A DNA stretch of 64,000 nt from Betaproteobacteria bacterium (GTDB taxonomy: Bacteria > Pseudomonadota > Gammaproteobacteria > Burkholderiales > SG8-41). Made by a program: the position numbers and the translations under genes. The notes beneath the pieces were generated by a model. It had not been told where the DNA came from and did no database searches. It saw only the letters and a list, made by a program, of their open reading frames with translations. The stretch spans positions 243-64,242 of the forward strand of contig JAQBFV010000189.1 of the NCBI GenBank assembly GCA_032123035.1. Reading direction: 5' to 3'. Each line of letters starts with the position of its first letter. Within the stretch, counting starts at the first letter, position 1. This document shows positions 1 through 64,000 of the stretch, one piece after another.

Positions 1-1
1 G

Positions 2-295
2 CTCATGCTGCAGGCGAGCGCGTTCAAGACGAGCGTATCGGAGAACGTGTTCAGCGACGGGACGCTGGCGAACGCCGGCGTTGGTCTCACGGTCATGACA
101 TCAGGCAAGGTCTCAGGCGGTTCCGTGTCAGCCGGGGGGACGATTACGATCATGGGCGCGAACACCTCGACGTCTGTCGGCACCGCCGTGACGATCATCC
201 TGTCCCCCGTGATCACCGGAGGCAAAGTGATCTGGTCCTGCAGCGCTGGAAGCGTCGCGCAACACAAGTATGTCCCGCCTGAATGCCGTCATTGA
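2..295 (+). CDS. type IV pilin, C-terminal part (5' end outside window)
   Basis: ORF is open to the window edge. It has a Ser/Thr/Gly/Val-rich beta-domain and a C-terminal disulfide-loop tail WSCSAGSVAQHKYVPPECRH, typical of type IVa pilins. Confidence 0.6.
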   Translation, partial: LMLQASAFKTSVSENVFSDGTLANAGVGLTVMTSGKVSGGSVSAGGTITIMGANTSTSVGTAVTIILSPVITGGKVIWSCSAGSVAQHKYVPPECRH

Positions 296-367
296 TCTGC
301 GCGGATATCGAACCCGCGGCGATGACCGCCAGGAGTTCGTCGGACTTAGGTCCGACCAACTCCTAAT

Positions 368-486
368 GCAAAACCGGCACCGGGAAATTTGCAACAAACG
401 ATGACAGATATGCGAATTCACCCTCGCCTCCCTTCACATTCCGCCGCTTCGGCTGGGTTTTCATTGAGATTGTCATCCGGTTTTGC
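368..486. repeat. small element bounded by a perfect 10-bp inverted repeat GCAAAACCGG / CCGGTTTTGC; its left end is homologous to the element at 16822-16954
   Basis: Read directly. AATGCAAAACCG...TTGCAACA is shared with the second copy, and both copies are followed within 5 nt by a long perfect hairpin. Confidence 0.5.
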
Positions 487-490
487 TTTT

Positions 491-526
491 AGCAGCCTCT
501 CGGACTGTTAAGTCCGAGAGGCTGCT
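491..526. other. perfect 16-bp stem / 4-nt loop hairpin in the convergent pilin-moaC spacer
   Basis: AGCAGCCTCTCGGACT GTTA AGTCCGAGAGGCTGCT. There is no 3' U-tract on either strand, so it is not a classical intrinsic terminator. A related hairpin lies at 331-364. Confidence 0.6.
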
Positions 527-642
527 AGGGCAAGGCGATGCCGGAGTTGCGCTCGACGCCGACGATCCTGGGCTGGTTGAGTTTGACCGGGCGCACGATC
601 TTCTTTGCGCGCAGATAGCGCGCAATGACTTCCCAGATTGGC

Positions 643-1137
643 TCACCGCGCGCGTCGACGGGATGTCGCTTTCCAGTGGCCTGATTTCCCACCTTTCTTT
701 TCGAGCAGACGAATGTCCTGTAGCCGCATGCCGCGATCCATCGCCTTGCACATGTCGTAGATCGTGAGCAGGGCAGCTGCAACGGCGGTTAGCGCTTCCA
801 TCTCGACCCCGGTCCGTCCGACGGTCGCCACATTGACCGCGCAATCCACCGCGGAGGCCTTCCGTTTCAGCTCAAATTCGACGCTGATGTTCGTAATGGC
901 CAATGGATGGCAAAGCGGGATCAACTCGCTCGTGCGCTTCGCCGCCTGGATCGCGGCGACTCGTGCCACGCCCAGAACATCGCCTTTCTTTGAGCTACCG
1001 CGCGCGATCTGCCTGAGCGTCGCCGGTCGCATGCGGATGCGCCCACCCGCGCGCGCGATGCGCGCCGTCTCGCCCTTTGCGGCAACGTCGACCATATGCG
1101 CCTGCCCGCGCGCGTCAAAGTGGGTGAGCTTGATCAT
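643..1137 (-). CDS. moaC: cyclic pyranopterin monophosphate synthase MoaC
   Basis: 164 aa. Contains [28 protein letters not shown] and [10 protein letters not shown]...IYDMCKA...GGKSG, the characteristic MoaC motifs. Confidence 0.92.
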
Positions 1138-1211
1138 GGTCGATTCACCTCTGTGTTAAATGAAATGCAAATGAGCTAGGAACTCCGGGCCGGCAGAATT
1201 ATCATAGCACC

Positions 1212-2645
1212 ATGAGATTACGTATGTTTCTGGCAACTCTGCTGGTTGCAGGCGGCGCGGCGTTCGCCAGCGGTCTTCCCGAACTCGGCGAAATCTCGCA
1301 GGCGGGCTTTTCGCCGTCGCAGGAGCGCCAGCTCGGCGAAAGCATCATGCGTGAAATCCGCGCTGATCCGAGCTACTTCGATGACGCAGAAGCGACCGAC
1401 TACATCAACAATGTCGGCAACCGCATCGCCTCCGGTGCTCAGGGTGCGCGCCAGGACTTCGATTTCTTCCTGATACGCGACTCGCAGATCAATGCGTTCG
1501 CGCTTCCCGGGGGATTCATCGGTATCAACACCGGACTGATACTCGCCGCGCAGAGCGAGTCCGAGATGGCCGGTGTGATGGCGCACGAAGTGGCACACGT
1601 CACGCAGCGCCACATCGCGCGCATGATCGCGAAGCAGGAGTACAGCCAACTCACCAATCTCGCCGTGCTGGCAGCGTCGATTCTGCTTGCGCGTGTGGAT
1701 TCGCAGGCGGGACAAGCTGCAGCGATGTTCGGTCAGGCGGGACTCGCGCAGAGCCAATTGAACTTCACCCGGGCGAACGAACGCGAAGCCGACCGCATCG
1801 GCTTGCAGATGCTCGAGCAGGCGGGGTTTGACCCGCGGGACATGGCCGTATTCTTCGAACGGCTGCAGCGCGCCTCGCGTATTTACGGGGCCGGGGCGCC
1901 GTCCTACCTGCGGACCCATCCTCTCGAATACGAGCGCATTGCGGATATTCAGGGACGCGTCGCGACGCTGTCCTACCGGCAGGTGCCGGACAGCCTGGAA
2001 TTCCAGTTGGTGCGCGCCAAGCTCAGGGCACAGGTCGAGTCGCCGGAAAGCGCGGTGGCGTTTTTCAAGGCAAGTCTCGCCGAGCGCAAATTTCTCAGCG
2101 AGGCAGCGGGTCACTACGGTCTGGCCGTCAGCCTTGCCCGCACCAAGAATTACCCTGCGGCTGAGAAAGAGGTGGCGGCGTTACGTAAGCTCGTGCCGGC
2201 CAGCCCGATCCTGGAAACGCTTGCCTGCGGCGTGATGCAGGGGGCGGGCGATCCGGCCGCACTCGCGTGCTATCGTGAGGCGCTGAAAACGTATCCCACG
2301 TATCGCGCGCTCGTCTACGATTACACTGATGCGCTGCTGCAGGCGCACCAAGCGCAGGCTGCCCTGGGGCTCATCGACGAGCGGCTGAAGTTAATCAGCG
2401 GCGATGACCGCCTCTATGTGCTGAAAGCCCGTGCCCATGCCGCGCTTAACCAGCGTCTCGCTCAGCATCGCGCCCAAGCCGAGGCCTACGCGCGCAGGGG
2501 GGACATTGGCGCGGCGGTCGAGCAGTTGCGGATCGGCCTGAAGAGCGGCGACGGCGACTTCTACCAGAAGTCGAGCGCTGAAGCGCGCCTGCGGGAGCTG
2601 CGGCGCATACAGGAAGAGCAGCTACGCCAGGAAAAACAACCGTGA
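1212..2645 (+). CDS. bepA: M48-family periplasmic metalloprotease with C-terminal TPR region (BepA/YfgC-like)
   Basis: Signal peptide, HEVAHV (HExxH) zinc motif, NEREADRIG, and a TPR-like C-terminal half. Confidence 0.8.
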   Translation: MRLRMFLATLLVAGGAAFASGLPELGEISQAGFSPSQERQLGESIMREIRADPSYFDDAEATDYINNVGNRIASGAQGARQDFDFFLIRDSQINAFALPGGFIGINTGLILAAQSESEMAGVMAHEVAHVTQRHIARMIAKQEYSQLTNLAVLAASILLARVDSQAGQAAAMFGQAGLAQSQLNFTRANEREADRIGLQMLEQAGFDPRDMAVFFERLQRASRIYGAGAPSYLRTHPLEYERIADIQGRVATLSYRQVPDSLEFQLVRAKLRAQVESPESAVAFFKASLAERKFLSEAAGHYGLAVSLARTKNYPAAEKEVAALRKLVPASPILETLACGVMQGAGDPAALACYREALKTYPTYRALVYDYTDALLQAHQAQAALGLIDERLKLISGDDRLYVLKARAHAALNQRLAQHRAQAEAYARRGDIGAAVEQLRIGLKSGDGDFYQKSSAEARLRELRRIQEEQLRQEKQP

Positions 2646-2723
2646 TCCGAGGGGCAGCTGCTTACGCCCCGACAGGTTGGCTGGCAGCGCTCGCGCGTTT
2701 CATTGCGTCAGCGGCAGCGGTTC

Positions 2724-4136
2724 TTAGGCGCCGTTGAGCCCGGCGATGGCGGTATAGAGCAGCCCCAGGACGCCGCTGCCCACGATGACCGGCATGATCC
2801 CCAACCGGTAGCGAAACAGGGCAATCGCGGCGGCGATACCGATGATGAGCGTTGGCCACTCGAAAGCCCCGCTGAAGGGCGCCACTTCCGACCCGCGAGG
2901 CCAGAGCACCTTCCAGGCAAAGAACGCGGCAAGATTGATAACGACGCCCACCACCGCGGCGGTGATGCCGGTGAGCGGCGCCGTGAACTTCAGATTGCCG
3001 TGGGTAGTCTCGATTAGCGGCCCACCCGCGAAAATAAAAAGAAAACTCGGCAGGAACGTGAAGTACGTGACAACCGCGGCAGCGAGGCAACCCGCCAGCA
3101 GTGAGCTATCTGCGCCAAAGAGCTGGGTGCTCCAGCCGCCCACGAAGCCGACGAAGGCGACAACCATGATCAGTGGTCCGGGCGTGGTTTCGCCCAGCGC
3201 GAGGCCATCGATCATCTGGGCAGCTGTCAGCCAGCCGTAGTGCTCGACGCCACCCTGGTACACGTAGGGCAGTACCGCGTAGGCGCCCCCGAAAGTCAGC
3301 AGCGCGGCTTTGGTGAAAAACCACCCCATCTGCGCCAGGGTCCCGTCGAGGCCGAAGCGCGCAATCAGGAAGGTGATGGCGGCTCCCCACAGCACTACGC
3401 CGGTCGCGCAGATGCGCACGAGGCGCTGCCACGTGAACAGGGCATGTGGCGGCGTCGGCGTGTCATCGTCGATCAGAGCGGCGCCATAGCGCCGGCCGAC
3501 CGCGTCGTGGCCGCCACCGGTTGCGAACTTCGCCGGCGCAATGCGACCGCCGATGTAACCGACGATGGCGGCGGTGATGATGATCAGCGGGAAGGGCATG
3601 CCCAGCGCAAAGATTGCGAGGAACGCCGCAGCGGCGATCGCCAACAGGACGCCGTTCTTGAGCGTGCGCGAGCCGATACGGTAGGCGGCAAACACGACGA
3701 CGGCCGTGACCGCAGGCTTGATGCCGTAGAGGATTCCCGCGATCGCGGGCGCGCTGCCGTAGGCCATGTAGATCCAGGACAACCCGATCAGGATGAACAA
3801 CGATGGCAGCACGAACAGCGTGCCGGCGACGAGACCGCCCCGCGTCTCGTGCATGAGCCAGCCGATGTAGGTTGCGAGCTGCTGAGCCTCCGGGCCGGGC
3901 AGTACCATGCAGTAGTTGAGCGCGTGCAGGAAACGCCGGTCGGAGATCCAGCGGCGCCGCTCGACGAGGTCCTGATGCATGATGGCAATTTGTCCGGCAG
4001 GCCCGCCGAAGCTGATGAAGCCAAGCTTGAGCCAATACCAGAACGCGACGCCAAGGGAGACGGGCTGGGGCGGCCGTGCGTTGTCGCCCGGCTCCTGCGC
4101 CTGGACGGGTTGCGAGGTCGCGGTCATGGCGACCAT
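2724..4136 (-). CDS. chrA: chromate transporter ChrA (duplicated CHR domain)
   Basis: FISFGGPAGQIAIMHQDLVERRRWISDRRFLHALNYCMVLPGPEAQQL plus a second CHR half. The ORF is open back to 4265, but that would leave only 32 bp to the divergent kinase gene. Met44 (4136) or Met47 (4127) is the more plausible start. Confidence 0.8.
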   Translation of the reverse strand: MVAMTATSQPVQAQEPGDNARPPQPVSLGVAFWYWLKLGFISFGGPAGQIAIMHQDLVERRRWISDRRFLHALNYCMVLPGPEAQQLATYIGWLMHETRGGLVAGTLFVLPSLFILIGLSWIYMAYGSAPAIAGILYGIKPAVTAVVVFAAYRIGSRTLKNGVLLAIAAAAFLAIFALGMPFPLIIITAAIVGYIGGRIAPAKFATGGGHDAVGRRYGAALIDDDTPTPPHALFTWQRLVRICATGVVLWGAAITFLIARFGLDGTLAQMGWFFTKAALLTFGGAYAVLPYVYQGGVEHYGWLTAAQMIDGLALGETTPGPLIMVVAFVGFVGGWSTQLFGADSSLLAGCLAAAVVTYFTFLPSFLFIFAGGPLIETTHGNLKFTAPLTGITAAVVGVVINLAAFFAWKVLWPRGSEVAPFSGAFEWPTLIIGIAAAIALFRYRLGIMPVIVGSGVLGLLYTAIAGLNGA

Positions 4137-4297
4137 GGTAGCGACCAACTCCGACCGCAGCCACTCGGCGCCACCACGTGCATTAATACCGGCGTCACCC
4201 GGGTTCGACGAGGCGTCTCGCGCGAAGCTGTGATTCAGATCACGTCGGACGAATTCAAGTTTCACGCAAGATTACGGCGTTATGGTATTCTTTTTAC

Positions 4298-5638
4298 ATG
4301 GATATTCCCCGCGCCGGCACCGCACCCCGCGTGCAGCCTCCGATGCAGAAAATCGGCAAGTACGAGGTCATTAAGGAGCTCGGCAAGGGCGCCACAAGTG
4401 TGGTGTACCAGGCCTACGACCCGTTCCAGAACCGTCAGGTCGCGATCAAGCTCGTATTTCCTGAAGCCCTCGTCGACCGGGATCATGGGAAACGCTATCG
4501 CAAATTGTTTGTGACGGAGGCGTCGCTCGCGGGCAAGCTCTCGCATCCTCACATCGCGGCGATCTTCGACGCTGTCGCCGGGGACGATGCCAGCTACATC
4601 GTCATGGAGTACGTGGATGGCACGACGCTAGAAAAGTACGCGCGACACGACCACTTGCTCCCGATTCACAAGATTCTGGATATTGCCTACAAGTGCGCGC
4701 GCGCCCTCGATTACGCGAGCCGGCAGGGCGTCATCCACCGCGACATCAAGCCCGCCAACATCCTGCTGGCCGATCAAGCCGATATCAAGATCTCGGATTT
4801 CGGTGCGGCACTGACGCTCGCGTCGCAAACGACGCAGGTATCCGGCGTGGGCTCGCCGGCCTACATGTCGCCGGAGCAGGTCAAGGAGCAGCCGCTCACG
4901 CACCAAACGGACATATTCTCATTGGGTGTCGTCCTGTATCAGCTGCTGACGGGGCGCTTGCCGTTCCAGGGCACCAACAACTACAGCATGATCTACCAAA
5001 TTATCAACACCGATCCGCTTCCGCCGAGCCGGCAGCGTCCGGGTATTCCCGGCAATGTCGACGCGATCGTCATGCGCGCGTTGCAGAAGAACACGGCCAA
5101 CCGCTACCAGAGCTGGGAAGATTTTGCGGCGGACCTGGTGTTAGCAATGGGGGGGCAGGAAAAGGAAGATAAGGATTTTGCCGAGGCCGAGAAGTTCGAC
5201 ATGCTGCGCAAACTCGACTTCTTCCGGCGTTTCAGCGACATCGAACTATGGGAAGTGCTGAGGCTCTCGCGCTGGCACAAGCATCAGCGCGATACAGCGC
5301 TTATCGAGGAAGGCGATATCGGCTCGTCGTTTTTCATTCTCGTCGCTGGCGAGGTGAAGGTCGTCAAACAGGACCGCCTGCTCAACGTGCTGAAGGCCGG
5401 CGAGTGCTTCGGCGAGATGGCCTACCTCGGCAAGCAGAAATTCCAGCGCTCGGCGAACGTGGTGGCGCTCTCCGCGATCACTGTCATCGAGATCCGCGCT
5501 GAATCCTTGAGCAAGGCCTCCGAGCTTTGCCGCCACCATTTCCATGGCGCATTCCTCGAGCTGCTCGTGGATCGGCTGGCGATGGCGAATGTGCGATTAT
5601 CGCAGCTACTCGCCGACCGCAACATCAGCATCTTCTAA
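4298..5638 (+). CDS. Hanks-type Ser/Thr protein kinase fused to a C-terminal cyclic-nucleotide-binding domain
   Basis: Kinase motifs GKGATSVVY, AIK, HRDIKPANILL, DFG and SPEQ. The C-terminal 130 aa carry FFRRFSD...GDIGSSFFILVAGEVKV...GECFGEMAYL (cNMP-binding fold). An alternative start is at 4343. Confidence 0.85.
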   Translation: MDIPRAGTAPRVQPPMQKIGKYEVIKELGKGATSVVYQAYDPFQNRQVAIKLVFPEALVDRDHGKRYRKLFVTEASLAGKLSHPHIAAIFDAVAGDDASYIVMEYVDGTTLEKYARHDHLLPIHKILDIAYKCARALDYASRQGVIHRDIKPANILLADQADIKISDFGAALTLASQTTQVSGVGSPAYMSPEQVKEQPLTHQTDIFSLGVVLYQLLTGRLPFQGTNNYSMIYQIINTDPLPPSRQRPGIPGNVDAIVMRALQKNTANRYQSWEDFAADLVLAMGGQEKEDKDFAEAEKFDMLRKLDFFRRFSDIELWEVLRLSRWHKHQRDTALIEEGDIGSSFFILVAGEVKVVKQDRLLNVLKAGECFGEMAYLGKQKFQRSANVVALSAITVIEIRAESLSKASELCRHHFHGAFLELLVDRLAMANVRLSQLLADRNISIF

Positions 5639-5764
5639 GCGGCAGAACCGGAGCGGCGCGCAGACGAGTCCCACGCGCAGGTTGTGGCAGGGCGGGAATC
5701 CCCGTATAGAAGAGTCTTATTGTTAGCTGACCGACCGCGGTTCCATTTTTTGGATGAGGGGGGA

Positions 5765-5992
5765 ATGGATTTCGACAAGGAACTCGACGCTCGCGGGCTG
5801 AATTGCCCGCTGCCGATTCTGCGAGCGAAGAAGGCGTTGACGGACATGGCTTCAGGGCAATCGCTCAAGATCCTGGCGACTGACCCCGGTGCGGTGAAGG
5901 ACTTCCAGGCATTCTCCAAGCAGACCGGCCATGCGTTGCTGTCGTCGGAGACGACCGGCACGGAATTCATATTTTTCATGAAAAAGAAGTAG
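5765..5992 (+). CDS. tusA: TusA-family sulfurtransferase
   Basis: 75 aa. LDARGLNCPLPILRAKKAL carries the CPxP active-site motif. A purine-rich GAGGGGGG tract ends immediately upstream of ATG 5765. The upstream part of the 5684 ORF looks non-coding. Confidence 0.8.
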   Translation: MDFDKELDARGLNCPLPILRAKKALTDMASGQSLKILATDPGAVKDFQAFSKQTGHALLSSETTGTEFIFFMKKK

Positions 5993-6088
5993 CATCGTTG
6001 CGGCCAGCGGAACCGCCGCGATAACCGGCGCGCCGCGGCGGACACGAAACGCCGCCCGAGGCGCAGAACGTGAAACACTTGAGGCTGG

Positions 6089-7171
6089 ATGGGCATGGCG
6101 GAATTCTGGCGCGTCCTCGATACCGGGCTGCGGCCTGCAGCTCAGAACATCGCGCTTAACCGCGCGCTGCTCGAGGCGCGCCAGGCCGAAGAGATCCCGA
6201 GCACGTTGCGGTTTCTGCGCTTCGCGCCGTGCGCGCTGCTCGGCTATCACCAGAGCGCCGATCAGGAACTCAACCTCGATTACTGTAGCGCGACCCAGCT
6301 CACGGTGCAGCGCCGCATCACCGGCGGCGGCGCGATCTACTTCGACGAGGGCCAGCTGGGATGGGAGCTATACCTCCATCGGCGCGACTTGGGCACGGCG
6401 GACATGCAGAAGATCTCACGGCGCCTCTGCCACGCGGCGGCGGCCGCTATAAGCGCGCTGGGGGTGGATGCGCGCTATCGCTCCCGCAACGACATCGAGG
6501 TGGACGGGCGTAAGTTATCGGGCACCGGCGGCGTTTTCGACGGCGACGCGCTGCTGTTCCAGGGCACGCTACTTCTCGACTTTGACGTCGAGAAAATGCT
6601 GCGAGTGCTCCGGATATCGACCGAAAAGCTTTCGGACAAGGCAATCGCCTCGGCGCGCGAGCGGGTCACCAGCCTGAGGGACTTGCTGGGCCGCAAGCCG
6701 GACGGCGCGCTCGTGAAACGCTACCTCACCGAAGCGTTCGAGAGCGAGTTCGGCGTCGAATTCAGCGAAGGAGAGCTGACGCTCTCCGAGCACAAGCGCT
6801 TCGAGACGGCGCTGCGCGAAATCGACCATCCGGACTGGATCAACCTCGTGTCACGGCCGGCGGCGGCGTTGCCGATCCTGGAAGCCCAGCAGAAATTCGC
6901 AGGCGGGCTGCTCCGCGCGAACGTCACATTTGACGTGCTGACGCAGACGCTGCGCCAGGTCTGGTTCACGGGGAATATCTTCGTCAGCCCGCGGCGCCTG
7001 GTCGCGGACCTTGAAGCGGTGCTGAGGGATACGCCCCTTGACCGGCTCGATGGCAAAGTGCGCGGTTTCTTCCACGGGCGCCAATTCGACACGCTCGCGC
7101 TCACGCCGGACGATTTCATCACCGTCGTGCAACTCGCGCTCAAACAGCCGGTGGCGGCGCAAAATCGATGA
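6089..7171 (+). CDS. lipoate-protein ligase family protein (LplA-like catalytic domain plus C-terminal accessory domain)
   Basis: LRFLRFAPCALLGYHQ, RRITGGGAIYFDEGQLGWELY and RNDIEVDGRKLSGTGG are BPL/LPL catalytic-domain motifs. At 360 aa it is long enough to carry a fused C-terminal domain. Confidence 0.8.
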   Translation: MGMAEFWRVLDTGLRPAAQNIALNRALLEARQAEEIPSTLRFLRFAPCALLGYHQSADQELNLDYCSATQLTVQRRITGGGAIYFDEGQLGWELYLHRRDLGTADMQKISRRLCHAAAAAISALGVDARYRSRNDIEVDGRKLSGTGGVFDGDALLFQGTLLLDFDVEKMLRVLRISTEKLSDKAIASARERVTSLRDLLGRKPDGALVKRYLTEAFESEFGVEFSEGELTLSEHKRFETALREIDHPDWINLVSRPAAALPILEAQQKFAGGLLRANVTFDVLTQTLRQVWFTGNIFVSPRRLVADLEAVLRDTPLDRLDGKVRGFFHGRQFDTLALTPDDFITVVQLALKQPVAAQNR

Positions 7172-7370
7172 GCGCCGTGCGGTGCGATGTGCTAGTGGTC
7201 GGGCTGGAGCCCGCGGGCGGCTGGTTGCCGGCAGCACAATGTTTACTGGCGACGCGGCCGGGCTGACCCAACCCATCACCGAAGCGGGCATTGCAGCGGC
7301 GGTCGTGTCCGGCGAGTGCGCAGCGACGCGGTTCAGCGCCGCGGCTGGATCGCTTTTCCCGAGCACTTTA
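7168..7370 (+). pseudogene. collapsed relic of a geranylgeranyl-reductase-like FAD-dependent oxidoreductase
   Basis: ATGA overlap with the ligase stop. A 32-codon ORF MSAVRCDVLVVGLEPAGG... is a degenerate GxGxxG N-terminus that ends at TGA 7264. In another frame from 7239, MFTGDAAGLTQPITEAGIAAAVVSGECAA is the C-terminal GDAAG motif. About 250 codons between the two parts are missing. Confidence 0.55.
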
Positions 7371-7383
7371 ACGAGGAGGCAAC

Positions 7384-7572
7384 ATGCGAAAATCCGGTCT
7401 GATTTTGCTGGCAAGCTTGCTGGTCGCGGCGTGCGACAGTGGATCGAAGGCGCCGCCGCCCGACCTCTTTAAGAGCCAGCGCGAGGCGATGGAGAAGGCA
7501 AAGAAAACGGAGGCGGTCATTGACCAGGCAGCGGCGGATCGTCTCAAACGGGAGGAAAAGGAGGCCAAGTGA
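7384..7572 (+). CDS. small lipoprotein, unknown function
   Basis: AGGAGG RBS. Signal peptide with lipobox LLVAAC, followed by a charged helical tail. Confidence 0.6.
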   Translation: MRKSGLILLASLLVAACDSGSKAPPPDLFKSQREAMEKAKKTEAVIDQAAADRLKREEKEAK

Positions 7573-7810
7573 AACCTCTCTCGTTAGTCATCGTCACGTT
7601 GGCATTGGCGGCGCTGGCGTCGGGTGTAGGCGCTCGGATGCGACCTACTCGATTCGCCTCATGACGCCGGAGACGGCGCTCAAGGCCGCCCAGGCGGGGC
7701 TGAAGAAATCTCGTGATTCCGGTTACCGGTTTGTGCTGGCTGACGCCCTCACACGTCGCGCGTGGTGGTCTACAAGGCCTCGACCGGTTATACAGGCACT
7801 CGGTCACGTG
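7569..7810 (+). pseudogene. possible frameshifted and truncated relic of a secreted GlcG/HbpS-like (DUF336) protein
   Basis: Signal peptide VKPLSLVIVTLALAALASGVGA in one frame (stop at 7662). MTPETALKAAQAGLKKSRDSGYRFVLAD follows in a second frame and HVARGGLQGLDR in a third. The remainder is cut off by the convergent DUF4126 gene. Confidence 0.3.
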
Positions 7811-7813
7811 CCG

Positions 7814-8413
7814 TCAGGCGGGGTGGCCGAGCACGCGATGGATCGCGGCGAAGACGTTCCGCACGCCGCGTAGCAGCCGCGGCGCCAGCAGCACCACCAC
7901 GACGACGAAGAGCATCAGTCCGATCAGCAGCAGCACGGGGTACTTGAACGCCGACCACAGGACGGCGATTGCCAGGGCATCTTCACCGAACGATGCCGCC
8001 CAGTTGCTGAAGGGCTCGGGTGACGCGTTGATGAGCACGCGCCCGCCTGCCTTCGTGAAATGCGCTCCCGCGGCAAATACGCCACCCAACAGTCCCGCCG
8101 CGAGCGCGAGACCCTGATCCCCGTGCGCCACAGCTGCTGCGGCGAGCAAAGCGCCGCCGGGAATCCGAATGAAAGTGTGCACGGCGTCCCAGAGGGAGTC
8201 GAAACCGGGAATTTTGTCTGCGAAGAACTCGGTTATGAAGAGTAGGCCGGAGACCCCCATAACGGCGGGGTGCGCGAGCAGCTCGAGGTGCGGCGGCAGC
8301 TCGAGAACGCCGGCGTGATGAAGGATGCCGAGGAAGAAAAGAACCGCGTAGAGCCGCACGCCGCTGGCCCAGCCGAGCCCCGCGATTAATGCCACCGTCG
8401 AGAGCGCGTCCAT
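7814..8413 (-). CDS. DUF4126-type inner-membrane protein
   Basis: Start is Met72 of the 270-aa ORF, 4 nt after the valS stop. It is polytopic and Gly/Ala/Leu-rich, with FITEFFADKIPGFDSLWD. Confidence 0.65.
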   Translation of the reverse strand: MDALSTVALIAGLGWASGVRLYAVLFFLGILHHAGVLELPPHLELLAHPAVMGVSGLLFITEFFADKIPGFDSLWDAVHTFIRIPGGALLAAAAVAHGDQGLALAAGLLGGVFAAGAHFTKAGGRVLINASPEPFSNWAASFGEDALAIAVLWSAFKYPVLLLIGLMLFVVVVVLLAPRLLRGVRNVFAAIHRVLGHPA

Positions 8414-8417
8414 CGCA

Positions 8418-11400
8418 TCAGCCGAGCCGCTGCAGCTGCTCGTCCACCTTCTCGAGCGTCGCCATGGAGCGGGCGAGCCGCTCCTTTTCCTGAGCCACGA
8501 TGAGCGGGGGCGCGCGTTCGACGAAGCTCGGGTTGTCGAGTTTGCTCCGGGCCTTGTTGATTTCCACCTCCAGCCGCCCGCGCTCTTTGTCGAGCCGCGC
8601 ACGCTCATTTTCCAGATCGATCTCAATCTTGAGCATCAGCCGGTAATCGCCCACGATCGACACCGGCGAATCGATCTGCGGCAGCTCGCGCTCGGTAATC
8701 ATGACCTCGGAGAGGCGCGCCAGCGCCGTGAGATAGGGGGCAAACTGAACGAACGGCTGGCGCCGGCCCTGGACGAGAAGTGGCAGGCGCTCCCCGGGGC
8801 CAATGCCCATGTCACTGCGAAGCGCCCGGCAGGCATTGACGAGATCCTTCAGCATCGCGATCTGCCGCTCGGCGGCCTCGTCGCAGCGCTCCGGCTGGGT
8901 TTGCGGATAGGACTGCGTCATGATCGAAGGTCCGGACTTGCCGGCGAGGGTGGCCACCTTCTGCCAGAGCTCTTCCGTGATGAACGGGATCACGGGGTGC
9001 GCGAGACGCAAGGTCGTCTCCAGCACGCGCACCAGCGTGCGACGCGTTCCCCGCTGCTCCTCCTCGCTGCCGCTGGCGAGCTGCACCTTGGCGAGTTCGA
9101 CATACCAGTCGCAGTACTCGTCCCAGACGAAGCGGTAGACCGCGCTCGCCACGTTGTCCAGCCGGTATTCCTCAAAGCCTCGAGCGACCGCGGCTTCCGT
9201 GCGCTGGAGTTGACTCACGATCCAACGGTCTGCCGGCGAGAGCTCGACGGGGAGCTTCTCGTCCAGCCCGACGTCCCGGCCGGCGCAGTTCATCAGCACG
9301 AAACGGCTGGCATTCCATAGCTTGTTGCAGAAGTTGCCGTAGCCCTCGCAGCGCTTGAAGTCGAAATTGACGTTCCGGCCGAGCGTAGCATAGGCGGCCA
9401 TGGAGAAGCGCAGAGCATCAGCGCCATAAGCCGGGATCCCCTGCGGAAACTCCTTCCGCGTGCGCTCGACGATGCCCGGCGCATCCTCCGGCTTGCGCAA
9501 TCCCGTAGCGCGCTTCTCGAGGAGCAAGGGCAGAGTAATGCCGTCGATCAGGTCGACCGGGTCGATCGTGTTGCCTTCCGACTTCGACATTTTCTTGCCG
9601 TCAGCATCGCGCACGATGCCGTGGATGTAGACGTCGCGGAACGGCACGCGGCCCGTGAAATGGGTCGTCATCATGATCATGCGCGCGACCCAGAAGAAGA
9701 TGATCTCGTAACCGGTGACGAGCACGCTCGAAGGCAGGTAAAGGTCGTAGGCCGTCCCATCATCGCCCTGCGTCTCCGGCCAGCCCAGCGTCGAGTGGCA
9801 AACCAGCGCGGAAGAAAACCAGGTGTCCAGCACATCCGGGTCGCGCGTGAGGAGGGCACCACCGGCTTTCGCCTGTGCTTCCTCCTCGCTGCGCGCGACG
9901 TAGACGTTGCCGCGCTCGTCGTGCCAGGCGGGAATCTGGTGGCCCCACCAAAGCTGGCGCGAGATACACCAGTCCTGGATGTTCTTCATCCACTGGTTGT
10001 ACGTGTTCACCCAGTTATCAGGGTAGAACCGGACCTCGCCTTTCTCGACCACCTCGCGTGCCACCTGGGCGATGGTCTTGCCGGGATGTAGCGTGCCGGC
10101 AGGCGCGGGCTTCGTAACGGCCACGAACCACTGGTCCGTTAGCATCGGCTCGACCACCGAATCCGTGCGTCCGCAACGGGGGACCACCATCCGGTGCGGT
10201 TTGACGGACTCGAGCAGGCCGAATGCCTTGAGGTCATCCACAATCCGCCGGCGTGCCTCATAGCGGTCGAGACCGCGGTAGGTCGCGGGCAGCAGCTCTG
10301 CCGCCGATTTTCCGTAAACCCCGGCCGTGCTTCCGGGGTGACGTCCGCCCTCGAGGTCATCGAGCGGGGAGTCCTTGAGCCGGGCATTCTTCTTGAGAAT
10401 GCTGGGCGGGTAGGCCTGCGTGTAGCCCGCTGCCTTGAGTGTCTGGCCGATGATCGGGCGGTGCCGCAACCATATGTCGAAATCGTTGAAGTCGTGGGCG
10501 GGCGTGATCTTCAGGCAACCCGTGCCGAATTCCTTGTCTACGTACTCGTCGCCAATAACCGGGATTTCGCGCTCTGCGAGCGGCAGCACGACCATCTTGC
10601 CGATGAGCCCGCGATAGCGTTCGTCGCCGGGATTCACTGCAACGGCGACGTCGCCGAGCATCGTCTCGGGGCGGGTAGTTGCAACGGTGACATGGCCGCT
10701 GCCGTCCTTGAGCGGGTAGCGAATATGCCAGAGATTGCCGTCCTCCTCCTGGCTTTCGACCTCGAGATCGGAGACGGCGGTGAGCAGGACGGGATCCCAG
10801 TTGACGAGCCGCTTGCCGCGATAGATGAGGCCCTGCTCGTAGAGGCGCACGAACGTTTCAGTCACGACGCCCGAGAACTTCTCGTCCATCGTGAAGTACT
10901 CCCGCTCCCAGTCACACGAGGCGCCCAGCCGGCGCATCTGCTGGGTGATGGTGGAGCCGGACTGCTGTTTCCACTCCCACACCTTGTCGATGAATTTGTC
11001 GCGCCCGAGCGCCTCGCGAGAGGTTCCCTGCTGCTCCAGCTGGCGCTCCACCACGATTTGCGTTGCGATGCCGGCATGATCGGTGCCGGGCAGCCATAGC
11101 GTGTTGAAACCGCGCATGCGGTGATATCGGGTCAGCGCGTCCATGATAGTCTGGTTGAACGCGTGGCCCATGTGCAGCACGCCCGTGACGTTCGGCGGCG
11201 GCAATTGAATGCAGAAACGGTCGTTTTTGTCCGGATTGAGACCGGCTTTGAAATAGCCGTTCTCGTCCCAGAAGGAGTACCAGCGCGCCTCAATCGCTGC
11301 CGGCTCAAAACTCTTGGCGAGCTCCATCTCGGGAGGGAAGGGGCGGCTTCCGGGAAAAGCGGGAATTATACTGGAGGCAGGCAGCGCGGCTTCCGGCTCA

Positions 11401-11927
11401 GCCGGCTTCCCGCCGGCGTCTTTTTCGTCGAGCGACAGACGCAGGGTCTGCAGCCGGGCGCCCAGCGTTTCCTCGATCGAGGTGCGCACCATGTGGTTGA
11501 TGTCGGCCTTCATGTTTTGCGTGACCTTCTGCAGGGCCGTATCGAGAGCGCCACCAATATCGGGCATGACGCGCTCCCGCATCACTTCCACGATCCGCTC
11601 GTCGAGGTCGCGCTTGAGCTTCTGGTAGACGCTGTGTTCGAGGTTTTGCACCTGCACGCGCGACACGACGTTCGCCGAATCGGGCGATGGCTCAGCCGCT
11701 GGCGGAACGGCCGGGCGCCCCATGACGGGAGGATCCTCGATAATGATCTCGGTCAGCGTCGGGACGTCGGATATCCCGCCGGTATCGTTCGCCTCCGTCG
11801 GCGTCGATATCCCGGACGTTTCCGCTGCGGTCTGCGCGGTATTTGCGCCGCGGTGTCGCGCAAGCAAGGCGTCGGCCCGTTCCAGGAGCTCGTCGCCATC
11901 GTCTTTGCGGGTGGGTTCCTCAGCCAT
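8418..11927 (-). CDS. valS: valine--tRNA ligase carried in a 1169-codon ORF; the canonical ValS starts at Met201 (11327) and is preceded by a 200-aa in-frame extension
   Basis: The class I HIGH motif reads HMGH and KMSKS is present. The canonical N-terminus is [26 protein letters not shown], and a C-terminal coiled coil is present. No stop codon lies between 11927 and 11327, and the extension has coding-like GC3. Confidence 0.9.
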
Positions 11928-11937
11928 CAGCGTTCCG

Positions 11938-12055
11938 AATGCGCAATGCTGAATGATAAATGGATCCGTACCTGCCGCGCCCGGTGTGCGGGCGTTGACC
12001 GCTTTTCGCTAAGCACTAAACATTGAACATTAAACATTGAACATTAAACATTGGT
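11938..12055. repeat. inverted heptad arrays AATGNNN x4 (11938-11965) and CATTRAA-type x6 (12014-12055)
   Basis: The AATG/CATT tetranucleotide recurs at an exact 7-nt period. The holC TAA stop (12044) lies inside the right array. The left array ends 11 nt before ATG 11927. Confidence 0.8.
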
Positions 12056-12472
12056 CTTGCTCAGGTCGTGCGTGCGGATCTCGTAGCCGCGGTCGCGGTA
12101 GAAGCGAAAGCGCTCGCGGGCCTGTGCGCGATCGGCCTCGTCGAGGCCGACGATCTCGACCAGCCGCTGGAAGCGGCTGAAAAACGCAGGCCACTCCGGA
12201 CGCAAGTTGAGCAGCACATGGTCATTGAGCAGATTCTCGCCCTGGTAGTCGACGATGACGGGCGTCACCGTCGCGAGTGGGTCGTCGGGCGCGCAGTGGG
12301 GAACGAATCCGATGGCCGGTGTCGTCCAAAGCATCCGGTCGAGGCGCTGTGCGGTCCCGGCATCGGCACAGAAGACCGTGACCTTGAGGCCGAGGGCGAA
12401 GGCTTTTGAGGACAGCACGCACGCCGTGCGCAACCTGTCGGGAACGTGGGTGTAGAAATCGATTTGTGTCAT
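12044..12472 (-). CDS. holC: DNA polymerase III chi subunit
   Basis: MTQIDFYTH...LWT...FVPH motifs, and the conserved position between pepA and valS. Confidence 0.85.
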   Translation of the reverse strand: MTQIDFYTHVPDRLRTACVLSSKAFALGLKVTVFCADAGTAQRLDRMLWTTPAIGFVPHCAPDDPLATVTPVIVDYQGENLLNDHVLLNLRPEWPAFFSRFQRLVEIVGLDEADRAQARERFRFYRDRGYEIRTHDLSKTNV

Positions 12473-12537
12473 TTATCGTGAATCGTAATTCGTTAAGTGC
12501 CGCTGCGGGACCAGGATTCACCATTCACGATTTACGA
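12469..12537. repeat. inverted heptad arrays TCRTNNN x4 (12469-12496) and TTYACSA x3 (12517-12537)
   Basis: TCGT/ACGA recur at a 7-nt period. The pepA TGA (12525) is inside the right array and the holC ATG (12472) is inside the left array. Confidence 0.75.
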
Positions 12538-14027
12538 CCGCCGCGCGCGCGGTTGATGAGAAACTGTGAGAGCAGCGGCACCGGCCGGCCCGTGCCGCCC
12601 TTTTCCTTGCCGCTTTTCCAGGCCGTGCCCGCGATGTCGAGGTGCGCCCACTTGTAGCTCTTGGTGAAGCGCGCCAGGAAGCAGGCCGCCGTTATGGCGC
12701 CCGCCGGGCGCCCACCGATGTTCGCGAAATCGGCGAAATTGCTCGAAAGCTGCTCCTGGTAGTCTTCCCATAGGGGCAGGCGCCAGGCACGGTCGTGCGC
12801 GGCCACGCCGGCTCCGAGCACTTCGCTTGCGAGGGTGTCATCGTTGGCGAACAAGCCGGTTGCGACGTGGCCCAGCGCGACCACGCAAGCGCCGGTGAGT
12901 GTCGCGATATCGATCACCGCCGCCGGTTTGAAGCGCTCGACGTAGGTGAGCGCATCGCACAGAATGAGGCGGCCCTCGGCGTCGGTGTTCAGGATTTCGA
13001 CGGTCTGCCCGGACAGGCTCTTCACGATGTCACCGGGCCTGGTGGCGCGTCCCCCAGGCATGTTCTCGGTGGTCGGAATGACCCCCACGACGTTCACCGG
13101 CAGGCGCATTTCCCCGACCACCTTCATCGTTCCCAGGACGCTTGCCGCGCCGCACATGTCGAATTTCATCTGGTCCATGTCGGCAGAGGGCTTGATAGAA
13201 ATCCCCCCCGTGTCGAAGGTGGTGCCCTTGCCGACGAGCGCCACCGGCCGCGCCGTCTTGGGTCCGCCGCGGTGTTCGAGCGTGATGAACTTGGGCGGTT
13301 GCGCACTCCCGCGTGCCACGGACAGCAATGCGCCCATGCCGAGCCGCTCCATGTCGGCGCGCTCCAGTACCTCGACCTTCATGCGGTAGCGCTTCGCCAA
13401 CTCTCGCGCCTGGTCCGCGAGGTACGCTGGCGTGCATACGTTGGGCGGCAGGTTGCCCAAGTCCCGCGCCAGCGCGACGCCATGCGCTACCGCAAGACCG
13501 TGCTCGAGCCCTGCGGCGGCGCGCCGCTCAGCCGTACGATCGTTGACGCTCAATACGAGCCGGCGCAAGGCGAAGTCATTGTCCTCGCGCTTGCTTTTCA
13601 TGCGGGTGAAGCGATAGGTGCATTCGCACGCAACCATGACGGCATGCGCGACCTTCCACGCAGCATCGCGTTTGCCGAGCGCAAGCTCCGTGAGATGCAA
13701 CGAGGCTTCCTCGGCCCCGGACGCGCCCAAGGCGCGGATGGCGGCCGCCACGGCGCTGCGGTACTGCTCCTCGCTGAACTGCGCTTCGCGCCCCAGTCCG
13801 ACCAACAGCACGCGATCAGCCGCGGCGCCAGGAACCTTGTGCAGGAACAGGGTCTTGCCGAGCTTACCCTGCATGTCGCCGCGCCGCAGGACGGCGCTGA
13901 GATATCCTTTCGCAGCGCGGTCGAGCACCGCACCGGCGCGGGAAAGCTTGCGCGGCTCGAACACACCCACCACCAGACAACCGTTGCGGGCGGACTGCAG
14001 CACGCCGCTTTTTATGCTAAATTCCAC
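12525..14027 (-). CDS. pepA: leucyl aminopeptidase
   Basis: NTDAEGRLILCDALTY and GKGTTFDTGGISIKP are M17 peptidase signatures. Confidence 0.95.
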   Translation of the reverse strand: MEFSIKSGVLQSARNGCLVVGVFEPRKLSRAGAVLDRAAKGYLSAVLRRGDMQGKLGKTLFLHKVPGAAADRVLLVGLGREAQFSEEQYRSAVAAAIRALGASGAEEASLHLTELALGKRDAAWKVAHAVMVACECTYRFTRMKSKREDNDFALRRLVLSVNDRTAERRAAAGLEHGLAVAHGVALARDLGNLPPNVCTPAYLADQARELAKRYRMKVEVLERADMERLGMGALLSVARGSAQPPKFITLEHRGGPKTARPVALVGKGTTFDTGGISIKPSADMDQMKFDMCGAASVLGTMKVVGEMRLPVNVVGVIPTTENMPGGRATRPGDIVKSLSGQTVEILNTDAEGRLILCDALTYVERFKPAAVIDIATLTGACVVALGHVATGLFANDDTLASEVLGAGVAAHDRAWRLPLWEDYQEQLSSNFADFANIGGRPAGAITAACFLARFTKSYKWAHLDIAGTAWKSGKEKGGTGRPVPLLSQFLINRARGGRKS

Positions 14028-14105
14028 TGAGGGCTCCGTATTGAGTTAGCTGTCTGATTATTTGCGCATTCCTGCCGAAAAGTCAAAGCTGAGCCCGACC
14101 CTTTA

Positions 14106-15182
14106 ATGATCTTCCGCAACGCGCTTCTCCGCGAGCTGGTGATTTCCTCGCTGGGAGTTTTCTTCGTCCTGGTTGGCATCATAGTGACAACGGCGCTTGT
14201 GCGGTTTCTCGGACTGGCTGCGGCCGGTGCCATCACTGCCGGTGGCGTGGCGGCGTTGCTCGGTTTGGCGCTGGTGGGCTATCTGCCGCTCGTGCTTTCG
14301 CTCACGCTCTTCGTCGCGGTGCTGATGACACTCTCGCGCGTCTACCACGATTCGGAGATGGTCGTCTGGTTTGCAAGCGGCATGAGCCTGACCGAATGGA
14401 TCCGGCCCGTGCTCATGTTCACGGTACCAGTCGTCGTCCTGATTGCGCTGGCTTCTCTGCTACTGAGGCCGTGGGCGGTCGCCAACAGCGAGGAGCTGCG
14501 CCGGCGCATGGACAGCCGGGATGATGTATCGGTGATAACGCCCGGCGTCTTCCGGGAATCCAATCGGGCCGACCGCGTGTTTTTCGTTGAGGCGGTGTCG
14601 GGCGCCGAGAAACTCGTCGGCAACGTGTTCGTGAGCTCGGTCCAGCATAATCGGCAGGGCGTGATGGTGGCCGCGCAGGGGTATGCGGAGACCGCGCCGA
14701 ATGGCGATCGCTTCCTCGTGCTGAAGAACGGCCGGCGCTACGAGGGCGTGCCCGGCAAGGCCGTGTACAAGATCTACGAGTTCGAGCGTTATGCCATGCG
14801 CATCGCGTTGAGTGAGGCGCGCCGCGCACCCACCGAAAAGAGCGTGCCAACGGTAGAGCTGGTGCGTAATTTGACTCGCCGCAATCAGGGCGAGTTGTCA
14901 TTCCGGCTGGGCATTCCCATTGGAGCGCTGGTCCTGGCGTTGCTCGCAATCCCCCTGTCCTTCGTCAATCCGCGCGCCGGGCGGTCGATGAATCTGCTTC
15001 TCGCGCTGCTGGTGTACATGAGCTACAGCAACATGCTGTCGATCGCGCAAGCATCCATCGCGCAGTCACGCATCAGTTTTGCGGCCGGGGTGCTCGGCGT
15101 GCACGCTCTGATGTTCCTGCTGCTCCTGCTGCTGTTCTACCGCCGTCTGATGCTGTTCTCGATTTTTCGCTTGATACGATGA
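14106..15182 (+). CDS. lptF: LPS export ABC transporter permease LptF
   Basis: MIFRNALLRELV N-terminus, six-TM permease architecture, divergent from pepA, and a 4-nt overlap with lptG. Confidence 0.88.
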   Translation: MIFRNALLRELVISSLGVFFVLVGIIVTTALVRFLGLAAAGAITAGGVAALLGLALVGYLPLVLSLTLFVAVLMTLSRVYHDSEMVVWFASGMSLTEWIRPVLMFTVPVVVLIALASLLLRPWAVANSEELRRRMDSRDDVSVITPGVFRESNRADRVFFVEAVSGAEKLVGNVFVSSVQHNRQGVMVAAQGYAETAPNGDRFLVLKNGRRYEGVPGKAVYKIYEFERYAMRIALSEARRAPTEKSVPTVELVRNLTRRNQGELSFRLGIPIGALVLALLAIPLSFVNPRAGRSMNLLLALLVYMSYSNMLSIAQASIAQSRISFAAGVLGVHALMFLLLLLLFYRRLMLFSIFRLIR

Positions 15183-16252
15183 GGACGCTGCGGCGATACA
15201 TTGCGACCGAAATCTTCGTCGCGACCGCTCTGTTCACGGCCGCGCTGGTGATGCTGTTCGCGTTCTTCGACATGGTGGAGGAGGTAAAGGACCTCGGCCG
15301 CGGCACCTACACGATGCGACTGATCGCGGGTTACGTCTTGCTTTCGGCGCCGGGGCACATCTACGAACTCTTTCCGATCGCGGTCCTGATCGGCGCGCTT
15401 TTCGCGCTCGCGCAACTCGTTGCGGGATCCGAGTATACGGTCATGCGCACCGCCGGCGTATCAACCGCGCGTTTCGTTACCACGCTCGTGGGAATCGGCC
15501 TCGTTCTTGCCATGCTCACGTTCGCTTTCGGGGAATTCGTCGGCCCGCCCGCGGAGCAGTTCGCGCAGCGCCTTCGCTCGCAGGCCATTACCGGCGTGGT
15601 GGCGCAGGAGTTTCGCTCGGGCCTGTGGATCAAAGACGGCCGTAGTTTCATCAACGTGGTCGAAGTGCTTCCCGACACCAGTCTGCGTGGCGTGCGGATC
15701 TACGATTTCGACGAGCAATATCGGCTGCGCTCCATCAGTTTCGCACAACGGGGAACTTATCAAAGCGGCCGGCGCTGGATGCTCCACGACGTTGCGCGCA
15801 CGAACTTCGATGGCAAGGAAACCTCGGTGCAGAAACTGGCGCAGGCGAGCTGGCAGTCGGTTCTCGATCCCGATCTCATCAGCGTGCTCCTGGTGAAGCC
15901 TGAAAAGATGTCGGCTTCGAGCCTCTATTCGTACACGCAGCACCTCAAGGAAAACCGGCAGCGGGCGCTGCGTTATGAAATCGCGCTTTGGAACAAGCTG
16001 ACCTATCCCCTGGCCGTTGTGGTGATGGTCGTGCTCGCGCTGCCTTTTGCGTATTTTCGTGGCCGCCAGGCGGGCGTCGGCGCCAAAATCTTCGCCGGCA
16101 TCATGCTCGGCCTGGTGTTCCACTTCCTGAATCGCCTGTTCTCGTACCTTGGTCTGATCAACGATTGGCCAGCCTTTGCCAGCGCCATCGTGCCCATCGT
16201 GATTTTTTTCTCGGCGGCGGTGGGGATGATCTGGTGGCAGGAGCGAAGATAA
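15179..16252 (+). CDS. lptG: LPS export ABC transporter permease LptG
   Basis: MRTLRRYIATEIF N-terminus and a YjgP/YjgQ-type permease fold. It is translationally coupled to lptF. Confidence 0.88.
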   Translation: MRTLRRYIATEIFVATALFTAALVMLFAFFDMVEEVKDLGRGTYTMRLIAGYVLLSAPGHIYELFPIAVLIGALFALAQLVAGSEYTVMRTAGVSTARFVTTLVGIGLVLAMLTFAFGEFVGPPAEQFAQRLRSQAITGVVAQEFRSGLWIKDGRSFINVVEVLPDTSLRGVRIYDFDEQYRLRSISFAQRGTYQSGRRWMLHDVARTNFDGKETSVQKLAQASWQSVLDPDLISVLLVKPEKMSASSLYSYTQHLKENRQRALRYEIALWNKLTYPLAVVVMVVLALPFAYFRGRQAGVGAKIFAGIMLGLVFHFLNRLFSYLGLINDWPAFASAIVPIVIFFSAAVGMIWWQERR

Positions 16253-16352
16253 GGCGGAAGGCGGAAGGCGGAAGGCGAGGGGGACCCTACTTAAGAGGTT
16301 TTTCCTTCATCCTTCATCCTTCATCCTTCATCCTTCATCCTTCATCCTTGAT
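16251..16352. repeat. inverted heptad arrays AAGGCGG x4 (16251-16278) and CCTTCAT x6 plus CCTTGAT (16304-16352)
   Basis: Perfect tandem 7-mers. The lptG TAA abuts the first array. The TGA of the RDD gene (16335), and its last codons KDEG, are encoded by the second array. Confidence 0.9.
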
Positions 16353-16769
16353 GACTCGGGTGCCGGCGATCCGGTCGTGCAGGAACTGGTGATCCCGGTC
16401 CACGAGGGCCCATGCGAAGCCCGCGCCGAATGCGAGTAATCCAGCAAGAGCGAGGCAATAGCGCTGTACTGCCTGTCGCAGTGTAAGCATGCCGCCGTTG
16501 CGGTCCACCAGCCGAAGGCGCCAGGTTTTCATCGGCAGCGTCTGACCGCCGCGGCGCCATTGGCAGACGAAATACGCGCCCGCGAGGGCCACGAGATAGA
16601 GCTGGAGGAGCGGCCGCGCGACGACGTGTTCCACCGCTTGAGTCAAGGCGACGAATGGCGCTGCACCGAGCGCGAGGACTGCACACAGAACCAACGCTTC
16701 GTAGGCGAGGCTTACCAGGCGCCGCATGAGGCCTGCTGGCGGCGCGCTGTCATCATGCGCGGCAGACAT
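16335..16769 (-). CDS. RDD-family membrane protein
   Basis: Three TM segments and a C-terminal ...LVDRDHQFLHDRIAGTRVI tail typical of RDD proteins. It is the last gene of the ECF/DUF3619/DUF3106 block. Confidence 0.7.
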   Translation of the reverse strand: MSAAHDDSAPPAGLMRRLVSLAYEALVLCAVLALGAAPFVALTQAVEHVVARPLLQLYLVALAGAYFVCQWRRGGQTLPMKTWRLRLVDRNGGMLTLRQAVQRYCLALAGLLAFGAGFAWALVDRDHQFLHDRIAGTRVIKDEG

Positions 16770-16821
16770 TGGCTACGCGCTAGCGGCCTGTCGGACTTGA
16801 AGTTCCGATAGGCCGCTAAAT

Positions 16822-16954
16822 GCAAAACCGCCCGCAGAATTGCAACAGAGTGGAGTAACAACACGTGTTTTCGCTTTTAAGAAGAAGCGCAGGAGCAGGG
16901 CGGAAGTCAGGTAATTGGAATTCAAAGCCGCTGTTTGCCTGCGGGCGGTTTTGC
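16822..16954. repeat. second copy of the inverted-repeat-bounded element (16-bp perfect IR GCAAAACCGCCCGCAG / CTGCGGGCGGTTTTGC)
   Basis: Read directly. The left end AATGCAAAACCG...TTGCAACA matches the copy at 368-486. Confidence 0.5.
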
Positions 16955-16957
16955 GTA

Positions 16958-16991
16958 AGGAGGGTGTTGGGACATCGTCCGACACCCTCCT
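16958..16991. other. 10-bp perfect stem hairpin (AGGAGGGTGT ... ACACCCTCCT) just downstream of the DUF3106 stop
   Basis: Read directly. An inner GGAC/GTCC pairing extends the stem. There is no U-tract. Confidence 0.55.
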
Positions 16992-17000
16992 AGCGCGGGG

Positions 17001-17477
17001 TTAACGCGTCGTGGGCGCCGGCACGGCGGGCGCCATCAATGGTGCGGGCGGGGCTGGTGGATCCGACGGCGAAAGATCCGGCTGGGCCGCCACGGCCCGC
17101 TGATACGCCCGCCACTGTCGGGTGACCTGTCGGCGCTCTTTGGGCGGAAGACGCTTGAGCTGTTGGTAGCGCTCGCGCGCGGCGCGGCGCTGTTCGGGGG
17201 TCAGCTTCGCCCAGTCGACCATGCGCTTTTTCAGGCGCTCGCGCGCTGGCGGCTTCATCTTGGGATAACGCTTTGCGATGGCCACCCAATTCTTGCGGTG
17301 CTTCGCGTCGAGCTGGTCCCACTCGCGGGAGAGCGGGGCGAGAATCTTCTGCTGTTCGGGCGTGAGCTCGGACCACGCGGGTCGTGTGTTCCTGCCACTC
17401 TCGGATGGATTCTGCGCGGCGACGACCGGAAATGCGAGACAGAGCCAGGCGATCAACGCGACGCACGTTTTAGCCAT
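17001..17477 (-). CDS. DUF3106-type periplasmic protein
   Basis: Signal peptide. Repeated W..L.PEQ(Q/R) helical units (WSELTPEQQKIL, WAKLTPEQRRAARERYQQ) and a Pro-rich tail. Confidence 0.7.
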   Translation of the reverse strand: MAKTCVALIAWLCLAFPVVAAQNPSESGRNTRPAWSELTPEQQKILAPLSREWDQLDAKHRKNWVAIAKRYPKMKPPARERLKKRMVDWAKLTPEQRRAARERYQQLKRLPPKERRQVTRQWRAYQRAVAAQPDLSPSDPPAPPAPLMAPAVPAPTTR

Positions 17478-17842
17478 GAATCGAAGCCCTTGTCGAGATA
17501 AGCATTGATCGGCAGCTCATCGGTGAGCAAGCCGGCGTCGATGTCGGCCAGCTCGTGGGTCGGGCCGAAGCTGTTCCAGATGGCAAGACCGGTCAGGCCG
17601 AGCACAAGCGTAGTGACGGCCACCAGATTGCGAACACTATAGAAGCGATGCCCGGAAACCCGCGCGATCGCAGGTCCGGCCCACGCCAGGCCCGGGACAG
17701 GTGCGGGTTGCTCGCGATAGCGCCCAAGGGCCCGCTTGCGCGCAGCGAGCAGTCGCTCCCGCGTCGCCGGATCGAGTTGATCCACGCCGGCGTCGAGGTG
17801 CTCGACAATGCGGCGCGCCAACTCGTTCTCGGGCTGGTTCAT
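17453..17842 (-). CDS. DUF3619-type membrane protein (probable partner or anti-sigma of the adjacent ECF sigma)
   Basis: Starts at MNQPENELARRIVEHLD (Met43 of the listed ORF), overlapping the sigma gene stop in ATGA. It has a single central TM. Confidence 0.65.
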   Translation of the reverse strand: MNQPENELARRIVEHLDAGVDQLDPATRERLLAARKRALGRYREQPAPVPGLAWAGPAIARVSGHRFYSVRNLVAVTTLVLGLTGLAIWNSFGPTHELADIDAGLLTDELPINAYLDKGFDSWLKRASR

Positions 17843-18495
17843 GGCTTGATCCCCTGTTTCCCGAGCATCACGGAAAGGGCACGAGTTGCCCTTGAGCAGT
17901 GTGTTTTCACACTTCCCACGGAGCAACCCATTATTTTCGCCGCCTCGGCGACGTCCAGTTCCTCCCAATAACGCAACAAGAAGGCCTGGCGTTGACGCGC
18001 CGGCAGTTGTTCCAGAGCTTTTTCAATGAAAGCAATAACTTGTGAGCGTTCAGCCTGTTCGGCGGGGGGTTCCGAAAACTTGGAGTCGTCCGCGACTTCC
18101 AAAGTTTCGAGCGGGTCTGCGTCCTCGTCGCTCCCGCTGCCGAGAAGGCTCGAGATTGGGAGCGTCCACATCGAGCGTACCTTTTGGCGGCGATAAAAAT
18201 CGAGGATGGTGTTTTGCAAAATGCGCTGAAACAGGGGCGGGAGCTCGGCCAGCGGACGCGCGGAGTATTTTTCGGTGAGCTTCAGCATCGCGTCCTGGAC
18301 GATGTCCAATGCCAAGTGATCGTCACGCACCGCGAACAGCGCATGCTTGTAGGCGCGGCGCTCGACCTTGGCGAGAAACTCCGCAAGTTCTTGGTAGGTG
18401 GCCAGTCGTCCCGCCTTCCGGATGCCCGCGGCGACGCGCGCCCCGTCGGAGCGATCCCCTCGCACCGTCCCGCGCAGGTCGGCGCATCTTAGCAA
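17839..18495 (-). CDS. ECF-type RNA polymerase sigma factor
   Basis: Region 2 (DIVQDAMLKL, ILQNTILDFYRRQ) and region 4 (LPARQRQAFLLRYWEELDVAEAAKIMGCSVGSVKTHCSRA). The start is uncertain (TTG at 18495). Confidence 0.8.
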   Translation of the reverse strand: MLRCADLRGTVRGDRSDGARVAAGIRKAGRLATYQELAEFLAKVERRAYKHALFAVRDDHLALDIVQDAMLKLTEKYSARPLAELPPLFQRILQNTILDFYRRQKVRSMWTLPISSLLGSGSDEDADPLETLEVADDSKFSEPPAEQAERSQVIAFIEKALEQLPARQRQAFLLRYWEELDVAEAAKIMGCSVGSVKTHCSRATRALSVMLGKQGIKP

Positions 18496-18633
18496 AAAAC
18501 AAAGGCGCGCAACGCCTGGGTTAAACCGCCGGGGGGCTTTGCTCTATCTTACTGTTTAAAGGGATGTTTTACTTGACCAATGTGCGGCCAGACGGTAACG
18601 TTACCGGTTTCCGCGTTTGGGCTGGGATGGGCC

Positions 18634-20327
18634 ATGGAACTGACTGGCGCTGAGATCGTCGTGCGCTGCCTCCAGGAGGAGGGGGTCGAGCACGTGTTCG
18701 GCTATCCCGGAGGCGCCGTGCTCTTCCTCTATGACGAGATCTTCAAGCAGGACAAGTTCAAGCACATCCTGGTGCGGCACGAGCAGGGCGCGATTCACGC
18801 GGCCGACGGCTATGCGCGGTCAACGGATAAGGTAGGGGTTGCACTGGTGACGTCCGGGCCGGGCGTAACAAACGCCGTCACGGGCATTGCCACCGCCCAC
18901 ATGGATTCCATTCCCCTGGTCATCATCACGGGCCAGGTGCCGACGCATGCGATCGGCCAGGACGCGTTCCAGGAGTGCGACGCGATCGGAATCACGCGGC
19001 CGTGCGTGAAGCATAACTTCCTGGTGAAGGACGTGAAGGATCTCGCGGTTACCATGAAGAAGGCTTTCTATATTGCGGCCACGGGCCGCCCGGGCCCGGT
19101 CGTGGTGGACATCCCGAAGGACGTGACGACGGCAAAGAGCGAGTTTCGCTATCCCGAGACGATTGCGATGCGCTCGTACAACCCGGTCACCAAAGGCCAC
19201 GCCGGGCAGATCAAGAAGGCGGTACAGCTCCTCGCAAAGGCCAAGCGCCCGATGATCTACGCCGGCGGGGGTGTGATCCTGGGCGGCGCGTCCGATGAGC
19301 TCACGCAACTCGTGCGCTCGCTCGGCTTTCCCTGCACGAACACCCTGATGGGGCTTGGCGCCTATCCGGCGACGGATCGTCAGTTTCTCGGAATGCTCGG
19401 CATGCACGGCACTTACGAAGCGAACATGGCGATGCAGCATTGCGACGTACTGCTCGCGATCGGGGCGCGCTTCGACGACCGCGTGATCGGCAACCCGCGC
19501 CACTTCTTCTCCGAGGAGCGCACCATTATCCACATCGATATCGATCCCTCCTCGATATCGAAGCGCGTCAAGGTCGACGTTCCTGTCGTCGGCGACGTGC
19601 GGGAGGTGCTGCGCGAGCTCATGAAACAACTGGAGGCCGCCAAGGAAAAGCCCGATCCGGAAGCGCTCAAGACGTGGTGGACGCAGATCGAGCTGTGGCG
19701 CTCACGCGACTGCCTCAAGTACGACCGCTCGAGCTCGCTCATCAAGCCGCAATACGTGATCGAGAAGCTCTACGAAGTCACCGGCGGCGATGCTTTCGTG
19801 ACCTCCGACGTGGGCCAGCACCAGATGTGGGCGGCGCAGTTCTACAAGTTCCAGAAACCGCGCCGCTGGATCAACTCGGGCGGGCTGGGCACGATGGGCT
19901 TCGGCCTGCCGGCGGCGATGGGCGTGCAGCTCGCGCACCCGGGCGCGACCGTCGCGTGCGTCACGGGCGAGGCCTCGATTCAGATGTGCATCCAGGAGCT
20001 CTCCACCTGCAAGCAATACCGGCTGCCGATCAAGGTGGTGAACCTCAACAACAAGTACATGGGCATGGTGCGCCAGTGGCAGGAGTTCTTTCACGGCAAC
20101 CGCTACGCGGAGTCGTACATGGACGCGCTGCCCGACTTCAGCAAGTTAGCGGAGTCGTATGGCCACATCGGCGTCAAGATCGAGAAGCCCGAGGACGTAG
20201 AGCCCGCGCTCAAGGAAGCGTTCGCGCGCAAGAGCGACCTCGTGTTCATGGATTTCGTGACGGACCAGACCGAGAACGTGTTCCCGATGATACCGGGCGG
20301 CAAGGGACTTTCGGAGATGATCCTGGT

Positions 20328-20331
<4 letters not shown>
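18634..20331 (+). CDS. ilvI: acetolactate synthase large subunit
   Basis: [31 protein letters not shown]-terminus and a ThDP motif region [14 protein letters not shown]. The 18 codons upstream of 18634 look non-coding. Confidence 0.93.
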
Positions 20332-21928
<1,597 letters not shown>

Positions 21929-21945
21929 TCAACGCTGTGCGGTGA

Positions 21946-22680
21946 GTGGGGAAAGGACGGGAAGATACGGTGAATATCGAGCAACAACGAGCTGACATAG
22001 CCACGCCGGAGGCCGCTGGCCAGAAGCCGCACCGCGCGAACGGCTACCCTCATCCCATCATTGCGCGTGAGGGCTGGCCCTTCATTGCGCTTTCCGTCAT
22101 CGTGGCCGTGCTGGTCCACGCGGCTGCGGGCCTGTGGTGGGCAGCGCCGCTGTGGCTCGTGGTCGTTTTGGTCCTTCAGTTCTTTCGCGACCCTCCACGC
22201 GCTGTTCCGCTCGAACCGAAGGCGGTCCTGTCACCGGCGGACGGGCGCATCGTCACGGTCGAACGCGCTCGCGACCCGTATCTCGAGCGCGACGCCCTGA
22301 AGATGAGCGTCTTCATGAACGTGTTCAACGCGCACTCCAACCGCAGCCCGGTGGACGGCGAGGTTCGCGAGGCGTGGTACCACACGGGTAAGTTCTTCAA
22401 CGCCGCGTTGTCCAAATCGTCGTTCGAGAACGAGCGTGCCGCGCTCTGGATCCGCACGCCGGGCGGTGCGGACGTGACGTGCGTGCAGATCGCGGGGCTG
22501 ATCGCGCGGCGCATCCTCTGCTATGCCCGGCCCGGCCAGCGCCTTGCGCGCGGCGAGCGCTACGGGTTCATCCGCTTCGGTTCCCGGGTCGATGTCTACC
22601 TGCCGTCGGGCGCGCGTCCGGTCGCGGCCGTTGGCGACAAGGTCTATGCCACCGAAAGCATTCTTGCGATATTTCCGTGA
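21946..22680 (+). CDS. psd: phosphatidylserine decarboxylase (short form)
   Basis: [13 protein letters not shown], and [14 protein letters not shown] containing the self-cleaving GS site. The start is GTG at 21946, or GTG at 21970. Confidence 0.85.
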
Positions 22681-22762
22681 ACGGTGAACAGTGAACGGTG
22701 AACAGAAACCGGGACGCCCACTGCCGATGACCCACCGTTTACCGTTTACCGGTTACCGTTGA
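22677..22762. repeat. inverted heptad arrays GTGAACR x4 (22677-22704) and CCGTTTA/CCGGTTA/CCGTTGA x4 (22735-22762)
   Basis: In the + RNA, 23 of 27 positions pair, including three G-U pairs. The psd TGA is in the first unit. The pssA GTG (22769) follows the last unit by 6 nt. Confidence 0.85.
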
Positions 22763-22768
22763 CCGCCC

Positions 22769-23593
22769 GTGTACGAACCCCGCGAGAACAAGCTCTTCAT
22801 CAAGTCGCGTTTTGCGCGGCGCGGCATCTACTGGTTGCCGAACGTCTTCACGACAATCGCGTTGTTTGCAGGGTTCTACGCCATCGTGCAGGCGATGGGC
22901 GGGCGCTTCGAGCATGCGTCGATCGCGATTTTCGTTGCGCTGGTATTCGACGGACTCGATGGACGGGTGGCTCGGCTGACGCGCACGCAGAGCGCGTTCG
23001 GGGCCGAGTACGACAGTCTCTCCGACATGGTGTCTTTCGGGGTCGCGCCGGCGCTCGTGGTCTATGTCTGGGCGCTCAAGGATTTTGCGCTGATGAAGAA
23101 CATCCCGCTGTTGGGGCCGTGGCTTACCAGCAAGCTGGGCTGGATCGCCGCGTTCATCTACTGCGTGTGTGCAGCCCTGCGGCTCGCACGCTTCAACACG
23201 ACGCTCGAGATTGCCGACAAGCGGTTCTTCCAGGGCCTGCCGAGTCCAGCCGCCGCGTGTCTCGTGGCCGGTCTCGTGTGGGCGCTGAACGAATACCAGA
23301 TCGAGGGCCGCGACGTGAAATGGCTGGCGTGGGCGCTTACGGTTTTCGCGGGCCTCACCATGGTGAGCAATCTCAAGTTCTACAGCGGCAAAGACATCAA
23401 TCTCCGCAAGAGCGTGCCGTTCTCCATGCTAGTGGGGATTACCCTGGGCATTGTGGCGCTCTTCATGTTCTCGAGCACGCTGCCCGAACTGCTGTTCCTG
23501 CTGTTCTTGAGTTACGGTTTCTCGGGTTATGTGCTCTGGGCGTATGGACAGGTCAAAAAGCGGGCCGCCGACCGGGCGCCGCCGCCGCAATGA
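22769..23593 (+). CDS. pssA: CDP-diacylglycerol--serine O-phosphatidyltransferase
   Basis: DGLDGRVARL...SDMVSFG is the CDP-alcohol phosphatidyltransferase motif. The GTG start is the first possible start after an in-frame TGA, and there is no obvious SD. Confidence 0.88.
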   Translation: MYEPRENKLFIKSRFARRGIYWLPNVFTTIALFAGFYAIVQAMGGRFEHASIAIFVALVFDGLDGRVARLTRTQSAFGAEYDSLSDMVSFGVAPALVVYVWALKDFALMKNIPLLGPWLTSKLGWIAAFIYCVCAALRLARFNTTLEIADKRFFQGLPSPAAACLVAGLVWALNEYQIEGRDVKWLAWALTVFAGLTMVSNLKFYSGKDINLRKSVPFSMLVGITLGIVALFMFSSTLPELLFLLFLSYGFSGYVLWAYGQVKKRAADRAPPPQ

Positions 23594-23632
23594 AGTTGCG
23601 TGTTGTCCTGAAAGCCGTTATATTTCAGGAAC

Positions 23633-23719
23633 ATGAACGCAATGACGCAGGCCAACTCGCCCCTCGACCTTGCCAGTCTCCTGCTGGCACGCCTGCTGCT
23701 GCGCCTTCGCGGCGCATAA
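23633..23719 (+). CDS. candidate leucine-rich leader peptide for leuA attenuation (28 aa)
   Basis: MNAMTQANSPLDLASLLLARLLLRLRGA has 9 Leu in 28 codons, including LLL twice. It lies 120 nt upstream of leuA, with GC-rich pairing segments following. The SD is weak. Confidence 0.45.
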   Translation: MNAMTQANSPLDLASLLLARLLLRLRGA

Positions 23720-23839
23720 ATCCTTTATTCTCTTTCCAGTAGTAGATTAAAGCGCGGGCGCACTACGGCGCGCGGCGCGGTTTACAAACATTTGCATCGT
23801 GGCTGCGGCCGCGGTGGGCGGTAAGAATTGGAGACGGTC

Positions 23840-25381
23840 ATGGCTAAAGAGCACTTGATCATATTCGACACGACAATGCGTGACGGCGAGCAAAGCCCGG
23901 GCGCCTCGATGACTCGGGAGGAGAAGCTGCGCATCGCGCGCCAACTCGAGCGGATGCGCGTCGATGTGATCGAGGCAGGGTTCCCGGCGGCCAGCGAGGG
24001 CGACTTCGAGTCGGTAAAGGCAGTGGCCTCCATCATCAAGGACAGCACCGTGTGCGGGCTTGCGCGCGCCAACGAGCGTGACGTCCGGCGCTGCGGGGAG
24101 GCGGTAAAGCCGGCGCGCAGCCCGAGGGTGCACACCTTCATCGCGACGTCGCCGATCCACATGGAGAAGAAGCTGCGCATGGAGCCCTCACAGGTGATCG
24201 AGCAGGCCGTGCGCGCGGTGAAATGGGCGCGCGAGTACACCGACAATGTCGAGTTTTCGCCTGAGGATGCAGGCCGTTCGGACAGCGATTTTCTCTGCCG
24301 TATTTTGGAGCAGGTAATCGCGGCGGGCGCGACCACGATCAACATTCCCGATACCGTCGGCTACACATTTCCCGAGCATTTCGGGAAGCTCATCGGCACG
24401 CTGCGCGAGCGCATCCCGAATTCCGACAAGGTCATCTGGTCGGTGCACTGCCATAACGACCTTGGTCTCGCGGTTGCCAACTCCCTGGCGGCGGTGCTGA
24501 CCGGAGCGCGGCAGGTTGAGTGCACCATCAACGGGCTGGGTGAGCGGGCGGGCAATGCCGCGCTTGAAGAGATTGTGATGGCCGTGCGCACGCGCCAGGA
24601 TATCTTTCCCTGCGACACCCGCATCGATACGAGCCAGATCGTTCCGGCAAGCCGGCTTGTCGCGGGCGTCACGGGCTTTCCCGTTCAGCCCAACAAGGCA
24701 ATCGTCGGGGCAAACGCGTTCGCGCACGAGGCAGGGATACACCAGGACGGGGTGATCAAGAGCCGCGACACCTACGAGATCATGCGCGCCGAGGATGTGG
24801 GCTGGCATGCGAACCGCCTGGTGCTGGGCAAGCACTCCGGCCGCAACGCATTCCGGCAGCGCCTGCAGGAGATCGGCACCGTGCTGGAGTCTGAGGAGGC
24901 GCTGAACGCCGCGTTCAAGCGCTTCAAGGAGTTGGCCGACAAGAAGCACGAGATTTTCGACGAGGATCTCCAGGCGCTGATTACTGAGGAGAACCTCGAT
25001 CACGTCGACAGTGAGCACTACAGGCTCGTCTCGCTAACCGCCCACTCGGAGACCGGCGAGCAGCCCTTCGCCACGATCGTCGTGTCGGAGGACGGCGCGG
25101 AGCGCCGCGCCGAGGCGCGCGGTAGCGGTCCGGTCGACGCTGCGTTCAAGGCGATCGAGTCCATCGTCGGCAGCGGCGCGGAGCTGCTACTCTATTCTGT
25201 CAATAACATCACGACGGGCACGGATTCGCAGGGGGAGGTGACGGTAAGGCTGTCGAAGAGTGGCCGTATCGTCAACGGGCAAGGGGCCGACACCGACATC
25301 GTAGTGGCGTCAGCGAAGGCCTACCTCAACGCGCTGAACAAGCTGCACTCCAAGGTCGAACGCATCAACCCGCAGGTCTAA
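23840..25381 (+). CDS. leuA: 2-isopropylmalate synthase
   Basis: [37 protein letters not shown], and a C-terminal LeuA dimerisation/regulatory domain. GGAG lies 6 nt before ATG 23840. Confidence 0.95.
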
Positions 25382-25383
25382 TT

Positions 25384-25397
25384 GAGTGACGAGTGAC
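25384..25397 (+). repeat. two tandem heptads GAGTGAC GAGTGAC between leuA and the DUF2905 gene
   Basis: Read directly. Same GTGA-type unit family as the larger arrays. Confidence 0.6.
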
Positions 25398-25398
25398 G

Positions 25399-25599
25399 AT
25401 GGCGAAGTGGCTGATTACAGCCGGGATCGTGCTCGTTGCGCTGGGTCTGTTGTGGCCCCTGCTCTCAAAGCTGGGCCTCGGCAGCCTGCCCGGCGACATC
25501 AGGGTCGAACGCAAGGGGTTCACGTTCTATTTTCCGATCACCACCGGCATTTTGGTCTCGCTGGGCATCACGCTCATTCTCTGGATTTTCCGTCGCTAA
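25399..25599 (+). CDS. DUF2905-type small membrane protein
   Basis: MAKWLITAGIVLVALGLLWP...LPGDIRVERKGFTFYFPITT...; two TM segments, 66 aa. Confidence 0.7.
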   Translation: MAKWLITAGIVLVALGLLWPLLSKLGLGSLPGDIRVERKGFTFYFPITTGILVSLGITLILWIFRR

Positions 25600-25602
25600 G
25601 GT

Positions 25603-25937
25603 TCATTTTCCATACCGCCGGACATAGGCGATCGCCGCACAGAAGAAGGTGAATGCGAATGCGACCTCGGCGAGCGCGAGTTGGGCTGCGATGCCGCGTT
25701 CGCTCCATGCGCGCACGACGCCCTCCGCAAAGTAGACGAGGATGAGGAGCATCGACCAGCGGTAGGTGTAGGGCCTGCCGTGCAGGACTCCACGCAGCGG
25801 CACGAGCAGGGGCAGCGTCTTAAGGATCAGCCACGAGCCGCCGGGCCGCAACGGCGCGAGCCACAGCTCCCAGGCAAGGCAAAGTACCGTGAGGGCAACG
25901 AGGCTCCCGCAGGCGGTGAGATAGGCGGCGCGCAGGC

Positions 25938-25941
<4 letters not shown>
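25603..25941 (-). CDS. DUF2069-type membrane protein
   Basis: Four TM segments with WELWLAP...LKTLPLL...RPYTYRW. It sits in the usual position downstream of a WrbA-type gene cluster. Confidence 0.65.
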
Positions 25942-27274
<1,333 letters not shown>

Positions 27275-27311
27275 TTATATAGCCGGTATCCTCGGGACCG
27301 GAGTCACAAGC

Positions 27312-28562
27312 TTGCCGAAAAAAGCGCCATCCCTGGTCGAATTTGTGCGCATCGTCGGACAGCGGTTCGTCGAGGAGCGCTGCCTGCAGATCGCCTCGAG
27401 CCTCACGTACACGACGCTGCTCGCCATCGTCCCGATTATCACGGTGGCGCTGATACTGATCTCGGCCTTTCCCGTGTTCCGTGAGCTGATGGACCAACTC
27501 CACCAGTTCATGCTCAAGAGCATGCTGCCGGAATCGGCGGGTGCGATCGCCGGCTACGCGCAGCAGTTCACGCAGAACGCGGCCCGGCTTACCGCGGTGG
27601 GTCTGCTGTTCCTGTTCGTGACCGCGATGGTCGTGCTCCTGACGATCGACAAGGCGCTCAACCAGATCTGGCGCGTGCCCCGGCCGCGGTCACTCGTCCA
27701 GCGCGTGTTCATCTACTGGGCGCTCCTGACCGTGGGGCCGGTGCTGATCGGCGCCAGCCTCTCGCTCACCTCGTGGGTCGTCACGCTGTCTCTGGGGCTG
27801 GTGCGGGACGTGCCCTACGCGGGCCTCGTATTGCTCAAGATAGTGCCAATCCTCCTCACCGGAGGGGCCTTTGCGTTGCTCTACGTCACTTTGCCCAACC
27901 GGCGTGTCCTCGTACGCGACGCGCTCTCGGGCGGTTTTCTCGCCGCGCTGGCGTTCGAGGGAATGAAGCAGGGCTTCGCAGCCTATGTCACCCATTTCCC
28001 GACCTACACGCTCGTCTACGGGGCGTTCGCGAGCGTGCCGATCTTTCTGCTTTGGATCTACCTGTCGTGGCTGGTGGTCCTGTTCGGCGCGGTCACGGCT
28101 GCGGTGATGCCCGAATGGCGGGAGCGTGCCTCACAAGTCGAGCCGGTGCCCGGTTCGCAGTTCCTGGACGCGTTACAGATCCTGCGCCTGCTGTGGGAAG
28201 CCCACCGCGCCGGCGAAATCGTCGCGGTGTACCGGCTGCACGGTGTCATCAATGTGTCGATTGACCGGATCGAGGCCATTCTCGACGCGATGGACCGCGC
28301 TCGCTGGGTTGGGCGGGTGGGGCGCGGTTGGGCGCTCATCAAGGATGCAGCGGAGGTGTCCGTGGCCGAAATCTATCACTTGTTCGTGTTCCGGACCGGC
28401 GCCCGCGTTGCTACGCGGCAATCGGGGCGGGAACTCGACCAACTCGCACTGGAACTTGCGGGCGGAATCGAGGACGGTCTTCAGCTGTCGCTCGAAGAAC
28501 TATTCCTCAAGGCGGCCCGGGCGGAGACAACCGTCAGCCCGATGCGCGCGCAGGTGGTATGA
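27312..28562 (+). CDS. YihY/BrkB-family inner-membrane protein
   Basis: ASSLTYTTLLAIVPIITVAL, with a polytopic core and a cytoplasmic C-terminal domain. The listed ATG 27246 overlaps the divergent wrbA start codon, so the in-frame TTG 27312 (MPKKAPSLVEF) is preferred. Confidence 0.75.
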   Translation: MPKKAPSLVEFVRIVGQRFVEERCLQIASSLTYTTLLAIVPIITVALILISAFPVFRELMDQLHQFMLKSMLPESAGAIAGYAQQFTQNAARLTAVGLLFLFVTAMVVLLTIDKALNQIWRVPRPRSLVQRVFIYWALLTVGPVLIGASLSLTSWVVTLSLGLVRDVPYAGLVLLKIVPILLTGGAFALLYVTLPNRRVLVRDALSGGFLAALAFEGMKQGFAAYVTHFPTYTLVYGAFASVPIFLLWIYLSWLVVLFGAVTAAVMPEWRERASQVEPVPGSQFLDALQILRLLWEAHRAGEIVAVYRLHGVINVSIDRIEAILDAMDRARWVGRVGRGWALIKDAAEVSVAEIYHLFVFRTGARVATRQSGRELDQLALELAGGIEDGLQLSLEELFLKAARAETTVSPMRAQVV

Positions 28563-28618
28563 GGACCGGCCGCGGTTTTCGCCAAGTGATTCGGCGCCGG
28601 ACCTGACCAGGCCGCGGA

Positions 28619-29263
28619 TCAGCTTTCGGCGCGAGCGCGTTGCGCGCCCTCTGCGGACTGGGTCGAATAATTCCAGTTGCGCTGCCAGGCGCGCACCACC
28701 ATGTTGGGGTACTCGGGTCTGCCCAGGCTGCCGTTGTAGCGGCCGAGGGCGCGATAGAGATTGCCCTTTTCGATGTCCAGGTAATGGCGCAGGATCACGC
28801 AACCGTAGCGCAGGTTGGTGCGCAGGTGGAAGAGATTGTGATCCTGGTTGCCGATGAGCTTGTGCCAGAAGGGCATCACCTGCATGAAGCCGCGCGCGCC
28901 GGCGCGCGACACGGCGTACTTGCGAAAATTGCTCTCGACCTGGATCACGCCGAGCACCAGTTGGGGATCGAGGCCGGCGCGTTTGGCTTCGTAGTGCACG
29001 CTGACGAGGAACGCCTCCCGTGCGTGCTGGTCGGGCATGCGTTTAGCGAGTCGCTGCGACATCGCGCGCAACCAGTGCCGTGCCTGCGACTCGGTCTTGA
29101 ATGCGAGATAGGGGACCGCCTGATCGGCGATCGCCTTGTGAAGCACGCCCTGCACGCTCGTTGAGAGCGGCTCATACGCCTGCGCTCCGGCGCGTGCCGT
29201 TGCGGGTACGGTCAACGCGAGCGCGGAACAAATCCAGAAGATGGCGTAAGCTATGTCTCGCAC
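28619..29263 (-). CDS. lytic transglycosylase (SLT domain), secreted
   Basis: Signal peptide. [35 protein letters not shown] contains the catalytic ES motif. Confidence 0.85.
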
Positions 29264-30963
29264 ACCCTTGATTTTACGTAATTTACAACATCTGGCAAGG
29301 CAATAGTTGTCGCTTTCGCGTCGCGCCGTCCCTGATATTCGAGCTGCCCGCCCTTGAGGCCCCGCTCGCCCACCACCAAACGGTGCGGGATACCGATCAA
29401 CTCGAGGTCGGCAAACATGACACCGGGGCGCTCGTCCCGGTCGTCGAGTAGCACTTCAATGCCGGCCTGCTGTAGCTCGTGGTAGAGCCGCTCGGTGGTC
29501 TCGCGCACCTGGGCGCTCTTGCCAAGGCCGATCGGCGCCAGCGCCAGCTCGAACGGCGCGATCGCGCGGGGGAAGATGATCCCGCGCGCGTCGTGGTTCT
29601 GTTCGATAGCCGCGGCAGCAATGCGGCTCACGCCAATCCCATAGCAGCCCATTTCCATGATCTGCGATTTTCCGGCTTCGTCGAGGAAGCTCAGATTCAA
29701 TGCTTTTGAATACTTGGTCCGCAGTTGGAAGATGTGGCCGACCTCGATGCCGCGGCAAATTTCCAGCGTGCCCTTGCTGTCGGGGCTGGGATCGCCAGCC
29801 ACGGCGTCGCGAATGTCGGCCACTATTGGTTCCGGAAAGTCGCGGCCAAGGTTGGCTCCGGTGTAGTGATGGTCGTCGGTATTTGCGCCGACGACAAAAT
29901 TCGCCATGGCGGCTACCGTTCGATCGGCGATGACGGTCGCGTGGAACCCGACCGGCCCGAGCGAGCCAGGATCCGCGCCAAAGGCCTGGCGGATGGCCTC
30001 CGGCGTCGCGAACGCCACCGGCGTTTTGACTTGTGTCAGCTTGCTCGCTTTCACCAGATTGAGCTGGTGGTCACCGCGCACCATCATCAGCACGGGTCGC
30101 CCGTCAGCGCCGTCCACGCAGACCGCCTTCACCGTTCTCTCCGCCGGCACCTTCAGGAACGCGCACAGATCCGCGATCGTCTTGACGCCAGGCGTATGCA
30201 CGCGCTGCAGCTCTTGATCGGGTGCCGGACGGGGTACCCTCGGGGCCATGGCCTCGGCAAGCTCCACGTTGGCCGCATAGTCGGAGTCCGGACAAAACGC
30301 GATCGCGTCCTCGCCCGAATCCGCGAGCACATGGAATTCGTGCGAACCGGTGCCGCCGATCGCTCCCGTGTCAGCTGCGACCGCGCGGAACCTGAGACCG
30401 AGCCGGGTGAAGATCCGCGTGTAGCAAGCGTGCATTTCCCGGTAGGTCTGGTGGAGATCAGCCTCGTTCGCATGGAACGAATAAGCGTCCTTCATCACGA
30501 ACTCGCGCGCGCGCATCACGCCGAAACGCGGCCGGATCTCGTCGCGGAACTTGGTCTGGATCTGGTACAGCTTCAGGGGAAGCTGACGGTAGCTCTTAAT
30601 TTCGCGCCGCACCAGGTCACTCACGACCTCCTCGTGCGTAGGCCCGAAGCAGAAATCGCGCTGATGGCGGTCCTTGAGGCGCAGGAGCTCGGGACCATAC
30701 TGCTCCCAACGCCCCGATTCCTGCCAGAGCTCGCCCGGCTGCACGGCGGGCATCAGGAGCTCGATCGCGCCGCTCGCGTTCATCTCCTCGCGCACGATCG
30801 CCTCGATCTTGCGCAGCACGCGCAGGCCGAGCGGCATCCAGCTGTAGATGCCTCTCGCGAGTTGCCGCACCAGTCCGGCCCGCAGCATCAACCGGTGGCT
30901 GATCACCTCGGCCTCGGCCGGGTCTTCCTTGAGCGTTGCGATGAAGAACTGCGAAGCGCGCAT
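29251..30963 (-). CDS. proS: proline--tRNA ligase
   Basis: [31 protein letters not shown]-terminus, class II motifs, and an INS editing domain. 570 aa. Confidence 0.95.
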
Positions 30964-31025
30964 GCCTGTCGCCGATCGGCAAAAGCCATTATTCTACCGA
31001 ACTGCCTGATCTGAAGAGCGAACCA

Positions 31026-31820
31026 ATGGGGTTTTTTGCCAAGTGGCTACTGGGCAAGTCGACGAATGACCCGCAGTCTGTCTACGTAACCGAGCGTTTC
31101 GGGGTGCGGTCTTTGCACATCGGCAGCGATACGATCCAGAGCTCGATGCGGCTTGCGCGTCCGAACGATCTCGAGCTGGCCTACACGCGCAGCATGATGG
31201 CTTTCCTGCTCTTCAACGAGCGGCCGGGACGCGCGCTGATGATCGGCATGGGCGGTGGCTCGCTCGCGAAGTTTGTCTACCACCAGCTGCCGTCGGTGGC
31301 GATCGATGTGGTCGAGGTAAGTTCCCGTGTGGTCGTGATCGCGCGGCAGCAATTTTTTGTGCCACCGGACGACGAGCGTTTGCGGGTGCACATCGGTGAC
31401 GGGGCCGAGTGGGTTGCCCGCGTCGGGGCGGCCACGGACGTCATCGTCGTTGACGGCTTTGAGGGCGACTCGCAAGTCGAGGAACTGTCAACGCGTGCTT
31501 TCTACCAGGCATGCCTGAACCGGCTCGCGCCGCGCGGCGTACTGGTCGTAAACCTCTGGGGCTCGGACCGGCGGTTTCACGAGTATCTCGAGCGCATCGA
31601 GGCCGCGTTTCCCGCTGGCACGCTGTGCCTGCCCGCCGAAAAGCCGGGCAATGTCATCGTATTCGGCTTTCGCGACAGTCCGGGCAATCCCAATTGGGAT
31701 GAGCTGGAACGCAAAGCCATTGAGCTGCGGGAGTGTTACGGGCTCGAGTTTCCCAAGTTCGTGCAAGGTCTGCGCAAGATGAACCGCTGGGATGAGCACC
31801 GGCTCTACGCCCAACTGTGA
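31026..31820 (+). CDS. spermidine-synthase-like SAM-dependent transferase
   Basis: ALMIGMGGGSLAKF (SAM GxGxG), VEVSSRVV, and DVIVVDGF. Confidence 0.6.
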   Translation: MGFFAKWLLGKSTNDPQSVYVTERFGVRSLHIGSDTIQSSMRLARPNDLELAYTRSMMAFLLFNERPGRALMIGMGGGSLAKFVYHQLPSVAIDVVEVSSRVVVIARQQFFVPPDDERLRVHIGDGAEWVARVGAATDVIVVDGFEGDSQVEELSTRAFYQACLNRLAPRGVLVVNLWGSDRRFHEYLERIEAAFPAGTLCLPAEKPGNVIVFGFRDSPGNPNWDELERKAIELRECYGLEFPKFVQGLRKMNRWDEHRLYAQL

Positions 31821-31898
31821 TGCGTGCGCAAAAGCCTATCGTTCCCCGCTAAACTATGAAAAAATCGTTGCAACTGACAGGGCAGCAGGGGATTTCCC

Positions 31899-32432
31899 AT
31901 GATCGATCGTGACGGCTACCGCCCGAACGTCGGCATTATTGTATGTAATTGGAAAAATGAGGTTTTCTGGGGTAAGCGGGTCAAAGAGCATTCATGGCAG
32001 TTTCCGCAAGGTGGCATTAAACCCGGCGAAAGCCCGGAAACGGCGATGTACCGCGAGCTCGAGGAAGAAGTAGGCCTCCATCCACGGCATGTGCGGATAC
32101 TCGGGCGCACACGCGAATGGCTGCGTTATGAGGTGCCGGAGCAGTGGCTGAGGCGCGAGTGGCGCGGGAATTACCGCGGACAAAAGCAGATCTGGTATTT
32201 GCTGCTGCTCATCGGCCGTGACTGCGATGTCCGGTTGCGCGCGTCGGCCAAGCCTGAATTCGACGCTTGGCGGTGGCACGACTACTGGGTCCCGATGGAC
32301 GCCGTGATCGAATTCAAGCGCGGCGTCTACCAGCGGGCACTCGAGGAGCTCGCGCCATTGTTGCGCCGCCGCCAGGGTCAGCGCGGGCCCGCCCGGGGGC
32401 GTGGAGCCGCGAACGCCGTCGAGCGAGGATGA
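31899..32432 (+). CDS. rppH: RNA pyrophosphohydrolase (Nudix)
   Basis: [17 protein letters not shown]...[28 protein letters not shown] is a Nudix box with the RppH-type N-terminus. Confidence 0.9.
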
Positions 32433-32470
32433 TCCCGCTCCTCAAGCGTCCCGCGCGCAGCGTCTATTAA

Positions 32471-32700
32471 TTGCCACGCACCGGACCCGCGGTGTGGTAC
32501 CTCGCCGATAACGAAGGCGGCGGCGTGTTGATCAACACGCCGCCGTTCTCGCTCAAGCTGGCCCCCAACTCAAGAACGTCGCTCACCCTCGCTATGTTTT
32601 CATTCCCAGCTGCATGGATTTGCGTTTTGCGCCTCGCGGGCCCATCCGTGTTGACAGCCTGAATAGCCATCACTATACTCAGTTCACAGATTAGACTTAG
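32471..32700 (+). pseudogene. possible degraded 5' fragment of an MBL-fold hydrolase gene
   Basis: AVWYLADNEGGGVLINTPPFS resembles the first beta-strands of an MBL-fold protein. The continuation (RYVFIPSCMD) appears only after a frameshift, and the ORF then dies. Confidence 0.25.
32651..32679 (+). promoter_or_regulatory. near-consensus sigma-70 promoter of the rubrerythrin operon
   Basis: TTGACA - 17 nt - TATACT, about 105 nt upstream of ATG 32788. Confidence 0.7.
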
Positions 32701-32705
32701 TCTAA
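32691..32705. promoter_or_regulatory. perfect 7-1-7 palindrome TTAGACT T AGTCTAA (candidate operator)
   Basis: Read directly. It starts 12 nt after the -10 hexamer, so it overlaps the predicted early transcribed region. Confidence 0.5.
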
Positions 32706-32787
32706 AGCCTGTCTCGGCAGAGCAAAGTAAGTCAGTGCTTCCATACCGGTATATCATTGTTAACTCGTTGATTTAAAGGAGAAGGAT

Positions 32788-33207
32788 ATGCAACTCAAGG
32801 GATCCAAGACCCACGATAACCTGAAAGCGGCGTTTGGCGGCGAGTCCATGGCGAACCGCCGTTACTTGTACTTCGCTGCGAAGGCAGACGTCGAAGGCCA
32901 GAACGATGTCTCGGCTGTTTTTCGCTCCACGGCGGAGGGGGAAACAGGGCACGCGCATGGCCACCTGGAATATCTCGAAGCCTGCGGCGATCCCGCCACC
33001 GATCTGCCGTTCGGCAAGACCCGTGAGAACCTGAAGGCAGCGATCGCGGGGGAAACCCACGAGTACACCGATATGTATCCGGGCATGGCGAAGGCCGCGC
33101 GTGGAGAGGGTTTCGCGGAGATCGCGGACTGGTTTGAGACTCTCGCGAAGGCGGAACGCTCGCACGCGAACCGCTTCCAGAAGGCGTTGGATGCCCTAGT
33201 GGACTGA
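32788..33207 (+). CDS. rubrerythrin-family diiron protein (ferritin-like four-helix bundle, no rubredoxin domain)
   Basis: Duplicated E...ExxH motifs (GESMANRRY...[10 protein letters not shown]; AGETHEY...AERSHANRF). AGGAGAAGG RBS. Confidence 0.85.
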
Positions 33208-33304
33208 CGGGATCCGCGCGTAACGGGTGATGGGGAGGGGGACGGGAAATCCTCCTCCATTGGTCACGCTGGGTCCCCTCGCGCGCGCCCCTTTTGCATT
33301 TCAT

Positions 33305-34633
33305 ATGACCCTACGCGAAGGAAGCCTCGAGGCGCCCACCCGGCATCCGCTCGAGTGGAAGTCGCCGGAGTTCTACGACGAAGCCCGGCTCAATAAGGAA
33401 CTCGAACGGGTCTTCGACATCTGCCACGGCTGCCGCCGCTGCGTGAACCTGTGTACGGCGTTTCCCACCCTCTTCGACCTGGTGGACGAGAGCGCGACGA
33501 TGGAGGTCGACGGCGTCCCGAAGGAGGATTACCGGAAGGTCGTCGACCAGTGCTACCTGTGCGACATGTGCTACATGACGAAGTGCCCCTACGTGCCGCC
33601 GCATCCGTGGAACGTGGACTTCCCGCACCTCATGCTGCGGGCGAAAGCGGTAAAGTTCAGGAAGGACGGCGCCAGTTTCCGCGATCGCGTGCTCTCCAGC
33701 ACCGACGCGCTGGGGAAGCTCGCGAGCATTCCGGTCGTGGTGAAATTTGTTAATGCCGCAAACCGGAGCGGTTTCGCGCGCGGGTTGATGCAGCAGGCAC
33801 TCGGCGTGCACAAGGAGCGCGTGCTGCCGGAGTACTCGAGCGCGAAGTTCCGCAACCGCGCCCGCCCCAACGGCTCGCTCGCCGTGCGCGACGGCAAGAA
33901 AACGCCCGGCAAGGTCGCGCTCTTTGCGACCTGCTACGTCAACTATAACGAGCCCGGGATCGGCCACGATCTGCTGAAGATCCTCGAGCACAACGAGGTT
34001 CCGGCAACGCTGGTCGAGAAGGAAACCTGCTGCGGCATGCCCAAGTTGGAGCTCGGCGACCTCGAAGCCGTTGCGCGCAATAAGGAGCTGAATATTCCCG
34101 TGCTGGCCCGGCTCGCCCGCGAGGGCTACGCGCTCATGACGGCGGTTCCGTCCTGCACACTCATGTTCAAGCAGGAGTTGCCGCTGATGTTTCCGGACGA
34201 CGCGGACGTCAAGCTCGTCGCCGACGCCATGTTCGACCCCTTCGAGTATCTGGTTCTGCGCCACAAGGACGGGCTGCTCAAGACGGAATTTCGCACTGCG
34301 CTGGGCAAGGTGTCTTATCACATTCCCTGTCACCTCCGCGTCCAAAACATGGGTCAAAAGACCCGCGAGCTGCTCGAGATGATCCCTGATACCAAGGTAA
34401 CAACCATTGAGCGTTGCGCGGGCCACGACGGAACTTGGGGCGTCAAGGCGGAATATTTCGAGAACTCGATGAAAATCGGCCGTCCGGTATTCCGGCAGAT
34501 GGCGGAAGCGAGCCCGGATTACGTCAGCTCGGATTGCGCCATCGCAGGCCGCCATATTCTCCAGGGGATGGGCGAGACGACGGCGCGCAAGCAGCACCCG
34601 ATCACCCTGGTACGAATCGCCTACGGATTCTGA
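33305..34633 (+). CDS. HdrD/GlpC-like (Fe-S)-binding oxidoreductase with two CCG domains
   Basis: CHGCRRCVNLC and CYLCDMCYMTKCP are ferredoxin-type clusters. Two Cys-rich CCG-type regions are present (ATCY...CCGMP; VPSC...IPCH). The start is at Met27 of the listed ORF. Confidence 0.8.
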   Translation: MTLREGSLEAPTRHPLEWKSPEFYDEARLNKELERVFDICHGCRRCVNLCTAFPTLFDLVDESATMEVDGVPKEDYRKVVDQCYLCDMCYMTKCPYVPPHPWNVDFPHLMLRAKAVKFRKDGASFRDRVLSSTDALGKLASIPVVVKFVNAANRSGFARGLMQQALGVHKERVLPEYSSAKFRNRARPNGSLAVRDGKKTPGKVALFATCYVNYNEPGIGHDLLKILEHNEVPATLVEKETCCGMPKLELGDLEAVARNKELNIPVLARLAREGYALMTAVPSCTLMFKQELPLMFPDDADVKLVADAMFDPFEYLVLRHKDGLLKTEFRTALGKVSYHIPCHLRVQNMGQKTRELLEMIPDTKVTTIERCAGHDGTWGVKAEYFENSMKIGRPVFRQMAEASPDYVSSDCAIAGRHILQGMGETTARKQHPITLVRIAYGF

Positions 34634-35235
34634 TGCAGCGGAACTCGACGATGACCCATCTCAGTCGTGACAGCATCATGACGCTGGAACGCTACGCAAA
34701 GGAACGCCCCCAGTTCCGCGCGCGCGTCATGGCGCACAAGAAGAACCGGACGGTACACTTTGGCGAGCATGTCATGCTAATTTTCGAAGACGAGCTCACC
34801 GTCCGCTATCAAATTCAGGAGATGCTCCGCGTCGAGCGCATCTTCGAGGAGGAGGGAATACAGGACGAAATCGATGCTTATGCGCCTCTCATTCCCGATG
34901 GCGCCAACTGGAAGGCAACCATGATGATCCAGTTCCCCGACGGCGACGAGCGCCGGCGCATGCTGGCACAGCTCATCGGCGTCGAGGACCGGGTCTGGGT
35001 TCAGGTCGCGGAGCATGATCGTGTCTACGCGATCGCCGACGAGGATCTTGCGCGCGAGACCGCGGAGAAAACCTCATCGGTCCACTTCTTGCGGTTCGAA
35101 TTGGCTCCCACGATGGTGAGCGCGCTCAAGCACGGCGCCGTTGTCGAGATGGGAATCGATCATCCTGCCTACAGCGTCTCGGCCGATGTTGCCCCGGCAG
35201 TACGTGACGCTCTCGCGGGAGACCTTAAGGGCTGA
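34633..35235 (+). CDS. DUF3501-type protein
   Basis: ATG overlaps the TGA of the Fe-S gene (alternative ATG at 34651). MTHLSRDSIMTLERYAKERPQFRARVMAHKKNRTVHFGEHVMLIFEDELTVRYQIQEML. Confidence 0.7.
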   Translation: MQRNSTMTHLSRDSIMTLERYAKERPQFRARVMAHKKNRTVHFGEHVMLIFEDELTVRYQIQEMLRVERIFEEEGIQDEIDAYAPLIPDGANWKATMMIQFPDGDERRRMLAQLIGVEDRVWVQVAEHDRVYAIADEDLARETAEKTSSVHFLRFELAPTMVSALKHGAVVEMGIDHPAYSVSADVAPAVRDALAGDLKG

Positions 35236-35279
35236 GCCAGCGTTGCGCGCCGCGATCCTCCTCGAGGGAAGGCTGTGCT

Positions 35280-36503
35280 ATGCTGATCAGTTCAATGCTC
35301 ACCTCGCGCCTGCTTAGCGAATTCGAGCGTCGCCTCAAGGCTGGCAATCTGCCGCTGGCCGTGCGATTGTGGAACGGGACGACGCTGGTCAGCCAGGTGC
35401 CGCCGCAAATGACGGTCGTGGTGAACACCCCGCGTGCAGTTGCCGCGCTCGCCGAGCCAACCATGGGCAGCCTCGCGCGCTGCTATGTCGAGCAGCAGAT
35501 CGACGTAGAGGGTAGCGCGCGCGACATCGTGCGCATGAGCGAGGCGTTCTCCGACGCGGTCGGAGCGGTGCGCGGCGGTGGGTGGCATTTGCACGGCTGG
35601 TTCCAGCATACCCGGCTCTTCGACCGCGAGGCGATCCAGAGCCATTACGACGTCGGTGACAACTTCTTCGGGCTCTGGCTCGACCCGAACCGCGTCTACT
35701 CCTGCGCTTACTTTCGCCGTGCCGATGACACGCTTGAGATTGCCCAGGAGCAGAAGCTTGATCATATCTGCCGGAAACTGCGGCTCGCGCCGGGCGAGCG
35801 CTTCCTCGATATCGGTTGCGGGTGGGGCGCGCTTGTCGTCAGAGCGGCTCAGTGCTTCGGCGTGAACGCTCTGGGCATCACGCTTTCCCAGAACCAGTAC
35901 GATTACGCGCGTGCGAGAATTCGCGAGCTGGGGCTCGACGGGCGCTGCGAGGTGCGATTGCTCGACTACCGCGATGTGCCGGAAGAAGGCGGTTTCGACA
36001 AGATCGCGAGCGTGGGCATGTTCGAGCATGTCGGTCTCAAGAATTTTCCGCTATATTTTGGGAAGATATTTCGCCTGCTTAAGCCCGGCGGACTGGTCAT
36101 GAACCACGGCATTACGCACAACCGACCCGGGCAACGCGAGCTCGACAGCGACATGAGCGAGTTTGTCGAGCGCTACGTGTTTCCCGGGGGCGAACTGACT
36201 CATATCGCACAGGTGCTCGCCGCCATGTCGAACGAGGGCCTCGAGCCGTGGGACGTCGAAAGTCTGCGACCGCACTACGCCCGCACGCTGTGGGAGTGGG
36301 CTGATCGGCTCGACAAAAACCGCACGGCGGCGGTCGCCTCGGTGGGGGAAAAACTTTACCGCGTCTGGCGCATTTACATGGCGGGCTCAGCCCATGCGTT
36401 CGAGCGCGGGTGGCTGTCCGTCTACCAGGTGCTGGCGGGTAAACCCCGCGCCGACGGCGCCCTGGAGCTGCCACCGACGCGGGAGCATATCTATGCGGCC
36501 TAG
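35280..36503 (+). CDS. cfa: cyclopropane-fatty-acyl-phospholipid synthase family methyltransferase
   Basis: HYDVGDNFFGLWLD, LDIGCGWGAL (SAM motif), and SVGMFEHVG. Confidence 0.85.
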   Translation: MLISSMLTSRLLSEFERRLKAGNLPLAVRLWNGTTLVSQVPPQMTVVVNTPRAVAALAEPTMGSLARCYVEQQIDVEGSARDIVRMSEAFSDAVGAVRGGGWHLHGWFQHTRLFDREAIQSHYDVGDNFFGLWLDPNRVYSCAYFRRADDTLEIAQEQKLDHICRKLRLAPGERFLDIGCGWGALVVRAAQCFGVNALGITLSQNQYDYARARIRELGLDGRCEVRLLDYRDVPEEGGFDKIASVGMFEHVGLKNFPLYFGKIFRLLKPGGLVMNHGITHNRPGQRELDSDMSEFVERYVFPGGELTHIAQVLAAMSNEGLEPWDVESLRPHYARTLWEWADRLDKNRTAAVASVGEKLYRVWRIYMAGSAHAFERGWLSVYQVLAGKPRADGALELPPTREHIYAA

Positions 36504-37023
36504 TGCGCTCGCATGGCTCGCGTTCCTGGCATTTCCGGCGGCGGCGCAGTGGAGCGGCTGGGATTACGACAATGACCGGCCCAAGGAGAAATGGAAGGAG
36601 CAGCGTGAAGTCAAGCTCCCGGCATTTCCCGAGGAGGAGAATCTGCTTCAATTCGAAGCAGGGGCGGCTAGCCCGAACCGCTTCTTCGTCGACACGAAGG
36701 CCCTGTCCATCGGTACCGATGGCGTCATTCGTTATACGTTGGTTGTTAAGGCCGCGGGCGGCGCGACCAACGTCTCATACGAAGGGATGCGCTGCGGGCC
36801 TCCGCAGGTCAAGGTCTACGCTGCGGGCCGTAAGGAGGGGGATTGGATGCGAGCGCGAGACCCGCAGTGGCGCCGTATCGAGAACCGAAACATCAGCCAC
36901 TATCATAGCGTGCTACGACGCGACTACTTCTGCGCGGGCGGGTATGGATACGTTCCGGTCGCGAGTGTCGAGGAGGCGCTGCAGCTTTTGCGCTACGGGC
37001 CGCGGGAATCTATCACGGACTAG
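36493..37023 (+). CDS. CNP1-like periplasmic protein
   Basis: Signal peptide MRPSALAWLAFLAFPAAAQ. Contains FFVDTKALSIGTDGVIRYTLVVKAAGGATNVSYEGMRC. It overlaps the cfa 3' end by 11 nt. Confidence 0.55.
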   Translation: MRPSALAWLAFLAFPAAAQWSGWDYDNDRPKEKWKEQREVKLPAFPEEENLLQFEAGAASPNRFFVDTKALSIGTDGVIRYTLVVKAAGGATNVSYEGMRCGPPQVKVYAAGRKEGDWMRARDPQWRRIENRNISHYHSVLRRDYFCAGGYGYVPVASVEEALQLLRYGPRESITD

Positions 37024-37070
37024 AACACCGCCACCGCCGCGCATCGCCACGGTAACACTGCGGCCCGCAC

Positions 37071-38189
37071 CTAGAGCAGCACCAGGTTGTCGCGGTGGAT
37101 CAGTTCCGGTTCATCGACATAGCCGAGCTTGGCCTCGATCTCGCTTGAGGGCGTTCGCAGAATGCGCCGGGTCTCCGCGGAGCTGTAGTTGATCAGTCCC
37201 CGCGCGATCTCGTGGCGCTTCTCGTCGAGGCATCGCACCGCCTCGCCGCGCTCAAACTCTCCGGCGACTTCGTGGACGCCGATCGGCAACAGGCTCTTTC
37301 CGCCGACGCGGAGCGCGTTGACCGCCCCGGCGTCGAGAACGAGGCTGCCGCGCACCTGCAGCTGATCGGCGAGCCATTGCTTGCGTGCGGCCATGGTGGG
37401 CTTCTCGGCGATGAGTCGCGTGCCGAGCGACTCCCCGCGCGCGAGCCGGGTAAGGACATCATCATCCCGGCCCGAGGCAATCACGGTGTGAGCCCCGCTG
37501 CTTGCAGCGCGTCTCGCCGCCAGCACCTTGGTCAGCATGCCACCCAGCGCGTAAAGGCTGCCGGCGCCGCCTGCCATCCGCTCCAGCGCGGGATCGGCGG
37601 CCTGCGCTTCCGCGATGAGCTTCGCCGTCGGGTCCTTGCGCGGGTCCTTGTCGTAGAGCCCTGCCTGATCGGTCAGGATCACGAGCGCGTCGGCTTCGAC
37701 GAGGTTGGTGACCATCGCCGCGAGCGTATCGTTGTCGCCGAAACGGATCTCGTCGATCGCGACGGTGTCGTTCTCGTTGATGATGGGAATCACGCCGAGC
37801 GCGAGAAGCGTGCGCAGGGTCGAGCGCGCGTTGAGGTAGCGCTTGCGGTCGGCCAGGTCCTCATGCGTGAGGAGAATCTGCGAGGTCATCAACTGGTGCT
37901 CGCGGAAACACGACTCGTAGGCCTGGATCAGGCCCATCTGGCCGACCGCCGCCGCGGCCTGCAGCTCGTGCAGCGCGTGCGGGCGCCGCTTCCAGCCGAG
38001 CCGCTGCATGCCGGCGGCGATTGCCCCGCTCGACACCAGTACGACCTCACGCCCGTTGTGCCGGAGGCCTGCAATCTGGCCCGCCCAGCGCGAAAGCGCA
38101 GCGTGATCGAGGCCCTGACCCTGGTTCGTGACCAGGCTCGAGCCGACCTTGACGACGAGCCGCTTCGCGTTTGCTATGACGTTTGACAT
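37071..38189 (-). CDS. proB: glutamate 5-kinase
   Basis: [21 protein letters not shown], and a C-terminal PUA domain. Confidence 0.95.
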
Positions 38190-38226
38190 TCGTCACCGCA
38201 AAAACGCAGAGCCACAGGGAAAATCC

Positions 38227-39360
<1,134 letters not shown>

Positions 39361-39400
39361 TTAGCGGCTCGCGTTCTCTTGACGTCCTGTTCGTTCAAAC

Positions 39401-39429
39401 AAAAAAGGCCCTGCCGTTCCGGCAGGGCC
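39401..39429 (-). terminator. intrinsic terminator after rpmA
   Basis: On the minus strand, a 10-bp GC stem GGCCCTGCCG/CGGCAGGGCC with a 3-nt loop is followed by TTTTTT, 22 nt after the rpmA stop. Confidence 0.8.
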
Positions 39430-39450
39430 TTTGCGCTGAATTCGCTCGGC

Positions 39451-39708
39451 TCAGGCGGGAACGACGTTCACCGTCTTGCGGTTGTCCGGCCCCTTTTGGG
39501 CGAACTGGACCCGTCCCGTGACCTTCGCGAACAGCGTGTGGTCACGGCCCATGCCGACGTTCTCGCCTGGGTGAACCCGTGTTCCGCGCTGGCGCACGAT
39601 GATGCTGCCCGCGGGGATAAGCTCGCCACCGAAGCGTTTTACGCCGAGGCGTTTTGATTGTGAATCGCGACCGTTGCGTGAACTGCCGCCTGCTTTCTTG
39701 TGTGCCAT
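39451..39708 (-). CDS. rpmA: 50S ribosomal protein L27
   Basis: [24 protein letters not shown]. Confidence 0.98.
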
Positions 39709-39720
39709 GCCGCTTTCTCC

Positions 39721-40032
39721 TTACGCCCCGATGCCCAGGATCTCGATCTCGGTGTAGTTCTGCCGATGGCCCTGACTTTTGCGATAGTGCTTGCGGCGGC
39801 GCATCTTGAAGATCCGTATCTTGTCGCCGCGTCCCTGCGAGAGCACCTTTGCCTTTACCGTAGCCCCCGCGATAAGCGGTGTGCCCATCGTGACGTCTTC
39901 GCCGGCGCCGACGAGGAGGACCTGGTCAAGCACGATTTCCTGGCCGACCTCGGCAGGAATCTGTTCTATCCGGAGTTTTTCACCGGCTTTGACCCGGTAC
40001 TGCTTGCCGCCTGTCTTGACTACCGCGTACAT
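39721..40032 (-). CDS. rplU: 50S ribosomal protein L21
   Basis: [14 protein letters not shown]...[14 protein letters not shown]. Confidence 0.98.
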
Positions 40033-40253
40033 GATGCGACCCGATTCACGTGGCTGGGAGAGCCGCGCATTCTACCGAAAGAGCACGGGTTAGTCAAAGT
40101 AGGACACGGCCCCCGGGCCCGGAATGGTACTTTCGCATCAGGTAGTTAACCTGTTTCGGCGTCTGGTCACCGGGAGGCGCGGTACGCCGGAGCGCGGCGG
40201 GGACGCCGCGGGATTGCTGGTATGATCACGCTCTTTTTCGGCGGGTTTTAACC

Positions 40254-41222
40254 GTGTCCATTGAAACCATCCGCGACTTCCTTGCGGCGGACATGCGTGC
40301 CGTGGACGCCGTGATCCGCGCTCGCCTCAGCTCGGACGTGGTGCTTATCCGGCAGGTCGCCGAGCACATCGTCGGCAGCGGCGGGAAACGCCTGCGCCCG
40401 ATGCTGCTGCTCCTTTCTGCGGGCGCATTCGGCTATCGCGGGCGCGATCACCACGAACTGGCCGCGGTGGTCGAGTTCATCCACACCGCGACGCTGCTGC
40501 ACGATGACGTGGTGGATGAATCCGCGCTGCGCCGCGGACGCGCCACCGCCAACTCGCTCTTCGGCAATACCACCGCAGTACTGGTCGGCGACTTCGTCTA
40601 TTCCCGCGCGTTCCAGATGATGGTTACCATCGACAGCATGCGCGTGCTGCAAGTGCTGGCTGATGCGACCAACGTGATCGCGGAAGGCGAGGTGATGCAG
40701 CTCATGAACTGCCATAACGCTGATATCGACGAGGCGGGCTATCTCGAGGTGATACGCTGCAAGACCGCGAAGCTGTTCGAGGCGGCAACGCGCTTGGGCG
40801 CGATTCTCGGTGGCGCGACGCCCGCGCAAGAGGACGCCATGTCCGACTATGGCATGCAGCTCGGCGTGGCATTTCAGCTGATCGATGACGTGCTCGACTA
40901 TTCCGGCGACCAGGCGGTGATTGGCAAGAATCTCGGCGACGACCTCGCCGAAGGCAAACCGACGCTCCCGCTCATTCATGCGATCAGGCATGGCACGCCG
41001 GACCGGGCGAGCGCCGTGCGCGGCGCAATCGAGCAGGGAGGGCGGGACGATCTGGCGGCGGTAATGGAGGCAATCCACGCTACGGGTGCGCTCGACTACG
41101 CGCGCGAGCAAGCCCGCGGTGCATCCCGGGCGGCATGCGCTGCGGCTGCGTCCATCCCAAATTCAAAACATCGTGATTATTTGCTACAATTGGCCGAATT
41201 CGCGGTGACGCGTTCGTATTGA
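40254..41222 (+). CDS. ispB: octaprenyl diphosphate synthase
   Basis: DDxxD motifs LLHDDVVDES and QLIDDVLDY. GTG start. Divergent from rplU, as in many proteobacteria. Confidence 0.9.
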   Translation: MSIETIRDFLAADMRAVDAVIRARLSSDVVLIRQVAEHIVGSGGKRLRPMLLLLSAGAFGYRGRDHHELAAVVEFIHTATLLHDDVVDESALRRGRATANSLFGNTTAVLVGDFVYSRAFQMMVTIDSMRVLQVLADATNVIAEGEVMQLMNCHNADIDEAGYLEVIRCKTAKLFEAATRLGAILGGATPAQEDAMSDYGMQLGVAFQLIDDVLDYSGDQAVIGKNLGDDLAEGKPTLPLIHAIRHGTPDRASAVRGAIEQGGRDDLAAVMEAIHATGALDYAREQARGASRAACAAAASIPNSKHRDYLLQLAEFAVTRSY

Positions 41223-41233
41223 TGTAGTGATCG

Positions 41234-41266
41234 GGGGCACGGTAGCGCGTGCCCCTCGTCTTTTCT
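41234..41266 (+). terminator. intrinsic terminator after ispB
   Basis: GGGGCAC / GTGCCCC stem followed by TCGTCTTTTCT. Confidence 0.65.
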
Positions 41267-41272
41267 GCGAGT

Positions 41273-41349
<77 letters not shown>

Positions 41350-41452
41350 ATTCTCGCGCTGCTTTGGAGGGTCTACCAGCTCCGTTGCCGTTGGTCCGCA
41401 CGCACGCTATCAGTTCCGGGCGCGTCGCCTTTCTGCGCATGAGATCGGACGC

Positions 41453-41920
41453 ATGCCCAAATATTGCCAGAATCTGCTCAATGCGCCGCCCGTTGCCGAG
41501 GGTTGGCTCAAGCTGTTCACGGCGCTGCGCCAGCAGGCTACGCTGCGCGGGGACTATCGCGAGCTTGCCATCTTGCGCCTTGCGATCATCAACGGGGCCG
41601 AGTACGAATATCGCGCGCACATCCCGTTCGCGCAGTGCGAGCGCGTGACTGAAACGCAGATCGACGCGCTCAAGGACTGGAGCGCATCGAACGCTTTCAC
41701 GGACGCACAACGCGCGGCGCTGGCGTACACTGACGCCATGACGCGCGAAGTCCACGTTTTCGATGGCGTGTCCGATGCGCTCCGACTCCATTTCAATCAG
41801 CGCGAGCGGGTCGAGCTCAGCGCAACGATTGCCGGTTACAACTTCGTCTCCCGCTTCCTAGAGGTGCTCGGGGTCGATCCCGAGGCCGCGCACGCCCAAA
41901 CCCGCCAGCGCCCCGCCTGA
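41453..41920 (+). CDS. carboxymuconolactone decarboxylase (AhpD-like) family protein
   Basis: RELAILRLAIINGAEYEYRAHIPFA and LSATIAGYNFVSRF. The start is ATG 41453, and the upstream part of the listed ORF overlaps the tRNA. Confidence 0.7.
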   Translation: MPKYCQNLLNAPPVAEGWLKLFTALRQQATLRGDYRELAILRLAIINGAEYEYRAHIPFAQCERVTETQIDALKDWSASNAFTDAQRAALAYTDAMTREVHVFDGVSDALRLHFNQRERVELSATIAGYNFVSRFLEVLGVDPEAAHAQTRQRPA

Positions 41921-42003
41921 TCGCTCCCCCGCGCAACTTTCGACCTCGACGCTTGAGCGCCATTGCGGCACACTAGGCCGTCGCACGTTGCGTGAGGTTT
42001 TGA

Positions 42004-42225
42004 TTGGCGAAAATCATTCTGGTGGTTCTCGGCCTGCTGCTTGCCTACTGGCTTCTGAGGGGTTACCGGCGGCACATCGAACGCGGTAATGCGCCCTCTG
42101 CGGGGACGACCGAGGACATGGTCCGCTGCGAACTCTGTGGTGTGCATCTGCCGCGCAGCGAGAGCGTGGTTGCGCGAGGCAAGCATTACTGCTCGGTCGA
42201 GCACCGCGAGCAACAGCCCGGATGA
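42004..42225 (+). CDS. PP0621-type small membrane protein with a C-terminal Cys/His zinc-ribbon-like motif
   Basis: One TM (AKIILVVLGLLLAYWLL), then CELCGVHLPRSESV...HYCSVEH. TTG start. Its stop overlaps the kinase gene start. Confidence 0.6.
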   Translation: MAKIILVVLGLLLAYWLLRGYRRHIERGNAPSAGTTEDMVRCELCGVHLPRSESVVARGKHYCSVEHREQQPG

Positions 42226-43847
42226 TGTCAATGAGCCGAGCCCGTATGGAGCAGGCGGAGCGCCGGGCGCCGGGGGCGGCAAGCAGCACCGGCGCACACC
42301 CAGCGCCGTACTGGCGCTCACTCTTCCTGTTCAACGTCTACCGCCTGGTCGTTGGGCTGCTGCTATTACTCGGGGTCGGGCTATGGGGCGAGAACATCAT
42401 GTTCGGCTCACAGGACCGCACGCTCTTCCTGTTTGCCGACATCGCCTACATCGTGTTCAGCGTCGCGTGCTTCGTGACGATCGAGACGCGCCGGCACTTC
42501 AACCTGCAGCTCATGACGCAGGTGGTCGCCGACATCGTGTTCATCGCGCTTCTGATCGCCGCCAGCGGCGGAATTTCGAGCGGGCTGGGCCTGCTGCTGC
42601 TGACCACACTGGCCGGCGCAGGGCTTATCAGCCGGGGCCAGCTGACGCTGTTCTTCGCCGCGCTCGCCGGCATCGCAGTGTTGCTCGAACAAACGTACCA
42701 GGTGCTGGCCTACGACGCTCCGGTGGGGCAGTACGCGCAGGCCGGTCTTCTGTCCGCGGCCTATTTCGCCATCGCATGGCTTGCCCACGCGCTTGCCAAG
42801 CACACGCTGGCGAGCGAGGAGCTGGCGGCACGTCGCGAGGTCGACCTCGCGAATATGGAGCAGGTGAACGCGCTCGTCATCCGCGACATGCAGGACGGGG
42901 TGTTGGTAGTCGACGGGCGCGGCGTCATCCGGCAATCCAACACGCGCGCGGAGCAGCTGCTGGGACCGATCCGCCGCGATGCCGGGGAAGTGACGCTCGC
43001 CGGGTACGCCCCGGCACTGGGCGCTCGATTTGAACAATGGCGCAGCCAAAAGGGTGCGGACACGGCGGGTGTCAGGCCTTTCAGCAGCGCGGTCGGCGCG
43101 CGTTTCGTGCCGATCGGCAGGAGCCGCCAGATCGGAGCCGTCATCTTTCTCGAGGACCAGAGCCGGATCCAGTCGCAGGCACGCCAGTTGAAGCTCGCAG
43201 CGATGGGGCGGCTCACCGCCAACATCGCGCACGAGATTCGTAACCCCCTTGGGGCCATCAGCCACGCCGCCGAACTCCTGCGCGAGGAGCCGACGATCGA
43301 TGCGACCACCCAGCGCCTGATCACGATCATCAACGAGAACACGCGGCGCCTGGACGGCATGGTGAACAACGTGCTGCGGCTGAGCCGCGGCGACCAGGCG
43401 CATCGCGAGCGCTTCAAGGTAGTGAATTTTCTCAAGACGTTCGTCGGGGAGTTCACGCAGATTGAGCGCATTGACCCCGAGATATTCTGGCTCGAGCTCA
43501 CCGGAGACGCTGAGGTGCTGTTTGATCGCAGCCATCTGAACCAGGTCATGTGGAATCTGTGCCGCAACGCGTTGCGGCACAGCCGGCGGGAGCCGGAGAG
43601 CATCCGCATCCTCGTCGGCACGACGCACTCCGACACTGTTGTAAAATTGGACGTGGTCGATGATGGACCGAGCATCACTCCCGAAGTGCGTGCCCGTCTG
43701 TTCGAGCCTTTCTTTACGACCGCGGCCGCCGGAACCGGCCTCGGTCTGTATATTGCGCGAGAAGTGTGCGAGGCGAATGGCGCGACCCTGGACCACGTGG
43801 AGACGCCCTCGGGCACGCAGTTCAGTGTACTTTGTCGTGTGGCCTGA
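42222..43847 (+). CDS. PilS-like sensor histidine kinase (polytopic N-terminus, PAS-like linker, HisKA, HATPase)
   Basis: About six TM segments. H-box is AHEIRNPLGAI. The N-box region is NLCRNALRHS and the G-boxes are DDGPSI / GTGLGLYIARE. Confidence 0.85.
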   Translation: MMSMSRARMEQAERRAPGAASSTGAHPAPYWRSLFLFNVYRLVVGLLLLLGVGLWGENIMFGSQDRTLFLFADIAYIVFSVACFVTIETRRHFNLQLMTQVVADIVFIALLIAASGGISSGLGLLLLTTLAGAGLISRGQLTLFFAALAGIAVLLEQTYQVLAYDAPVGQYAQAGLLSAAYFAIAWLAHALAKHTLASEELAARREVDLANMEQVNALVIRDMQDGVLVVDGRGVIRQSNTRAEQLLGPIRRDAGEVTLAGYAPALGARFEQWRSQKGADTAGVRPFSSAVGARFVPIGRSRQIGAVIFLEDQSRIQSQARQLKLAAMGRLTANIAHEIRNPLGAISHAAELLREEPTIDATTQRLITIINENTRRLDGMVNNVLRLSRGDQAHRERFKVVNFLKTFVGEFTQIERIDPEIFWLELTGDAEVLFDRSHLNQVMWNLCRNALRHSRREPESIRILVGTTHSDTVVKLDVVDDGPSITPEVRARLFEPFFTTAAAGTGLGLYIAREVCEANGATLDHVETPSGTQFSVLCRVA

Positions 43848-43853
43848 CAAACC

Positions 43854-44051
43854 GGTGAATGGTGAATGGTGAATGGTGAATGGTGAATGGTGAATGGTGA
43901 ATGGTGAATGGAGAATGGTGAATGGTGAATGGAGAATGGTGAATGGTGAATGGTGAATGGTGCGTCGAAACAGCAGGGCTGCTTGAGAATGTCTTCGCGA
44001 GTTATGGGGTGCGAACCACCACTCACCACTCACGAATCACGACTCACGGCT
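43854..44051. repeat. largest heptad locus: 15 tandem units GGTGAAT (two are GGAGAAT) at 43854-43958 plus a degenerate 16th, a spacer of about 50 nt, then 5 inverted units CACCACT CACCACT CACGAAT CACGACT CACGGCT at 44017-44051
   Basis: Counted unit by unit. The pilS-like TGA lies 7 nt before the first unit, and the pilR-like ATG lies 8 nt after the last. Confidence 0.95.
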
Positions 44052-44058
44052 TCTTGAG

Positions 44059-45447
44059 ATGAGCGCAAACAGCCAAGTACTCGTCATCGACGACGAGGCC
44101 GACATCCGCGAGCTTCTGAGCCTCACGCTCGCGCGCATGGGGCTTGAGGCGCATTGCGCCGCGAATACGACAGAGGCGTACGAGTTGCTTGTAAAGAACA
44201 CGTACAACCTCTGCCTGACCGACATGCGGCTGGCCGACGGCGACGGACTCGCCGTCGTCGAATACGTCAGCAAGAATCATCCCGACCTGCCCGTTGCGGT
44301 CATTACCGCGCACGGCAGCACGGAGAACGCGGTTGCGGCCCTGAAGGCGGGTGCGTTCGATTACCTCGCGAAACCGGTATCCCTCAATCAGCTCCGCGCT
44401 CTCGTGCGCTCGGCATTGAAACTGCCCGCGCCGGGCGGGGACCAATCGCAAGAAGACGAGGCCCCGGCCCAGGGGCTGCTGATCGGCGAATCCGCGCAGA
44501 TGCGGGCGACGCGCGCGATGATCGAGCGGTTGGCGCGCACGCAAGCGCCGATTCACGTCACGGGCGAATCGGGCAGCGGCAAAGAGCTCGCCGCGCGGCT
44601 GATTCACACCAAAGGCCCGCGTAACGACGGGCCGTTTGTGGCGGTCAATTGCGGCGCAATACCGGAGAACCTGATGGAAAGCGAGTTCTTCGGTTACCGG
44701 AAAGGCGCTTTCACGGGCGCCACTGCTGACCGCGACGGCTTCTTCCAGGCCGCGAGTGGCGGCACGCTTTTCCTCGACGAGGTCGCCGACCTGCCGTTGC
44801 CCATGCAGGTGAAGCTCCTGCGGGCAATTCAGGAAAAAAAGGTCCGCAAGGTTGGCGCCACCGGCGAGGAAGCCGTGGATGTGCGCCTGATCAGCGCCAC
44901 GCACCGCAATCTTGGCGATGAGGTGAAAAGCAGTAATTTCCGGCAGGATCTCTATTACCGTCTCAACGTGATCGAATTGCGGATGCCGTCGCTGCGGGAG
45001 ATGCACGCGGACATACCGCTGCTCGCGGAGACGTTCTTCGCACGCCATGCCAGCGCTGGAAGCGGCCCGGTCCCGCGCCTCTCGGAGGAAGCGCTGAACC
45101 GGCTGCAGCACTATGATTTTCCCGGCAACGTACGCGAGCTGGAGAACGTGCTCGAGCGCGCGTTAGCCCTTGCCGCCGAACAGGAGATTCAGCCCGAGGA
45201 CTTGCAGCTCGGGCCGGTGCGCGCATCGGTAGCCACGGTTGTCGACGAAGAGGAGCCGGTCGCTGCCGCGGGCTTGCCGCTCCAGGAGCGGCTGGACTCG
45301 GTCGAGCGACAGGCGATACTCGACGCGCTTGCGCAGACGCGCTACAACCGCACCGCGGCGGCCAAAGTGCTCGGCATCACCTTCAGGGCGCTGCGCTATC
45401 GGATGGAGCGGCTCGGGATCACGGATGAGCTCGACTCGAAGGACTGA
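44059..45447 (+). CDS. sigma-54-dependent response regulator (PilR/NtrC family)
   Basis: REC domain (VLVIDDE...DMRLADGDG), AAA+ domain with GESGSGKE and GAFTGA, and a C-terminal Fis-type HTH. Confidence 0.92.
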   Translation: MSANSQVLVIDDEADIRELLSLTLARMGLEAHCAANTTEAYELLVKNTYNLCLTDMRLADGDGLAVVEYVSKNHPDLPVAVITAHGSTENAVAALKAGAFDYLAKPVSLNQLRALVRSALKLPAPGGDQSQEDEAPAQGLLIGESAQMRATRAMIERLARTQAPIHVTGESGSGKELAARLIHTKGPRNDGPFVAVNCGAIPENLMESEFFGYRKGAFTGATADRDGFFQAASGGTLFLDEVADLPLPMQVKLLRAIQEKKVRKVGATGEEAVDVRLISATHRNLGDEVKSSNFRQDLYYRLNVIELRMPSLREMHADIPLLAETFFARHASAGSGPVPRLSEEALNRLQHYDFPGNVRELENVLERALALAAEQEIQPEDLQLGPVRASVATVVDEEEPVAAAGLPLQERLDSVERQAILDALAQTRYNRTAAAKVLGITFRALRYRMERLGITDELDSKD

Positions 45448-45522
45448 AGCGCCGTAAGCGGCAAGCTAAACACGGCCTGCGCTCGTGGCCCGGCCAGAAA
45501 CTCACTGCGGTACTGTCGAGGC

Positions 45523-46188
45523 GTGAGACTGAAACTCACTGACGAAGGGATCCTCGAAGGGGTGCGCCACGTCGCGTCGCCCAACTGCGACGAGCGCCCT
45601 GCTGCCTGCCGCGTTGAGCTTATCGTCATCCATTACATCAGCCTGCCGCCGGGTGAGTTCGGCGGGCGGGCCATCGAGGAATTTTTTACCAACCGGCTCG
45701 ACCCCGGGGCGCACCCGTTCTTTGCGACGATCGCGGGTTTGAAGGCATCTGCGCATTTTCTGGTGCGCCGCGACGGTGCGGTCATCCAGTTCGTGCCGTG
45801 CGCGAAGCGCGCGTGGCACGCGGGAGAGTCGAGTTGGAAGAGGAGATCGCGATGCAACGATTTCTCGATCGGCATAGAGGTCGAGGGCGATGAAGAGGTG
45901 CCGTTCACGGCGGCCCAATACCGGCGCCTCGCGACACTCACGCGGGCGTTGACGGCGCGCTATCCGATTGCGGAGATCGTCGGGCATAGTGATATCGCGC
46001 CGTCGCGCAAGACCGATCCCGGCCCGCAGTTTGACTGGGCACGCTACCGGGCGATGGTGGGGATGAACCGCCGCGGTGCCAACGAAGAAGCCGGAATGAC
46101 CGTGCGGGAGCGCAACGCGCGCGCGGGAAAAACAAGCGCTCTCGCTGCTCGGCCACGGCGACGCCGGAAAACACCCAAGCGCACCTGA
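45523..46188 (+). CDS. ampD: 1,6-anhydro-N-acetylmuramyl-L-alanine amidase AmpD with a 45-aa basic C-terminal tail
   Basis: SPNCDERP, IVIHYISLPPGEFGG, AWHAG, and GHSDIAPSRKTDPGPQFDW. GTG start. Confidence 0.88.
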   Translation: MRLKLTDEGILEGVRHVASPNCDERPAACRVELIVIHYISLPPGEFGGRAIEEFFTNRLDPGAHPFFATIAGLKASAHFLVRRDGAVIQFVPCAKRAWHAGESSWKRRSRCNDFSIGIEVEGDEEVPFTAAQYRRLATLTRALTARYPIAEIVGHSDIAPSRKTDPGPQFDWARYRAMVGMNRRGANEEAGMTVRERNARAGKTSALAARPRRRRKTPKRT

Positions 46189-46232
46189 GGTACAGCGGCT
46201 CGATGAGTCCTGCGGTCGGGCAGGCGGCCACG

Positions 46233-46260
46233 ACGGGCACCAGAAGGTGCCCGTTTTTCT
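46233..46260 (+). terminator. intrinsic terminator after ampD
   Basis: ACGGGCACC AGAA GGTGCCCGT followed by TTTTTCTT. Confidence 0.85.
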
Positions 46261-46318
46261 TGTGCCGTCGCCACGAAACAGCGCATTCGACCCCCCAAAC
46301 CCACCGCGGGCCTCAGTC

Positions 46319-46334
46319 TGTGACAAATGTCACA
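46319..46334. promoter_or_regulatory. perfect CRP-family half-site palindrome TGTGA-N6-TCACA
   Basis: TGTGACAAATGTCACA read directly. It lies 265 nt upstream of the nrdA ATG. Confidence 0.45.
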
Positions 46335-46447
46335 TGCGAACTTAGGGCGCTGCTCATTTTTTGAGCAGAGAAACTCCTTGTTTTCCGTAGGTTGCCAAGA
46401 GGTTTTCCCAATTTAGACGAACAGTTAACCGCATCTTCAAAAATCTG

Positions 46448-46476
46448 TTGCGTTCACCAACCCACAACACTAGAAT
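46448..46476 (+). promoter_or_regulatory. candidate sigma-70 promoter of nrdAB
   Basis: TTGCGT - 17 nt - TAGAAT. Confidence 0.5.
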
Positions 46477-46513
46477 TTGTTTAAAACGGCCAACGAACCA
46501 CAAGATATTGTGG
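46467..46513. promoter_or_regulatory. tandem NrdR-type boxes (box 1 at 46467-46482, weak; box 2 at 46498-46513, strong)
   Basis: Box 2 is CCACAAGATATTGTGG, a near-perfect 16-bp palindrome of the acaCwAtATaTwGtgt type. Box 1 is ACACTAGAATTTGTTT and overlaps the -10. The centres are 31 bp apart. Confidence 0.6.
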
Positions 46514-46598
46514 TCGCTCGCTGGTTAAGCGGCGGGTTTTGAGGGGAGGGGGTCTCCCCTTGAGTGAGAAAATACTTTTAACTCAAGGAGTTGAATCT

Positions 46599-49454
46599 AT
46601 GCAGGTCGGCACCGAGACGGCTCGCGTCGCACCCGACACCAATCTGGCCCTTGCCGACACTCCCGCCAGTAATGAGGAGCGCTTCGCGCAACACAAGGTG
46701 ATTCGCCGGAACGGCGCGGTCGTCGGATTCGAGCCCTCGAAAATTGCGATCGCGATGACCAAGGCGTTCATCGCCGTGAATGGGGGCACTGGCGCAGCCT
46801 CGGCGCGCGTGCGCGAGCAGGTGACGACGCTCACCGAGATCGTCGTAAGCGCGCTGATGCGCCGCCATCCCACGGGCGGAACATTCCACATCGAGGAAAT
46901 CCAGGATCAGGTCGAGCTCGCGCTTATGCGCGGGGGCGAGCACAACGCGGCGCGCGCCTACGTGCTCTATCGCGAGGAGCGTGCTCAGGAGCGAGCGAAG
47001 GAGCGCCGGGCACAGGACGAAAAGCGCGGCCATTCGACCATCACGGTCAAGGACGGCGAGGTCGAGAAACCGCTCGACCTCGTAGCGATCACGGCACTGG
47101 TGCGCGATGCGTGCGATGGCCTCGGGCGCGAAGTTGGCCCCGAGCCGATCATGCAGGCGATGCAGCGCGATCTCTACGACGGCGTGCCGATGGCGGAGGT
47201 CCGCAAATCGCTGATTCTCGCCGCGCGCGCGCTAATCGAGCAGGATCCGGGCTACAGCTACGTCACTGCGCGCCTGCTGCTGCACACGTTGCGGCTCGAG
47301 ACACTGGGCGAGGAGGTGACGCAGGCGAAAATGCACCTGCGCTACACCGACTATTTGCCGCGCTTTGTACAGGCCGGAATCGAGGCCGAACTCCTCGACG
47401 AGCGCCTCGCGAATTACGACCTGAAGTGCCTCGGCGCCGCGCTCGACGCGAACCGGGACCTGAAGTTTACCTACCTTGGCCTGCAGATCCTGTACGACCG
47501 CTACTTTCTCCACGTGCAGGGCCGTCGCATCGAGCTGCCGCAGGTCTTCTTCATGCGCGTGGCGATGGGGCTTGCGCTGAACGAGCCCGAGGACCAGCGC
47601 GAAGCGCGCGCGATCGAGTTCTACAACGTGCTCTCGAGCTTCGACTTCATGAGCTCGACGCCGACGCTGTTCAACTCGGGAACGCGGCGCTCGCAGCTCG
47701 CGAGCTGTTACCTCACCACGGTCTCGGACGACCTCGACGGCATCTACGAGGCGATCAAGGAAAATGCGCTGCTGCAGAAATTCGCGGGCGGCCTTGGCAA
47801 CGACTGGACACCCGTGCGTGCGCTCGGGGCGCACATCAAGGGCACCAATGGCAAGAGCCAGGGCGTCGTGCCGTTCCTGAAGGTGGTCAATGACACCGCG
47901 GTTGCCGTCAACCAGGGCGGCAAGCGCAAGGGCGCAGTGTGCTCTTACCTCGAGACCTGGCACCTCGATATCGAAGAGTTCCTCGAGCTGCGAAAGAACA
48001 CCGGTGATGACCGGCGCCGCACGCACGATATGAACACCGCCAGCTGGGTGCCGGACCTGTTTATGAAGCGGATCATGGAAAACGGAGACTGGACCCTGTT
48101 CTCTCCGTCCGATGTGCCCGATCTGCACGAAAAGTACGGCAAGGCCTTCGAGCGCGCCTATATCGAATACGAGCGCCGCGCCGCGACGGGCGAGCTGAAG
48201 CTGTACAAGAAGATTCCCGCGACCCAGCTGTGGCGCAAGATGCTGTCGATGCTGTTCGAGACCGGGCATCCGTGGATCACATTCAAGGATCCCTGCAATA
48301 TCCGCAGCCCGCAGCAGCACGTGGGCGTGGTGCATAGCTCCAATCTCTGTACGGAGATCACGCTCAATACCGGCCCCGACGAGATCGCCGTCTGCAATCT
48401 GGGATCGGTCAACATGCCTGCGCACCTCGATTCCTTGACCGGGCGCATGGACATGGAAAAGCTCAAGCGCACCGTGAGCACCGGGATGCGCATGCTCGAC
48501 AACGTGATCGACCTCAATTTCTACTCGGTCAACAAGGCGCGCAACTCCAACTTCAAGCACCGTCCCGTGGGGCTCGGGATCATGGGCTTCCAGGACTGCC
48601 TGCACGGGCTGCGAATCCCGTACGGCTCGCAGGCGGCGGTGGAGTTTGCCGACCGCTCGATGGAGGCGATCGCTTACTGCGCCTTTTCGGCCTCGACCGA
48701 TCTCGCCGAGGAGCGCGGCACGTTCTCAACTTTCAAGAACTCGCTATGGGACCGCGGGATATTGCCGGCGGACACGTTGCGGTTGCTCGCGGAGGAGCGC
48801 GGCGGCTTCGTCGAATGCGACCTGTCCATGACACTCGACTGGGACCGCTTGCGCAAGCGCGTGCAGCAGGTCGGCATGCGTAACTCGAACTGCATCGCGA
48901 TTGCGCCGACCGCGACCATCGCGAATATTACGGGTCTCTCGCAGTCGATCGAGCCGACTTATCAGAACGTTTACGTCAAATCGAATCTGTCGGGCGAGTT
49001 CACGGTGGTGAACGACTTCCTGGTGCGGGATTTGAAGGAGCTCAATCTCTGGGATGAGGTGATGATCGCGGACCTCAAATATTTCGACGGCTCGCTTGCC
49101 AAGATCGACCGCATCCCGCCCGACGTTCGCAGCCTCTACGCGACCTCCTTTGAAGTCGATCCAAAGTGGCTGGTCGAGTGTGCTGCGCGCCGGCAGAAAT
49201 GGATCGACCAGTCGCAATCACTCAACATCTACATGGCGGGCGTCTCGGGCAATAAGCTCGACGAGGTCTACAAGCTCGCCTGGGTGCGCGGACTCAAGAC
49301 CACCTATTACCTGAGGACGCTTGGCGCGACGTCTGCGGAGAAGTCCACGGTCACCACCGGGCAGTTGAACGCCGTGGCAGCGGACGGCGGGCTGCCGGCG
49401 ACGAACGCAACGTTCTGCTCGATCGACGATCCTGAATGCGAGTCCTGCCAATAA
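46599..49454 (+). CDS. nrdA: class Ia ribonucleotide reductase alpha subunit
   Basis: ATP-cone (VIRRNGAVVGFEPSKIAIAM), catalytic NLCTEI, and a C-terminal CxxxxC... tail ending CESCQ. AAGGAG lies 8 nt before ATG 46599. Confidence 0.96.
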   Translation: MQVGTETARVAPDTNLALADTPASNEERFAQHKVIRRNGAVVGFEPSKIAIAMTKAFIAVNGGTGAASARVREQVTTLTEIVVSALMRRHPTGGTFHIEEIQDQVELALMRGGEHNAARAYVLYREERAQERAKERRAQDEKRGHSTITVKDGEVEKPLDLVAITALVRDACDGLGREVGPEPIMQAMQRDLYDGVPMAEVRKSLILAARALIEQDPGYSYVTARLLLHTLRLETLGEEVTQAKMHLRYTDYLPRFVQAGIEAELLDERLANYDLKCLGAALDANRDLKFTYLGLQILYDRYFLHVQGRRIELPQVFFMRVAMGLALNEPEDQREARAIEFYNVLSSFDFMSSTPTLFNSGTRRSQLASCYLTTVSDDLDGIYEAIKENALLQKFAGGLGNDWTPVRALGAHIKGTNGKSQGVVPFLKVVNDTAVAVNQGGKRKGAVCSYLETWHLDIEEFLELRKNTGDDRRRTHDMNTASWVPDLFMKRIMENGDWTLFSPSDVPDLHEKYGKAFERAYIEYERRAATGELKLYKKIPATQLWRKMLSMLFETGHPWITFKDPCNIRSPQQHVGVVHSSNLCTEITLNTGPDEIAVCNLGSVNMPAHLDSLTGRMDMEKLKRTVSTGMRMLDNVIDLNFYSVNKARNSNFKHRPVGLGIMGFQDCLHGLRIPYGSQAAVEFADRSMEAIAYCAFSASTDLAEERGTFSTFKNSLWDRGILPADTLRLLAEERGGFVECDLSMTLDWDRLRKRVQQVGMRNSNCIAIAPTATIANITGLSQSIEPTYQNVYVKSNLSGEFTVVNDFLVRDLKELNLWDEVMIADLKYFDGSLAKIDRIPPDVRSLYATSFEVDPKWLVECAARRQKWIDQSQSLNIYMAGVSGNKLDEVYKLAWVRGLKTTYYLRTLGATSAEKSTVTTGQLNAVAADGGLPATNATFCSIDDPECESCQ

Positions 49455-49594
49455 GGAGATAGCTCACTCACGAATCAGGGGTTTCTGAGGAATGATTCAT
49501 CGGCACCCATAGCCGCATTACCCATGACAACCATAAAAATGCGGTGGCAGTGCCGAAAAGTGTCCACCCAAAACACCCATAAAGGAGACTGAAG

Positions 49595-50707
49595 ATGTTG
49601 CAGTTCGAGGAGCAGCAGGCAGTGAGCGCAGGCGCCGGCCTGGCGGTGGATCCCGCCGTGGCGCGGCAGCAGGAAGAGGAGGCCGAGTTCCGGCGGGTCA
49701 ACGTCGCCGACAAGCGCATCATCAACGGCCGGACCGACGTCAATCAGCTGGTGCCGTTCAAGTACAAGTGGGCCTGGGAGAAATACCTTTCAGCGTGTGC
49801 CAACCACTGGATGCCGCAGGAAATCCAGATGAGCCGGGACATCGCGCTGTGGAAGGACCCGAACGGACTCACCGAGGACGAGCGCCGCATCGTCAAGCGC
49901 AATCTCGGCTTCTTCGTAACCGCGGATTCCCTGGCGGCCAACAATATCGTGCTGGGCACCTACCGCCATATCACGGCGCCGGAGTGCCGGCAGTACCTGC
50001 TGCGCCAGGCGTTCGAGGAGGCGATCCACACCCACGCTTATCAATATATCGTCGAGAGCCTGCAACTCGACGAGGGCGAGGTGTTCAACGCCTACCGCGA
50101 GATTCCGTCGATCCGCGCCAAGGACGAGTTCCTGATCCCGTTTATCGATACGCTGACCGATCCGTCGTTCCAGACCGGCACGCCTGAGAGCGACCAGAAG
50201 CTCCTGCGCAGCCTCATCGTGTTCGCCTGCATGATGGAGGGACTTTTCTTCTACGTCGGCTTCGCCCAGATTCTCTCGCTCGGGCGTCAGAATAAGATGA
50301 CCGGCTCGGCGGAGCAGTATCAATACATCCTGCGCGATGAGTCCATGCATTGCAATTTCGGCATTGATCTGATCAATCAGATCAAGCTGGAGAACCCGCA
50401 CCTGTGGACGACGGAATTCCGCGAGGAGGTGCGCGAGCTGTTCCGCAAAGCGGTGGCGCTCGAATACCGCTACGCGGAGGACACCATGCCGCGGGGCGTG
50501 CTGGGGCTGAATGCCTCCATGTTCAAGGAATACCTGCGTTACATCGCGAACCGCCGCTGCCAGCAAATCGGCCTGGACGTGCTGTATGAGGGCGCGAGCA
50601 ATCCATTTCCCTGGATGGCTGAGATGTGCGACCTCAAGAAGGAGCGTAATTTTTTCGAGACGCGCGTCATCGAGTACCAGACCGGCGGTGCGCTCACCTG
50701 GGACTAG
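49595..50707 (+). CDS. nrdB: class Ia ribonucleotide reductase beta subunit
   Basis: Diiron/tyrosyl motifs EEAIHTHAY and RDESMHCNF. The C-terminal acidic tail ends in W-D. Confidence 0.95.
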
Positions 50708-50810
50708 AACGGAGTTGTTGGGCGAGACAGGGCTTTTTAACGAGCATGGGAGGCGCCATCTCTTGGGTTCCAGCCTGCTGAACCGACGTTACCGCAGCCG
50801 CAGAGGAAAC

Positions 50811-51071
50811 ATGAACCACTCCATTACCGAATGTCGCGCCGAGGACAACTACACGCTCTGGCTCCGTTTCGACGACGGTCTGGAGGGGCGCGTCTATCTC
50901 GGTGACCTGGTATCGACGATGTCGTATAGCGCGATTTCGGACGCGGCAAGCTTCAGCCGGGTGGCGATCGACCCCGTGTCGAATGGCGTGACCTGGGGAG
51001 GCGGGATCGATCTGGATCCGGAACTTTTGTACCGCGATCTGGCCACCAAGTCCCAGGCCGCTCTGCATTAG
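50811..51071 (+). CDS. DUF2442-type small protein
   Basis: ITECRAEDNYTLWLRFDDGLEGRVYL...VSNGVTWGGGIDLDPELLY. GAGGAA RBS. Confidence 0.6.
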   Translation: MNHSITECRAEDNYTLWLRFDDGLEGRVYLGDLVSTMSYSAISDAASFSRVAIDPVSNGVTWGGGIDLDPELLYRDLATKSQAALH

Positions 51072-51165
51072 GGCGGGGCGCGAGAAAGGGCCGGCGCAAG
51101 CGGCGGCACAAGGTTCCCGGCCCTGTCGTCCCTGTGTTGCTTGGGCAATGTGACAGGAGGTGCGA

Positions 51166-51459
51166 ATGCCGAAAGCGAGGAAGAAGTCGGGCAAGAGGAA
51201 ATTGAAGAAAACGAAGAAACTGGCAAGAATGCGGCCGGCGAAACACAAAACAAGAAAACGCCCGGGCACACGCAAGCCGGCACGCAGGAAGGCGGTACGG
51301 CGCAAGAAGGCAGCACCGCGTAAAAAGATTGCGCGGCGCAGGAAAGCGGCACAGCGCAAAAAGACTGCGCGGCGCAAAGCGGCGGCAGTAGCCCCTGTGG
51401 CTCCGCGGCCGGTGGCAGTTCCGGGCGCCTGGCCCTTCCCGATGGGCAGCCGACCTTAG
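51166..51459 (+). CDS. small, extremely basic Lys/Arg/Ala/Pro-rich protein (histone-H1-like composition)
   Basis: AGGAGG lies 5 nt before the ATG. The sequence is MPKARKKSGKRKLKKTKKLARMRPAKHKTRKRPG...RRKKAAPRKKIARRRKAAQRKKTARRK. A strong intrinsic terminator lies 74 nt downstream. Confidence 0.6.
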   Translation: MPKARKKSGKRKLKKTKKLARMRPAKHKTRKRPGTRKPARRKAVRRKKAAPRKKIARRRKAAQRKKTARRKAAAVAPVAPRPVAVPGAWPFPMGSRP

Positions 51460-51532
51460 CACGATGGCGGAGGTGAGCGCAGGACGCACTGGCCAAGAGG
51501 CGGCGCTCCTGCCTGGCATCCTTTTCCCATAG

Positions 51533-51579
51533 CCGCGGTGCGGCGCTTTCCTCCTCCGGCGCCGCATCGCGGTTCTTTT
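51533..51579 (+). terminator. intrinsic terminator after the basic-protein gene
   Basis: 14-bp stem CCGCGGTGCGGCGC / GCGCCGCATCGCGG (one G-U pair), a 12-nt loop, then TTCTTTT. Confidence 0.8.
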
Positions 51580-51694
51580 CGGCCCTGCTCTTCTACGCAC
51601 GCGGTGCGCATGGCCCCTGCGCACCGGCCGCTCACGTTTCTATAGCCTTTTTCGGTAGATTTCCAGCAGGCGGGGCCGCTGGGCGAGGCTGTCT

Positions 51695-52726
51695 CTAGTC
51701 CGGTTTCCAAAGGCTCTCGATGGCGCTTACTGCCGTGTCGACATCGGCTGGCCCGATGTGCCGGTGGGTAACGAAACGCAGCGTGTAGCTGTCTGCTGGC
51801 GCGACCAGCACGCCTTTTGCCTTGAGATCCGCCGACCACTGCGCGGCGCGGCGTCCGCTCGTCGTCACGTCGACGCGCACGAGGTTGGTCTCGACGTCAC
51901 GCGGATCGCACAAGCTCGTGTCGATCCGATTAAGGCTCTCTGCAAAACGCTTCGCGGTTTGGTGATCCTCAGCGAGCCGATCCACCATGGTCTCGAGCGC
52001 AACGATGCCGGCCGCCGCAAGCGGACCCGCTTGGCGCATATTGCCGCCAACCATCCGGCGGTAGGCGCGCGCCCGTTCAATGAACTCTTTGCTTCCGGAA
52101 AGGATCGATCCGACGGGGGCAGACAGTCCCTTCGAAACACAGAAGCAGACCGAATCGGAATATTGAGCAATTTCGCTCGGCGACACGGCGAGCGAAATTG
52201 CTGCGTTGAAGATCCGCGCGCCGTCTAGGTGTACCGGTATCCCGCGTTCGCGAGCGAGGTCGTATATCGCTCCCATGTGGGCGAGCGGCAGCACGGCGCC
52301 GCCGGCGCGGTTATGCGTATTCTCCATCCAGATCAACGCCGTGCCCATGTGGTAGCGAGTCGTCAGCCGGATGGCCTCGCGCAAGGCGTCGAGATCCATG
52401 GCGCCGCGCTGTCCGGGGACGCCGCGGTAGAAGAGGCCGGCCACGCCGGCGATGCCGCCCAGCTCGGCGTTAAGCGTGTGCGAACCTTCCTCGAGCAACA
52501 CCTCGCCCCCGCGGCCCCCGTGCGCGAGCATCGCGACGAGGTTCGTCATGGTGCCGCTCGGCATGAACGCGCTGGCTTCCTTGCCGGTGCGCTCGGCTGC
52601 CATGGCCTCGAGCTTCTGCACGGTGGCGTCGCCCTCGCGGGAGTCGTCGCCGAACGTCGCCTCGCGCATCGATTCGAGCATGGCCTCGGTCGGTCGGGTG
52701 ACGGTATCGCTTCGCAAATCGATCAT
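51695..52726 (-). CDS. ltaE: low-specificity L-threonine aldolase
   Basis: MIDLRSDTVTRPTEAMLESM...FGDDS...PSGTMTNL. The start is at 52726, and the listed 513-aa ORF is a spurious 5' extension. Confidence 0.88.
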   Translation of the reverse strand: MIDLRSDTVTRPTEAMLESMREATFGDDSREGDATVQKLEAMAAERTGKEASAFMPSGTMTNLVAMLAHGGRGGEVLLEEGSHTLNAELGGIAGVAGLFYRGVPGQRGAMDLDALREAIRLTTRYHMGTALIWMENTHNRAGGAVLPLAHMGAIYDLARERGIPVHLDGARIFNAAISLAVSPSEIAQYSDSVCFCVSKGLSAPVGSILSGSKEFIERARAYRRMVGGNMRQAGPLAAAGIVALETMVDRLAEDHQTAKRFAESLNRIDTSLCDPRDVETNLVRVDVTTSGRRAAQWSADLKAKGVLVAPADSYTLRFVTHRHIGPADVDTAVSAIESLWKPD

Positions 52727-52727
52727 G

Positions 52728-53336
52728 TCAGCAGCACTCTGGCTGGCCGGCTGGCTGGACGGGGCGCGCGATGAAGCAGAAGCGCCCGGGTACGGTGGTG
52801 GAACGGATCGGCTCGATCTTGATGTTGCGCTGTCGAAACGTGAGCCATAGCGCGACAGACTGGCCGCTTTCCACGACCTTGAGCAGCGCGTCGAGGGCGG
52901 TTTCATCGAGAGAGGTTCCATTCGCATCGACGAGCGACGGGAGGAGCCGGTCGAGGTCGCCGTCATGGATGGTGCCGATACCGTGCTCGGTTTCGACCAG
53001 AACGACACCCATCTCGTCGATCCAGGCGCCGCTGACGGCCGTGACCGGTTTGCCGACATGCGCCTCGATTTCGAGCGCGGCGTGCTCGGGATTCCCGATG
53101 CGATAGATGAATGGCGCGTAATCGAGCGCAACGAACACTCGTTGCGGGCCGTTCTGGAAGAACCAGCGGCCTTGTTCGTCGTGCGTGTAGTTGCGGCCAA
53201 TGAAGGCGATGACGCCGGGGTTAGTGATCCGATCACCCTTGATCAGCCAGTGTCCGCGCCGGTCGAGCGAGAGCCAGCCGTAGACTGCAGGCACGTCCGG
53301 CCACTTCGCCATCCCGCGCAGGACGATCTCATCCAT
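52728..53336 (-). CDS. conserved hypothetical protein (family not recognised)
   Basis: Coding-like composition. WPDVPAVYGWLSLDRRGHWLIKGDRITNP...FFQNGPQRVFVALDY. It is packed tightly between the EF-G-like gene and ltaE. Confidence 0.6.
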   Translation of the reverse strand: MDEIVLRGMAKWPDVPAVYGWLSLDRRGHWLIKGDRITNPGVIAFIGRNYTHDEQGRWFFQNGPQRVFVALDYAPFIYRIGNPEHAALEIEAHVGKPVTAVSGAWIDEMGVVLVETEHGIGTIHDGDLDRLLPSLVDANGTSLDETALDALLKVVESGQSVALWLTFRQRNIKIEPIRSTTVPGRFCFIARPVQPAGQPECC

Positions 53337-53350
53337 CGTGCCACTTTATG

Positions 53351-55405
53351 CTAATCCTCTTCGACGTGGACCGCTGTCTTGGCGTGGTGCGCGGTCAGGT
53401 CTTTCTGGAGGTTCGGAGGCACGGGGTCGTAATGCGAAAACTCTATGGAGAACGACCCTTGGCCGGCGGTGACCGACTTCAGCCGCGCCTGGTAGTTGTT
53501 GAGCTCGGAGAGCGGCACGCGACCCTTGATGAGCAGCATCCCCGGTCCGAGCGCGTCGGTGCCGCTCAGCTGGCCGCGCTTGGACGAGATGTCGCCGGCG
53601 ATATCACCCATGTTGGCTTCCGGCGCGGCGACCTCGATGTTCACGATCGGCTCGAGGATGATCGGGCGCGACTTGCCGATCGCGTCCATGAACGCGCGCT
53701 TGCCAGCCGCAATGAAGGCAACTTCCTTCGAATCCACAGGGTGGTGCTTGCCGTCGTACACGCTCACCCGCACGTCGTGCACCGGGTAGCCCGCGACCGG
53801 GCCGGCGTCCAGCACCTGGCGCACGCCCTTCTCCACAGCGGGGATGAACTGGTTCGGAATCACGCCCCCTTTGCTCTCGTCGCGGAATTCGAAACCCGTC
53901 CCCCGCCTTAACGGCTCGACCCGCAGGAAGACCTCGCCGAACTGGCCGGCGCCCCCCGTCTGCTTCTTGTGCCGGTGGTGGCCCTCGGCCTTTGCAGTGA
54001 TGGTCTCGCGGTAGGGGATGCGCGGCGGTTTGGTCGCGACTTCCACGTGGTATTGGCTCGTCATGCGATCCAGGATGTAGCGCATATGCAGGTCGCCAAG
54101 TCCGCTGATGATGGTCTGGTTGACCGTCGCATTGTGCTCAATTCTGAACGTGGGGTCCTCGGCCGCGAGCTTGTGCAGTGCATCCGAGATCTTCTGCTCG
54201 TCACCGCGGCGTTTGGTCTCGATCGCGAGGCTATGCATCGGCGTGGGGAACTCGAGCGGCACCAGATGAATGTGGTCCTCATCATGCGAATCGTGCAGCA
54301 CGGTGTCGAACTGGATTTCGTCCACCTTGGCGACCGCCCCTATGTCGCCGGGCACGAGCGCATCGGTCTCGACCAGCTCCTTGCCCTGCATCAGATAGGC
54401 GTGCCCGACTTTGAAAGCCTTCCGGCCCTCACCAACGAAGAGTTGCGTGTCCTTGTTGATGGTGCCCTGATGCACGCGAAATACGCCGATCTTGCCGACG
54501 AAAGGGTCGATGATCACCTTGAAAACGTGAGCGAGGACGTGCTTCTTCGGGTCCGGCTCGGCTCGGATGGGCTGCGCCTGTTCGCCCTTTCCCTTGAGCA
54601 GCTGCGGTGAATTGCCCTCCGTCGGATTGGGCATGAGTTTGACCAGCACGTCGAGCAGCTCTGCGACGCCTGCGCCATTGCGTGCGGACACGAAGCACAC
54701 CGGGATAAGATGCCCCTCCCGCAGCGCCTTCTCGAACGGCTCGTGCAGCTCGTCGGGCGTGATCTCCCCTTGCTCGAGGTACTTCGACATCAGCGCCTCG
54801 TCCACCTCGACTACCTGGTCGACGAGCGCGCTGTGGGCTTCCTCCACGGACGAGAAATCGGATTCGCCGGAGGGGTTGAAGAAGCAGTCCACGACACGCT
54901 TGCCGCCGTCGGCGGGCAGGTTGATTGGCAGGCACTCCTTGCCGAAGGCGGCCTGTATTTTTGCGAGCAGGCCGGGCAGGTCGATGTTCTCCGCGTCGAT
55001 CTTGTTCACGATAATCATGCGGCAGAGGTCGCGCTTTGACACCCATTGCATCATTCGGCTCGTGATCATCTCGACGCCGTTTTGAGCGTTCACGACAATC
55101 GCGGCCGTTTCGACGGCGGGCAGGGCGCCGATCGCGCGCCCGATGAAATCGGGCAGGCCCGGGGTGTCGATGAGGTGCACGCGCGTGCCGGCATGCTCGA
55201 GGTGCACGACGGCGGCGTTCAGCGAATGCTGGTACTGCTTCTCGAGGGCATCGGAATCACAAACGGTCGTGCCCTTTTCCACGCTGCCTGCCGTGTTGAT
55301 CGCGCCAGCCTTGGCGAGCAAGGCTTCGGTGAGCGTGGTTTTGCCGGCGCCGCCGTGTCCGACGAGCGCAATGGTGCGAATGGCTTCGGGGGAAAACTTG
55401 GACAT
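53351..55405 (-). CDS. elongation factor G paralogue (EF-G-like GTPase)
   Basis: G1 is GHGGAGKTT, G3 is DTPG and G4 is NKID. Domains II-V are present. GGAGGAG RBS. The start is at 55405. Confidence 0.88.
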   Translation of the reverse strand: MSKFSPEAIRTIALVGHGGAGKTTLTEALLAKAGAINTAGSVEKGTTVCDSDALEKQYQHSLNAAVVHLEHAGTRVHLIDTPGLPDFIGRAIGALPAVETAAIVVNAQNGVEMITSRMMQWVSKRDLCRMIIVNKIDAENIDLPGLLAKIQAAFGKECLPINLPADGGKRVVDCFFNPSGESDFSSVEEAHSALVDQVVEVDEALMSKYLEQGEITPDELHEPFEKALREGHLIPVCFVSARNGAGVAELLDVLVKLMPNPTEGNSPQLLKGKGEQAQPIRAEPDPKKHVLAHVFKVIIDPFVGKIGVFRVHQGTINKDTQLFVGEGRKAFKVGHAYLMQGKELVETDALVPGDIGAVAKVDEIQFDTVLHDSHDEDHIHLVPLEFPTPMHSLAIETKRRGDEQKISDALHKLAAEDPTFRIEHNATVNQTIISGLGDLHMRYILDRMTSQYHVEVATKPPRIPYRETITAKAEGHHRHKKQTGGAGQFGEVFLRVEPLRRGTGFEFRDESKGGVIPNQFIPAVEKGVRQVLDAGPVAGYPVHDVRVSVYDGKHHPVDSKEVAFIAAGKRAFMDAIGKSRPIILEPIVNIEVAAPEANMGDIAGDISSKRGQLSGTDALGPGMLLIKGRVPLSELNNYQARLKSVTAGQGSFSIEFSHYDPVPPNLQKDLTAHHAKTAVHVEED

Positions 55406-55809
55406 TGAACTCCTCCACCCTCGTATGGAATCGACCCTGCAAGGCCGCGGGTGCGCGCCGCAGGTAACTCCGGGTGCGATTTCGGGAGCGAGCCGTGCCG
55501 CGCGACGTTCCATGCAGTCAGTAAATCGGCGACAACACCCGCCCCGATCGCTCCGTTCCGCCAAGATGCGGCCAGAAAGCGCGTCTGCGTCGCGGGTTGC
55601 CCGGCCATAACGGCCGACTGCATCGGCTTCCCGCCCAGCACCCGGCGCTTTTTGGCTGCAACGCGCTACGCGTGGGCTTGCAGGAGAGATTCGTTGAGGT
55701 CAGCCCAGTATAGCGACGGGTTTGGGGGGGTTCAAGCTAACCCCATTGGCCGGATGGCCACGTTTATAGGAAGAGCATCGTCTGGATGCGTAACCCCAAG
55801 GAGAGAATC

Positions 55810-56709
55810 ATGAACTGGAGAGCAATCGCGGCAGCAGCCCTGCTGTGGAGTATCGCGGGAACGGCCGCCGCCGCCGGCCGGATGGCCGATGTCACGTTGT
55901 ATGATCGCGGCGCGGGGCGCTCCCTGCCGGTGTACCGGCACGAGGGCCGCTTCTACGCCGTTGGCAAGCCCGGTAACGAGTATCAGATACGCATTCGCAA
56001 TCGCACAGGCGCCGAGATACTGGCGGTGGTGTCTGTCGACGGCGTCAACGCCGTGAGCGGAAAGACGGCGAACTGGCACCAGACGGGCTACGTGCTCGCG
56101 CCACACCAGATGCTGGCGGTGAAGGGCTGGCGCAAGAGCCTGGAGCGGGTCGCCGCGTTTTACTTCACCGAGCACGCCAGTTCGTACGCGGCCCGCACGG
56201 GGCGCCCGCAAAACGTCGGCGTAATCGGTGTGGCGCTGTTTCGCAAGCGGGCGCAGCCGGACGCGCGCATGGACCAGCGGCCGCCGCGAGCCCAGAGGTG
56301 GGGGTCGGCGAACGAGAGTCCTTTCCCGGATGATGGGGATGCGGCACGCGAAAGCCATGGGGGGTGGGACGGTTCCACGGAGCGCGCCCCGTTCGACGAC
56401 TCCAAGCGGGAAATGGGCGATGCGGCCGCAGGCGCCCTGCCGGAGGCCGCGCGGCAGGATGAGCCCCGGGCGCGTCGCCGTGCGCCGGAGCCGTACGCGG
56501 CGAAGAAATCGTCTTCGCTCGGAACTGGTCATGGCCGCCGCCGGACCTCGCATGCGCGCTACACGTCCTTCGAGCGGGCGACTGACAGCCCGGCGGAAGT
56601 CGTGGCGATCCACTACGACACCTACCAGAACCTGGTCAGGCTGGGCGTCATCGGGACGCCGCGGATGGCGACTCCCTTCCCCGGGCAGTTTGTCCCGGAT
56701 CCCAGGTGA
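55810..56709 (+). CDS. secreted protein of unknown function with a central low-complexity charged linker
   Basis: AAGGAG RBS and signal peptide MNWRAIAAAALLWSIAGTAAAA. There are beta-rich N- and C-terminal parts. Confidence 0.65.
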   Translation: MNWRAIAAAALLWSIAGTAAAAGRMADVTLYDRGAGRSLPVYRHEGRFYAVGKPGNEYQIRIRNRTGAEILAVVSVDGVNAVSGKTANWHQTGYVLAPHQMLAVKGWRKSLERVAAFYFTEHASSYAARTGRPQNVGVIGVALFRKRAQPDARMDQRPPRAQRWGSANESPFPDDGDAARESHGGWDGSTERAPFDDSKREMGDAAAGALPEAARQDEPRARRRAPEPYAAKKSSSLGTGHGRRRTSHARYTSFERATDSPAEVVAIHYDTYQNLVRLGVIGTPRMATPFPGQFVPDPR

Positions 56710-56826
56710 GCGGTAAGCGACGAGCTGGCGCGCCGGGTTGCGGTGAACAGCCCGCCAATCGCCGCTCGTTGCCTGCCAACGTCGGGTTGTCGGTATGCGG
56801 ACGCTGCCGCATACTCACAACCCGTC

Positions 56827-57396
56827 ATGTCTTGGGGCGCAAGTTCGAGCGATGAGGAGCTTATGCTCTGCTATCGCAATGGCGATGCCGGGGCGTTCGA
56901 CGTCCTCTACGGGCGCCACCGGGGCGGCGTCTATCGCTACTTCCTGCGCCAGTGCCGCGATGCCGCGGTCGCCGAGGAGCTGTTTCAGGACGTATGGATG
57001 AATCTCATCCGGGCGCGCGTGGCTTATACCGTCCAGGCGAAATTCAGCACCTACCTCTACCGGCTGGCGCATAACCGCCTCGTCGATCACTACCGCCAGC
57101 GCCGGCCAACCGCGGTGGGCTACGGAGAGGTGGACGGCGATGTGCTCGAGAGCATTCCGGACGAGCGCGAGCAGCCGGCGGAGGTGTTGATCGATCTCAA
57201 GCAGCAGGCAGCGCGCTTGATGGCGTTGATCGCGGAGCTCCCCGAGGCGCAGCGCGAGGCCTTCCTTCTGCAGCAGGAGGGGGGGCTGAGCATCGAGGAC
57301 ATCGCGAGCGCGACCAACGTTACGCGCGAGACGGCGAAAAGCCGGCTGCGTTACGCGCTCGCGAAACTGAGGCAGGGGATGGCCCCATGGCGCTGA
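56827..57396 (+). CDS. ECF-type RNA polymerase sigma factor
   Basis: Region 2 is FDVLYGRHRGGVYRYFLR...ELFQDVWMNLI. Region 4 is LPEAQREAFLLQQEGGLSIEDIASATNVTRETAKSRLRYA. Confidence 0.85.
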   Translation: MSWGASSSDEELMLCYRNGDAGAFDVLYGRHRGGVYRYFLRQCRDAAVAEELFQDVWMNLIRARVAYTVQAKFSTYLYRLAHNRLVDHYRQRRPTAVGYGEVDGDVLESIPDEREQPAEVLIDLKQQAARLMALIAELPEAQREAFLLQQEGGLSIEDIASATNVTRETAKSRLRYALAKLRQGMAPWR

Positions 57397-58274
57397 ACGA
57401 GCGCAACACGGACGGCCTGGAGCGCGACCCGCTGCTTGACCGGCTCTACCCCCAGACGGGCCTTGAAGAGCCCGGGGCCGGGCTCGATGCGACGATTCGC
57501 GCCGCGGCGCGGCGGGAAGTGCAGGCGCGGCCTCATGCCCTGGGTGCGCGGCTGCGCAGATGGCGGCTGCCGATTTCGATCGCGGCCGTGGTCATGCTGT
57601 CGGTAAGCGTGGTGACTCTGATGCGCGAGGAGGGCGCTGATCGTTTCGAGGAGGGTCTTCCACCGACGATGGTGGAGCCAAGGGCCCCCACTGCCCGCCC
57701 GGGCGGCGACGCCGATCTGAAGGCCAAGGAGAGCGCCGACTCCTTGGGCCGCGCGCAGGTGCCAGAACCCCAAGCATTGCCAGCGCCAGCCGCGGGGTTG
57801 ACTACCCCCTCTGCTGAAGAGGCGCGTCGGACGCGGCGGCTTGACGCCCCCGCTACCAGGCAGGTCAAGCCCGCCGAGCCTTCCACTGCGGACATCCGGG
57901 AGCGGGCCGCTGGAGCGGCAAACGAATCCACGTCGCAGCGACCGGCGTCGTCGGCACCTGCAAAAAGACCGGCGCCGAGCGCCGCGCGCGTCTTGAGGGC
58001 GCCCGCGCCGAGCACCAAGGAAGCGCTGGTTGAGGCGAAGGAGGACAGTGCCGGGAAGCGGGCACTCAAGAAAAGTGAGCGCACGCTAACGGACAGCCAA
58101 GTCAATGCGCTGATCCGAGAACTCGAGGGAGCGTCGCCGGAAGCATGGCTGGAGAAAATCGAGCGGCTACGCCGGGAAGGGAGGAACGAAGAGGCGGATG
58201 ACTTGGTGGTCGAGTTCAGGCGCCGGTTCCCTGAGCACCCCATGCCGGTGCGGGAGGGCGTGCGTGGCAACTGA
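57387..58274 (+). CDS. single-pass membrane protein, probable anti-sigma factor
   Basis: Overlaps the sigma gene stop by 10 nt. It has one TM (LPISIAAVVMLSVSVVTL), an Ala/Pro/Arg-rich periplasmic region and a short helical C-terminal module. Confidence 0.6.
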   Translation: MALNERNTDGLERDPLLDRLYPQTGLEEPGAGLDATIRAAARREVQARPHALGARLRRWRLPISIAAVVMLSVSVVTLMREEGADRFEEGLPPTMVEPRAPTARPGGDADLKAKESADSLGRAQVPEPQALPAPAAGLTTPSAEEARRTRRLDAPATRQVKPAEPSTADIRERAAGAANESTSQRPASSAPAKRPAPSAARVLRAPAPSTKEALVEAKEDSAGKRALKKSERTLTDSQVNALIRELEGASPEAWLEKIERLRREGRNEEADDLVVEFRRRFPEHPMPVREGVRGN

Positions 58275-58568
58275 CGCACCTGCGTTTCCTCCAGGGGGCG
58301 GCGGTCGGCCTGAGCCGCCAATGAGCCGAGGCTCGAAGACTGTTGCCGCAGCGGCTGTGATCCCTGCGATTCGATCGCGACTATGAGGCGCTGGAGCGTT
58401 ATTGGTAAGCGCTCCGCCTATGGCAGTTGCAGCATCCCGCGGCAATCGATCGAGTGTTTCGAGACGGCTTGGAATCGGGACGTTAAGGTATTATTTTAGA
58501 GACAGTTTTTCTGGGTACCGGGACGAGAGCGGGCCTGCTTACAGGGTCTCGTAATCCCTTGGGAACAG

Positions 58569-58589
58569 AAAAATGCTGCGTCGCAGCAT
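58569..58589 (-). terminator. possible minus-strand intrinsic terminator with no annotated gene upstream
   Basis: On the minus strand, ATGCTGC GAC GCAGCAT is followed by TTTTTCT. Confidence 0.35.
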
Positions 58590-58615
58590 GTCTCAGGCCA
58601 ACTTGTTCACAGCCA

Positions 58616-58644
58616 TTGACAAAGCGACTGAAAGAAAACATAAT
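58616..58644 (+). promoter_or_regulatory. near-consensus sigma-70 promoter in the 58.3-58.9 kb non-coding island
   Basis: TTGACA - 17 nt - CATAAT, about 230 nt upstream of the SLT gene ATG. Confidence 0.55.
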
Positions 58645-58876
58645 TATGCCTATTGCTTTGCAGCATCCCGCTCCTGACCCAGGCGGCGCGGCGGATCTCC
58701 GACAGTGGGAGATTCCAGCCATTGACCTCGCCCACTATAACTAGTCAAATTCCTGGTCTGATCCCCAACCTATTGGGGTTGGCTTCAGGCATTGTAATTG
58801 CGGGGGACTGATATCGAGACGGTAGCGGAGGCTGGCGCCAGACGGAGCCGGCAACACAAAAAATGGAGGTTTTGCC

Positions 58877-59644
58877 ATGATTGCAAAATCAACCCTGAGC
58901 ATTGATGGTTTCGGCACGGCAGGGACGGGGCAGCGGGGACGCCACCTCGTCTCCACCTTCGTACTCGTCGCGAGCCTGCTGGCACTCTTGTTGATCGTGC
59001 ACACGCATTACGGCCCGCTACAGGTCCGGAATCCGTTCCAGCCCGGCCTGCCGCTGGTGGCTATCCAGGCCGACCGGCCGGTCCGCCTTGCCCCGCCTGT
59101 GTTGGCCTTGTCGCCCGCCGAGGAGAGCCGCTACCGCGTGCTTTCGGAATATTTGGCCAAGCGTTACCGGGTCTCCCAACAAGTCATCTTTGAGCTGGTG
59201 ACGCTGGCACATAAGGTCGGCCGCCAACATAAGCTCGACCCACTCCTGATCATGGCCGTGATGGGGACCGAGTCGAGTTTCAATCCCATCGCCGAAAGCA
59301 ACATGGGCGCCAAAGGCCTTATGCAGATCATCCCCAAATATCACGATGACAAGTTGCAGCCGTTTGGGGGCGAGAAGGCTATCTTCGATCCCGCGGCCAA
59401 CGTGGTCGTGGGGACCCAGATCCTGAAGGAATATCTGCGCCGTACGGGTAACCTCGGCATCGCGCTGCAGATGTACGCTGGCGCGCTCGGCGATAGGAAC
59501 GATTTGTATACGCACAGGGTCTTGACTGAACGGCAGCGCCTGCACAGGGTGCTGGCCCGCTCGTCTGCCCCGGGCACCCCTGCGAGGCGCACTCCCGCGA
59601 GGACGGCTTCGGCAAAGACGACGCTGTTGACCCGCTTCCGCTAA
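58877..59644 (+). CDS. membrane-anchored lytic transglycosylase (SLT domain)
   Basis: GGAGG RBS and an N-terminal TM. LDPLLIMAVMGTESSFNPIAESNMGAKGLMQIIP. Confidence 0.85.
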   Translation: MIAKSTLSIDGFGTAGTGQRGRHLVSTFVLVASLLALLLIVHTHYGPLQVRNPFQPGLPLVAIQADRPVRLAPPVLALSPAEESRYRVLSEYLAKRYRVSQQVIFELVTLAHKVGRQHKLDPLLIMAVMGTESSFNPIAESNMGAKGLMQIIPKYHDDKLQPFGGEKAIFDPAANVVVGTQILKEYLRRTGNLGIALQMYAGALGDRNDLYTHRVLTERQRLHRVLARSSAPGTPARRTPARTASAKTTLLTRFR

Positions 59645-59663
59645 TCCGGTCGCTCCGACGCCC

Positions 59664-60038
59664 ATGGCAAGGATTCGGATTGCCTGGGGCGGCGGGGCCA
59701 TCACCGCTGAGCTGCGGGACACGCCGACGGTCAAGGCGTTGCTTGCCGCGCTGCCGTGCCAGGCGAGCGCCCGCACCTGGGGAGAGGAGGTCTACTTCGA
59801 GTTGCCCGTAAAAACGGTGCTCGAACCCGATGCTCAACAGGTGGTGGAACCCGGGACAGTATGCTTTTGGGTTCAGGGCAGCGCACTCGCCTTGCCCTAC
59901 GGTCGCACGCCTGCGTCGAAGGGCGACGAATCCCGTCTCGTTACCCGGTGCAACGTCGTGGGCAAGGTCGCGGGCGAACCGCGTCAGCTGCAGAGCATCA
60001 AGGACGGGGCGGCGCTGCGCGTCGAAATCATTCCGTAG
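59664..60038 (+). CDS. cyclophilin-like-fold small protein
   Basis: ITAELRDTPTVKALLAALP...WGEEVYF...PGTVCFW...ALALPYG is the pattern of the cyclophilin-like DUF family. Confidence 0.5.
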   Translation: MARIRIAWGGGAITAELRDTPTVKALLAALPCQASARTWGEEVYFELPVKTVLEPDAQQVVEPGTVCFWVQGSALALPYGRTPASKGDESRLVTRCNVVGKVAGEPRQLQSIKDGAALRVEIIP

Positions 60039-60047
60039 GGTCGATGC

Positions 60048-60602
60048 TCAGCGGGAGGCCTCCCGCGCCAGCGCAGGCAACCAAGCGCCTAAATACCCGG
60101 TGATGTCCTCCGCCGTTTGATAGGGTGCGAGGCGCACCTGCTCCGGGAATTCCTGTTCCAGTTGCAGCACGTTCGTCAGGTTGATGCGACGCTTCGCCGG
60201 GTCGGCCGCGTAGAACCCGAGGAGCGGTTTCTTCGCCTGCAAAAAGCGCATGACGTTGATCCCCGAACCGATTCCAGCCTCGTCGAAGCAATAGATCGCG
60301 GTCTGTGCCTCAGATCGGAAGCGGGCATCCCGCTCCATCACGAATTGCGTCACCAGGGCGGTTTCCGACCTATCGCTGCGACCGCGGTGCGGCGGCCACT
60401 CCTTGTCGTAATACTCGATGGGATCGCACACCAGGCGGGCCAGCCGCGCCGGATCGAGTTCCGGGAACTGTGCGCGATAGTGGCGGTAGCGCGTATCGTA
60501 GCCGAGACCGCTCGCCTCGAGCCAATCGATTACCAGCGTCTTGAAAACGCGCGTGGCGTCCGTGGCGAACATCCCGGCACCGCTGACGTAACAGGGAATC
60601 AA
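60048..60602 (-). CDS. hypothetical protein, possibly a nucleoside 2-deoxyribosyltransferase-like Rossmann fold
   Basis: Coding-like composition. Its start overlaps the upstream gene stop (ATGA). The family is not recognised. The fold guess rests only on the pattern IPCYVSGAG ... AIYCFDEAGIGSGINVMRFLQAKKPLLGFY. Confidence 0.5.
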   Translation of the reverse strand: MIPCYVSGAGMFATDATRVFKTLVIDWLEASGLGYDTRYRHYRAQFPELDPARLARLVCDPIEYYDKEWPPHRGRSDRSETALVTQFVMERDARFRSEAQTAIYCFDEAGIGSGINVMRFLQAKKPLLGFYAADPAKRRINLTNVLQLEQEFPEQVRLAPYQTAEDITGYLGAWLPALAREASR

Positions 60603-61054
60603 AGTTTGTGGCTGCCGATCATGAGGCGCTTGAATACGGAATAGCGCTCACCGACGCCGTCAGGGCTCGGCTCGCGCTTCACCGTGATCCAGACGTCCGG
60701 CGGAAAGCCGGCTGCAAGATCGGCGGTATAAGCGCATTCCTCCCCCGCTGCTGCTTCGGCAGCTTCGGTCGAAGGCGCGCCGAGCGCTTCGAGAAAGTGC
60801 CGCGCGAGAAGCGCCATCACCCCTTCATAGGCAGGCGCATCAATCTCGACTACTTCGGCAATCGTGCAACGCCTTTGCGAGCCCGCGACGACGAAGGTGG
60901 TGTCACAGTGACAGCGTGGTGCGCGGTGACCCTGGGCGAGGTCGCAAACCGCGTACCCGCCTGACACCAGCCACTCGCCGTCTTCCGCGGCGCCTTCCTC
61001 GGCCAGCACGCGCTGGTCCGAGTCGTCCAACCGCACCGCTCGCAGGAATTTCAT
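60599..61054 (-). CDS. hypothetical protein (family not recognised)
   Basis: 151 aa, MKFLRAVRLDDSDQRVLAEEGAAEDGEWLVSGGYAV.... It is translationally coupled to the downstream ORF. Confidence 0.5.
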   Translation of the reverse strand: MKFLRAVRLDDSDQRVLAEEGAAEDGEWLVSGGYAVCDLAQGHRAPRCHCDTTFVVAGSQRRCTIAEVVEIDAPAYEGVMALLARHFLEALGAPSTEAAEAAAGEECAYTADLAAGFPPDVWITVKREPSPDGVGERYSVFKRLMIGSHKL

Positions 61055-61125
61055 TTTTTCCTCCGGTCCGCCTGAGTCCTGCTCATATAATAGAGGCGTC
61101 GGGGACCACGGGATAGGAGGAGAAA

Positions 61126-61392
61126 ATGGCGCAGCAACCTGAGTTGCCGAAGGACATGTTCGAGTTCATGCAAAAGATGTGGAATCCGCTCAACTTCCCG
61201 CTCCCCGGCATGTTCACGCCAACCGTGAACCTCGAGGACATCGAGAAGAAGATCACCGAGTTGAAGACGGTGGAGACCTGGCTCACCATGAACATCGGCT
61301 TCGTCCAGATGACGATCAAGACGCTGGAGATGCAAAAGACGGCGCTCGAGTCGCTCGCGGCTGCGGCGCCGAAGGCCGATAAGGAAAAGTAA
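61126..61392 (+). CDS. small PhaM-like (PHA granule-associated) protein
   Basis: PTVNLEDIEKKITELKTVETWLTMNIGFVQMTIKTLEMQKTALESL matches my recollection of the conserved PhaM-family core. GGAGGAG RBS. Confidence 0.45.
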   Translation: MAQQPELPKDMFEFMQKMWNPLNFPLPGMFTPTVNLEDIEKKITELKTVETWLTMNIGFVQMTIKTLEMQKTALESLAAAAPKADKEK

Positions 61393-61537
61393 CGCGCTCC
61401 CGCGCGGCAAGCCGCCGCTCAACCGGCGGCGTACCGGGTGCGGCGCGCCGGATCAAGTCATCGGCTCGAACTGGACAGCAGCCTGTCGTCCAACCGGGGG
61501 CTGTATGTCCGTAGTCGCATTTTCAAAGGAGCTAACC

Positions 61538-61954
61538 ATGGCTACGACCATACGCAAGACCGCCTACTTCAGCATGAAAACACCGAATCGCGCGGGCCAG
61601 GGCGCGCGGTTGCTTAACGGGCTTGCCGCGCACGGGGTCAATCTGCTGGCATTTACGGGCTTTCCCAATGCCGGAGGCGCGCAGGTCGATTTTGTCCCCT
61701 ACAACGTCACCAAATTCACGAGCGCAGCGCGCAAGCTGGGGCTGAAGGTAAGCAAGAAGAAGACCGTATTTCTGGCGCAGGGCGCCGACAAGGCCGGCGC
61801 AATCGCGGCCATTTGCGGCAAGCTCTCCAGGGCCGGAATCAATATGGTGGCGATGGATGCGGTGACGACCGGCCGCGGCCGCTTTGGGGCAATCTTCTGG
61901 GTGAAGCCGAGCGATGTCGCCAGGGTCTCGCGGCTGCTGCTGCGCGCTCGGTAA
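61538..61954 (+). CDS. hypothetical protein with a duplicated ACT-like pattern
   Basis: AAGGAG RBS. The start is at ATG 61538 rather than 61505. The pattern G.GARLL..LA..GVNL / GAIAAICGKLSRAGINM is repeated. Confidence 0.5.
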   Translation: MATTIRKTAYFSMKTPNRAGQGARLLNGLAAHGVNLLAFTGFPNAGGAQVDFVPYNVTKFTSAARKLGLKVSKKKTVFLAQGADKAGAIAAICGKLSRAGINMVAMDAVTTGRGRFGAIFWVKPSDVARVSRLLLRAR

Positions 61955-62165
61955 CGTCGGATAACCACAGAGACACAGAGCCCATAGAGGAAAACCGTTG
62001 TTTCTCAGAGCCCTTTGTGGCTCTGGGGTGAAGGGCATTGCTGTTTGAGCGTGCCGAGTTCGTCACGCGAATCCACGAATTGGATGGTCCACCCGGCGGC
62101 GCGTCGCGAAAATGTGGTTAAATCACGCGCTCTGATCGTTGTCAGTCGAAACCAGGAGAAACCCC

Positions 62166-63137
62166 ATGCCCCATGCAATGCGAATTCATGAACACGGCGG
62201 AGCCGAGAAAATGCGCTGGGAAGCAGTCGAGGTGGGCGATCCGGGGCCGGGCCAGGTGCGGGTGCGGAACACCGCAGTTGGACTGAACTTTGTCGACATC
62301 TACCAGCGTAACGGCCTCTATCCCATGCAGCTGCCGTTCACCCTGGGCTCCGAGGGCGCTGGTATTGTCGAAGCCGTCGGTCCCAAGGTCAAGGAGTTGA
62401 AGGTGGGGGATCGTGTCGCCTATGCCGGTCCACTCGGCGCCTACGCCGAAGTATTGCTGCGGCCCGCGGACCGCTTGGTGAAGATTCCGGCGGGCGTGGA
62501 CGACAAGACGGCGGCTGCAATGATGCTGAAAGGCTTGACCGCCCACTACCTGATCCGGCGCACTTATCGCGTGAAGAAAGGCGACACGATCCTCATGCAC
62601 GCGGCTGCAGGCGGCGTTGGCCAGATTCTTTGCCAATGGGCAAAACACCTGGGAGCGACTGTGATCGGCACCGTGGGCAGCGATGAAAAGGCCGAGCTCG
62701 CGAAGAAGGCCGGTTGCAAGCACGTCATCGTGCTCTCGCGCGAGAAGTTTTCCGAGCGCGTGAAGGAAATCACCAAGGGCAAACGCGTGCCGGTCGTCTA
62801 CGACGGCATCGGCAAGGACACCTTTATGGATTCGCTCGACTGCTTGCAGCCCATGGGACTCATGGCGAGCTTCGGCAATGCCTCTGGCGCCGTGCCGCCG
62901 TTCAACGCGGGCATCCTGGCGCAGAAGGGATCGCTTTTCCTCACGCGCCCGACGCTGGTGCACTACTCGGCATCGCGCGAGGACCTCGTGAAAGGGGCGC
63001 GCGAACTGTTCGCCGTCGTGAAAAGCGGGGCGGTGAAGATCCGCGTCAACCAGACCTACCCGCTGCGCGAAGCGGCGCAGGCGCAGAACGATCTGGAAGC
63101 GCGCAAGACGACGGGATCAACCGTGTTGATCCCGTAA
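62166..63137 (+). CDS. qor: NADPH:quinone oxidoreductase (zeta-crystallin/MDR family)
   Basis: GLNFVDIYQRNGLYP and HAAAGGVGQILCQWAK. AGGAGA RBS before ATG 62166. Confidence 0.85.
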   Translation: MPHAMRIHEHGGAEKMRWEAVEVGDPGPGQVRVRNTAVGLNFVDIYQRNGLYPMQLPFTLGSEGAGIVEAVGPKVKELKVGDRVAYAGPLGAYAEVLLRPADRLVKIPAGVDDKTAAAMMLKGLTAHYLIRRTYRVKKGDTILMHAAAGGVGQILCQWAKHLGATVIGTVGSDEKAELAKKAGCKHVIVLSREKFSERVKEITKGKRVPVVYDGIGKDTFMDSLDCLQPMGLMASFGNASGAVPPFNAGILAQKGSLFLTRPTLVHYSASREDLVKGARELFAVVKSGAVKIRVNQTYPLREAAQAQNDLEARKTTGSTVLIP

Positions 63138-63195
63138 CGGGCTCAAAGAGGAAGAAACGGGGTCCTGCCTTCGTTCCAGCCCCGGCAGTACAGCT

Positions 63196-63248
63196 CGCCG
63201 TTCGCCGTGGCGAACGGCGTCAATCGGCGTTGAGTATCAACGCCGATT
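63196..63248. other. two adjacent perfect hairpins in the convergent qor/pip spacer
   Basis: CGCCGTTCGC CGTG GCGAACGGCG (63196-63219) and AATCGGCGTTGA GTA TCAACGCCGATT (63222-63248). The second overlaps the pip stop. Confidence 0.6.
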
Positions 63249-64000
63249 CTTGAACTGCTCGGTTGCTTTCACCAGTTCCGCGCTGATGCCGGGTTCCCAT
63301 GCCGAGTGCCCCGCGTCGGGGACCGCGATGTAGGTCGCCTGCGGCCAGGCGCGGTGCAACTCGTCCGCGGTCACGATCGGGCAGACGGCATCGTAGCGTC
63401 CCTGCACAATGGTGCACGGCAGTTGGCGGATACGCCCGACGTTTTCAAGCAGCGAATTCTCCGGCAGGAAGATGTTGTGGCTGAAGTAGTGCGCTTCGAT
63501 GCGCGCGAGCCCCAGCGCCACGCCGTCCGCCGCAAAATAGGACACCGTCTCCGGACTGGGAAGCAGCGTCGAGCATGCACCCTCGTAGGTGCTCCAGGCC
63601 CGCGCGGCTGGCACATGCACGTTGGGGTCCGGGTCGGCCAGGCGTTTATAGTAGGCGGCCAGGAGGTTCCCGCGCTCGTCCTCGGGGATCAATGCCGTGA
63701 ATGCCAGCCAGGGCTCAGGAAATAGGTTCCGCAGCCCGTAGAGAAACCATTTGATCTCGCTCGTGCGGCAGAGGAAAACGCCGCGCAGGATGAAGCCCGT
63801 GCACGATTCGGGATGTGCCTCGCCGTACGCAAGCGCCAGCGTGCTGCCCCACGAGCCGCCGAATACGAGCCAGCGCCCGATTCCCAGGTGGACGCGCAGA
63901 CGCTCGATATCGGCGATGAGGTGAGGTGTCGTGTTCTCCTTCAACTCTCCGAGCGGCGTCGAGCGCCCGGCGCCCCTCTGATCAAAGACCACGATGCGAT
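63237..64000 (-). CDS. pip: prolyl aminopeptidase (proline iminopeptidase), C-terminal part; 5' end outside window
   Basis: FDQRGAGRSTP and the nucleophile elbow GGSWGSTLALAY. The ORF is open to the window edge. Confidence 0.85.
   Translation of the reverse strand, partial: RIVVFDQRGAGRSTPLGELKENTTPHLIADIERLRVHLGIGRWLVFGGSWGSTLALAYGEAHPESCTGFILRGVFLCRTSEIKWFLYGLRNLFPEPWLAFTALIPEDERGNLLAAYYKRLADPDPNVHVPAARAWSTYEGACSTLLPSPETVSYFAADGVALGLARIEAHYFSHNIFLPENSLLENVGRIRQLPCTIVQGRYDAVCPIVTADELHRAWPQATYIAVPDAGHSAWEPGISAELVKATEQFKNRR

Follow-up and report, generated by a model that had tools for sequence, protein, structure and literature searches.

A TusA-lipoate:protein ligase pair as the apparent remnant of a collapsed sHdr-LbpA sulfur-oxidation cluster in a betaproteobacterium

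The window, i.e. the whole 64,000-nucleotide stretch analysed here (contig JAQBFV010000189.1, Betaproteobacteria bacterium, Burkholderiales), contains a tusA gene, a lipoate:protein ligase gene of the slpl(AB) type and the broken remains of a flavoprotein gene (lipT). They are followed by a lipoprotein gene, a relic of an hbpS-like gene and, on the opposite strand, a gene for a DUF4126 membrane protein (Table 1). Ligase, tusA and broken flavoprotein gene all lie where the sequence-only reading had placed them, and its observation at this locus is confirmed. Scans for promoters, terminators and repeats at positions 5500-8000 gave no signal above chance.

Table 1. Features of the tusA-slpl(AB) locus (positions refer to the window).
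Feature	Position	Strand	Description
tusA	5765..5992	+	75-aa sulfur carrier of the TusA family; active-site Cys within LNCPLP; formerly gene 1 of the shdr cluster
tusA-ligase spacer	5993..6088	+	contains the junction of the ~8.8-kb deletion
slpl(AB), lipoate:protein ligase	6089..7171	+	360 aa, intact
lipT 5' fragment	7168..7220	+	codons 1 to ~18; collinear with L090 7074-7126 and with L095
lipT middle fragment	7212..7325	+	codons ~251-288; 83% identity to L090 7824-7937
lipT 3' fragment	7315..7383	+	codons ~336-364; 85% identity to L090 from 8081
lipoprotein gene	7384..7572	+	62 aa, intact, LVAAC lipobox; kept in L001, L090, L088 and L092
HbpS/GlcG-like relic (PF03928), secreted product	7569..7813	+	detected in two frames by tblastn (query: intact L002 protein, 166 aa)
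DUF4126 membrane protein gene	7814..8626	-	PF13548, 179 bits; valS lies beyond

The TusA-family assignment of the first gene holds (PF01206, 83.8 bits), and the conserved Cys-Pro-x-Pro motif is present as CPLP. The protein scores 62 bits against the E. coli TusA equivalog NF001423, short of its 78-bit threshold, and is 79-84% identical to the TusA proteins heading intact shdr clusters. Its dN/dS against the copy of L001, a separate metagenome-assembled genome (MAG) with the same junctions, is 0.096. The adjoining spacer consists of the old tusA-shdrC1 spacer (5993-6069) and, at approximately 6070-6088, the deletion junction together with the ribosome-binding site of the ligase gene (GAGG at ~6081). 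It is gap-free and collinear in L001 and in L092, a contig from a Logan assembly.

The ligase comprises 360 amino acids, or 358 if translation starts at the ATG at 6095, the start used in relatives. It contains a catalytic domain of the LplA-B_cat family (PF21948, 167.7 bits, residues 17-218) and matches LplA structures in the PDB down to E 1e-26. The extra C-terminal domain noticed from the sequence proves to be LplB-like (NF053749, residues 269-351, E 4.5e-6), and this part also matches the LplB of T. acidophilum (PDB 3r07_C, E 4.7e-4). The catalytic Lys142, located in GRKLSGTGG, aligns with K133 of E. coli, and the lipoyl-AMP loop (RRITGGGAIYFD) retains the pattern RRxxGGGAxYxD. Near-invariant positions, defined as columns at least 97% conserved across 73 cluster-linked homologues, are retained in 68 of 70 cases; the two private changes are P132S and D296N, and the L001 ligase has its own private change, G147S.

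Against the canonical LplA equivalog TIGR00545 the ligase reaches 149.9 bits, under the cut-off of 280. In a quick maximum-likelihood protein tree it is nested in a shdr/lipS-linked clade as sister to in-cluster copies, with E. coli LplA approximately six substitutions per site away. Membership of this clade is defined by gene context, as biochemically characterised sLpl(AB) sequences are absent from the tree: 73 of the 80 fetched loci hold the gene inside shdr/lbpA/lipS1-lipT-lipS2 clusters. Score, tree and gene context bear out the proposal of a dedicated sLpl(AB)-type ligase and reject a housekeeping LplA. Linkage to lipS1, lipT and lipS2 is missing in the window, with lipT present only as fragments and lipS1 and lipS2 deleted; this is a secondary loss, because the sister loci L090 and L095 have the linkage.

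The lipoate assembly pathway based on sLpl(AB) and LipS1/LipS2, with its ligases, has been described by Tanabe et al. 2023 (PMC10332631) and Kümpel et al. 2026 (bioRxiv 10.64898/2026.10.01.755906), and also by Cao et al. 2018, a study cited here through Tanabe et al. 2023. The window enzyme shares with these ligases the fusion of LplA and LplB in one chain, the catalytic lysine, the lipoyl-AMP loop, non-basic residues at the sites of R47, R140, K143 and K272 in E. coli Lpl(AB), the ATGA coupling to lipT and 89-90% identity to copies in intact operons. In contrast to them it stands alone, in a genome without LbpA, LipS1, LipS2, a functional LipT or sHdr. With the E. coli Lpl(AB)/LplA enzyme (clade 2) it has the fold family and the chemistry in common, and it is the sole LplA-type ligase of its genome beside LipB-LipA, as LplA is in E. 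coli. However, it belongs to another clade on a very long branch (E 1e-13 to 1X2G) and lacks the basic GcvH-docking residues.

The reading frames 3' of the ligase belong to a wrecked lipT, which encodes a geranylgeranyl-reductase (GGR)-like FAD oxidoreductase in relatives; the intact LipT of L016 matches PF01494 and PF22578. From the ATGA overlap at 7168 a 32-codon ORF reads MSAVRCDVLVVGLEPAGG... and ends at 7266, and another frame carries GDAAGLTQPITEAGIAAAV, matching the C-terminal end of TIGR02032 (positions 255-295 of 297, E 1.3e-5). The 5' fragment includes the FAD-binding GxGxxG region and retains the overlap with the ligase stop. The middle fragment carries GDAAG...TxAGI in a frame differing from that of the 5' fragment and is bounded by microhomologies at 7212-7220 (GCGGGCGGC) and 7315-7325 (GCGCAGCG); the ribosome-binding site of the lipoprotein gene lies within the 3' fragment. 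Compared with the intact 364-aa LipT of L090, two internal deletions of 706 nt and 154 nt are found, both at GC-rich microhomologies, and the first exceeds 235 codons by 1 nt and so shifts the frame.

Positions 7168-7370 are 83-85% identical at the nucleotide level to the intact lipT of L090 and L095, so that homology to the genes located 3' of slpl(AB) in relatives is clear. About 80% of the gene is nevertheless deleted and its frame is broken, leaving a pseudogene remnant without complete FAD-binding/GGR catalytic domains in one frame. The collapsed GGR-like gene described from the sequence is thus supported by the TIGR02032 match, the ~18 N-terminal codons and the ATGA overlap, but it survives in three pieces and not in two. 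The large internal loss stands as well, as two separate deletions, and the supposedly altered motif VVGLEPAGG differs by a single residue from VVGLGPxGG of the relatives. The window and L002 have outer lipT-deletion boundaries in common; once L090 and L092 are included, a shared origin of these fits less well than GC-rich microhomologies (GCGGGCGGC / CCGCGG) that were used more than once.

Synteny was compared across 80 loci plus L090 and L095. Intact relatives possess, at the same chromosomal site, the order tusA-shdrC1B1A-hyp-C2B2-lbpA-(dsrE-lbpA)-lipS1-slpl(AB)-lipT-lipoprotein-hbpS-like-lipS2-...-DUF4126-valS, in which the 62-aa lipoprotein gene sits between lipT and the hbpS-like gene. 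L090, with a ligase 89% identical to that of the window, is intact from sHdrB1 (the start of the fetched flank) to valS; in L095 (90% identity) lipT is full-length and a 330-aa ORF lies 5' of the ligase. On the lineage to the window genome at least four deletions removed ~12 kb in total. The largest (~8.8 kb) took shdrC1B1A-hyp-C2B2, lbpA, dsrE, the second lbpA and lipS1: window positions 5980-6069 align to L012 1042-1132, immediately 5' of shdrC1 (L012 1144), and past the junction the ligase alignment picks up again at L012 10012. The deletions left tusA and slpl(AB) side by side, with the ligase now directly 3' of the old tusA-shdrC1 spacer.

Downstream, a deletion of ~2.7 kb took the 3' part of the hbpS-like gene, lipS2 and two small genes, L090 8508-11256 (2749 nt) being replaced by window 7741-7793. 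The hbpS-like relic consists of its ~58 first codons, with a 1-nt frameshift near 7637, and of a 40-nt scrap at 7747-7786; L001, L012 and L030 have intact copies. DUF4126-valS forms a right-hand flank conserved across collapsed and intact relatives. Type I shdr-lbpA-lip clusters, among them the Sulfuriferula loci L016 and L018, share with the window the site, the gene order at the ends and the orthology of the surviving genes; the window lacks ~12 kb of them, and the Sox and rDsr systems are also absent from its genome. Such clusters also occur in Hyphomicrobium denitrificans and Thioalkalivibrio (PMC10332631). The proposed remnant of a sHdr-LbpA/LipS1-LipS2-type cluster is therefore well founded in the same-site intact clusters of relatives, and the sulfur-oxidising function of the locus cannot have survived.

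The window genome is a draft (371 contigs, N50 14 kb, completeness 95.9%, contamination 5.5%), which could point to a misassembled or mis-binned MAG at this locus, or to shdr, lbpA and lipS genes residing in the unassembled 4%. Such an artefact is hardly credible. The junctions are internal to the 64-kb contig, the longest of the assembly, between flanks conserved on both sides (kinase-tusA ... DUF4126-valS). They recur in L001, gap-free, collinear and with ~91% identity, i.e. in another MAG at ~10% nucleotide divergence, and three Logan assemblies, each from a separate run, also contain the upstream junction (L092-L094; alignment made for L092); a collapse is thus preferred over an assembly error. 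The missing genes have their place in relatives in the tusA-ligase interval, exactly at the deletion site, and the genome of that other MAG (G008) likewise lacks sHdrB1, LbpA and LipS2.

The absence of hdr, lbpA and lipS genes noted for the window extends to the whole genome. Genome-wide searches detected no shdrC1B1AHC2B2, lbpA, lipS1/2 or intact lipT, and tblastn with 20 Sulfuriferula cluster proteins gave no matches beyond TusA, the ligase and the remains of lipT. SoxB, SoxA/Y and DsrA were searched in the genome and not found. The search for LbpA returned solely the canonical GcvH encoded in gcvTHP, plus lipoyl domains of the E2 type (the E2 and Lpd lipoyl domains lie at C76:4675 and C151:234); a 34-37% LbpA-like match on contig C76 was rejected as the canonical GcvH of gcvT-H-PA-PB, which is the single GcvH-family gene and part of the gcvT-H-P operon. 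LipB and LipA are encoded on contig C147. In an order-level sample of the window genome and 400 others (completeness at least 90%), 61 genomes encode the ligase and 60 encode LipS2, sets that are identical but for the window genome: in the 400 others LipS2 accompanies the ligase in 60 of 60 cases, and the window genome is the lone exception of the sample. The ligase gene is missing altogether in about half to most species of the genus.

The divergence between the window and L001 is entirely post-collapse and gives dS 0.261, dN 0.039 and omega 0.148 for the ligase, with a binomial P of 1.2e-16 against neutrality. The lipT scar diverges by 8.5%, compared with 13.8% at four-fold sites. Along 1.07 kb the ligases of the window, L001 and L092 contain neither indels nor stops, despite separate further losses in their flanks, which independently affect the lipT middle piece and the hbpS-like gene. 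Since the ligase has been under purifying selection since the collapse, its being kept for some function is favoured. The sequence-only reading had offered dismantling of the cluster and retention of the ligase as alternatives, and both apply in part: the cluster is dismantled with its flanks still eroding, and the ligase is retained under constraint.

These values also bear on a less probable explanation, in which the ligase has been useless since the collapse and has simply not yet acquired a disabling mutation, its constraint reflecting lag or chance. Every known partner is absent from the genome, the window and L001 ligases carry the private substitutions at near-invariant positions, and omega is ~1.5 times higher than in the closest intact pairs (0.088-0.10, frames set by tblastn). 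The loss of the gene from so many species of the genus agrees with dispensability, and high G+C holds many spurious frames open, which makes an open frame alone weak evidence. Against this explanation, omega over a post-collapse dS of 0.26 rejects neutrality and does not differ from that of the intact sister branch. Relaxed selection was rejected, the branch counts not differing from those of L090, the sister with an intact cluster (Fisher P 0.39); the highest N:S count (16:25), on the window terminal branch, weighs against retained function. Moreover, at least two independent collapses, each with separate deletions on either side, spared the ligase.

The independence of these ligase-sparing collapses follows from the nucleotide tree, which groups ((win,L001),L090) at 100% and (L002,L088) at 99%. 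One ancient origin of all TusA-ligase orphans is rejected for the window clade, as the intact L090 nests between orphan groups. The protein tree alone had left a single origin of these orphans possible.

Orphan ligases form a series of graded active-site loss, in which the number of invariant residues kept falls from all 70 to 44. In L088 the catalytic lysine is replaced (K142R), and 17-26 invariant residues are missing from the ligases of L020, L025, L026 and L030, with omega values of 0.28-0.41 among these four (0.23 for the pair L088-L002) and full-length frames. Long-term dispensability of catalysis is plausible because other orphan lineages lost the catalytic lysine, and this decay by degrees further agrees with a ligase surviving without function.

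The same copies raise the prospect that the ligase homologue cooperates with TusA non-catalytically, for example by serving sulfur trafficking as a scaffold or binding partner, and could do without its ligase chemistry. In all orphan loci of three lineages (window/L001/L092/L005; L020/L025/L026; L030), tusA lies directly 5' of the ligase gene, and copies whose catalytic Lys and lipoyl-AMP loop are gone (L020, L025, L026, L030, L088) are not truncated. We regard this role as very improbable for the window enzyme, whose catalytic apparatus is fully conserved and would be unneeded for it. The geometry of the deletions accounts for the adjacency of tusA, which headed the cluster; omega values of 0.3-0.4 may average periods before and after function loss; and evidence for a TusA-ligase interaction was not found in the publications consulted.

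Altogether, we assign a probability of roughly 0.7 to the reading that the locus is what remains of a collapsed type I sHdr-LbpA cluster for sulfur oxidation and of the lipS1-slpl(AB)-lipT-lipS2 operon for its private lipoate assembly, and that the ligase was retained for a non-sHdr function. On this reading the window enzyme would still be an active ATP-dependent lipoate/octanoate:protein ligase, and its most likely role would be to scavenge lipoate or octanoate in free form and attach it to another lipoyl acceptor, either GcvH or the lipoyl domain of an E2 protein, beside the housekeeping route through LipB-LipA. Published assays attribute to sLpl(AB) enzymes a strong preference for LbpA and generally no activity on GcvH (bioRxiv 10.64898/2026.10.01.755906). 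At the acceptor-docking positions taken from the same study (R47/R140/K143/K272 of E. coli LplA) the window ligase has Y53/V149/G152/L284 and intact LbpA-linked sisters have Y/A/G/L, V for A being the sole difference. Re-targeting to GcvH was rejected, as the basic docking residues have not been gained and net charge and pI resemble those of in-cluster sisters. The salvage step is weak, because the docking residues are essentially those of LbpA-specific sisters, and salvage is non-essential in the genus, as most species there live without such a ligase. No acceptor protein was found for the ligase.

A broader possibility, put forward tentatively, is a second role of sLpl(AB) independent of LbpA, LipS1/S2 and sHdr, in which the enzyme would serve as the sole salvage ligase or act on an unrecognised acceptor, with predicted expression from the former shdr leader. 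A stronger and more radical form would view the tusA-slpl(AB) pair as a functional module outlasting active-site decay, as in L020, L025, L026, L030 and L088.

The locus records the stepwise dismantling of a 12-kb metabolic island via microhomology-mediated deletions, and if the ligase is inactive or unused, it would be a clear case of reductive gene loss. A concrete and cheap system for probing ligase specificity is offered by the window ligase together with the in-cluster sister to which it is 89% identical, and the graded orphan series could map which ligase residues matter. The sLpl(AB)-LipS1/S2 pathway has been described only recently, and its ligase is regarded as serving LbpA exclusively; the natural loss of LbpA, of the sulfur-inserting enzymes and of the whole sHdr complex has nevertheless left a ligase that remains constrained, in several independent lineages.

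The reading of the locus as a relic of a dismantled sulfur-oxidation lipoate-assembly cluster is secure. Scanning a single genome from each species yielded 80 loci encoding relatives of the ligase, onto which the 20 proteins of the complete Sulfuriferula locus (L016) were mapped. Of the 80 loci, 73 place the ligase among shdr and/or lipS-lipT genes, usually in the order tusA-(dsrE3)-shdrC1-B1-A-hyp-C2-B2-lbpA-dsrE-lbpA-lipS-slpl(AB)-lipT-lipS. Pfam assigns the reference LbpA to GCV_H, both LipS to Radical_SAM, LipT to FAD_binding_3 plus GGR_cat and the small secreted protein to HbpS-like. The cluster is the lipS1-slpl(AB)-lipT-lipS2 operon already described by Tanabe et al. 2023 (PMC10332631); here lipS1 and lipS2 denote the upstream and downstream radical SAM genes, by position only. 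The best reference is the metagenome contig L090/L091 (ligase 89% identical to that of the window), with the order shdrB1-A-hyp-C2-B2-lbpA-lipS1-slpl(AB)-lipT(364 aa)-lipoprotein(62 aa)-hbpS-like(166 aa)-lipS2-two small genes-DUF4126-valS and a right-hand flank identical in arrangement to the window. A further contig (L095) carries a 90% identical ligase, a full-length lipT and a 330-aa ORF upstream of the ligase.

Intact clusters possess a conserved trio 3' of lipS2 (L016 15836-17624; also L006, L007, L008, L011, L012 and L013): a 136-aa protein with no Pfam match, a 308-aa LplA/LipB-catalytic-domain protein and a 130-aa protein. The 308-aa member is a second PF21948 protein (55.8 bits), without the LplB domain. 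No role of the trio in lipoate assembly is described in the lipS/slpl(AB) literature cited (PMC10332631; bioRxiv 10.64898/2026.10.01.755906), and all three genes are missing from the window's genome.

The ORF map and family searches bear out the TusA, ligase and broken GGR-like flavoprotein named by the sequence-only reading, and the extra C-terminal domain it gave the ligase corresponds, at residues 269-351, to the small LplB subunit (E 4.5e-6). The GDAAG frame of lipT aligns with the geranylgeranyl-reductase family model TIGR02032 over its final 40 positions (E 1.3e-5). The ligase exceeds no curated family cut-off and differs from canonical LplA (equivalog TIGR00545, 149.9 bits versus 280 required); among solved structures it comes closest to LplA enzymes of Gram-positives and archaea, E. 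coli LplA matching only at E 1e-13. Two in-frame ATG codons (6089 and 6095) precede it, and its true length is probably 358 rather than 360 aa, because relatives start at the second (MAE...), which is also better spaced from the GAGG at ~6081. Directly upstream of tusA (4298-5638) lies a Hanks-type Ser/Thr kinase with a fused cyclic-nucleotide-binding domain; a kinase-like ORF occupies this place in the orphan loci L001, L005 and L026 as well, orphan meaning a ligase copy outside the shdr/lbpA/lipS cluster.

Features of the window locus and decayed ligase homologues in related loci
Feature	Position	Evidence or description
tusA, 75 codons	window 5765-5992	TusA PF01206, 83.8 bits
slpl(AB) ligase, 360 codons	window 6089-7171	PF21948 LplA/LipB catalytic domain, 167.7 bits
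lipT 5' frame, 32 codons, reads MSAVRCDVLVVGLEPAGG...	window, start in ATGA overlap with ligase stop, end 7266	ORF map and raw sequence
lipT second frame, reads GDAAGLTQPITEAGIAAAV	window, over 7240-7300	TIGR02032 match
Lipoprotein gene, 62 aa, intact	window 7384-7572	lipobox LVAAC, Lys/Glu-rich tail; no family assigned
hbpS-like relic (secreted HbpS/GlcG-like, PF03928)	window 7569-7813	~58 codons, 1-nt frameshift, plus 40-nt scrap
slpl(AB) homologue	L020 10001-11077	decayed, full-length, directly behind tusA
slpl(AB) homologue	L025 5287-6339	decayed, full-length, directly behind tusA
slpl(AB) homologue	L026 7119-8177	decayed, full-length, directly behind tusA
slpl(AB) homologue	L030 4206-5273	decayed, full-length, directly behind tusA

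Alignment to the intact clusters L012 and L090 traces the deletions. Upstream, window 5980-6069 matches the spacer after tusA and before shdrC1 (L012 1042-1132), and the two sequences align again from the ligase onwards (window 6106 = L012 10012); therefore ~8.8 kb, shdrC1 through lipS1, has been lost, and the old shdr leader now directly precedes the ligase. L090 6001-7126 runs collinear with window 6095-7220, a stretch holding the ligase plus lipT codons 1-18, and window 7212-7325 matches L090 7824-7937 (lipT codons ~251-288). The first lipT deletion thus spans 706 nt, with the microhomology GCGGGCGGC as the overlap of the two L090 alignments, and breaks the frame, since 706 nt is 235 codons plus 1 nt. 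The second removed 154 nt at the microhomology GCGCAGCG, window 7315 onwards corresponding to L090 8081 onwards. The lipT segment is a pseudogene remnant. A deletion of roughly 250 codons had been read from the window itself; the deletion holds, with an actual loss of 235 plus 51 codons in two events. The N-terminal VVGLEPAGG is one residue different from the relatives' native VVGLGPxGG. Downstream, ~2.7 kb is missing: L090 8508-11256 (2749 nt), containing the rest of the hbpS-like gene, lipS2 and two small genes, has given way to 53 nt in the window. In intact clusters the 62-aa lipoprotein gene is conserved, with lipT on one side and the hbpS-like gene on the other; all collapsed loci examined still have it undamaged.

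The collapse is genuine and in part old. Locus L001 comes from an independent MAG and encodes a 92% identical ligase; it follows window 5657-7640 collinearly at ~90% identity and aligns ungapped over all lipT junctions. Contigs of three different sequencing runs (L092-L094) share the gene order of the window; their aligned representative, L092, is collinear without gaps over the tusA-ligase junction. The scars of window and L001 have diverged by 8.5%, and the collapse is therefore older than their split. Each lineage went on eroding separately afterwards: the hbpS-like gene is intact in L001, a relic in the window and wholly lost in L092, where another deletion mediated by CCGCGG also took the lipT middle fragment. 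Undamaged 166-aa copies of the hbpS-like gene exist in L001, L002, L012 and L030, and the damage seen in the window is particular to its lineage. In the nucleotide tree, intact L090 is sister to window and L001 (support 100%), and the orphan pair L002 and L088, with the different upstream arrangement tusA-dsrE-fadL-ligase, falls outside that group (99%). L090 is nested between orphan groups, therefore at least two ligase-sparing collapses occurred in this small clade.

The orphan pair (L088 2963-5896, L002 7686-9900) encodes TusA, a dsrE-family protein, a FadL/Toluene_X outer-membrane protein and the ligase, with an ArsR-type regulator preceding tusA in L088. Another decaying cluster (L009 80-4900) contains shdrC1 scraps, one lbpA, an intact ligase, lipT in two pieces and lipS2 reduced to a 10% fragment.

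All divergence between the window and L001 ligases postdates the collapse (dS 0.261, dN 0.039, omega 0.148). The 30.5 non-synonymous versus 59.5 synonymous differences depart from the 3:1 expected under neutrality (P 1.2e-16); in-cluster ligase pairs give omega 0.09-0.25 and TusA 0.096. Branch counts from parsimony ancestors (N:S 16:25 in the window, 11:32 in L001, 20:58 in the intact sister L090) reveal no significant difference between orphan and intact branches (Fisher P 0.39). The catalytic apparatus is complete: K142, the counterpart of E. coli K133, is there, as are the RRITGGGAIYFD loop and the arginines of the adenylate loop. Seventy alignment columns show conservation of at least 97% across 73 cluster-linked homologues; 68 of them are unchanged in the window (private changes P132S and D296N), 69 in L001 and all 70 in L005. 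We conclude that the window ligase is a functional enzyme in this lineage, or was until very recently, because post-collapse purifying selection is strong, the ORF was repeatedly and independently spared while both flanks were deleted, and conservation of the active site is full. It may instead have been retained with TusA in a role other than catalysis.

Slow decay is another possible explanation, and other loci possess a graded series of decayed copies. L002 keeps 64 and L088 66 of the 70 columns, the latter with K142R, followed by L020, L025 and L026 (50-53) and L030 (44). The last four have replaced the catalytic Lys by R or T, lost the GGGA(I/V)Y lipoyl-AMP loop and the GTGG motif and changed 17-26 of the 70 invariant residues; their frames are still open (omega 0.28-0.41). 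Such copies may encode pseudoenzymes or may be decaying slowly, and the series suggests that genomes of this kind lose the catalytic function in the end. The contig of L026 (CAZFRR010000204.1) also bears a second, complete lip-shdr cluster (L054); L025 lies on a different contig, with shdr genes downstream.

The window's genome assembly comprises 371 contigs (3.64 Mb, 95.9% complete, 5.5% contamination). The sequence-only reading had called for a search for shdr, lbpA and lipS genes elsewhere in it; tblastn with the full Sulfuriferula protein set finds none, its matches being limited to the window's own TusA, ligase and lipT scrap. Searches of the genome for LipS2, SoxB, SoxA/Y and DsrA were likewise negative. 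The single GcvH-family gene lies inside a gcvT-H-PA-PB operon, and two weak GCV_H matches, within long frames of 446 and 649 aa, probably represent the lipoyl domains of bigger enzymes, for example E2 or Lpd. LipB and LipA are adjacent on contig C147, and housekeeping lipoylation is therefore independent of the window ligase, the sole LplA-type ligase of the genome.

E. coli Lpl(AB) docks acidic GcvH through R47, R140, K143 and K272 (bioRxiv 10.64898/2026.10.01.755906). The window ligase has Y, V, G and L at these positions and its LbpA-linked sisters Y, A, G and L, so that only the second differs. The criterion used by Kümpel et al. 2026 (bioRxiv 10.64898/2026.10.01.755906) thus still classes it as an LbpA-type ligase, one that has no LbpA. 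The simplest idea would be that it salvages free lipoate or free octanoate and attaches it to GcvH or E2 domains, parallel to LipB-LipA, but its unaltered docking residues and what has been published on specificity speak against this.

Among 24 other species of the genus, seven possess both the ligase type and sHdrB1, 14 possess neither, and the only hit in one (G021) is a distant, LplA-like one (36% identical). Two (G008, the genome of L001, and G014, that of L002) resemble the window's genome in having the ligase without sHdrB1; G008 lacks LipS2 and has just one GcvH. An order-level sample consisted of the window's genome and 400 others, each with a completeness of 90% or more; 61 of these genomes encode the ligase and 60 encode LipS2, the sets being the same except for the window's genome. 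The orphan state is exceptional, as this sample shows.

On domain architecture, catalytic motifs, phylogeny and ancestry the window ligase belongs to the sLpl(AB) group; through secondary loss it lacks linkage to lipS1, lipT and lipS2 and a co-occurring LbpA. Nothing at the locus is a new kind of system; new are the documented orphan sLpl(AB) under selection and the stepwise record of an island dismantled by microhomology-mediated deletion. The value of the locus is mainly that of a ready-made test case for ligase specificity.

What the first reader, a model, noticed from the sequence alone, without database searches (positions are those of the whole stretch)
11328..11927. 200-codon in-frame N-terminal extension on valine--tRNA ligase
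The canonical ValS N-terminus ([26 protein letters not shown]) begins at Met201, and no SD precedes it (the upstream sequence is TTCCCTCCCGAG). The ORF stays open for 600 nt upstream with coding-like third-position GC. That stretch has an acidic, low-complexity first half (..[13 protein letters not shown]..) and a predicted amphipathic helical second half ([63 protein letters not shown]). I recall that in several betaproteobacteria a separate small hypothetical gene sits between holC and valS. Here it appears fused, with no stop codon. This is either a real fusion adding a new domain to an essential synthetase, a recent loss of the stop, or a sequencing error.
Basis: partly seen in the sequence, partly recalled or inferred. 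Interest (0 to 1): 0.65.

Follow-up and report, generated by a model that had tools for sequence, protein, structure and literature searches.

The report
Small holC-linked protein fused onto ValRS
The 200 extra codons in front of valine-tRNA ligase are real: a small gene of unknown function that normally sits on its own between holC and valS was fused in frame to valS long ago in a whole clade of uncultured Burkholderiales. This gives an essential enzyme a flexible module that looks built for binding other proteins.

Summary
On the minus strand, one ORF (11927..8418, 1169 aa) joins a 200-residue extension to a complete ValS.

It is not an error or a recent stop loss:
- In 59 of 62 species-level MAG genomes that carry a close homologue of the extension, its frame reads straight into ValS.
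- In 12 of 57 junctions, the ancestral ValS start codon has been replaced by a non-start codon.
- The extension is under purifying selection (dN/dS 0.19-0.32).

The extension descends from a free-standing 130-190 aa gene ("X"). X lies directly after holC, often overlapping its stop, and before valS in other Betaproteobacteria such as Rhodocyclus tenuis. It is only weakly linked to Pfam DUF2486.

Its parts are:
- a conserved N-terminal helix;
- a disordered acidic stretch carrying the family's signature motif ([DE]-Φ-P-x-L-T-[DE]-Φ-Φ);
- a roughly 90-residue helix;
- a Pro/Ser-rich linker.

No solved structure matches it, and AlphaFold does not dock it onto the ValS core.

The most likely role is a protein-binding or tethering module, not catalysis; its partner is unknown. 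I rate it a new variant of a known kind, of moderate interest.

The parts
8418..11927 (-). Whole fused ORF, 1169 aa: X-derived extension plus valine--tRNA ligase
   Evidence: Full-length homologues of 1098-1210 aa are common in metagenomes.
11328..11927 (-). N-terminal extension, residues 1-200, derived from the free-standing holC-linked gene X
   Evidence: Homologues. dN/dS is 0.19-0.32. No Pfam, NCBIfam or PDB match.
11820..11927 (-). Conserved N-terminal helix, residues 1-36 (..[16 protein letters not shown]..)
   Evidence: L15, R17, A18, A20, L21, L22, R24 and R26 are at least 90% conserved. Predicted as helix 9-36. The same motif occurs in free-standing X proteins.
11685..11819 (-). Acidic, Pro-rich, predicted-disordered stretch, residues 37-81
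   Evidence: pLDDT below 50 in both models. pI is 4.05.
11742..11768 (-). Family signature short linear motif D54-VPTLTEII-62 ([DE]-Φ-P-[TVL]-L-T-[DE]-Φ-Φ)
   Evidence: P56 is invariant; L58 and T59 are at least 90% conserved. The motif occurs in 1-3 copies in most of the family members scanned. The strict regex has no hit outside X in about 590,000 background residues.
11412..11684 (-). Long amphipathic helix, residues 82-172 ([21 protein letters not shown] ... [10 protein letters not shown])
   Evidence: R90, V91, Q92, Q94, N95, H98, L104 and D109 are invariant. pLDDT is 92-98 when the extension is folded alone. It is still helical (residues 90-168) in the full-length model.
11328..11411 (-). 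Pro/Ser/Ala-rich linker, residues 173-200. It corresponds to the former X tail plus the former X-valS spacer, and contains a second conserved motif, I187-IPAF-191 (11355..11369).
   Evidence: IIPAF / IMPAFS / IMPDFS recurs 10-15 residues before the junction in relatives. pLDDT is below 50 in the full-length model and 50-57 when the extension is folded alone.
11325..11327 (-). Ancestral valS start codon (ATG, Met201), now internal
   Evidence: Of 57 fused junctions, 44 keep ATG, 1 has GTG and 12 have non-start codons.
8418..11324 (-). Canonical ValS body after Met201 (HMGH at residues 252-255, KMSKS at 779-783, CP1 editing domain, anticodon-binding domain, C-terminal coiled coil) and stop codon
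11928..12043 (-). holC-to-X spacer (116 nt). It contains tandem heptamers that overlap the holC stop codon.
12044..12472 (-). holC (DNA polymerase III chi subunit), the invariable upstream neighbour of X
   Evidence: PF04364, E = 2e-38. holC is found just upstream of X in all 73 loci held at that point.

Best explanation
The feature is an ancient in-frame gene fusion. In many Betaproteobacteria the order is pepA-holC-X-valS. X is a free-standing acidic protein of about 130-190 aa and unknown function. Its start often overlaps or abuts the holC stop. In one clade of uncultured Burkholderiales, which includes this window's organism, the X stop codon and the X-valS spacer became coding sequence. 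X is therefore now residues 1-200 of ValRS.

Shown:
- The frame is continuous here and in 59 of 62 related genomes.
- The extension evolves under purifying selection.
- In 12 lineages the old valS start codon is gone, so ValRS can only be made as the fusion there.

Inferred:
- In this window the main product is also the 1169-aa protein.
- The extension does not take part in aminoacylation. It is a flexible protein-protein interaction module: an N-terminal helix, a short linear docking motif in a disordered acidic stretch, a helix of about 90 residues that probably pairs or oligomerises, and a second motif in a Pro-rich linker.
- This module keeps X's original binding function and so ties ValRS to X's partner.

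The partner is not identified. Gene order points to chi (HolC), and the fusion itself points to ValRS.
For: - Continuous ORF with a complete ValS.
- 26 close protein homologues; 13 read through into LAKSFEP.
- 62 GTDB species genomes, all uncultured Betaproteobacteria/Burkholderiales MAGs; in 59 the extension frame reaches HMGH or KMSKS.
- Junction codons: 44 ATG, 1 GTG, 12 non-start (ACG, GCG, AGG, CCA, CCG).
- dN/dS of the extension is 0.19-0.32, against 0.09-0.18 for the core.
- 62-64 of the 120 best ValS hits are fused, at 1098-1210 aa.
- Free-standing X sits between holC and valS in L067, L069, L072 (Rhodocyclus tenuis), L073 and L155; in L071 X follows holC and the next gene runs off the contig. 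In L063, X stays with holC while valS is elsewhere.
- The gap from the holC stop to the X start is -8 to +18 nt in about half of the loci.
- Architecture and motif conservation.
- AlphaFold models: helix, disordered stretch, long helix, disordered linker, with no gain in confidence for the extension in the full-length model.
Against: - There are no expression data, so the size of the protein made in the cell is unknown.
- The window keeps ATG at Met201, and free-standing valS genes of relatives are also SD-less. A second, shorter ValRS isoform from internal initiation therefore cannot be excluded here.
- One fused-clade contig (L074) carries an in-frame TGA in the linker, so a split form may be viable.
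- Nothing identifies a binding partner: no domain, PDB or Foldseek match, and the full-length model is of only moderate quality (pTM 0.52).
- Fusion of adjacent operon genes can be nearly neutral, so the fusion alone does not prove a functional link to ValRS.
- I could not check whether these genomes hold a second, unfused valS.
Confidence: 0.8

Rival explanations
1. One ORF yields two proteins. Translation would start both at Met1 and at the retained Met201, or the linker would be cleaved. The cell would then still have a free X-like protein or a canonical ValRS, and the fusion would be mostly formal.
For: ATG is kept at the ancestral start in 44 of 57 junctions, including the window. Free-standing valS genes of relatives start without an SD from the same kind of C-rich leader, so that leader may support initiation. 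The linker is predicted to be disordered and exposed. L074 has an in-frame TGA in the linker, followed by an intact MELAKSFEP start.
Against: Twelve junctions have no start codon at or next to the ancestral position, so internal initiation is not required for viability in the clade. Internal initiation would not produce free X. The linker carries a conserved motif (IIPAF/IMPAFS) rather than decaying. No sigma-70-like promoter lies in 11200-12600.
Confidence: 0.15
2. Artefact or very recent event: a sequencing or assembly error, or a recent point mutation, removed the stop between a small gene and valS in this genome only.
For: None beyond the prior expectation that a bacterial ValS starts at MELAKSFEP. 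Some public annotations do start ValS there on contigs where the frame is open upstream (P0275 and P0357).
Against: The same continuous frame is found in 59 of 62 independent species-level MAGs from many studies, with 36-95% identity in the extension. Dozens of metagenome proteins show it too. The ancestral start has been lost in 12 lineages, and dN/dS is well below 1.
Confidence: 0.01
3. X is a partner of the chi subunit (HolC): either a divergent equivalent of psi or a mimic of the SSB tail. On this view the fusion to ValRS is a by-product of gene adjacency, or it physically links ValRS to the replisome.
For: holC lies immediately upstream of X in every locus examined, and the two often overlap by 1-8 nt. 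X stays with holC when valS is elsewhere (L063). X has a conserved N-terminal helix followed by a flexible region, as psi does (PMC3197488). The X signature motif fits E. coli psi residues 44-50, DLPALTD, and the strict regex has 0 hits in about 590,000 background residues. Many copies are preceded by DD/DDD, like the SSB tail DDDIPF (the SSB tail sequence is from my own knowledge). Psi cannot be found in several genomes that have chi with a conserved psi-binding site (PMC3197488).
Against: hhalign of the X profile against psi is not significant (probability 0.7%, E = 0.078). There is no Pfam DNA_III_psi hit. X is predicted to be helical plus disordered, whereas psi has an alpha/beta fold. I could not establish whether psi residues 44-50 touch chi. 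L156 has holC-valS without X. Tying a 110-kDa synthetase to a replisome adaptor is hard to rationalise.
Confidence: 0.12
4. The extension is translated but functionless: a neutral read-through of a decaying gene.
For: About 40% of it is predicted to be disordered and varies in length. Its dN/dS is higher than that of the core.
Against: Nine columns are invariant and 22 are at least 90% conserved among the 26 sequences of the extension alignment. Those sequences are 42-81% identical to the window's extension. The same three elements are kept in free-standing homologues that share only 20-39% identity. dN/dS is 0.1-0.3 in the long helix.
Confidence: 0.03

Closest known systems
Free-standing hypothetical proteins encoded between holC and valS in Betaproteobacteria (Rhodocyclus tenuis, Azonexus, Dechloromonas, Iodobacter, Burkholderiales MAGs), loosely linked to Pfam DUF2486 (PF10667)
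   Same: They share the three-part architecture: an N-terminal LLxRADALLxRHR helix, a Φ-P-x-L-T-[DE]-Φ-Φ motif in 1-3 copies, and a C-terminal long helix. They also occupy the same place directly after holC.
   Different: They end with a stop codon 30-170 nt before valS, whereas here there is none. The window's extension does not match PF10667. Only 2 of 30 relatives do, and weakly (best E = 0.001). No function is known for any of them.
Appended N-terminal domains of eukaryotic aminoacyl-tRNA synthetases: the helical or leucine-zipper N-termini of LysRS, ArgRS and LeuRS that build the multisynthetase complex, and the GST-like N-terminal extension of cytosolic ValRS that binds EF-1H
   Same: In both cases a non-catalytic, partly helical N-terminal appendage on a class I synthetase is joined by a flexible linker and used for protein-protein contacts. 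Source: PMC7373986 for the multisynthetase complex; the ValRS-EF-1H case is from my own knowledge.
   Different: There is no sequence or fold relation and no GST domain. This example is bacterial. Its origin is traceable to fusion with the neighbouring gene, and its partner is unknown.
Psi subunit of DNA polymerase III (HolD)
   Same: Both are small proteins tied to chi, with a conserved N-terminal helix followed by a flexible segment. E. coli psi carries DLPALTD, which fits the X motif. Psi is known to be highly divergent and missing from annotation in many chi-containing genomes (PMC3197488, PMC8879598).
   Different: There is no significant profile similarity. The predicted fold differs. 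holD is not next to holC in E. coli or Pseudomonas (own knowledge). Binding to chi or to the clamp loader is untested.
E. coli-type pepA-holC-valS gene order
   Same: The flanking genes and their order are the same, including the divergent lptF-lptG pair (the E. coli order is from my own knowledge). One close relative of the window's lineage, L156, also has holC directly followed by valS.
   Different: That arrangement has no X gene, and its ValS is about 930-950 aa long.

Membership tests
Valine--tRNA ligase (class Ia, bacterial type) | Score above the curated cut-off of the equivalog model | tested here: met
   NF004349 scores 1208 bits (cut-off 704) and TIGR00422 scores 1047 bits (cut-off 612), covering residues 204-1165.
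Valine--tRNA ligase (class Ia, bacterial type) | HIGH and KMSKS signature motifs, the CP1 editing insertion, the anticodon-binding domain and the C-terminal coiled coil | tested here: met
   HMGH lies at residues 252-255 and KMSKS at 779-783. PF00133, PF13603, PF08264 and PF10458 are all present.
Valine--tRNA ligase (class Ia, bacterial type) | Aminoacylation activity of the full-length fused protein | not testable with these tools
   Inferred only. In 12 lineages no start codon remains at the ancestral position, so the fused form should be the active enzyme there, unless a second valS exists.
holC-linked X family (defined here) | N-terminal helix motif [LV]LxRA[DE]ALLxRHR | tested here: met
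   Residues 14-26, [13 protein letters not shown]; at least 90% conserved in alignment A1 and present in A2.
holC-linked X family (defined here) | At least one [DE]-Φ-P-[TVL]-L-T-[DE]-Φ-Φ motif in a disordered stretch | tested here: met
   D54-VPTLTEII-62. P56 is invariant, and L58 and T59 are at least 90% conserved in A1 and invariant in A2.
holC-linked X family (defined here) | C-terminal long amphipathic helix that matches the family profile | tested here: met
   The profile built from A1 finds 286 cluster representatives at E <= 1e-3, and free-standing members align over profile positions of about 7-160. The helix is predicted at residues 82-172.
holC-linked X family (defined here) | Encoded immediately downstream of holC | tested here: met
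   holC ends 116 nt upstream in the window. holC is found just upstream of X in all 73 loci held at that point.
Pfam DUF2486 (PF10667) | Match to the family HMM at the gathering threshold | tested here: not met
   The extension has no PF10667 hit even at E <= 10. Two of 30 relatives hit weakly (best E = 0.00096). A few distant relatives carry a precomputed PF10667 tag or a UniRef 'DUF2486' name. I treat X as a neighbouring family that this model does not cover.
DNA polymerase III psi subunit (HolD, PF03603) | Sequence or profile similarity to psi | tested here: not met
   No Pfam hit. hhalign of A2 against E. coli psi gives probability 0.7% and E = 0.078, covering only the motif region.
DNA polymerase III psi subunit (HolD, PF03603) | Binds chi and the clamp-loader collar | not testable with these tools
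   Only gene adjacency and overlap with holC are available.
Eukaryote-type ValRS with a GST-like N-terminal extension | GST-C fold in the extension | tested here: not met
   No GST family appears in Pfam. The model is helix, coil, helix. Foldseek against the PDB returned no match.

The most novel reading that the evidence does not exclude
X is the chi-binding adaptor that Betaproteobacteria are missing: a functional counterpart of psi, which cannot be found in many genomes that have chi. Its conserved N-terminal helix would bind the clamp loader, and its D-Φ-P-x-L-T-D motif, shared with E. coli psi 44-DLPALTD-50, would bind chi. In this clade the adaptor is covalently joined to ValRS, so an aminoacyl-tRNA synthetase would be physically coupled to the replisome/SSB hub.
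Probability: 0.1. Interest if true: 0.85.

Novelty: new variant of a known kind. Interest (0 to 1): 0.5.

Why it matters
Large appended domains are uncommon on bacterial aminoacyl-tRNA synthetases (own knowledge). Here an essential synthetase carries a 200-residue interaction module whose origin can be read directly from gene order, and the fusion has been kept across at least 59 species-level lineages.

The finding has three uses:
- **Function of X.** It provides a natural experiment on an uncharacterised protein family that travels with holC and valS across Betaproteobacteria. The fusion and the tight coupling to holC nominate ValRS and chi as candidate partners.
- **Annotation.** Some NCBI records start these ValS proteins at the internal Met and lose the domain.
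- **Replisome question.** If X proves to be a chi partner, it would bear on the old question of where psi is in chi-containing bacteria that lack a recognisable holD.

Tried and rejected
**Searches that gave no significant match**
- Pfam and NCBIfam scans of the extension and of 30 or more relatives gave only noise-level hits: DUF6403, arcadin-2, DUF445, Portal_Mu.
- The PDB sequence-profile search had a best E-value of 0.13.
- Foldseek of the extension model against the PDB gave zero matches.

**Structure prediction**
- The full-length AlphaFold run was meant to show whether the motif or the helices dock onto the ValS body. The extension's confidence fell instead of rising, so docking is not supported. 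The model is only moderate (pTM 0.52).
- I prepared a HolC-linker-X paired alignment for a pseudo-complex prediction but did not submit it.

**Database scans and literature**
- The metagenome scan with E. coli psi was meant to show how well DLPALTD is conserved among psi proteins. It returned only E. coli-like sequences (85-100% identity) and was uninformative.
- Literature searches found nothing relevant for PA3833, DUF2486, a bacterial ValRS N-terminal extension, or the distribution of psi in Betaproteobacteria. The one useful statement was that psi is missing from several chi-containing genomes.
- I could not retrieve the chi:psi crystal-structure paper.

**Ideas dropped or left open**
- Missing SD as evidence for fusion: rejected.
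- tRNA-binding role: judged unlikely because the extension is acidic (pI 4.7).
- Internal promoter: none found by the consensus scan.
- Single origin of the fusion: a neighbour-joining tree of ValS cores is compatible with one origin but does not resolve it without an outgroup.
Full report

The gene lies on the minus strand. A single ORF runs from the ATG at 11927 to the stop at 8418 and encodes 1169 aa.

The curated valine--tRNA ligase models match only residues 204-1165: NF004349 scores 1208 bits against a cut-off of 704. The Pfam catalytic, anticodon-binding and C-terminal arm domains all begin after residue 216. Residues 1-200 (11927..11328) match no Pfam or NCBIfam family.

Met201 (11327..11325) opens the canonical [17 protein letters not shown]. 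The preceding bases are CCCTTCCCTCCCGAG, with no Shine-Dalgarno-like purine run.

The extension has coding-like composition. Its GC3 is 0.775, against 0.829 in the core and 0.818 in holC. It is acidic (pI 4.7). From base composition alone, 200 open codons would occur with probability of about 0.004.

The upstream genes on the same strand are holC (12044..12472) and pepA (12525..14027). lptF and lptG diverge on the other strand.

**2. Error, recent accident or real fusion?**

A protein search with residues 1-200 found 26 relatives, all from metagenomic Burkholderiales or Betaproteobacteria. Thirteen of them read through into the ValS N-terminus.

A scan of one genome per GTDB species, using an alignment of the extension (A1), returned 62 loci. 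All are from uncultured Betaproteobacteria/Burkholderiales MAGs. The closest is JAOTTL01, at 95% identity, followed by SG8_41 at 76%.
- In 59 of the 62 loci, the frame that encodes the extension continues without a stop into HMGH, and into KMSKS where the contig is long enough.
- Two loci run off the contig end before reaching ValS.
- One locus (L061) shows frame disruptions.

Among 57 readable junctions, the ancestral valS start codon is ATG in 44, GTG in 1, and a non-start codon in 12 (ACG x5, GCG x4, AGG, CCA, CCG). In those 12 lineages ValRS can only be translated from the upstream start.

Pairwise dN/dS between the window and L001, L002 and L003 is 0.19-0.32 for the extension, and 0.10-0.30 for its long helix. 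The ValS core gives 0.09-0.18.

A search with the whole ORF shows that 62-64 of the 120 best ValS hits are fused proteins of 1098-1210 aa.

A sequencing error or a recent stop loss is therefore excluded.

**3. Where did the extension come from?**

A profile of the extension, searched against 1.84 billion cluster representatives, found 286 proteins at E <= 1e-3. Many are complete free-standing proteins of 130-190 aa, and a subgroup reaches 230-395 aa. All share the same layout.

Their genomic contexts were as follows.

| Locus | Arrangement |
|---|---|
| L067, L069, L072 (Rhodocyclus tenuis), L073, L155 | lptG-lptF <> pepA-holC-X-valS, with X ending 30-170 nt before a valS of 927-953 aa |
| L071 | pepA-holC-X, then a gene that runs off the contig end |
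| L063 | pepA-holC-X; valS lies elsewhere |
| L156 | holC-valS with no X, as in E. coli |

holC is found just upstream of X in all 73 loci held at that point. The gap between the holC stop and the X start is -8 to +18 nt in about half of them, which suggests translational coupling.

The window's clade has turned the X stop codon and the X-valS spacer into a translated linker.

A neighbour-joining tree of ValS cores places the unfused relatives on one branch. That is compatible with a single fusion event but is not resolved without an outgroup.

**4. Anatomy of the extension**

| Residues | Element | Evidence |
|---|---|---|
| 1-36 | Conserved helix, [14 protein letters not shown] | At least 90% conserved positions; predicted helix 9-36 |
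| 37-81 | Acidic, Pro-rich stretch, pLDDT below 50 | Holds D54-VPTLTEII-62 |
| 82-172 | One long amphipathic helix | Invariant R90, V91, Q92, Q94, N95, H98, L104, D109; pLDDT 92-98 when folded alone |
| 173-200 | Pro/Ser/Ala-rich linker | Second recurrent motif, IIPAF here and IMPAFS or IMPDFS in relatives |

The motif at residues 54-62 is the family's signature, [DE]-Φ-P-[TVL]-L-T-[DE]-Φ-Φ. It occurs in 1-3 copies in most of the family members scanned. It is absent from about 590,000 residues of background ORFs taken from the same loci.

**5. One polypeptide or two?**

The window keeps ATG at Met201. However, free-standing valS genes in relatives (L067, L069, L072, L073) start from the same kind of C-rich, SD-less leader. 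The X start itself also has no clear SD. The SD argument therefore carries no weight, and a minor isoform started at Met201 cannot be excluded in the 44 ATG-retaining lineages.

Three points argue that such an isoform is not essential:
- Twelve lineages have lost the codon.
- The linker motif is conserved.
- No promoter-like site lies in 11200-12600.

One fused-clade metagenome contig (L074) has a single in-frame TGA in the linker, with the linker motif and MELAKSFEP intact downstream. It is either an error or a secondary split. On the ValS tree it nests inside the fused group (P0272).

**6. What does the extension do?**

Nothing known matches it:
- Pfam, NCBIfam, the PDB profile search and Foldseek gave no significant match.
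- The link to DUF2486 is weak. Two of 30 relatives hit it, with a best E-value of 0.001. A few distant relatives carry a precomputed tag or a UniRef name.

In a full-length AlphaFold model built from 68 sequences, the extension keeps its helices but its confidence drops (pLDDT 25-74). The motif region stays below 35. No docking onto the ValS body is therefore predicted, although the model is only moderate (pTM 0.52).

The acidic charge argues against tRNA binding. Conserved short motifs in disordered sequence, combined with long helices, are typical of docking and oligomerisation modules.

My best-supported reading is inferred, not shown. The extension is a non-catalytic protein-interaction module that keeps X's original binding activity and is now tethered to ValRS.

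Two candidate partners follow from the genomics:
- **Chi (HolC).** X is always adjacent to holC and often overlaps it, and it stays with holC when valS moves away.
- **ValRS itself.** The two genes are adjacent, and the fusion has been stably kept.

**7. A speculative lead**

The literature states that psi cannot be found in several genomes whose chi has a conserved psi-binding site (PMC3197488). It also states that Pseudomonas psi is undetectable by homology search (PMC8879598).

E. coli psi contains 44-DLPALTD-50, which fits the X motif. Like X, psi has a conserved N-terminal helix followed by a flexible segment. Many X motifs are preceded by DD or DDD, which recalls the SSB tail DDDIPF that chi binds (the tail sequence is from my own knowledge).

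Against this, the profile-profile comparison is not significant (probability 0.7%), the predicted folds differ, and I could not establish whether psi residues 44-50 contact chi. I rate this reading at about 10%.

**8. Comparison with what is known, and novelty**

The ValS part is an ordinary bacterial ValRS, and all membership tests were met.

The extension belongs to an uncharacterised holC-linked family. It does not meet the DUF2486 model, is not psi by sequence, and is unrelated to the GST-like extension of eukaryotic ValRS.

In function it most resembles the helical N-terminal appendages that eukaryotic synthetases use for complex assembly (PMC7373986). I found no paper describing this bacterial fusion.

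It is a new variant of a known kind: a synthetase with an appended interaction domain, formed by fusion with its operon neighbour. Interest is moderate. It would be higher if the partner proves to be chi.

**9. Caveats**
- There are no expression data.
- I could not test whether these genomes hold a second valS or a holD.
- Most relatives are MAGs.
- The mechanism is inferred from sequence features only.

Noticed in passing
window 11928-12058 (minus strand; heptamer array 12017-12053); also L004, L005, L006, L012, L015, L029, L040, L042, L053 between holC and the X start: The holC-to-X spacer is built from tandem heptamers. The 5' arm begins in the last holC codons, and the 3' arm is its reverse complement, so the spacer can form a long hairpin that ends 8-25 nt before the X start codon. 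The heptamer sequence changes between species but the pairing is kept: TGTTGAG/CTCAACA, CAGTGAA/TTCACYG, GCAGTAAG/CTTACTGC, CTGGTGAC/GTCACCAG. The folding-energy z-score is -2.8 to -4.9 in 10 of 16 spacers, but only -0.4 in the window itself. There is no Rfam match. Its role is unknown.
   Followed up: partly
L074:400-1200 (JGI metagenome contig; proteins P0002 and P0272): A member of the fused clade has one in-frame TGA in the linker (..[32 protein letters not shown]). X and ValS are therefore called as two genes in the same frame. This is either a sequencing error or a secondary split of the fusion.
   Followed up: partly
L005 and L011 (NCBI MAG contigs JACPEF010000069, JACOVL010000092); proteins P0275 and P0357: NCBI-named 'valine--tRNA ligase' proteins from these contigs start at MELAKSFEP (1014 and 965 aa), although the frame is open upstream and encodes X. 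JGI gene calls for relatives give 1100-1210 aa. Public annotation of this clade is inconsistent and often drops the domain.
   Followed up: yes
E. coli psi (HolD) residues 44-50, compared with window residues 54-60 (11748-11768): E. coli psi contains DLPALTD, which fits the X-family motif [DE][ILVF]P[TVLA]LT[DE]. That regex has no hit outside X in about 590,000 background residues. The hhalign comparison is not significant.
   Followed up: partly
L061, L042, L050, L006 (several from long-read MFD MAGs): The fused ORF is cut short inside ValS, or shifted in frame, in a few MAGs (ORFs of 354-1011 aa). This looks like indel errors in the assemblies rather than biology. These loci were not used for the junction statistics beyond what is stated.
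   Followed up: no
L156:2496-3001 and L155:2113-3001: Close unfused relatives differ from one another. L156 has holC followed directly by valS with no X gene. L155 has holC, then X (134 aa, overlapping holC by 8 nt), then valS. X has therefore been lost as well as fused within this part of the Burkholderiales.
   Followed up: partly

Follow-up and report, generated by a model that had tools for sequence, protein, structure and literature searches.

Several gene junctions in the window, i.e. the whole stretch of 64,000 nucleotides of betaproteobacterial DNA analysed here, carry tandem arrays of 7-nt units, most of them arranged as two inverted arms, which we read, with a probability of roughly 60%, as heptanucleotide microsatellite hairpins: stem-loops of a betaproteobacterial lineage that have grown by slippage directly after stop codons. 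Each would have started as a small GC-rich stem-loop directly behind the stop codon; replication slippage would then have duplicated local sequence on both of its sides in units of 7 nt, often a stop codon and four more bases, giving a 5' array that is G-rich, C-poor and usually stop-bearing and a 3' array that is its imperfect complement. The arrays are real, variable between strains and polar; a special translation device, as suggested in the first-pass annotation of this DNA, is unsupported by the tests run.

Eight merged period-7 runs were found in the window, whereas 100 order-1 Markov simulations of it gave 0.58 on average and 3 at most, and a self-match scan returned 10 runs (388 nt) at period 7 and 0-1 at periods 4, 5, 6, 8, 10 and 11. 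Tandem Repeats Finder and the self-match scan place the period-7 arrays at 12017-12053, 12515-12537, 16251-16277, 16303-16349, 22677-22705, 22734-22765, 25384-25399, 43854-43962 and 44017-44048. All eight merged runs lie inside or overlap the non-coding part, which makes up ~13% of the window, and all are at gene junctions. HMM matches back the names valS, holC, pepA, lptG, ilvC, psd, pssA and sigma54-type response regulator, as well as the PilS-like 6TM kinase, the RDD-family gene and DUF2905, and the stop and start codons named in the first-pass annotation were all correct when checked. Its description of spacers built from 7-nt units, most of them as two inverted arrays, holds at holC-valS (J1), pepA-holC (J2), lptG/RDD-family gene (J3), psd-pssA (J5) and PilS-like kinase/response regulator (J7), and is marginal at ilvH-ilvC (J4); at leuA-DUF2905 (J6) an array is present, but with 2.3 units only and no partner.

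The J1 and J2 arrays are read on the minus strand. At J1, the 5' arm of ~5.6 (C/T)AATGTT units (12017..12055, from period-7 detection) includes the holC stop TAA (12044-12046) and the final two holC codons, and the 3' arm of four CATTNNN units (11938..11965, from sequence and fold) stops 10 nt short of the valS ATG (11925-11927), with a GC-rich apical mini-hairpin (~11975-11995) between them. At J2, the 5' arm TCGTAAA TCGTGAA TGGTGAA (12513..12539, period-7 detection and fold) includes the pepA stop TGA (12525-12527) and the final three pepA codons, its unit coming from the conserved pepA end cgtaaatcgTGA, while the 3' arm CGAATTA CGATTCA CGATAA (12473..12496, sequence and fold) adjoins the holC ATG (12470-12472) without a gap. 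Between the J2 arms sits a conserved central mini-hairpin, CCCGCAGCGG, which a relative without arrays has kept too. The remaining features lie on the plus strand. At J5, the psd stop TGA (22678-22680) is within the first unit of the 5' arm (GTGAACG/GTGAACA x4, 22677..22705, period-7 detection), and the 3' arm (ACCGTTT x4.6, 22734..22765, period-7 detection and fold) ends 3 nt before the pssA GTG (22769) and shows no variation in 10 other assemblies. The single J6 array (GAGTGAC x2.3, 25384..25399, period-7 detection) occupies the spacer from the leuA stop (25379-25381) to the DUF2905 ATG (25399) and has no inverted partner; loci L002 and L003 have 3-4.4 units at this junction. The J7 5' arm, GGTGAAT x15.6 (43854..43962, period-7 detection), contains zero C and begins 6 nt past the stop of the PilS-like kinase (43845-43847); the 3' arm CACCACT CACCACT CACGAAT CACGACT CACGGCT (44017..44051, period-7 detection and fold) comes to within 7 nt of the sigma54-dependent response-regulator ATG (44059). 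All six short-read contigs with an identical regulator end inside the J7 5' array.

The genes at J3 are convergent. The G-rich arm (AAGGCGG x4, 16251..16279, plus strand, period-7 detection) begins within the lptG stop TAA (16250-16252), and the C-rich arm (TCCTTCA x6.7, 16299..16352, plus strand, period-7 detection), which on the minus strand reads ATGAAGG, supplies the RDD-family gene with its final codons and its TGA stop (16335-16337). The claim that array pairs bracket a stop and the next start therefore stands at J1, J2, J5 and J7 and fails at J3, where two stops are bracketed. The J4 spacer (20820..20892, plus strand; from sequence, fold and orthologues) has a weak 5' arm of three AGAGGNN units and a 3' arm of the CTCTCG type flanking a GGCGG/CCGC apical hairpin, and was neither detected by Tandem Repeats Finder nor unusually stable (folding z-score +0.3). 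Orthologues of the ilvH-ilvC junction, on the other hand, have strong inverted heptamer arms, e.g. GTGAAAT/TTCACCT and GTGAGGG/CCTCAC, and it is in these orthologous spacers that the proposed compensatory change between arms is borne out: 89% of cells are paired and 9/14 pairs have changed on both sides, a level matched by 0/500 shuffles, with slid controls dropping to 48-65% paired, the structure having been taken from the same alignment of related sequences.

The two arms were also expected to form long imperfect hairpins, and RNAfold indeed pairs them at J1, J2, J3, J5 and J7, with modest z-scores of -0.8 to -2.8 against dinucleotide shuffles. The skew reported earlier, G>C in the 5' arm and C>G in the 3' arm, was correct on recount, and it extends beyond the window: among 44 inverted pairs classified, including pairs from an unrelated metagenome sample, 42 are G-first and 0 C-first, and GGTGAAT arrays have an inverted partner downstream in 25/66 cases and upstream in 1/72. 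The 5' arms close on average 2.13 reading frames on the sense strand versus 0.50 on the antisense strand, although closure of all three frames, as had been claimed, applies to 3/6 of the 5' arms in the window and not to the other three. Adjacency to upstream stops far above chance was likewise confirmed, as the 5' arms adjoin or include the upstream stop in 25/30 cases in orthologous spacers, and 29/42 ORF-adjacent GGTGAAT arrays in metagenomes abut or include it. No canonical terminator (stem and U-tract) was found at any array, and an Rfam search of the arrays returned no match. Sense-strand G.U pairs are not in excess over antisense ones in ~95 orthologous spacers, so that nothing here proves selection on RNA rather than DNA.

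Transcripts of such junctions would be expected to fold into a long imperfect stem-loop, which may act like ordinary post-stop or intercistronic stem-loops in 3'-end formation or protection, in segmental mRNA stability within operons, or in keeping untranslated RNA folded; stem-loops mark transcript 3' ends under any termination mechanism (PMC13613805). The G-first polarity could come from filters that act where ORFs end and begin: incoming ribosomes would meet stops in all frames, the first-transcribed arm would be C-poor and hence a poor Rho loading site, and no purine-rich SD-like or start-like repeats would lie ahead of the next start. The Rho part of this argument is weak, as an arm of ~28 nt offers Rho little length to load on.

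The role proposed earlier, in which the hairpin joins the upstream stop to the downstream start, or masks the start until a ribosome arriving from the upstream gene opens the stem at its base, and thereby couples translation or re-initiation, appears decidedly unlikely as a general one. It is best illustrated at J2, where in the minimum-free-energy fold the holC AUG is paired with the last codons of pepA, whose stop lies within the 5' arm, and where the start region is the sixth most occluded of 59 in the window, the only occluded one among the array junctions; furthermore, the J1, J2, J5 and J7 arrays begin at the stop and finish 3-10 nt from the start, and the holC, valS and pssA starts are without SD in most relatives, their ancestral junctions being overlapping or very short and thus classically coupled. 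Against this, J3 and 8/15 metagenomic inverted pairs are located between convergent genes, and the ilvC Shine-Dalgarno GAGGAA (20901-20906) lies outside the J4 stem, as it does in all orthologues, the ilvC start (rank 54/59) being among the most accessible in the window. The valS, pssA, DUF2905 and response-regulator starts have median predicted accessibility, and at J7 the 15-unit arm pairs via its distal units, leaving the kinase stop ~75 nt from the stem base, so that stop and start are not brought together. Lack of an SD is not distinctive, an SD motif being present at only ~33% of window gene starts and absent from 67% in the crude gene map used for this survey. Where a start adjoins the 3' arm, as in holC, its translation may come to depend on ribosomes finishing the upstream gene, and we regard this dependence as a side effect and not as the purpose of the hairpin.

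The period-7 excess is specific to the lineage: per 100 kb, the closest relatives have ~12 arrays, Sulfuricella-type loci 7.6 and loci further off 1.3. Arrays recur at matching junctions but are built of other units, i.e. the position is conserved and the unit is turned over; after lptG, for instance, loci at 55-93% LptG identity have AAGGCGG, GAAACTT x15, TAGCTGT x18, TAGCGGT or GGATGAG. Copy number varies between strains in 7-nt steps, although the assemblies compared encode the same flanking proteins: the J1 5' arm is 7 or 14 nt shorter in other assemblies with identical HolC, and the J3 C-rich arm has 7 versus 3 units, the 3-unit allele occurring in two other samples. The arrays thus behave as microsatellites. 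Their units are of local origin, often a stop codon plus four bases; locus L003 has the pepA end given above and the psd end ccgTGAACG without arrays there. Heptamer-rich contigs contain 105 different other units, which indicates that the array-forming process is independent of unit sequence. Many orthologous junctions are array-free, with 5-25 nt spacers or overlapping stop and start (-4 to 25 nt overall), so the arrays are dispensable; with such tight ancestral spacers, the bracketing of stop and start is almost automatic, as anything growing there must touch both genes.

Much of this would also be expected if the arrays were neutral slippage debris, functionless products of a lineage bias to 7-nt duplications that survive wherever selection allows, i.e. 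in non-coding spacers. Relatives manage without arrays, copy number varies between strains in one arm only, a strand-specific G.U signal is absent, the units are diverse, and arm lengths are in places very unequal (15.6 versus 5 units; 3 versus 14.4), which speaks against the stem being under tight selection. Such debris is nevertheless a rather doubtful account of the whole, since independent slippage does not explain a complementary array across the spacer, nor does it explain the arm covariation across deep orthologues, the absence of C-first pairs, or the non-periodic hairpins found at the same position in heptamer-less lineages (L010, L036-L040), including the ilvH-ilvC and lptG-RDD junctions.

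Strict 7-nt phasing might instead point to a DNA- or RNA-binding protein that recognises units spaced 7 nt apart, such as a ribbon-helix-helix or RNA-binding regulator; omega of pSM19035, a ribbon-helix-helix protein, binds WATCACW heptads. The typical arm has ~four units, similar ideas have been put forward for the arrays of Geobacter and Beggiatoaceae, and units of different window junctions share a TGAA-like core, (G)TGA(A/G) in many of them, with cross-junction arm complementarity of 4.55/7 versus 3.45/7 for random heptamers. We consider this very improbable, as the units are very heterogeneous within one genome (CAATGTT, AAGGCGG, GTGAACG, GGTGAAT, TAGCTGT, GAAACTT) and number 105 others in the heptamer-rich contigs, they derive from local gene ends, and they are located behind stop codons and not at promoters; the TGA core is common because the units are seeded at stop codons. 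Insertion of non-autonomous mobile elements (REP, BIME or MITE-like) behind genes has an equally slim chance of being the explanation. Extragenic imperfect palindromes after stops do look like REP/BIME, and the distant locus L069 has the same inverted element of 8-nt units at three places, but unit and loop are particular to each window junction, the units prolong the coding sequence beside them, the J2 mini-hairpin persists in the array-free relative, no shared termini or target duplications were seen, and strain differences are single-unit steps within arms.

The REP/BIME of enterobacteria are imperfect palindromes located behind stops, in operons and between convergent genes, where they stabilise upstream mRNA segments; they share a consensus, occur dispersed in many copies as one family, and are moved by RAYT transposases. 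The arrays described here are, unlike these, locus-specific and grown in place, and their hairpins most plausibly work like REP/BIME palindromes. The STRR heptamers of cyanobacteria reportedly comprise several units per genome, tandem and intergenic, likewise here, and are said, unlike here, to be limited to heterocystous strains with unit sequences of their own; they were described by Mazel et al. 1990 (cited in PMC4692102). According to the summary in PMC4679880, Mrazek, Guo and Shah 2007 surveyed long SSRs with units of 5-11 nt, found that, in free-living bacteria rich in SSRs, Betaproteobacteria (Burkholderia) among them, heptanucleotides outnumber every other class, and proposed polymerase slippage as the cause of their excess; that summary describes no inverted pairing, polarity or relation to stop codons. 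The TAACTGA direct repeats of marine Beggiatoaceae, cyanobacteria and Bacteroidetes (MacGregor 2015; PMC4679880) are likewise intergenic heptamers at ORF borders; in forward orientation they give stops in all frames and thus limit gene-end overlap to at most 18 nt, genes downstream of them are often without SD, and a translational role and an RNA-binding regulator have been proposed. They consist, however, of a single unit, nearly always direct (one inverted case), just before start codons and with no predicted fold, whereas the units here are variable and paired into hairpins that begin at stop codons. Aklujkar et al. 2009 (PMC2700814) describe, in Geobacter metallireducens, paired 'global regulator binding sites', each an array of 3-5 units of 7-9 nt in tandem, which also lie on opposite strands at variable distance; unlike the present arrays, they belong to shared-consensus families at dozens of loci, are read as protein-binding sites, and are in some cases associated with insertion sequences.

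The closest system is that of the heptameric G-rich SSRs GGGAATC in Xanthomonas and GGGGAYT in Nostoc (Rehm et al. 2015; PMC4692102), a described architecture of this kind, of which the first-pass annotation knew none. Those repeats are strongly intergenic, mostly with ~four units per array; their G-rich strand coincides with the coding strand at most 50 bp from the stop, in some cases overlapping it, and the complementary strand is found just upstream of the next ORF. Each genome has 70-75 convergent inverted pairs, and related species have arrays of other lengths at the same junctions, with no function assigned to them (PMC4692102). The present arrays resemble those of Xanthomonas in the G-rich array at the stop, the complement before the next start, the convergent pairs and the ~four units per arm. 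They differ in that each junction has its own unit, whereas the Rehm repeats have one dominant unit per genome, read as G-quadruplex-forming; most units here (GGTGAAT, CAATGTT, GTGAACG) are without a G3 tract, and most carry a stop codon, which the Xanthomonas unit does not. The host, an uncultured betaproteobacterium, is of a lineage other than those of the Rehm repeats; similar repeats were already on record from Xanthomonas and cyanobacteria, and the arrays here add one more member to that class.

The arrays in the window represent the heptanucleotide-SSR hairpin class in another lineage; as elements they are not of a new kind. The window, with a G+C content of 63%, carries valS-holC-pepA on the minus strand, lptF-lptG, a convergent RDD-family gene, ilvI-ilvH-ilvC-psd-pssA-leuA-DUF2905 and, further on, the genes of a PilS-like kinase and a sigma54-dependent response regulator; these assignments are backed by HMM matches. 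The closest genomes are those of uncultured Betaproteobacteria, with LptG identities of 93% (JAOTTL01) and 88% (SG8_41). Contigs of GCA_032125385.1 have the window sequence at the junctions examined (holC-valS, pepA-holC and psd-pssA), and an exact look-up of the window IlvH returned no record. In ValS, an N-terminal extension of ~203 residues (window 11319-11927, minus strand) stands ahead of the part recognised by ValS models; this extension, together with its MAE/MAD start, is kept in related loci, without a Pfam family match. Furthermore, an 18/36-nt tandem repeat at 51297-51378 lies within a 99-codon ORF (51160-51459, plus strand) that is absent from the crude gene map and whose product, an extremely basic Lys/Arg/Ala-rich repeat protein (...RRKAVRRKKAAPRKKIARRRKAAQRKKTARRKAAA...), looks histone-H1- or AlgP-like; the minus-strand ORFs that overlap it (50694-51377 and 50953-51624) have no Pfam match.

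Tandem Repeats Finder and a self-match scan both placed the period-7 arrays where the first-pass annotation had put them, with 2.3 to 15.6 head-to-tail 7-nt units each. The self-match scan gave 10 runs at period 7 versus 0-1 at periods 4, 5, 6, 8, 10 and 11, and the merged period-7 runs numbered 8, against 0.58 expected for an order-1 Markov sequence, every run lying within or overlapping the ~13% of the window that is non-coding. The quoted stop and start codons are each correct, as is the reported skew of the arms, G>C in the first and C>G in the second, and RNAfold predicts pairing between the arms at the holC-valS, pepA-holC, lptG/RDD-family, psd-pssA and PilS-like kinase/response regulator spacers. 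The proposed family is genuine and was described correctly, with qualifications: the ilvH-ilvC spacer is weak in the window, and the leuA-DUF2905 spacer has only 2.3 units and is without an inverted partner. Tandem units, an excess of period 7 and whole-unit copy-number change, which define the heptanucleotide SSR class, were all found, and so was the paired-SSR layout, i.e. intergenic position, the G-rich strand on the coding strand at the stop, its complement before the next ORF, and convergent pairs. The arrays also extend into coding ends, where their units make up the final 2-5 codons of the RDD-family gene (KDEG*, 16335-16352, minus strand), holC (NV*, 12044-12055, minus strand) and pepA (RKS*, 12525-12539, minus strand), and calls of gene ends depend on them. 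The first of these cases belongs to a spacer between convergent genes, lptG and the RDD-family gene, in which the C-rich arm, read on the minus strand, supplies the final codons and stop of the latter.

The best-supported account of these arrays is that small stem-loops directly behind stop codons would have been lengthened by slippage. Orthologous spacers were taken from 80 syntenic loci, and comparison with them shows that the array units prolong the sequence of the gene ends beside them: one orthologous locus (L003) has both cgtaaatcgTGA at the end of pepA and ccgTGAACG at the end of psd, without arrays. In the pepA-holC spacer a small apical hairpin, CCCGCAGCGG, is kept between the arms. 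Since the ancestral spacers were tiny, any growth would touch both the stop and the start codon. Variation in copy number, which had been suggested as a check, is seen as whole-unit differences among assemblies with identical flanking proteins: the C-rich arm behind lptG counts 7 units in the window versus 3 in two further samples, and the 5' (first, in gene sense) arm of the holC-valS spacer lacks 7 or 14 nt in three assemblies, while the psd-pssA spacer is invariant across ten. We infer that the 3-unit contig is not a 7-unit allele collapsed in a 31-mer graph, because the reads would then contain no flank-array-flank 31-mers of the 3-unit form. At the kinase/response regulator spacer, six of six independent short-read contigs with an identical response regulator (Logan, L081-L086) stop within the 15-unit GGTGAAT array. 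Long heptamer arrays systematically break short-read assemblies, and in practice they also shift gene-end calls. Units are more alike within an arm than they are complementary to the opposite arm (e.g. AAGGCGG and CCTTCAT are complementary at 5/7), which indicates that, once a seed stem existed, slippage expanded the two arms separately.

Compensatory changes between the arms are seen in the ilvH-ilvC spacer, for which 11 deep orthologues were aligned. The consensus helix has 14 arm-to-arm pairs, with 89% of all cells paired, and two-sided changes occur in 9 of the 14 pairs, a number that 0 of 500 shuffles reached, the helix having been taken from the same alignment and the sequences being related to one another. 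When the partner is slid by 1-3 columns, the pairing drops to 48-65%.

The heptamer trait is a property of a lineage, independent of the unit sequence. The density of period-7 arrays is ~12 per 100 kb in the nine closest loci, 7.6 in loci of Sulfuricella, Sulfurimicrobium or Nitrosomonadales type, and 1.3 in more distant loci. Arrays recur at the same junctions across loci with changing units, which are AAGGCGG, AAGTCAG, GAAACTT (x15), TAGCTGT (x18), TAGCGGT, GGATGAG and GTGAGGG after lptG, and GTGAAAT/TTCACCT, GTGAGGG/CCTCACT and GGCGCGA/CTCGCC after ilvH. In lineages that are not heptamer-prone the ilvH-ilvC junction has ordinary hairpins. Arms with a period of 8 nt, GCGCAAAG / CTTTGCGC, occur in the ilvH-ilvC spacers of four loci (L013, L016, L019 and L025) and in the pepA-holC spacer of another (L009); as these Sulfuricella-type arms stand where relatives have 7-nt ones, the preferred step length differs between lineages. 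Beyond the orthologous loci, a metagenome scan for GGTGAAT arrays matched more than 120 contigs, of which 80, with GC contents of 24-75%, were analysed. Although selected solely for containing a GGTGAAT array, these contigs carry ~20 additional period-7 arrays per 100 kb, built from 105 distinct units. Nested composite hairpins, with outer arms of one heptamer (e.g. GGGGATT / AATCCCC or AAGTGAC / GTCACTC) around inner arms of another (GGTGAAT / ATTCACC), are found in four of the metagenome contigs (L100, L163, L101 and L142), whose GC contents are very different.

Because a G-rich array, a loop and a C-rich array read the same from either strand, the polarity of an inverted pair can be scored without gene orientation. 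The G-rich arm came first in all 3 pairs of the window, in all 5 at lptG loci, in 31 of the 32 pairs of the GGTGAAT metagenome scan and in 3 of the 4 pairs of other units on the same contigs, with 0 C-first pairs in each set. In that scan a GGTGAAT array has its inverted partner on the downstream side in 25 of 66 cases and on the upstream side in 1 of 72; single arrays have a modest bias, 19 on the G side versus 11 on the C side, as judged by noisy ORF-based orientation calls. Of the 30 5' arms from orthologous spacers, 25 overlap the stop codon, and 5' arms close 2.13 reading frames in the sense direction versus 0.50 in the antisense direction, the reverse being true of 3' (second) arms. In the metagenome sample, an open frame 80 codons or more in length closes between -60 and +24 nt from the array start at 42 of 71 arrays, and 29 of these 42 frames close within the array itself; the random-position control gave 16%, an imperfect comparison, since whatever frame enters an array that carries stops in every frame is shut there. 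G-first order also holds for the stop-free units AAGGCGG, AGGATAC and GGGAACA, and the polarity is therefore broader than stop content. Avoidance of Rho may be a reason for it, but at ~28 nt the typical arm is short as a place for Rho to load.

Under the account of slippage-lengthened stem-loops, a putative generic stem-loop role at the RNA level, together with filters at ORF borders, would account for pairing and polarity. A stronger reading, to which we give roughly one chance in five, is that the pairs are a selected, cross-phylum 'ORF-border insulator' of fixed polarity, which closes reading frames, often supplies the gene's stop, marks or protects the transcript 3' end and exposes no C-rich RNA until the stem can form. 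The first arm on either DNA strand would then be G-rich, C-poor and usually provided with stops in three frames, and the same rule would apply from 24% to 75% GC genomes and to many unit sequences. If this were true, selection at the levels of translation and termination would shape a whole class of bacterial microsatellites.

The first-pass annotation had suggested, among other roles, hairpin-mediated translational coupling or re-initiation, in which folding of the arms brings stop and start together. In relatives, holC, valS and pssA generally have no Shine-Dalgarno (SD) sequence, and ancestrally the junctions of these genes overlap or span 5-25 nt; the absence of an SD is, on the other hand, no special trait of the downstream genes, as only about a third of the crude window starts (longest-ORF start calls) have one. 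In partition-function folding holC alone stands out: its AUG is predicted to pair with the final pepA codons, and the occlusion of its start region ranks 6 of 59. In all orthologues, however, the stem does not include the ilvC SD, and the ilvC start is predicted to be highly accessible (rank 54 of 59), whereas the valS, pssA, DUF2905 and response regulator starts have median predicted accessibility. At the kinase/response regulator spacer the modelled stem uses distal units of the long arm, so that stop and start are not juxtaposed. Furthermore, lptG and the RDD-family gene converge on their spacer, and noisy ORF-based calls put about half of the metagenomic pairs between convergent genes too. 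The sense and antisense strands of ~95 orthologous spacers fold equally well with similar numbers of G.U pairs, without a consistent strand asymmetry by which to tell RNA-level from DNA-level selection. Coupling would thus be no more than a local effect at holC, whose AUG is masked in these thermodynamic predictions, and a general role is not supported.

Several other classes of element were considered. Heptamers of the G-quadruplex class have at least four tracts of G3 or longer, one in each unit; GGTGAAT, GTGAACG, TCGTGAA, CAATGTT and AAGGCGG have no GGG, which is found only in some orthologous units (GTGAGGG). REP/BIME elements or MITEs are dispersed multi-copy families with a common consensus or termini, associated with RAYT or another transposase and with target-site duplications. 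In the 64 kb of genome examined, unit and loop are specific to each junction and the units run on from local gene ends, which does not fit a mobile palindrome, and no target-site duplications were seen in the spacers read. A distant Burkholderiales contig (L069) carries one inverted element at 2359-2513, 10921-10996 and 12299-12444, with arms of three tandem 8-nt units (CACGAAGR ... YCTTCGTG) inside common termini CTACCTCTCACC ... GGTGAGAGGTAG; it has the appearance of a REP/MITE-like family, dispersed and with periodic arms. A consensus scan for intrinsic terminators (GC stem plus U-tract) found none at any array in 11000-26000, with a site total equal to the shuffle expectation, and direct reading of the kinase/response regulator spacer (43854-44051) found no T run after the 3' arm. 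Rfam 15 gave no family at the arrays, its sole match in the window being a tRNA gene (41273-41346, plus strand); this gene overlaps an ORF of the GC3-based gene map (41249-41920), a call that is probably wrong. Operators or centromeres for omega-type ribbon-helix-helix proteins are contiguous WATCACW heptads at promoters with a dedicated binding protein. The present units are heterogeneous, their arms are 20-58 nt apart and the arrays lie behind stop codons; a single binding protein is likewise at odds with units that are locus-specific and of local origin.

To our knowledge, an excess of heptanucleotide repeats in many free-living bacteria has been on record since 2007, and its role is still unexplained. 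Heptanucleotide units dominate long SSRs, for which polymerase slippage was suggested, according to the summary of Mrazek et al. (2007) in PMC4679880. TAACTGA arrays at ORF borders have been described, in which stops in all frames limit gene overlap (MacGregor 2015, PMC4679880), and in Geobacter metallireducens arrays with units of 7-9 nt occur in pairs, one on each strand (PMC2700814). It has also been reported that transcript 3' ends are marked by stem-loops regardless of how termination takes place, and that the properties of these stem-loops are clade-specific (PMC13613805). In Xanthomonas, each genome has 183-186 GGGAATC arrays, mostly of four units and ~90% intergenic, with 70-75 convergent inverted pairs; the loci are common to species and vary in length, and no function was found, G-quadruplexes being favoured by the authors (Rehm et al. 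2015, PMC4692102). With these paired arrays the architecture was already on record, although the first-pass annotation knew of no described element that has it; a literature search on GGTGAAT itself matched only primers and eukaryotic repeats. The lineage added here, of uncultured Betaproteobacteria, is related to SG8_41 and the Sulfuricella group, and since each junction has its own unit, the geometry (array from the stop, inverted pairing, G-first order) can be separated from any particular sequence. The window also adds direct evidence that such arrays are seeded locally, vary between strains, have covarying arms and follow a polarity rule without a C-first exception among the pairs scored, and exception-free polarity and array-supplied stops offer simple rules for operon junctions, transcript 3' ends and the evolution of bacterial microsatellites. 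In contrast to Xanthomonas, with its GGGAATC unit and proposed quadruplex, the window has many units within one genome, one for each junction and mostly quadruplex-incapable; the quadruplex idea is for this reason unlikely as a general explanation, and the insulator, if real, would replace it in Xanthomonas as well.

Follow-up and report, generated by a model that had tools for sequence, protein, structure and literature searches.

The closest described systems are the tandem heptamers GGGAATC of Xanthomonas and GGGGA(C/T)T of Nostoc, 89–93% of which are intergenic and located near the end of the upstream open reading frame (ORF) (Rehm et al., 2015; PMC4692102). These repeats are under-represented between divergent genes and, in Xanthomonas, 70–75 pairs of arrays are convergent, with the G-rich strand first, and are capable of forming stem-loops. 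Repeats at a given locus differ widely in length and sequence between related species, and no function has been found for them (PMC4692102). More generally, simple sequence repeats (SSRs) with 5–11 nt units have been surveyed in prokaryotes and, as this survey is cited in later papers, heptanucleotides dominate, lie in intergenic DNA and are attributed to slippage, with a patchy phylogenetic distribution including Burkholderia, Xanthomonas and cyanobacteria (Mrazek et al., 2007, via PMC4679880 and PMC4692102). Other families include the TAACTGA direct repeats of marine Beggiatoaceae, which are mostly found directly upstream of start codons (MacGregor, 2015; PMC4679880), and the GGACCGG/MTYCTGA heptamer elements of Geobacter metallireducens, which contain a fixed number of four to five copies (PMC2700814). 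In Escherichia coli, a REP, serving as stabiliser and as partial terminator, is present in about 30% of the convergent spacers (bioRxiv 10.64898/2026.03.23.713779), and Rho-terminated transcripts have their 3' ends at stable stem-loops devoid of U-tract, which shield them from PNPase and RNase II (PMC6061677).

The junction between lptG and the gene of an RDD-family membrane protein, in the window analysed here (the whole stretch of 64,000 nucleotides), belongs with the Xanthomonas/Nostoc-like heptamer pairs, a known class. As in these bacteria, two nearby arrays are so oriented that the G-rich one comes first on either strand, and the arrays of this genome are located near the upstream ORF end and are scarcer between divergent genes, occupying 11.2% of the divergent spacers vs. 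18.9% of the tandem and 24.5% of the convergent ones. In contrast to the single consensus of Xanthomonas, present at about 37 arrays per Mb, 145 unit classes are found here at about 300 arrays per Mb. Also unlike Xanthomonas and Nostoc, the arms are typically heterotypic (5–6 of 7 positions), and the arrays extend into stop codons and the C-terminal ends of proteins. The G-quadruplex property of these repeats is not applicable here since the AAGGCGG and ATGAAGG units hold only GG runs and no tracts of three to four G. Heptamer dominance and intergenic placement are shared with the SSRs mentioned above and with the cyanobacterial STRR of Calothrix and Nostoc. As cited, this earlier work concerns abundance only and does not extend to the present lineage (uncultured Betaproteobacteria near SG8_41); inverted pairing, polarity and ORF-end overlap are added here. 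Similarly, the Beggiatoaceae and Geobacter repeats are short heptamer arrays scattered in the intergenic DNA of one lineage but, in contrast to the arrays described here, they are single-unit families and do not form inverted pairs at gene ends. Regarding function, the best analogy is provided by REP/BIME and by the protective stem-loops at Rho-dependent 3' ends, i.e., a stabiliser and weak terminator. Like these, the arrays are abundant extragenic imperfect hairpins without U-tract and of strain-variable location and, like REP/BIME, they occur in 3' UTRs, within operons and in about 25–30% of the convergent spacers. REP/BIME are, however, conserved palindromes of about 35 nt mobilised by RAYT, while the present elements have microsatellite arms, unrelated centres and variable unit numbers.

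Collectively, these comparisons and the data below make it likely that the lptG/RDD arrays are one copy among the many intergenic heptanucleotide microsatellites spread throughout this genome and its clade, and not a locus-specific device. The features of the junction are listed in Table 1.

Table 1. Features of the lptG/RDD junction; positions are those of the window.
Feature	Position	Strand	Basis
lptG (LPS export permease)	15179–16252	+	ORF list; Pfam LptF_LptG, 9.2e-77; 80 orthologous loci
Left (G-rich) arm, AAGGCGG x3.9	16251–16277	+	Tandem Repeats Finder (TRF), 100% matches
Non-repetitive centre (loop), AGGGGGACCCTACTTAAGAGGTTTTT	16278–16303	no strand	Read from the sequence; 26 nt
Right (C-rich) arm, CCTTCAT x6 + CCTTGAT	16304–16352	+	Sequence; TRF
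Repeat units 3' of the RDD stop	16304–16334	-	Read directly from the sequence
RDD-family membrane protein gene	16335–16769	-	ORF list; Pfam RDD, 1.1e-19

The AAGGCGG array begins at the second base of the lptG TAA (16250–16252), 0 nt from the stop, as given in the preliminary description, in which its copy number was given as four. On the other side of the centre, six CCTTCAT units (16304–16345) are followed by one CCTTGAT (16346–16352), and TRF delimits this arm as TCCTTCA x6.7 (16303–16349, 100% matches). Both arrays consist of head-to-tail units within the 5–11 nt range and are longer than expected by chance (TRF). On the RDD sense strand, the right arm reads (ATGAAGG)n and, as first described and now confirmed in the sequence and the ORF, it encodes the end of the RDD protein: the stop TGA is the reverse complement of 16335–16337 and the last five codons, I-K-D-E-G, occupy 16338–16352 (K-D-E-G, 16338–16349; I, 16350–16352), all within the array. 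Only four residues extend beyond the end conserved in homologues (...LHDR[IL]AGTR[IV][IV]), and the Pfam RDD domain stops at residue 136 of 144. The array has replaced a non-conserved RDD tail, providing KDEG and the TGA.

Two Logan contigs from other samples (L081 and L082) carry 2+1 CCTTCAT units vs. 6+1 in the window, a difference of exactly four whole units, in flanks which are 99.9–100% identical (for L082, 0 mismatches in 1,702 nt on one side and 1 in 1,165 nt on the other). The heptad array is thus a hypervariable microsatellite. Three further contigs (L083, L084 and L087) break inside the right array after more than 3.6 units, i.e., at least 4, and the left AAGGCGG arm is identical in seven contigs from other samples. 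The 2+1 and 6+1 alleles encode an identical ...GTRVIKDEG* end. As (ATGAAGG)3 contains a TGA in all three frames, a property already pointed out in the preliminary description, and as the reading frame enters the array at CCTTGAT, the RDD protein is unaffected by the number of units. The anticipated near-harmlessness of unit gain or loss is thus borne out by the comparison that had been proposed: unit number varies and the KDEG* tail is kept in near-identical contigs.

In more distant comparisons, the lptG and RDD stops of relatives without arrays are separated by spacers of only 3–30 nt. Other relatives carry arrays at the same junction, built on other units (TTCAAAG, GGATGAG, TTTNAGG and GGTGAGG) and, in some of them, a single TAGCGGT/TAGCTGT array of 3 to 18 copies extends across both stops. 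The RDD tail varies as well (KDEG, RDEG, KDEGGRMKAEG, NG and SV, among others) and in three relatives (L029, L030 and L007) it runs through several heterogeneous units (KDEGGRMKAEG, KEEGGRRKEDG). Among 61 relatives, (AAGGCGG)3 and (ATGAAGG)3 are restricted to this family and one other genome.

At the scale of the 3.6 Mb genome, 1,394 of the 4,477 TRF rows have a period of 7, far above any other period. These include 1,082 arrays with at least three copies, the commonest unit accounting for 12% of them and AAGGCGG for 44 arrays. With gene boundaries defined for all genome-wide statistics by our own crude ORF caller, 816 of the 1,082 arrays (about 75%) are fully intergenic and represent 5.1% of the intergenic DNA. 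The arrays are nearly restricted to non-coding DNA and they abut or overlap stop codons: in 113 genes of all kinds, the stop codon lies inside an array, and the median distance to the upstream ORF end is 7 nt genome-wide. The lptG/RDD locus is therefore ordinary, and no mechanism special to these two genes needs to be inferred since hundreds of junctions in this genome look alike.

The arrangement of the two arms follows rules which are properties of the family and not of this locus, namely polarity, partial complementarity and AAGGCGG/AAGGATG pairing. Among 277 pairs of adjacent arrays, 147 are inverted with at least 5/7 complementarity vs. about 56 expected, and no enrichment was found for the direct orientation. 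The commonest pair type, AAGGCGG/AAGGATG, occurs at 11 loci vs. 0.8 expected from partner shuffles (maximum of 5 in 5,000), while homotypic pairings of AAGGCGG and AAGGATG with their own complements are found 0 and 1 times, respectively. As stated in the preliminary description, each of the two convergent transcripts reaches the G-rich arm first at the lptG/RDD junction; this order is a genome-wide polarity rule, the G-rich strand leading away from each adjacent gene. Inverted pairs are G-first in 113 cases vs. 11, and the ratio is 151:19 for repeat-associated hairpins vs. 194:146 for ordinary hairpins. Single arrays keep the same polarity, both at stops (75:9) and at starts (64:6), and a strict stop-side test gave 180:34. 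No correlation between arm lengths was found within pairs genome-wide (rho -0.04), nor any sense-strand preference for G.U at arm mismatches (30:23, p 0.41).

Backup stop codons as the main cause of this polarity were rejected because units without stop codons are still polar (39:10) and because the polarity disappears in units in which G equals C, which show no stop orientation (24:20). Mimicry of Shine-Dalgarno sequences by G-rich units was dropped as it predicts purine-rich arrays before starts, the opposite of what is seen.

The arrays arise and change in size as whole 7-nt units are gained or lost. The generating process would be replication slippage with a strong 7-nt preference, and array growth would be checked by purifying selection on the flanking ORFs. 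At the RNA level, the pair is predicted to fold as a long bulged hairpin in the 3' region common to both convergent mRNAs, whose role would be at most REP-like: by analogy, it would impede 3'-5' exonucleases and perhaps form a weak roadblock, depending on context. Termination itself would be performed further on by Rho, in the antisense of the opposite gene. The lptG/RDD locus offers a clean example of a heptanucleotide microsatellite whose natural alleles differ in length in DNA that is otherwise the same, and of a repeat that took over a dispensable protein tail together with its stop, leaving the protein immune to slippage. It also exemplifies the rules of the family (polarity, heterotypic arms and lineage-specific units), which cover about 5% of the intergenic DNA of the clade and are obeyed in Xanthomonas and Nostoc as well. 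Their explanation would answer a question dating from the first report of heptamer excess in bacteria.

Pure neutral slippage leaves unexplained the dominance of a few units, the pairing of AAGGCGG with the complement of AAGGATG but never with its own and a polarity of 85–90%; these three features speak for selection or some directed process. One reading, which we regard as unlikely, is that the arrays form a selected RNA-level or protein-binding system in which polarity and heterotypic pairing serve a function: hairpins might, for instance, hide the C-rich arm from Rho and their regular 2x2 bulges avoid RNase III, or the arrays might be binding sites for a heptad-reading protein. This reading would account for a polarity far stronger than in ordinary hairpins, for the non-random choice of partners, for units common to a genus-level clade and for the like polarity reported in Xanthomonas and Nostoc G-rich heptamers (PMC4692102). 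It fits poorly with the lack of G.U preference on the sense strand, with arm lengths that do not correlate and with the free turnover of units between relatives at the same locus; no candidate for such a protein emerged from the analysis, and no regulatory role was found for the Xanthomonas repeats (Rehm et al., 2015; PMC4692102). In its boldest form, to which we give a similarly low probability, the heptad arrays of the clade would be an organised transcript-shaping system whose polarity, obligate heterotypic pairing and genus-shared units reflect a design under selection or a dedicated factor. If so, the lptG/RDD copy would insulate the two convergent mRNAs in both directions.

A more local function, proposed in the preliminary description, is that of a non-canonical and possibly Rho-dependent bidirectional terminator for lptG and the RDD gene. 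The pair lies between convergent genes, whose spacers are the most often occupied by arrays, and in E. coli, REPs located between convergent genes overlap bidirectional terminators in the annotation (10.64898/2026.03.23.713779). As first noted, the arms can pair at 5 of 7 positions in each unit, and the predicted fold consists of 5-bp runs split by 2x2 internal loops (C.U and G.A), with a stem of about 31 pairs on both strands around the 26-nt centre. The minimum free energy is -45.4 kcal/mol on the plus strand vs. a shuffle mean of -40.5 (z -1.4) and -43.3 kcal/mol on the minus strand vs. -37.0 (z -1.6), a difference which is significant on neither strand. The hairpin at lptG/RDD is thus not beyond chance, in contrast to the tandem arrays, which are far beyond it. 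About 20% of random array pairs show a 5/7 match between arms. The inverted arrangement reaches significance for the family as a whole only. When native left and right halves were compared with chimeric ones across nine relatives, native combinations folded on average at -34.6 kcal/mol vs. -26.8 for the chimeras. This arm swap is weak evidence: native halves were best only for A/T-type units (L004, L008 and L017), and the comparison is confounded by cross-pairing between the purine-rich arms of different genomes and by differences in length.

The architecture of the site also speaks against the terminator reading. An intrinsic terminator would have a compact GC-rich stem with a loop of 3–8 nt, a structure which the predicted fold does not resemble. 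A consensus scan of 16250–16352 returned no intrinsic-terminator-like site, no U-tract follows the stem on either strand (the flanks being GATGACTCGG and TTATCTTCGC), in agreement with the preliminary description, and an Rfam scan of the spacer with E up to 1 found no family. As for Rho, its gene is present in the genome, and Rho loading uses C-rich rut sites. The G-first order would keep the C-rich arm from single-stranded exposure, the opposite of what such loading needs. The context of the pairs is also unfavourable, with 81 inverted pairs between tandem genes vs. 22 between convergent ones. An AAGGCGG/CCTTCAT pair lies between the co-directional ahcY and metF genes, 7 and 12 nt from the ORFs, which argues against efficient termination, and the same pair type is found between other co-directional genes. 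In addition, one arm ranges from 2 to 6 units in natural alleles, and no hairpin is needed at the lptG/RDD junction since array-less relatives have stops only 3–30 nt apart. As the same rules govern some 1,000 arrays and some 150 inverted pairs, arm lengths are uncorrelated and mismatches show no G.U preference on the transcribed strand, a terminator role for the lptG/RDD pair is unsupported, and we consider it doubtful that the arrays act in this way.

The pair could also be a mobile or dispersed palindrome of the REP/MITE type with heptad arms, inserted rather than grown in place, which we judge improbable. This arm pair recurs at 11–13 loci, a core of about 35 nt is conserved in one subfamily with GTTCAAG/CTTGAAC arms, several contigs share longer composite repeats, and the genome contains two Y1_Tnp (IS200/RAYT-type) matches, all of which would be consistent with mobility. 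The loop in the window partly resembles that of a pair on contig C217 (TACTTAA). Otherwise, the centres of the 13 AAGGCGG/CCTTCAT pairs are unrelated and share no motif. Insertion predicts fixed ends or target duplications, and none were seen; moreover, the junction keeps its arrays from one relative to the next with a change of units, the alleles are separated by complete units as slippage in place predicts, and single arrays obey the same rules. Finally, a contingency locus varying the RDD C-terminus by phase variation, suggested by a hypervariable repeat overlapping the 3' end of an ORF and by the tails of L029, L030 and L007 extending through several heterogeneous units, is very improbable and close to refuted, as the 2+1 and 6+1 alleles give the same tail, the frame comes in from the fixed CCTTGAT side and invariably meets a stop within the second or third unit, only four residues lie past the conserved domain end, and the 113 genes that terminate in arrays are of all kinds.

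The microsatellite reading thus remains the preferred one, and two features of the RDD gene itself can be added. An exact look-up of the 144-aa protein returned no record, and gene callers start the protein at a 130-aa start. Downstream of its stop and in the RDD frame, the remaining units read AGG, then ATG AAG GAT GAA GGA TGA (MKDEG*), then AGG, followed by a second mini-ORF which extends into the loop; each ATG in these units is located 7 nt after an AAGG.

The preliminary description of the lptG/RDD junction, in which the left array overlaps the lptG TAA and the repeat supplies the RDD tail and its TGA, matches the sequence, the ORFs and the Pfam assignments (table below). The Pfam RDD domain ends at residue 136 of 144, and the final five codons of the ORF, I-K-D-E-G, are contained in the array. 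Complementarity of the arms at five of seven positions per unit is likewise borne out by the predicted RNA fold of both strands, a long stem in which 5-bp blocks alternate with 2x2 internal loops. The heptad arrays themselves greatly exceed chance expectation, but the lptG/RDD hairpin, taken alone, does not stand out from dinucleotide shuffles (z -1.4 and -1.6); 5/7 complementarity is reached by ~20% of random array pairs. An Rfam search of the spacer found no family.

Features of the lptG/RDD junction (window positions)
Feature	Position	Strand	Remarks
lptG	15179-16252	+	Pfam LptF_LptG, 9e-77; stop TAA 16250-16252
AAGGCGG x3.9 array	16251-16277		begins at base 2 of the lptG TAA
Non-repetitive centre, 26 nt			between the two arrays
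CCTTCAT x6	16304-16345
CCTTGAT	16346-16352		follows CCTTCAT x6
RDD-family ORF	16335-16769	minus	converges on lptG; Pfam RDD, 1e-19; TGA at 16335-16337

The lptG/RDD arrays are one copy of a genome-wide heptad-array family. Across the assembly (3.64 Mb, 371 contigs, 62% G+C), Tandem Repeats Finder (TRF) reported 1,394 period-7 rows, far above every other period, and 1,082 arrays of at least three copies spread over 145 unit classes, among them AAGGCGG (44 arrays) and AAGGATG, a rotation of ATGAAGG (29 arrays). With gene boundaries from a simple codon-usage ORF caller written for this analysis (3,174 genes), 816 arrays lie wholly between genes and account for 5.1% of total intergenic DNA. Arrays are most frequent in convergent spacers (24.5%), less so in tandem (18.9%) and least in divergent ones (11.2%). 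Among 277 adjacent array pairs, at most 120 nt apart, 147 show inverted complementarity of at least 5/7, ~56 being expected under random pairing, and direct similarity shows no enrichment. The commonest pair type in the genome is that of the lptG/RDD locus, AAGGCGG with the complement of AAGGATG (11 loci by TRF, 13 by pattern search, 0.8 expected), while the homotypic pairs AAGGCGG/AAGGCGG and AAGGATG/AAGGATG number 0 and 1, respectively; the centres of AAGGCGG/CCTTCAT pairs are unrelated in sequence. Contig ends fall inside arrays 58 times, against ~21 expected. Further heptad arrays and inverted pairs within the window are AACATTG x5 (12019-12053), GATTCAC x3.3 (12515-12537), GTGAACG/ACCGTTT (22677-22765) and GGTGAAT x15.6 with CACGACT x4.6 (43854-44048).

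The G-rich arm had been noted to come first on each strand. This order is present at the locus and is not specific to it, as it holds family-wide (113 G-first and 11 C-first inverted pairs). Repeat-associated perfect 9-bp hairpins follow it 151:19, ordinary intergenic hairpins 194:146. In single arrays beside one gene, the G-rich strand reads outward from the gene at both stop ends (75:9) and start ends (64:6), and arrays strictly preceded by a stop codon show a polarity of 180:34. Stop codons within the units do not explain this polarity: stop-free units still give 39:10, and in units with equal G and C the stops have no preferred orientation (24:20). The same placement has been described for G-rich heptamer repeats of Xanthomonas and Nostoc (Rehm et al., PMC4692102).

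The lptG/RDD arrays are also a hypervariable microsatellite. An identical LptG protein is encoded on seven contigs of other public runs. One of them, L082, differs from the window by 0 mismatches in 1,702 nt on one flank and 1 in 1,165 nt on the other, and its right arm is CCTTCAT x2 + CCTTGAT, as opposed to x6 + 1; L081 is likewise short, and three other contigs are broken inside the array past more than 3.6 units. The short allele is real, because a 31-mer spanning both flanks over three units cannot come from the 6+1 allele. The expectation that unit gain or loss changes only a few RDD C-terminal residues held more strongly than proposed: both alleles encode ...GTRVIKDEG*, leaving the protein wholly unchanged, because the frame runs in from the CCTTGAT side, which is fixed, and meets its stop in the second to third unit. 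L085 and L086, contigs of other samples, end exactly at window position 16277, the end of the AAGGCGG array, which is shorter than the assembler's 31-nt word; these ends would be consistent with the left arm or centre varying in length or sequence in those samples.

In most of 80 related loci, lptG and the RDD gene are convergent. Comparison of unit number and RDD C-terminus across these genomes showed a common end, ...QFLHDR[IL]AGT[RK][IV][IV], beyond which the tails vary: KDEG (window, L002), RDEG (L003), NG, SV and others elsewhere, or, where the frame crosses several units, KDEGGRMKAEG (L029, L030) and KEEGGRRKEDG (L007). Array-free relatives have stop-to-stop distances of 3-30 nt. In array-bearing relatives the units differ by genome and the arms are mostly still complementary, as in TTCAAAG/CTTTGAA (L004), GGATGAG/CTCATCC (L006), TTTNAGG/CCTTAAA (L008) and GGTGAGG/CCTCACC (L017); in Sulfuricella-like genomes, both convergent stop codons lie within a single array (TAGCGGT or TAGCTGT, 3-18 copies). 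From the short array-free spacers and the differing units, the arrays are additions to an ancestrally tiny spacer, recurrent at the same junction in several lineages with sequence turnover. Of 61 related genomes, 26 carry (AAGGCGG)3 and 25 (ATGAAGG)3; a single one of these carriers belongs to another family, the rest to the window's own.

Several relatives show further peculiarities. The Sulfuricella-like spacer is entirely one heptad array (TAGCTGT x18 or TAGCGGT x3-5; L018:4072-4200, also L023, L026, L027, L031, L034), whose units supply the lptG TAG on one strand and the RDD TAA or TGA on the other. An SG8_41 genome carries (AAACTTG) x13-14 and three further short heptad runs in a 180-nt stop-to-stop gap (L002:4157-4250). 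At L015:4072-4260, the heptad spacer is interrupted by a long near-perfect palindrome (..GTAGGTTGGGTTAG...CTAACCCAACCTAC..) with inverted AGCGGTC-type units on either side. In the closest relative (L001, 93% LptG identity), a premature stop (...ALVDRD*) precedes the conserved QFLHDRLAGTR end of the RDD homologue, ~112 nt past the lptG stop; a pseudogene or a faulty assembly could account for it.

A dedicated terminator of lptG/RDD, as the preliminary description had entertained, is unlikely. The U-tract is indeed absent, with no terminator-like site in the spacer. Pairs of the AAGGCGG/CCTTCAT type also lie between tandem genes, among them the co-directional ahcY (AdoHcyase) and metF (MTHFR), whose ORFs are 7 and 12 nt away, and inverted pairs are more numerous in tandem (81) than in convergent (22) contexts. 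Genome-wide, arm copy numbers are uncorrelated (Spearman -0.04) and arm mismatches show no G.U preference on the transcribed strand (30:23); some relatives have 3-nt lptG-RDD spacers. Co-evolution of the arms found weak support when arms were swapped between relatives in folding. The ahcY-metF spacer (C42:6648-6741) is filled by a pair of this AAGGCGG/CCTTCAT type, the ahcY TAA being followed directly by GGAGGAAGGAGG; the longest metF ORF has a GTG start 7 nt past the C-rich arm and no visible Shine-Dalgarno sequence.

In E. coli, Rho-terminated transcripts end at stable stem-loops without U-tracts that block PNPase and RNase II (PMC6061677), and REP hairpins, found in ~30% of convergent spacers, are context-dependent stabilisers and partial terminators (bioRxiv 10.64898/2026.03.23.713779). 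By analogy with these precedents, and as Rho is encoded in this genome, the soundest functional reading is that the lptG/RDD pair would at most be a REP-like 3' hairpin common to both mRNAs. Neutral slippage falls short of three regularities: a few units dominate, arms pair heterotypically, and polarity follows a rule. A G-first hairpin would never expose the C-rich arm to Rho, and evenly spaced 2x2 bulges would evade RNase III as well as perfect-palindrome instability, both of which would fit these regularities. That the heptad arrays are a selected, organised system is judged improbable.

Among known systems, the locus shares the defining features of its closest counterparts (PMC4692102), which are GGGAATC pairs in convergent orientation in Xanthomonas and the Nostoc heptamer repeats, and, as far as secondary accounts describe it, of the intergenic heptanucleotide repeat excess of some bacteria (Mrazek et al. 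2007, via PMC4679880, PMC4692102). By their defining features it does not qualify as an intrinsic terminator, a REP element or a contingency locus. The lptG/RDD arrays belong to a known but functionally unexplained class of repeats, and their lineage, uncultured Betaproteobacteria near SG8_41, is unusually rich in repeats; the present analysis contributes the single-array polarity test, the allele evidence and the junction comparison across relatives.

Other repeats accompany the heptads in this genome. A second family, of period 13, comprises ~199 arrays of at least three copies with units around TGGTGATGA, e.g. GAAAAATGGTGAT, also in inverted pairs whose members are separated by some tens of nt (e.g. 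C3:1330-1452, C3:6672-6792 and C5:2919-3047, outside the window). Unlike AAGGCGG/CCTTCAT pairs, those with GTTCAAG/CTTGAAC-type arms have a conserved ~35-nt centre genome-wide (..GTTGGACG..TCGAATACGAAGTTCC..), which suggests that this subfamily is a truly dispersed element with heptad arms. An ~80-nt composite repeat, GGGCCTTACACCCCGTGAATGGTGAATGGATTAAACCGTGCGTCGTCAGTCGTCAC...AGCACTA, adjoins heptad arrays at C281:~4330-4420, at two places on C347 and on C230, and the motif TGTGTTTATCTGCGGCTAAAT is also present on C156, C300, C52, C70 and C367.
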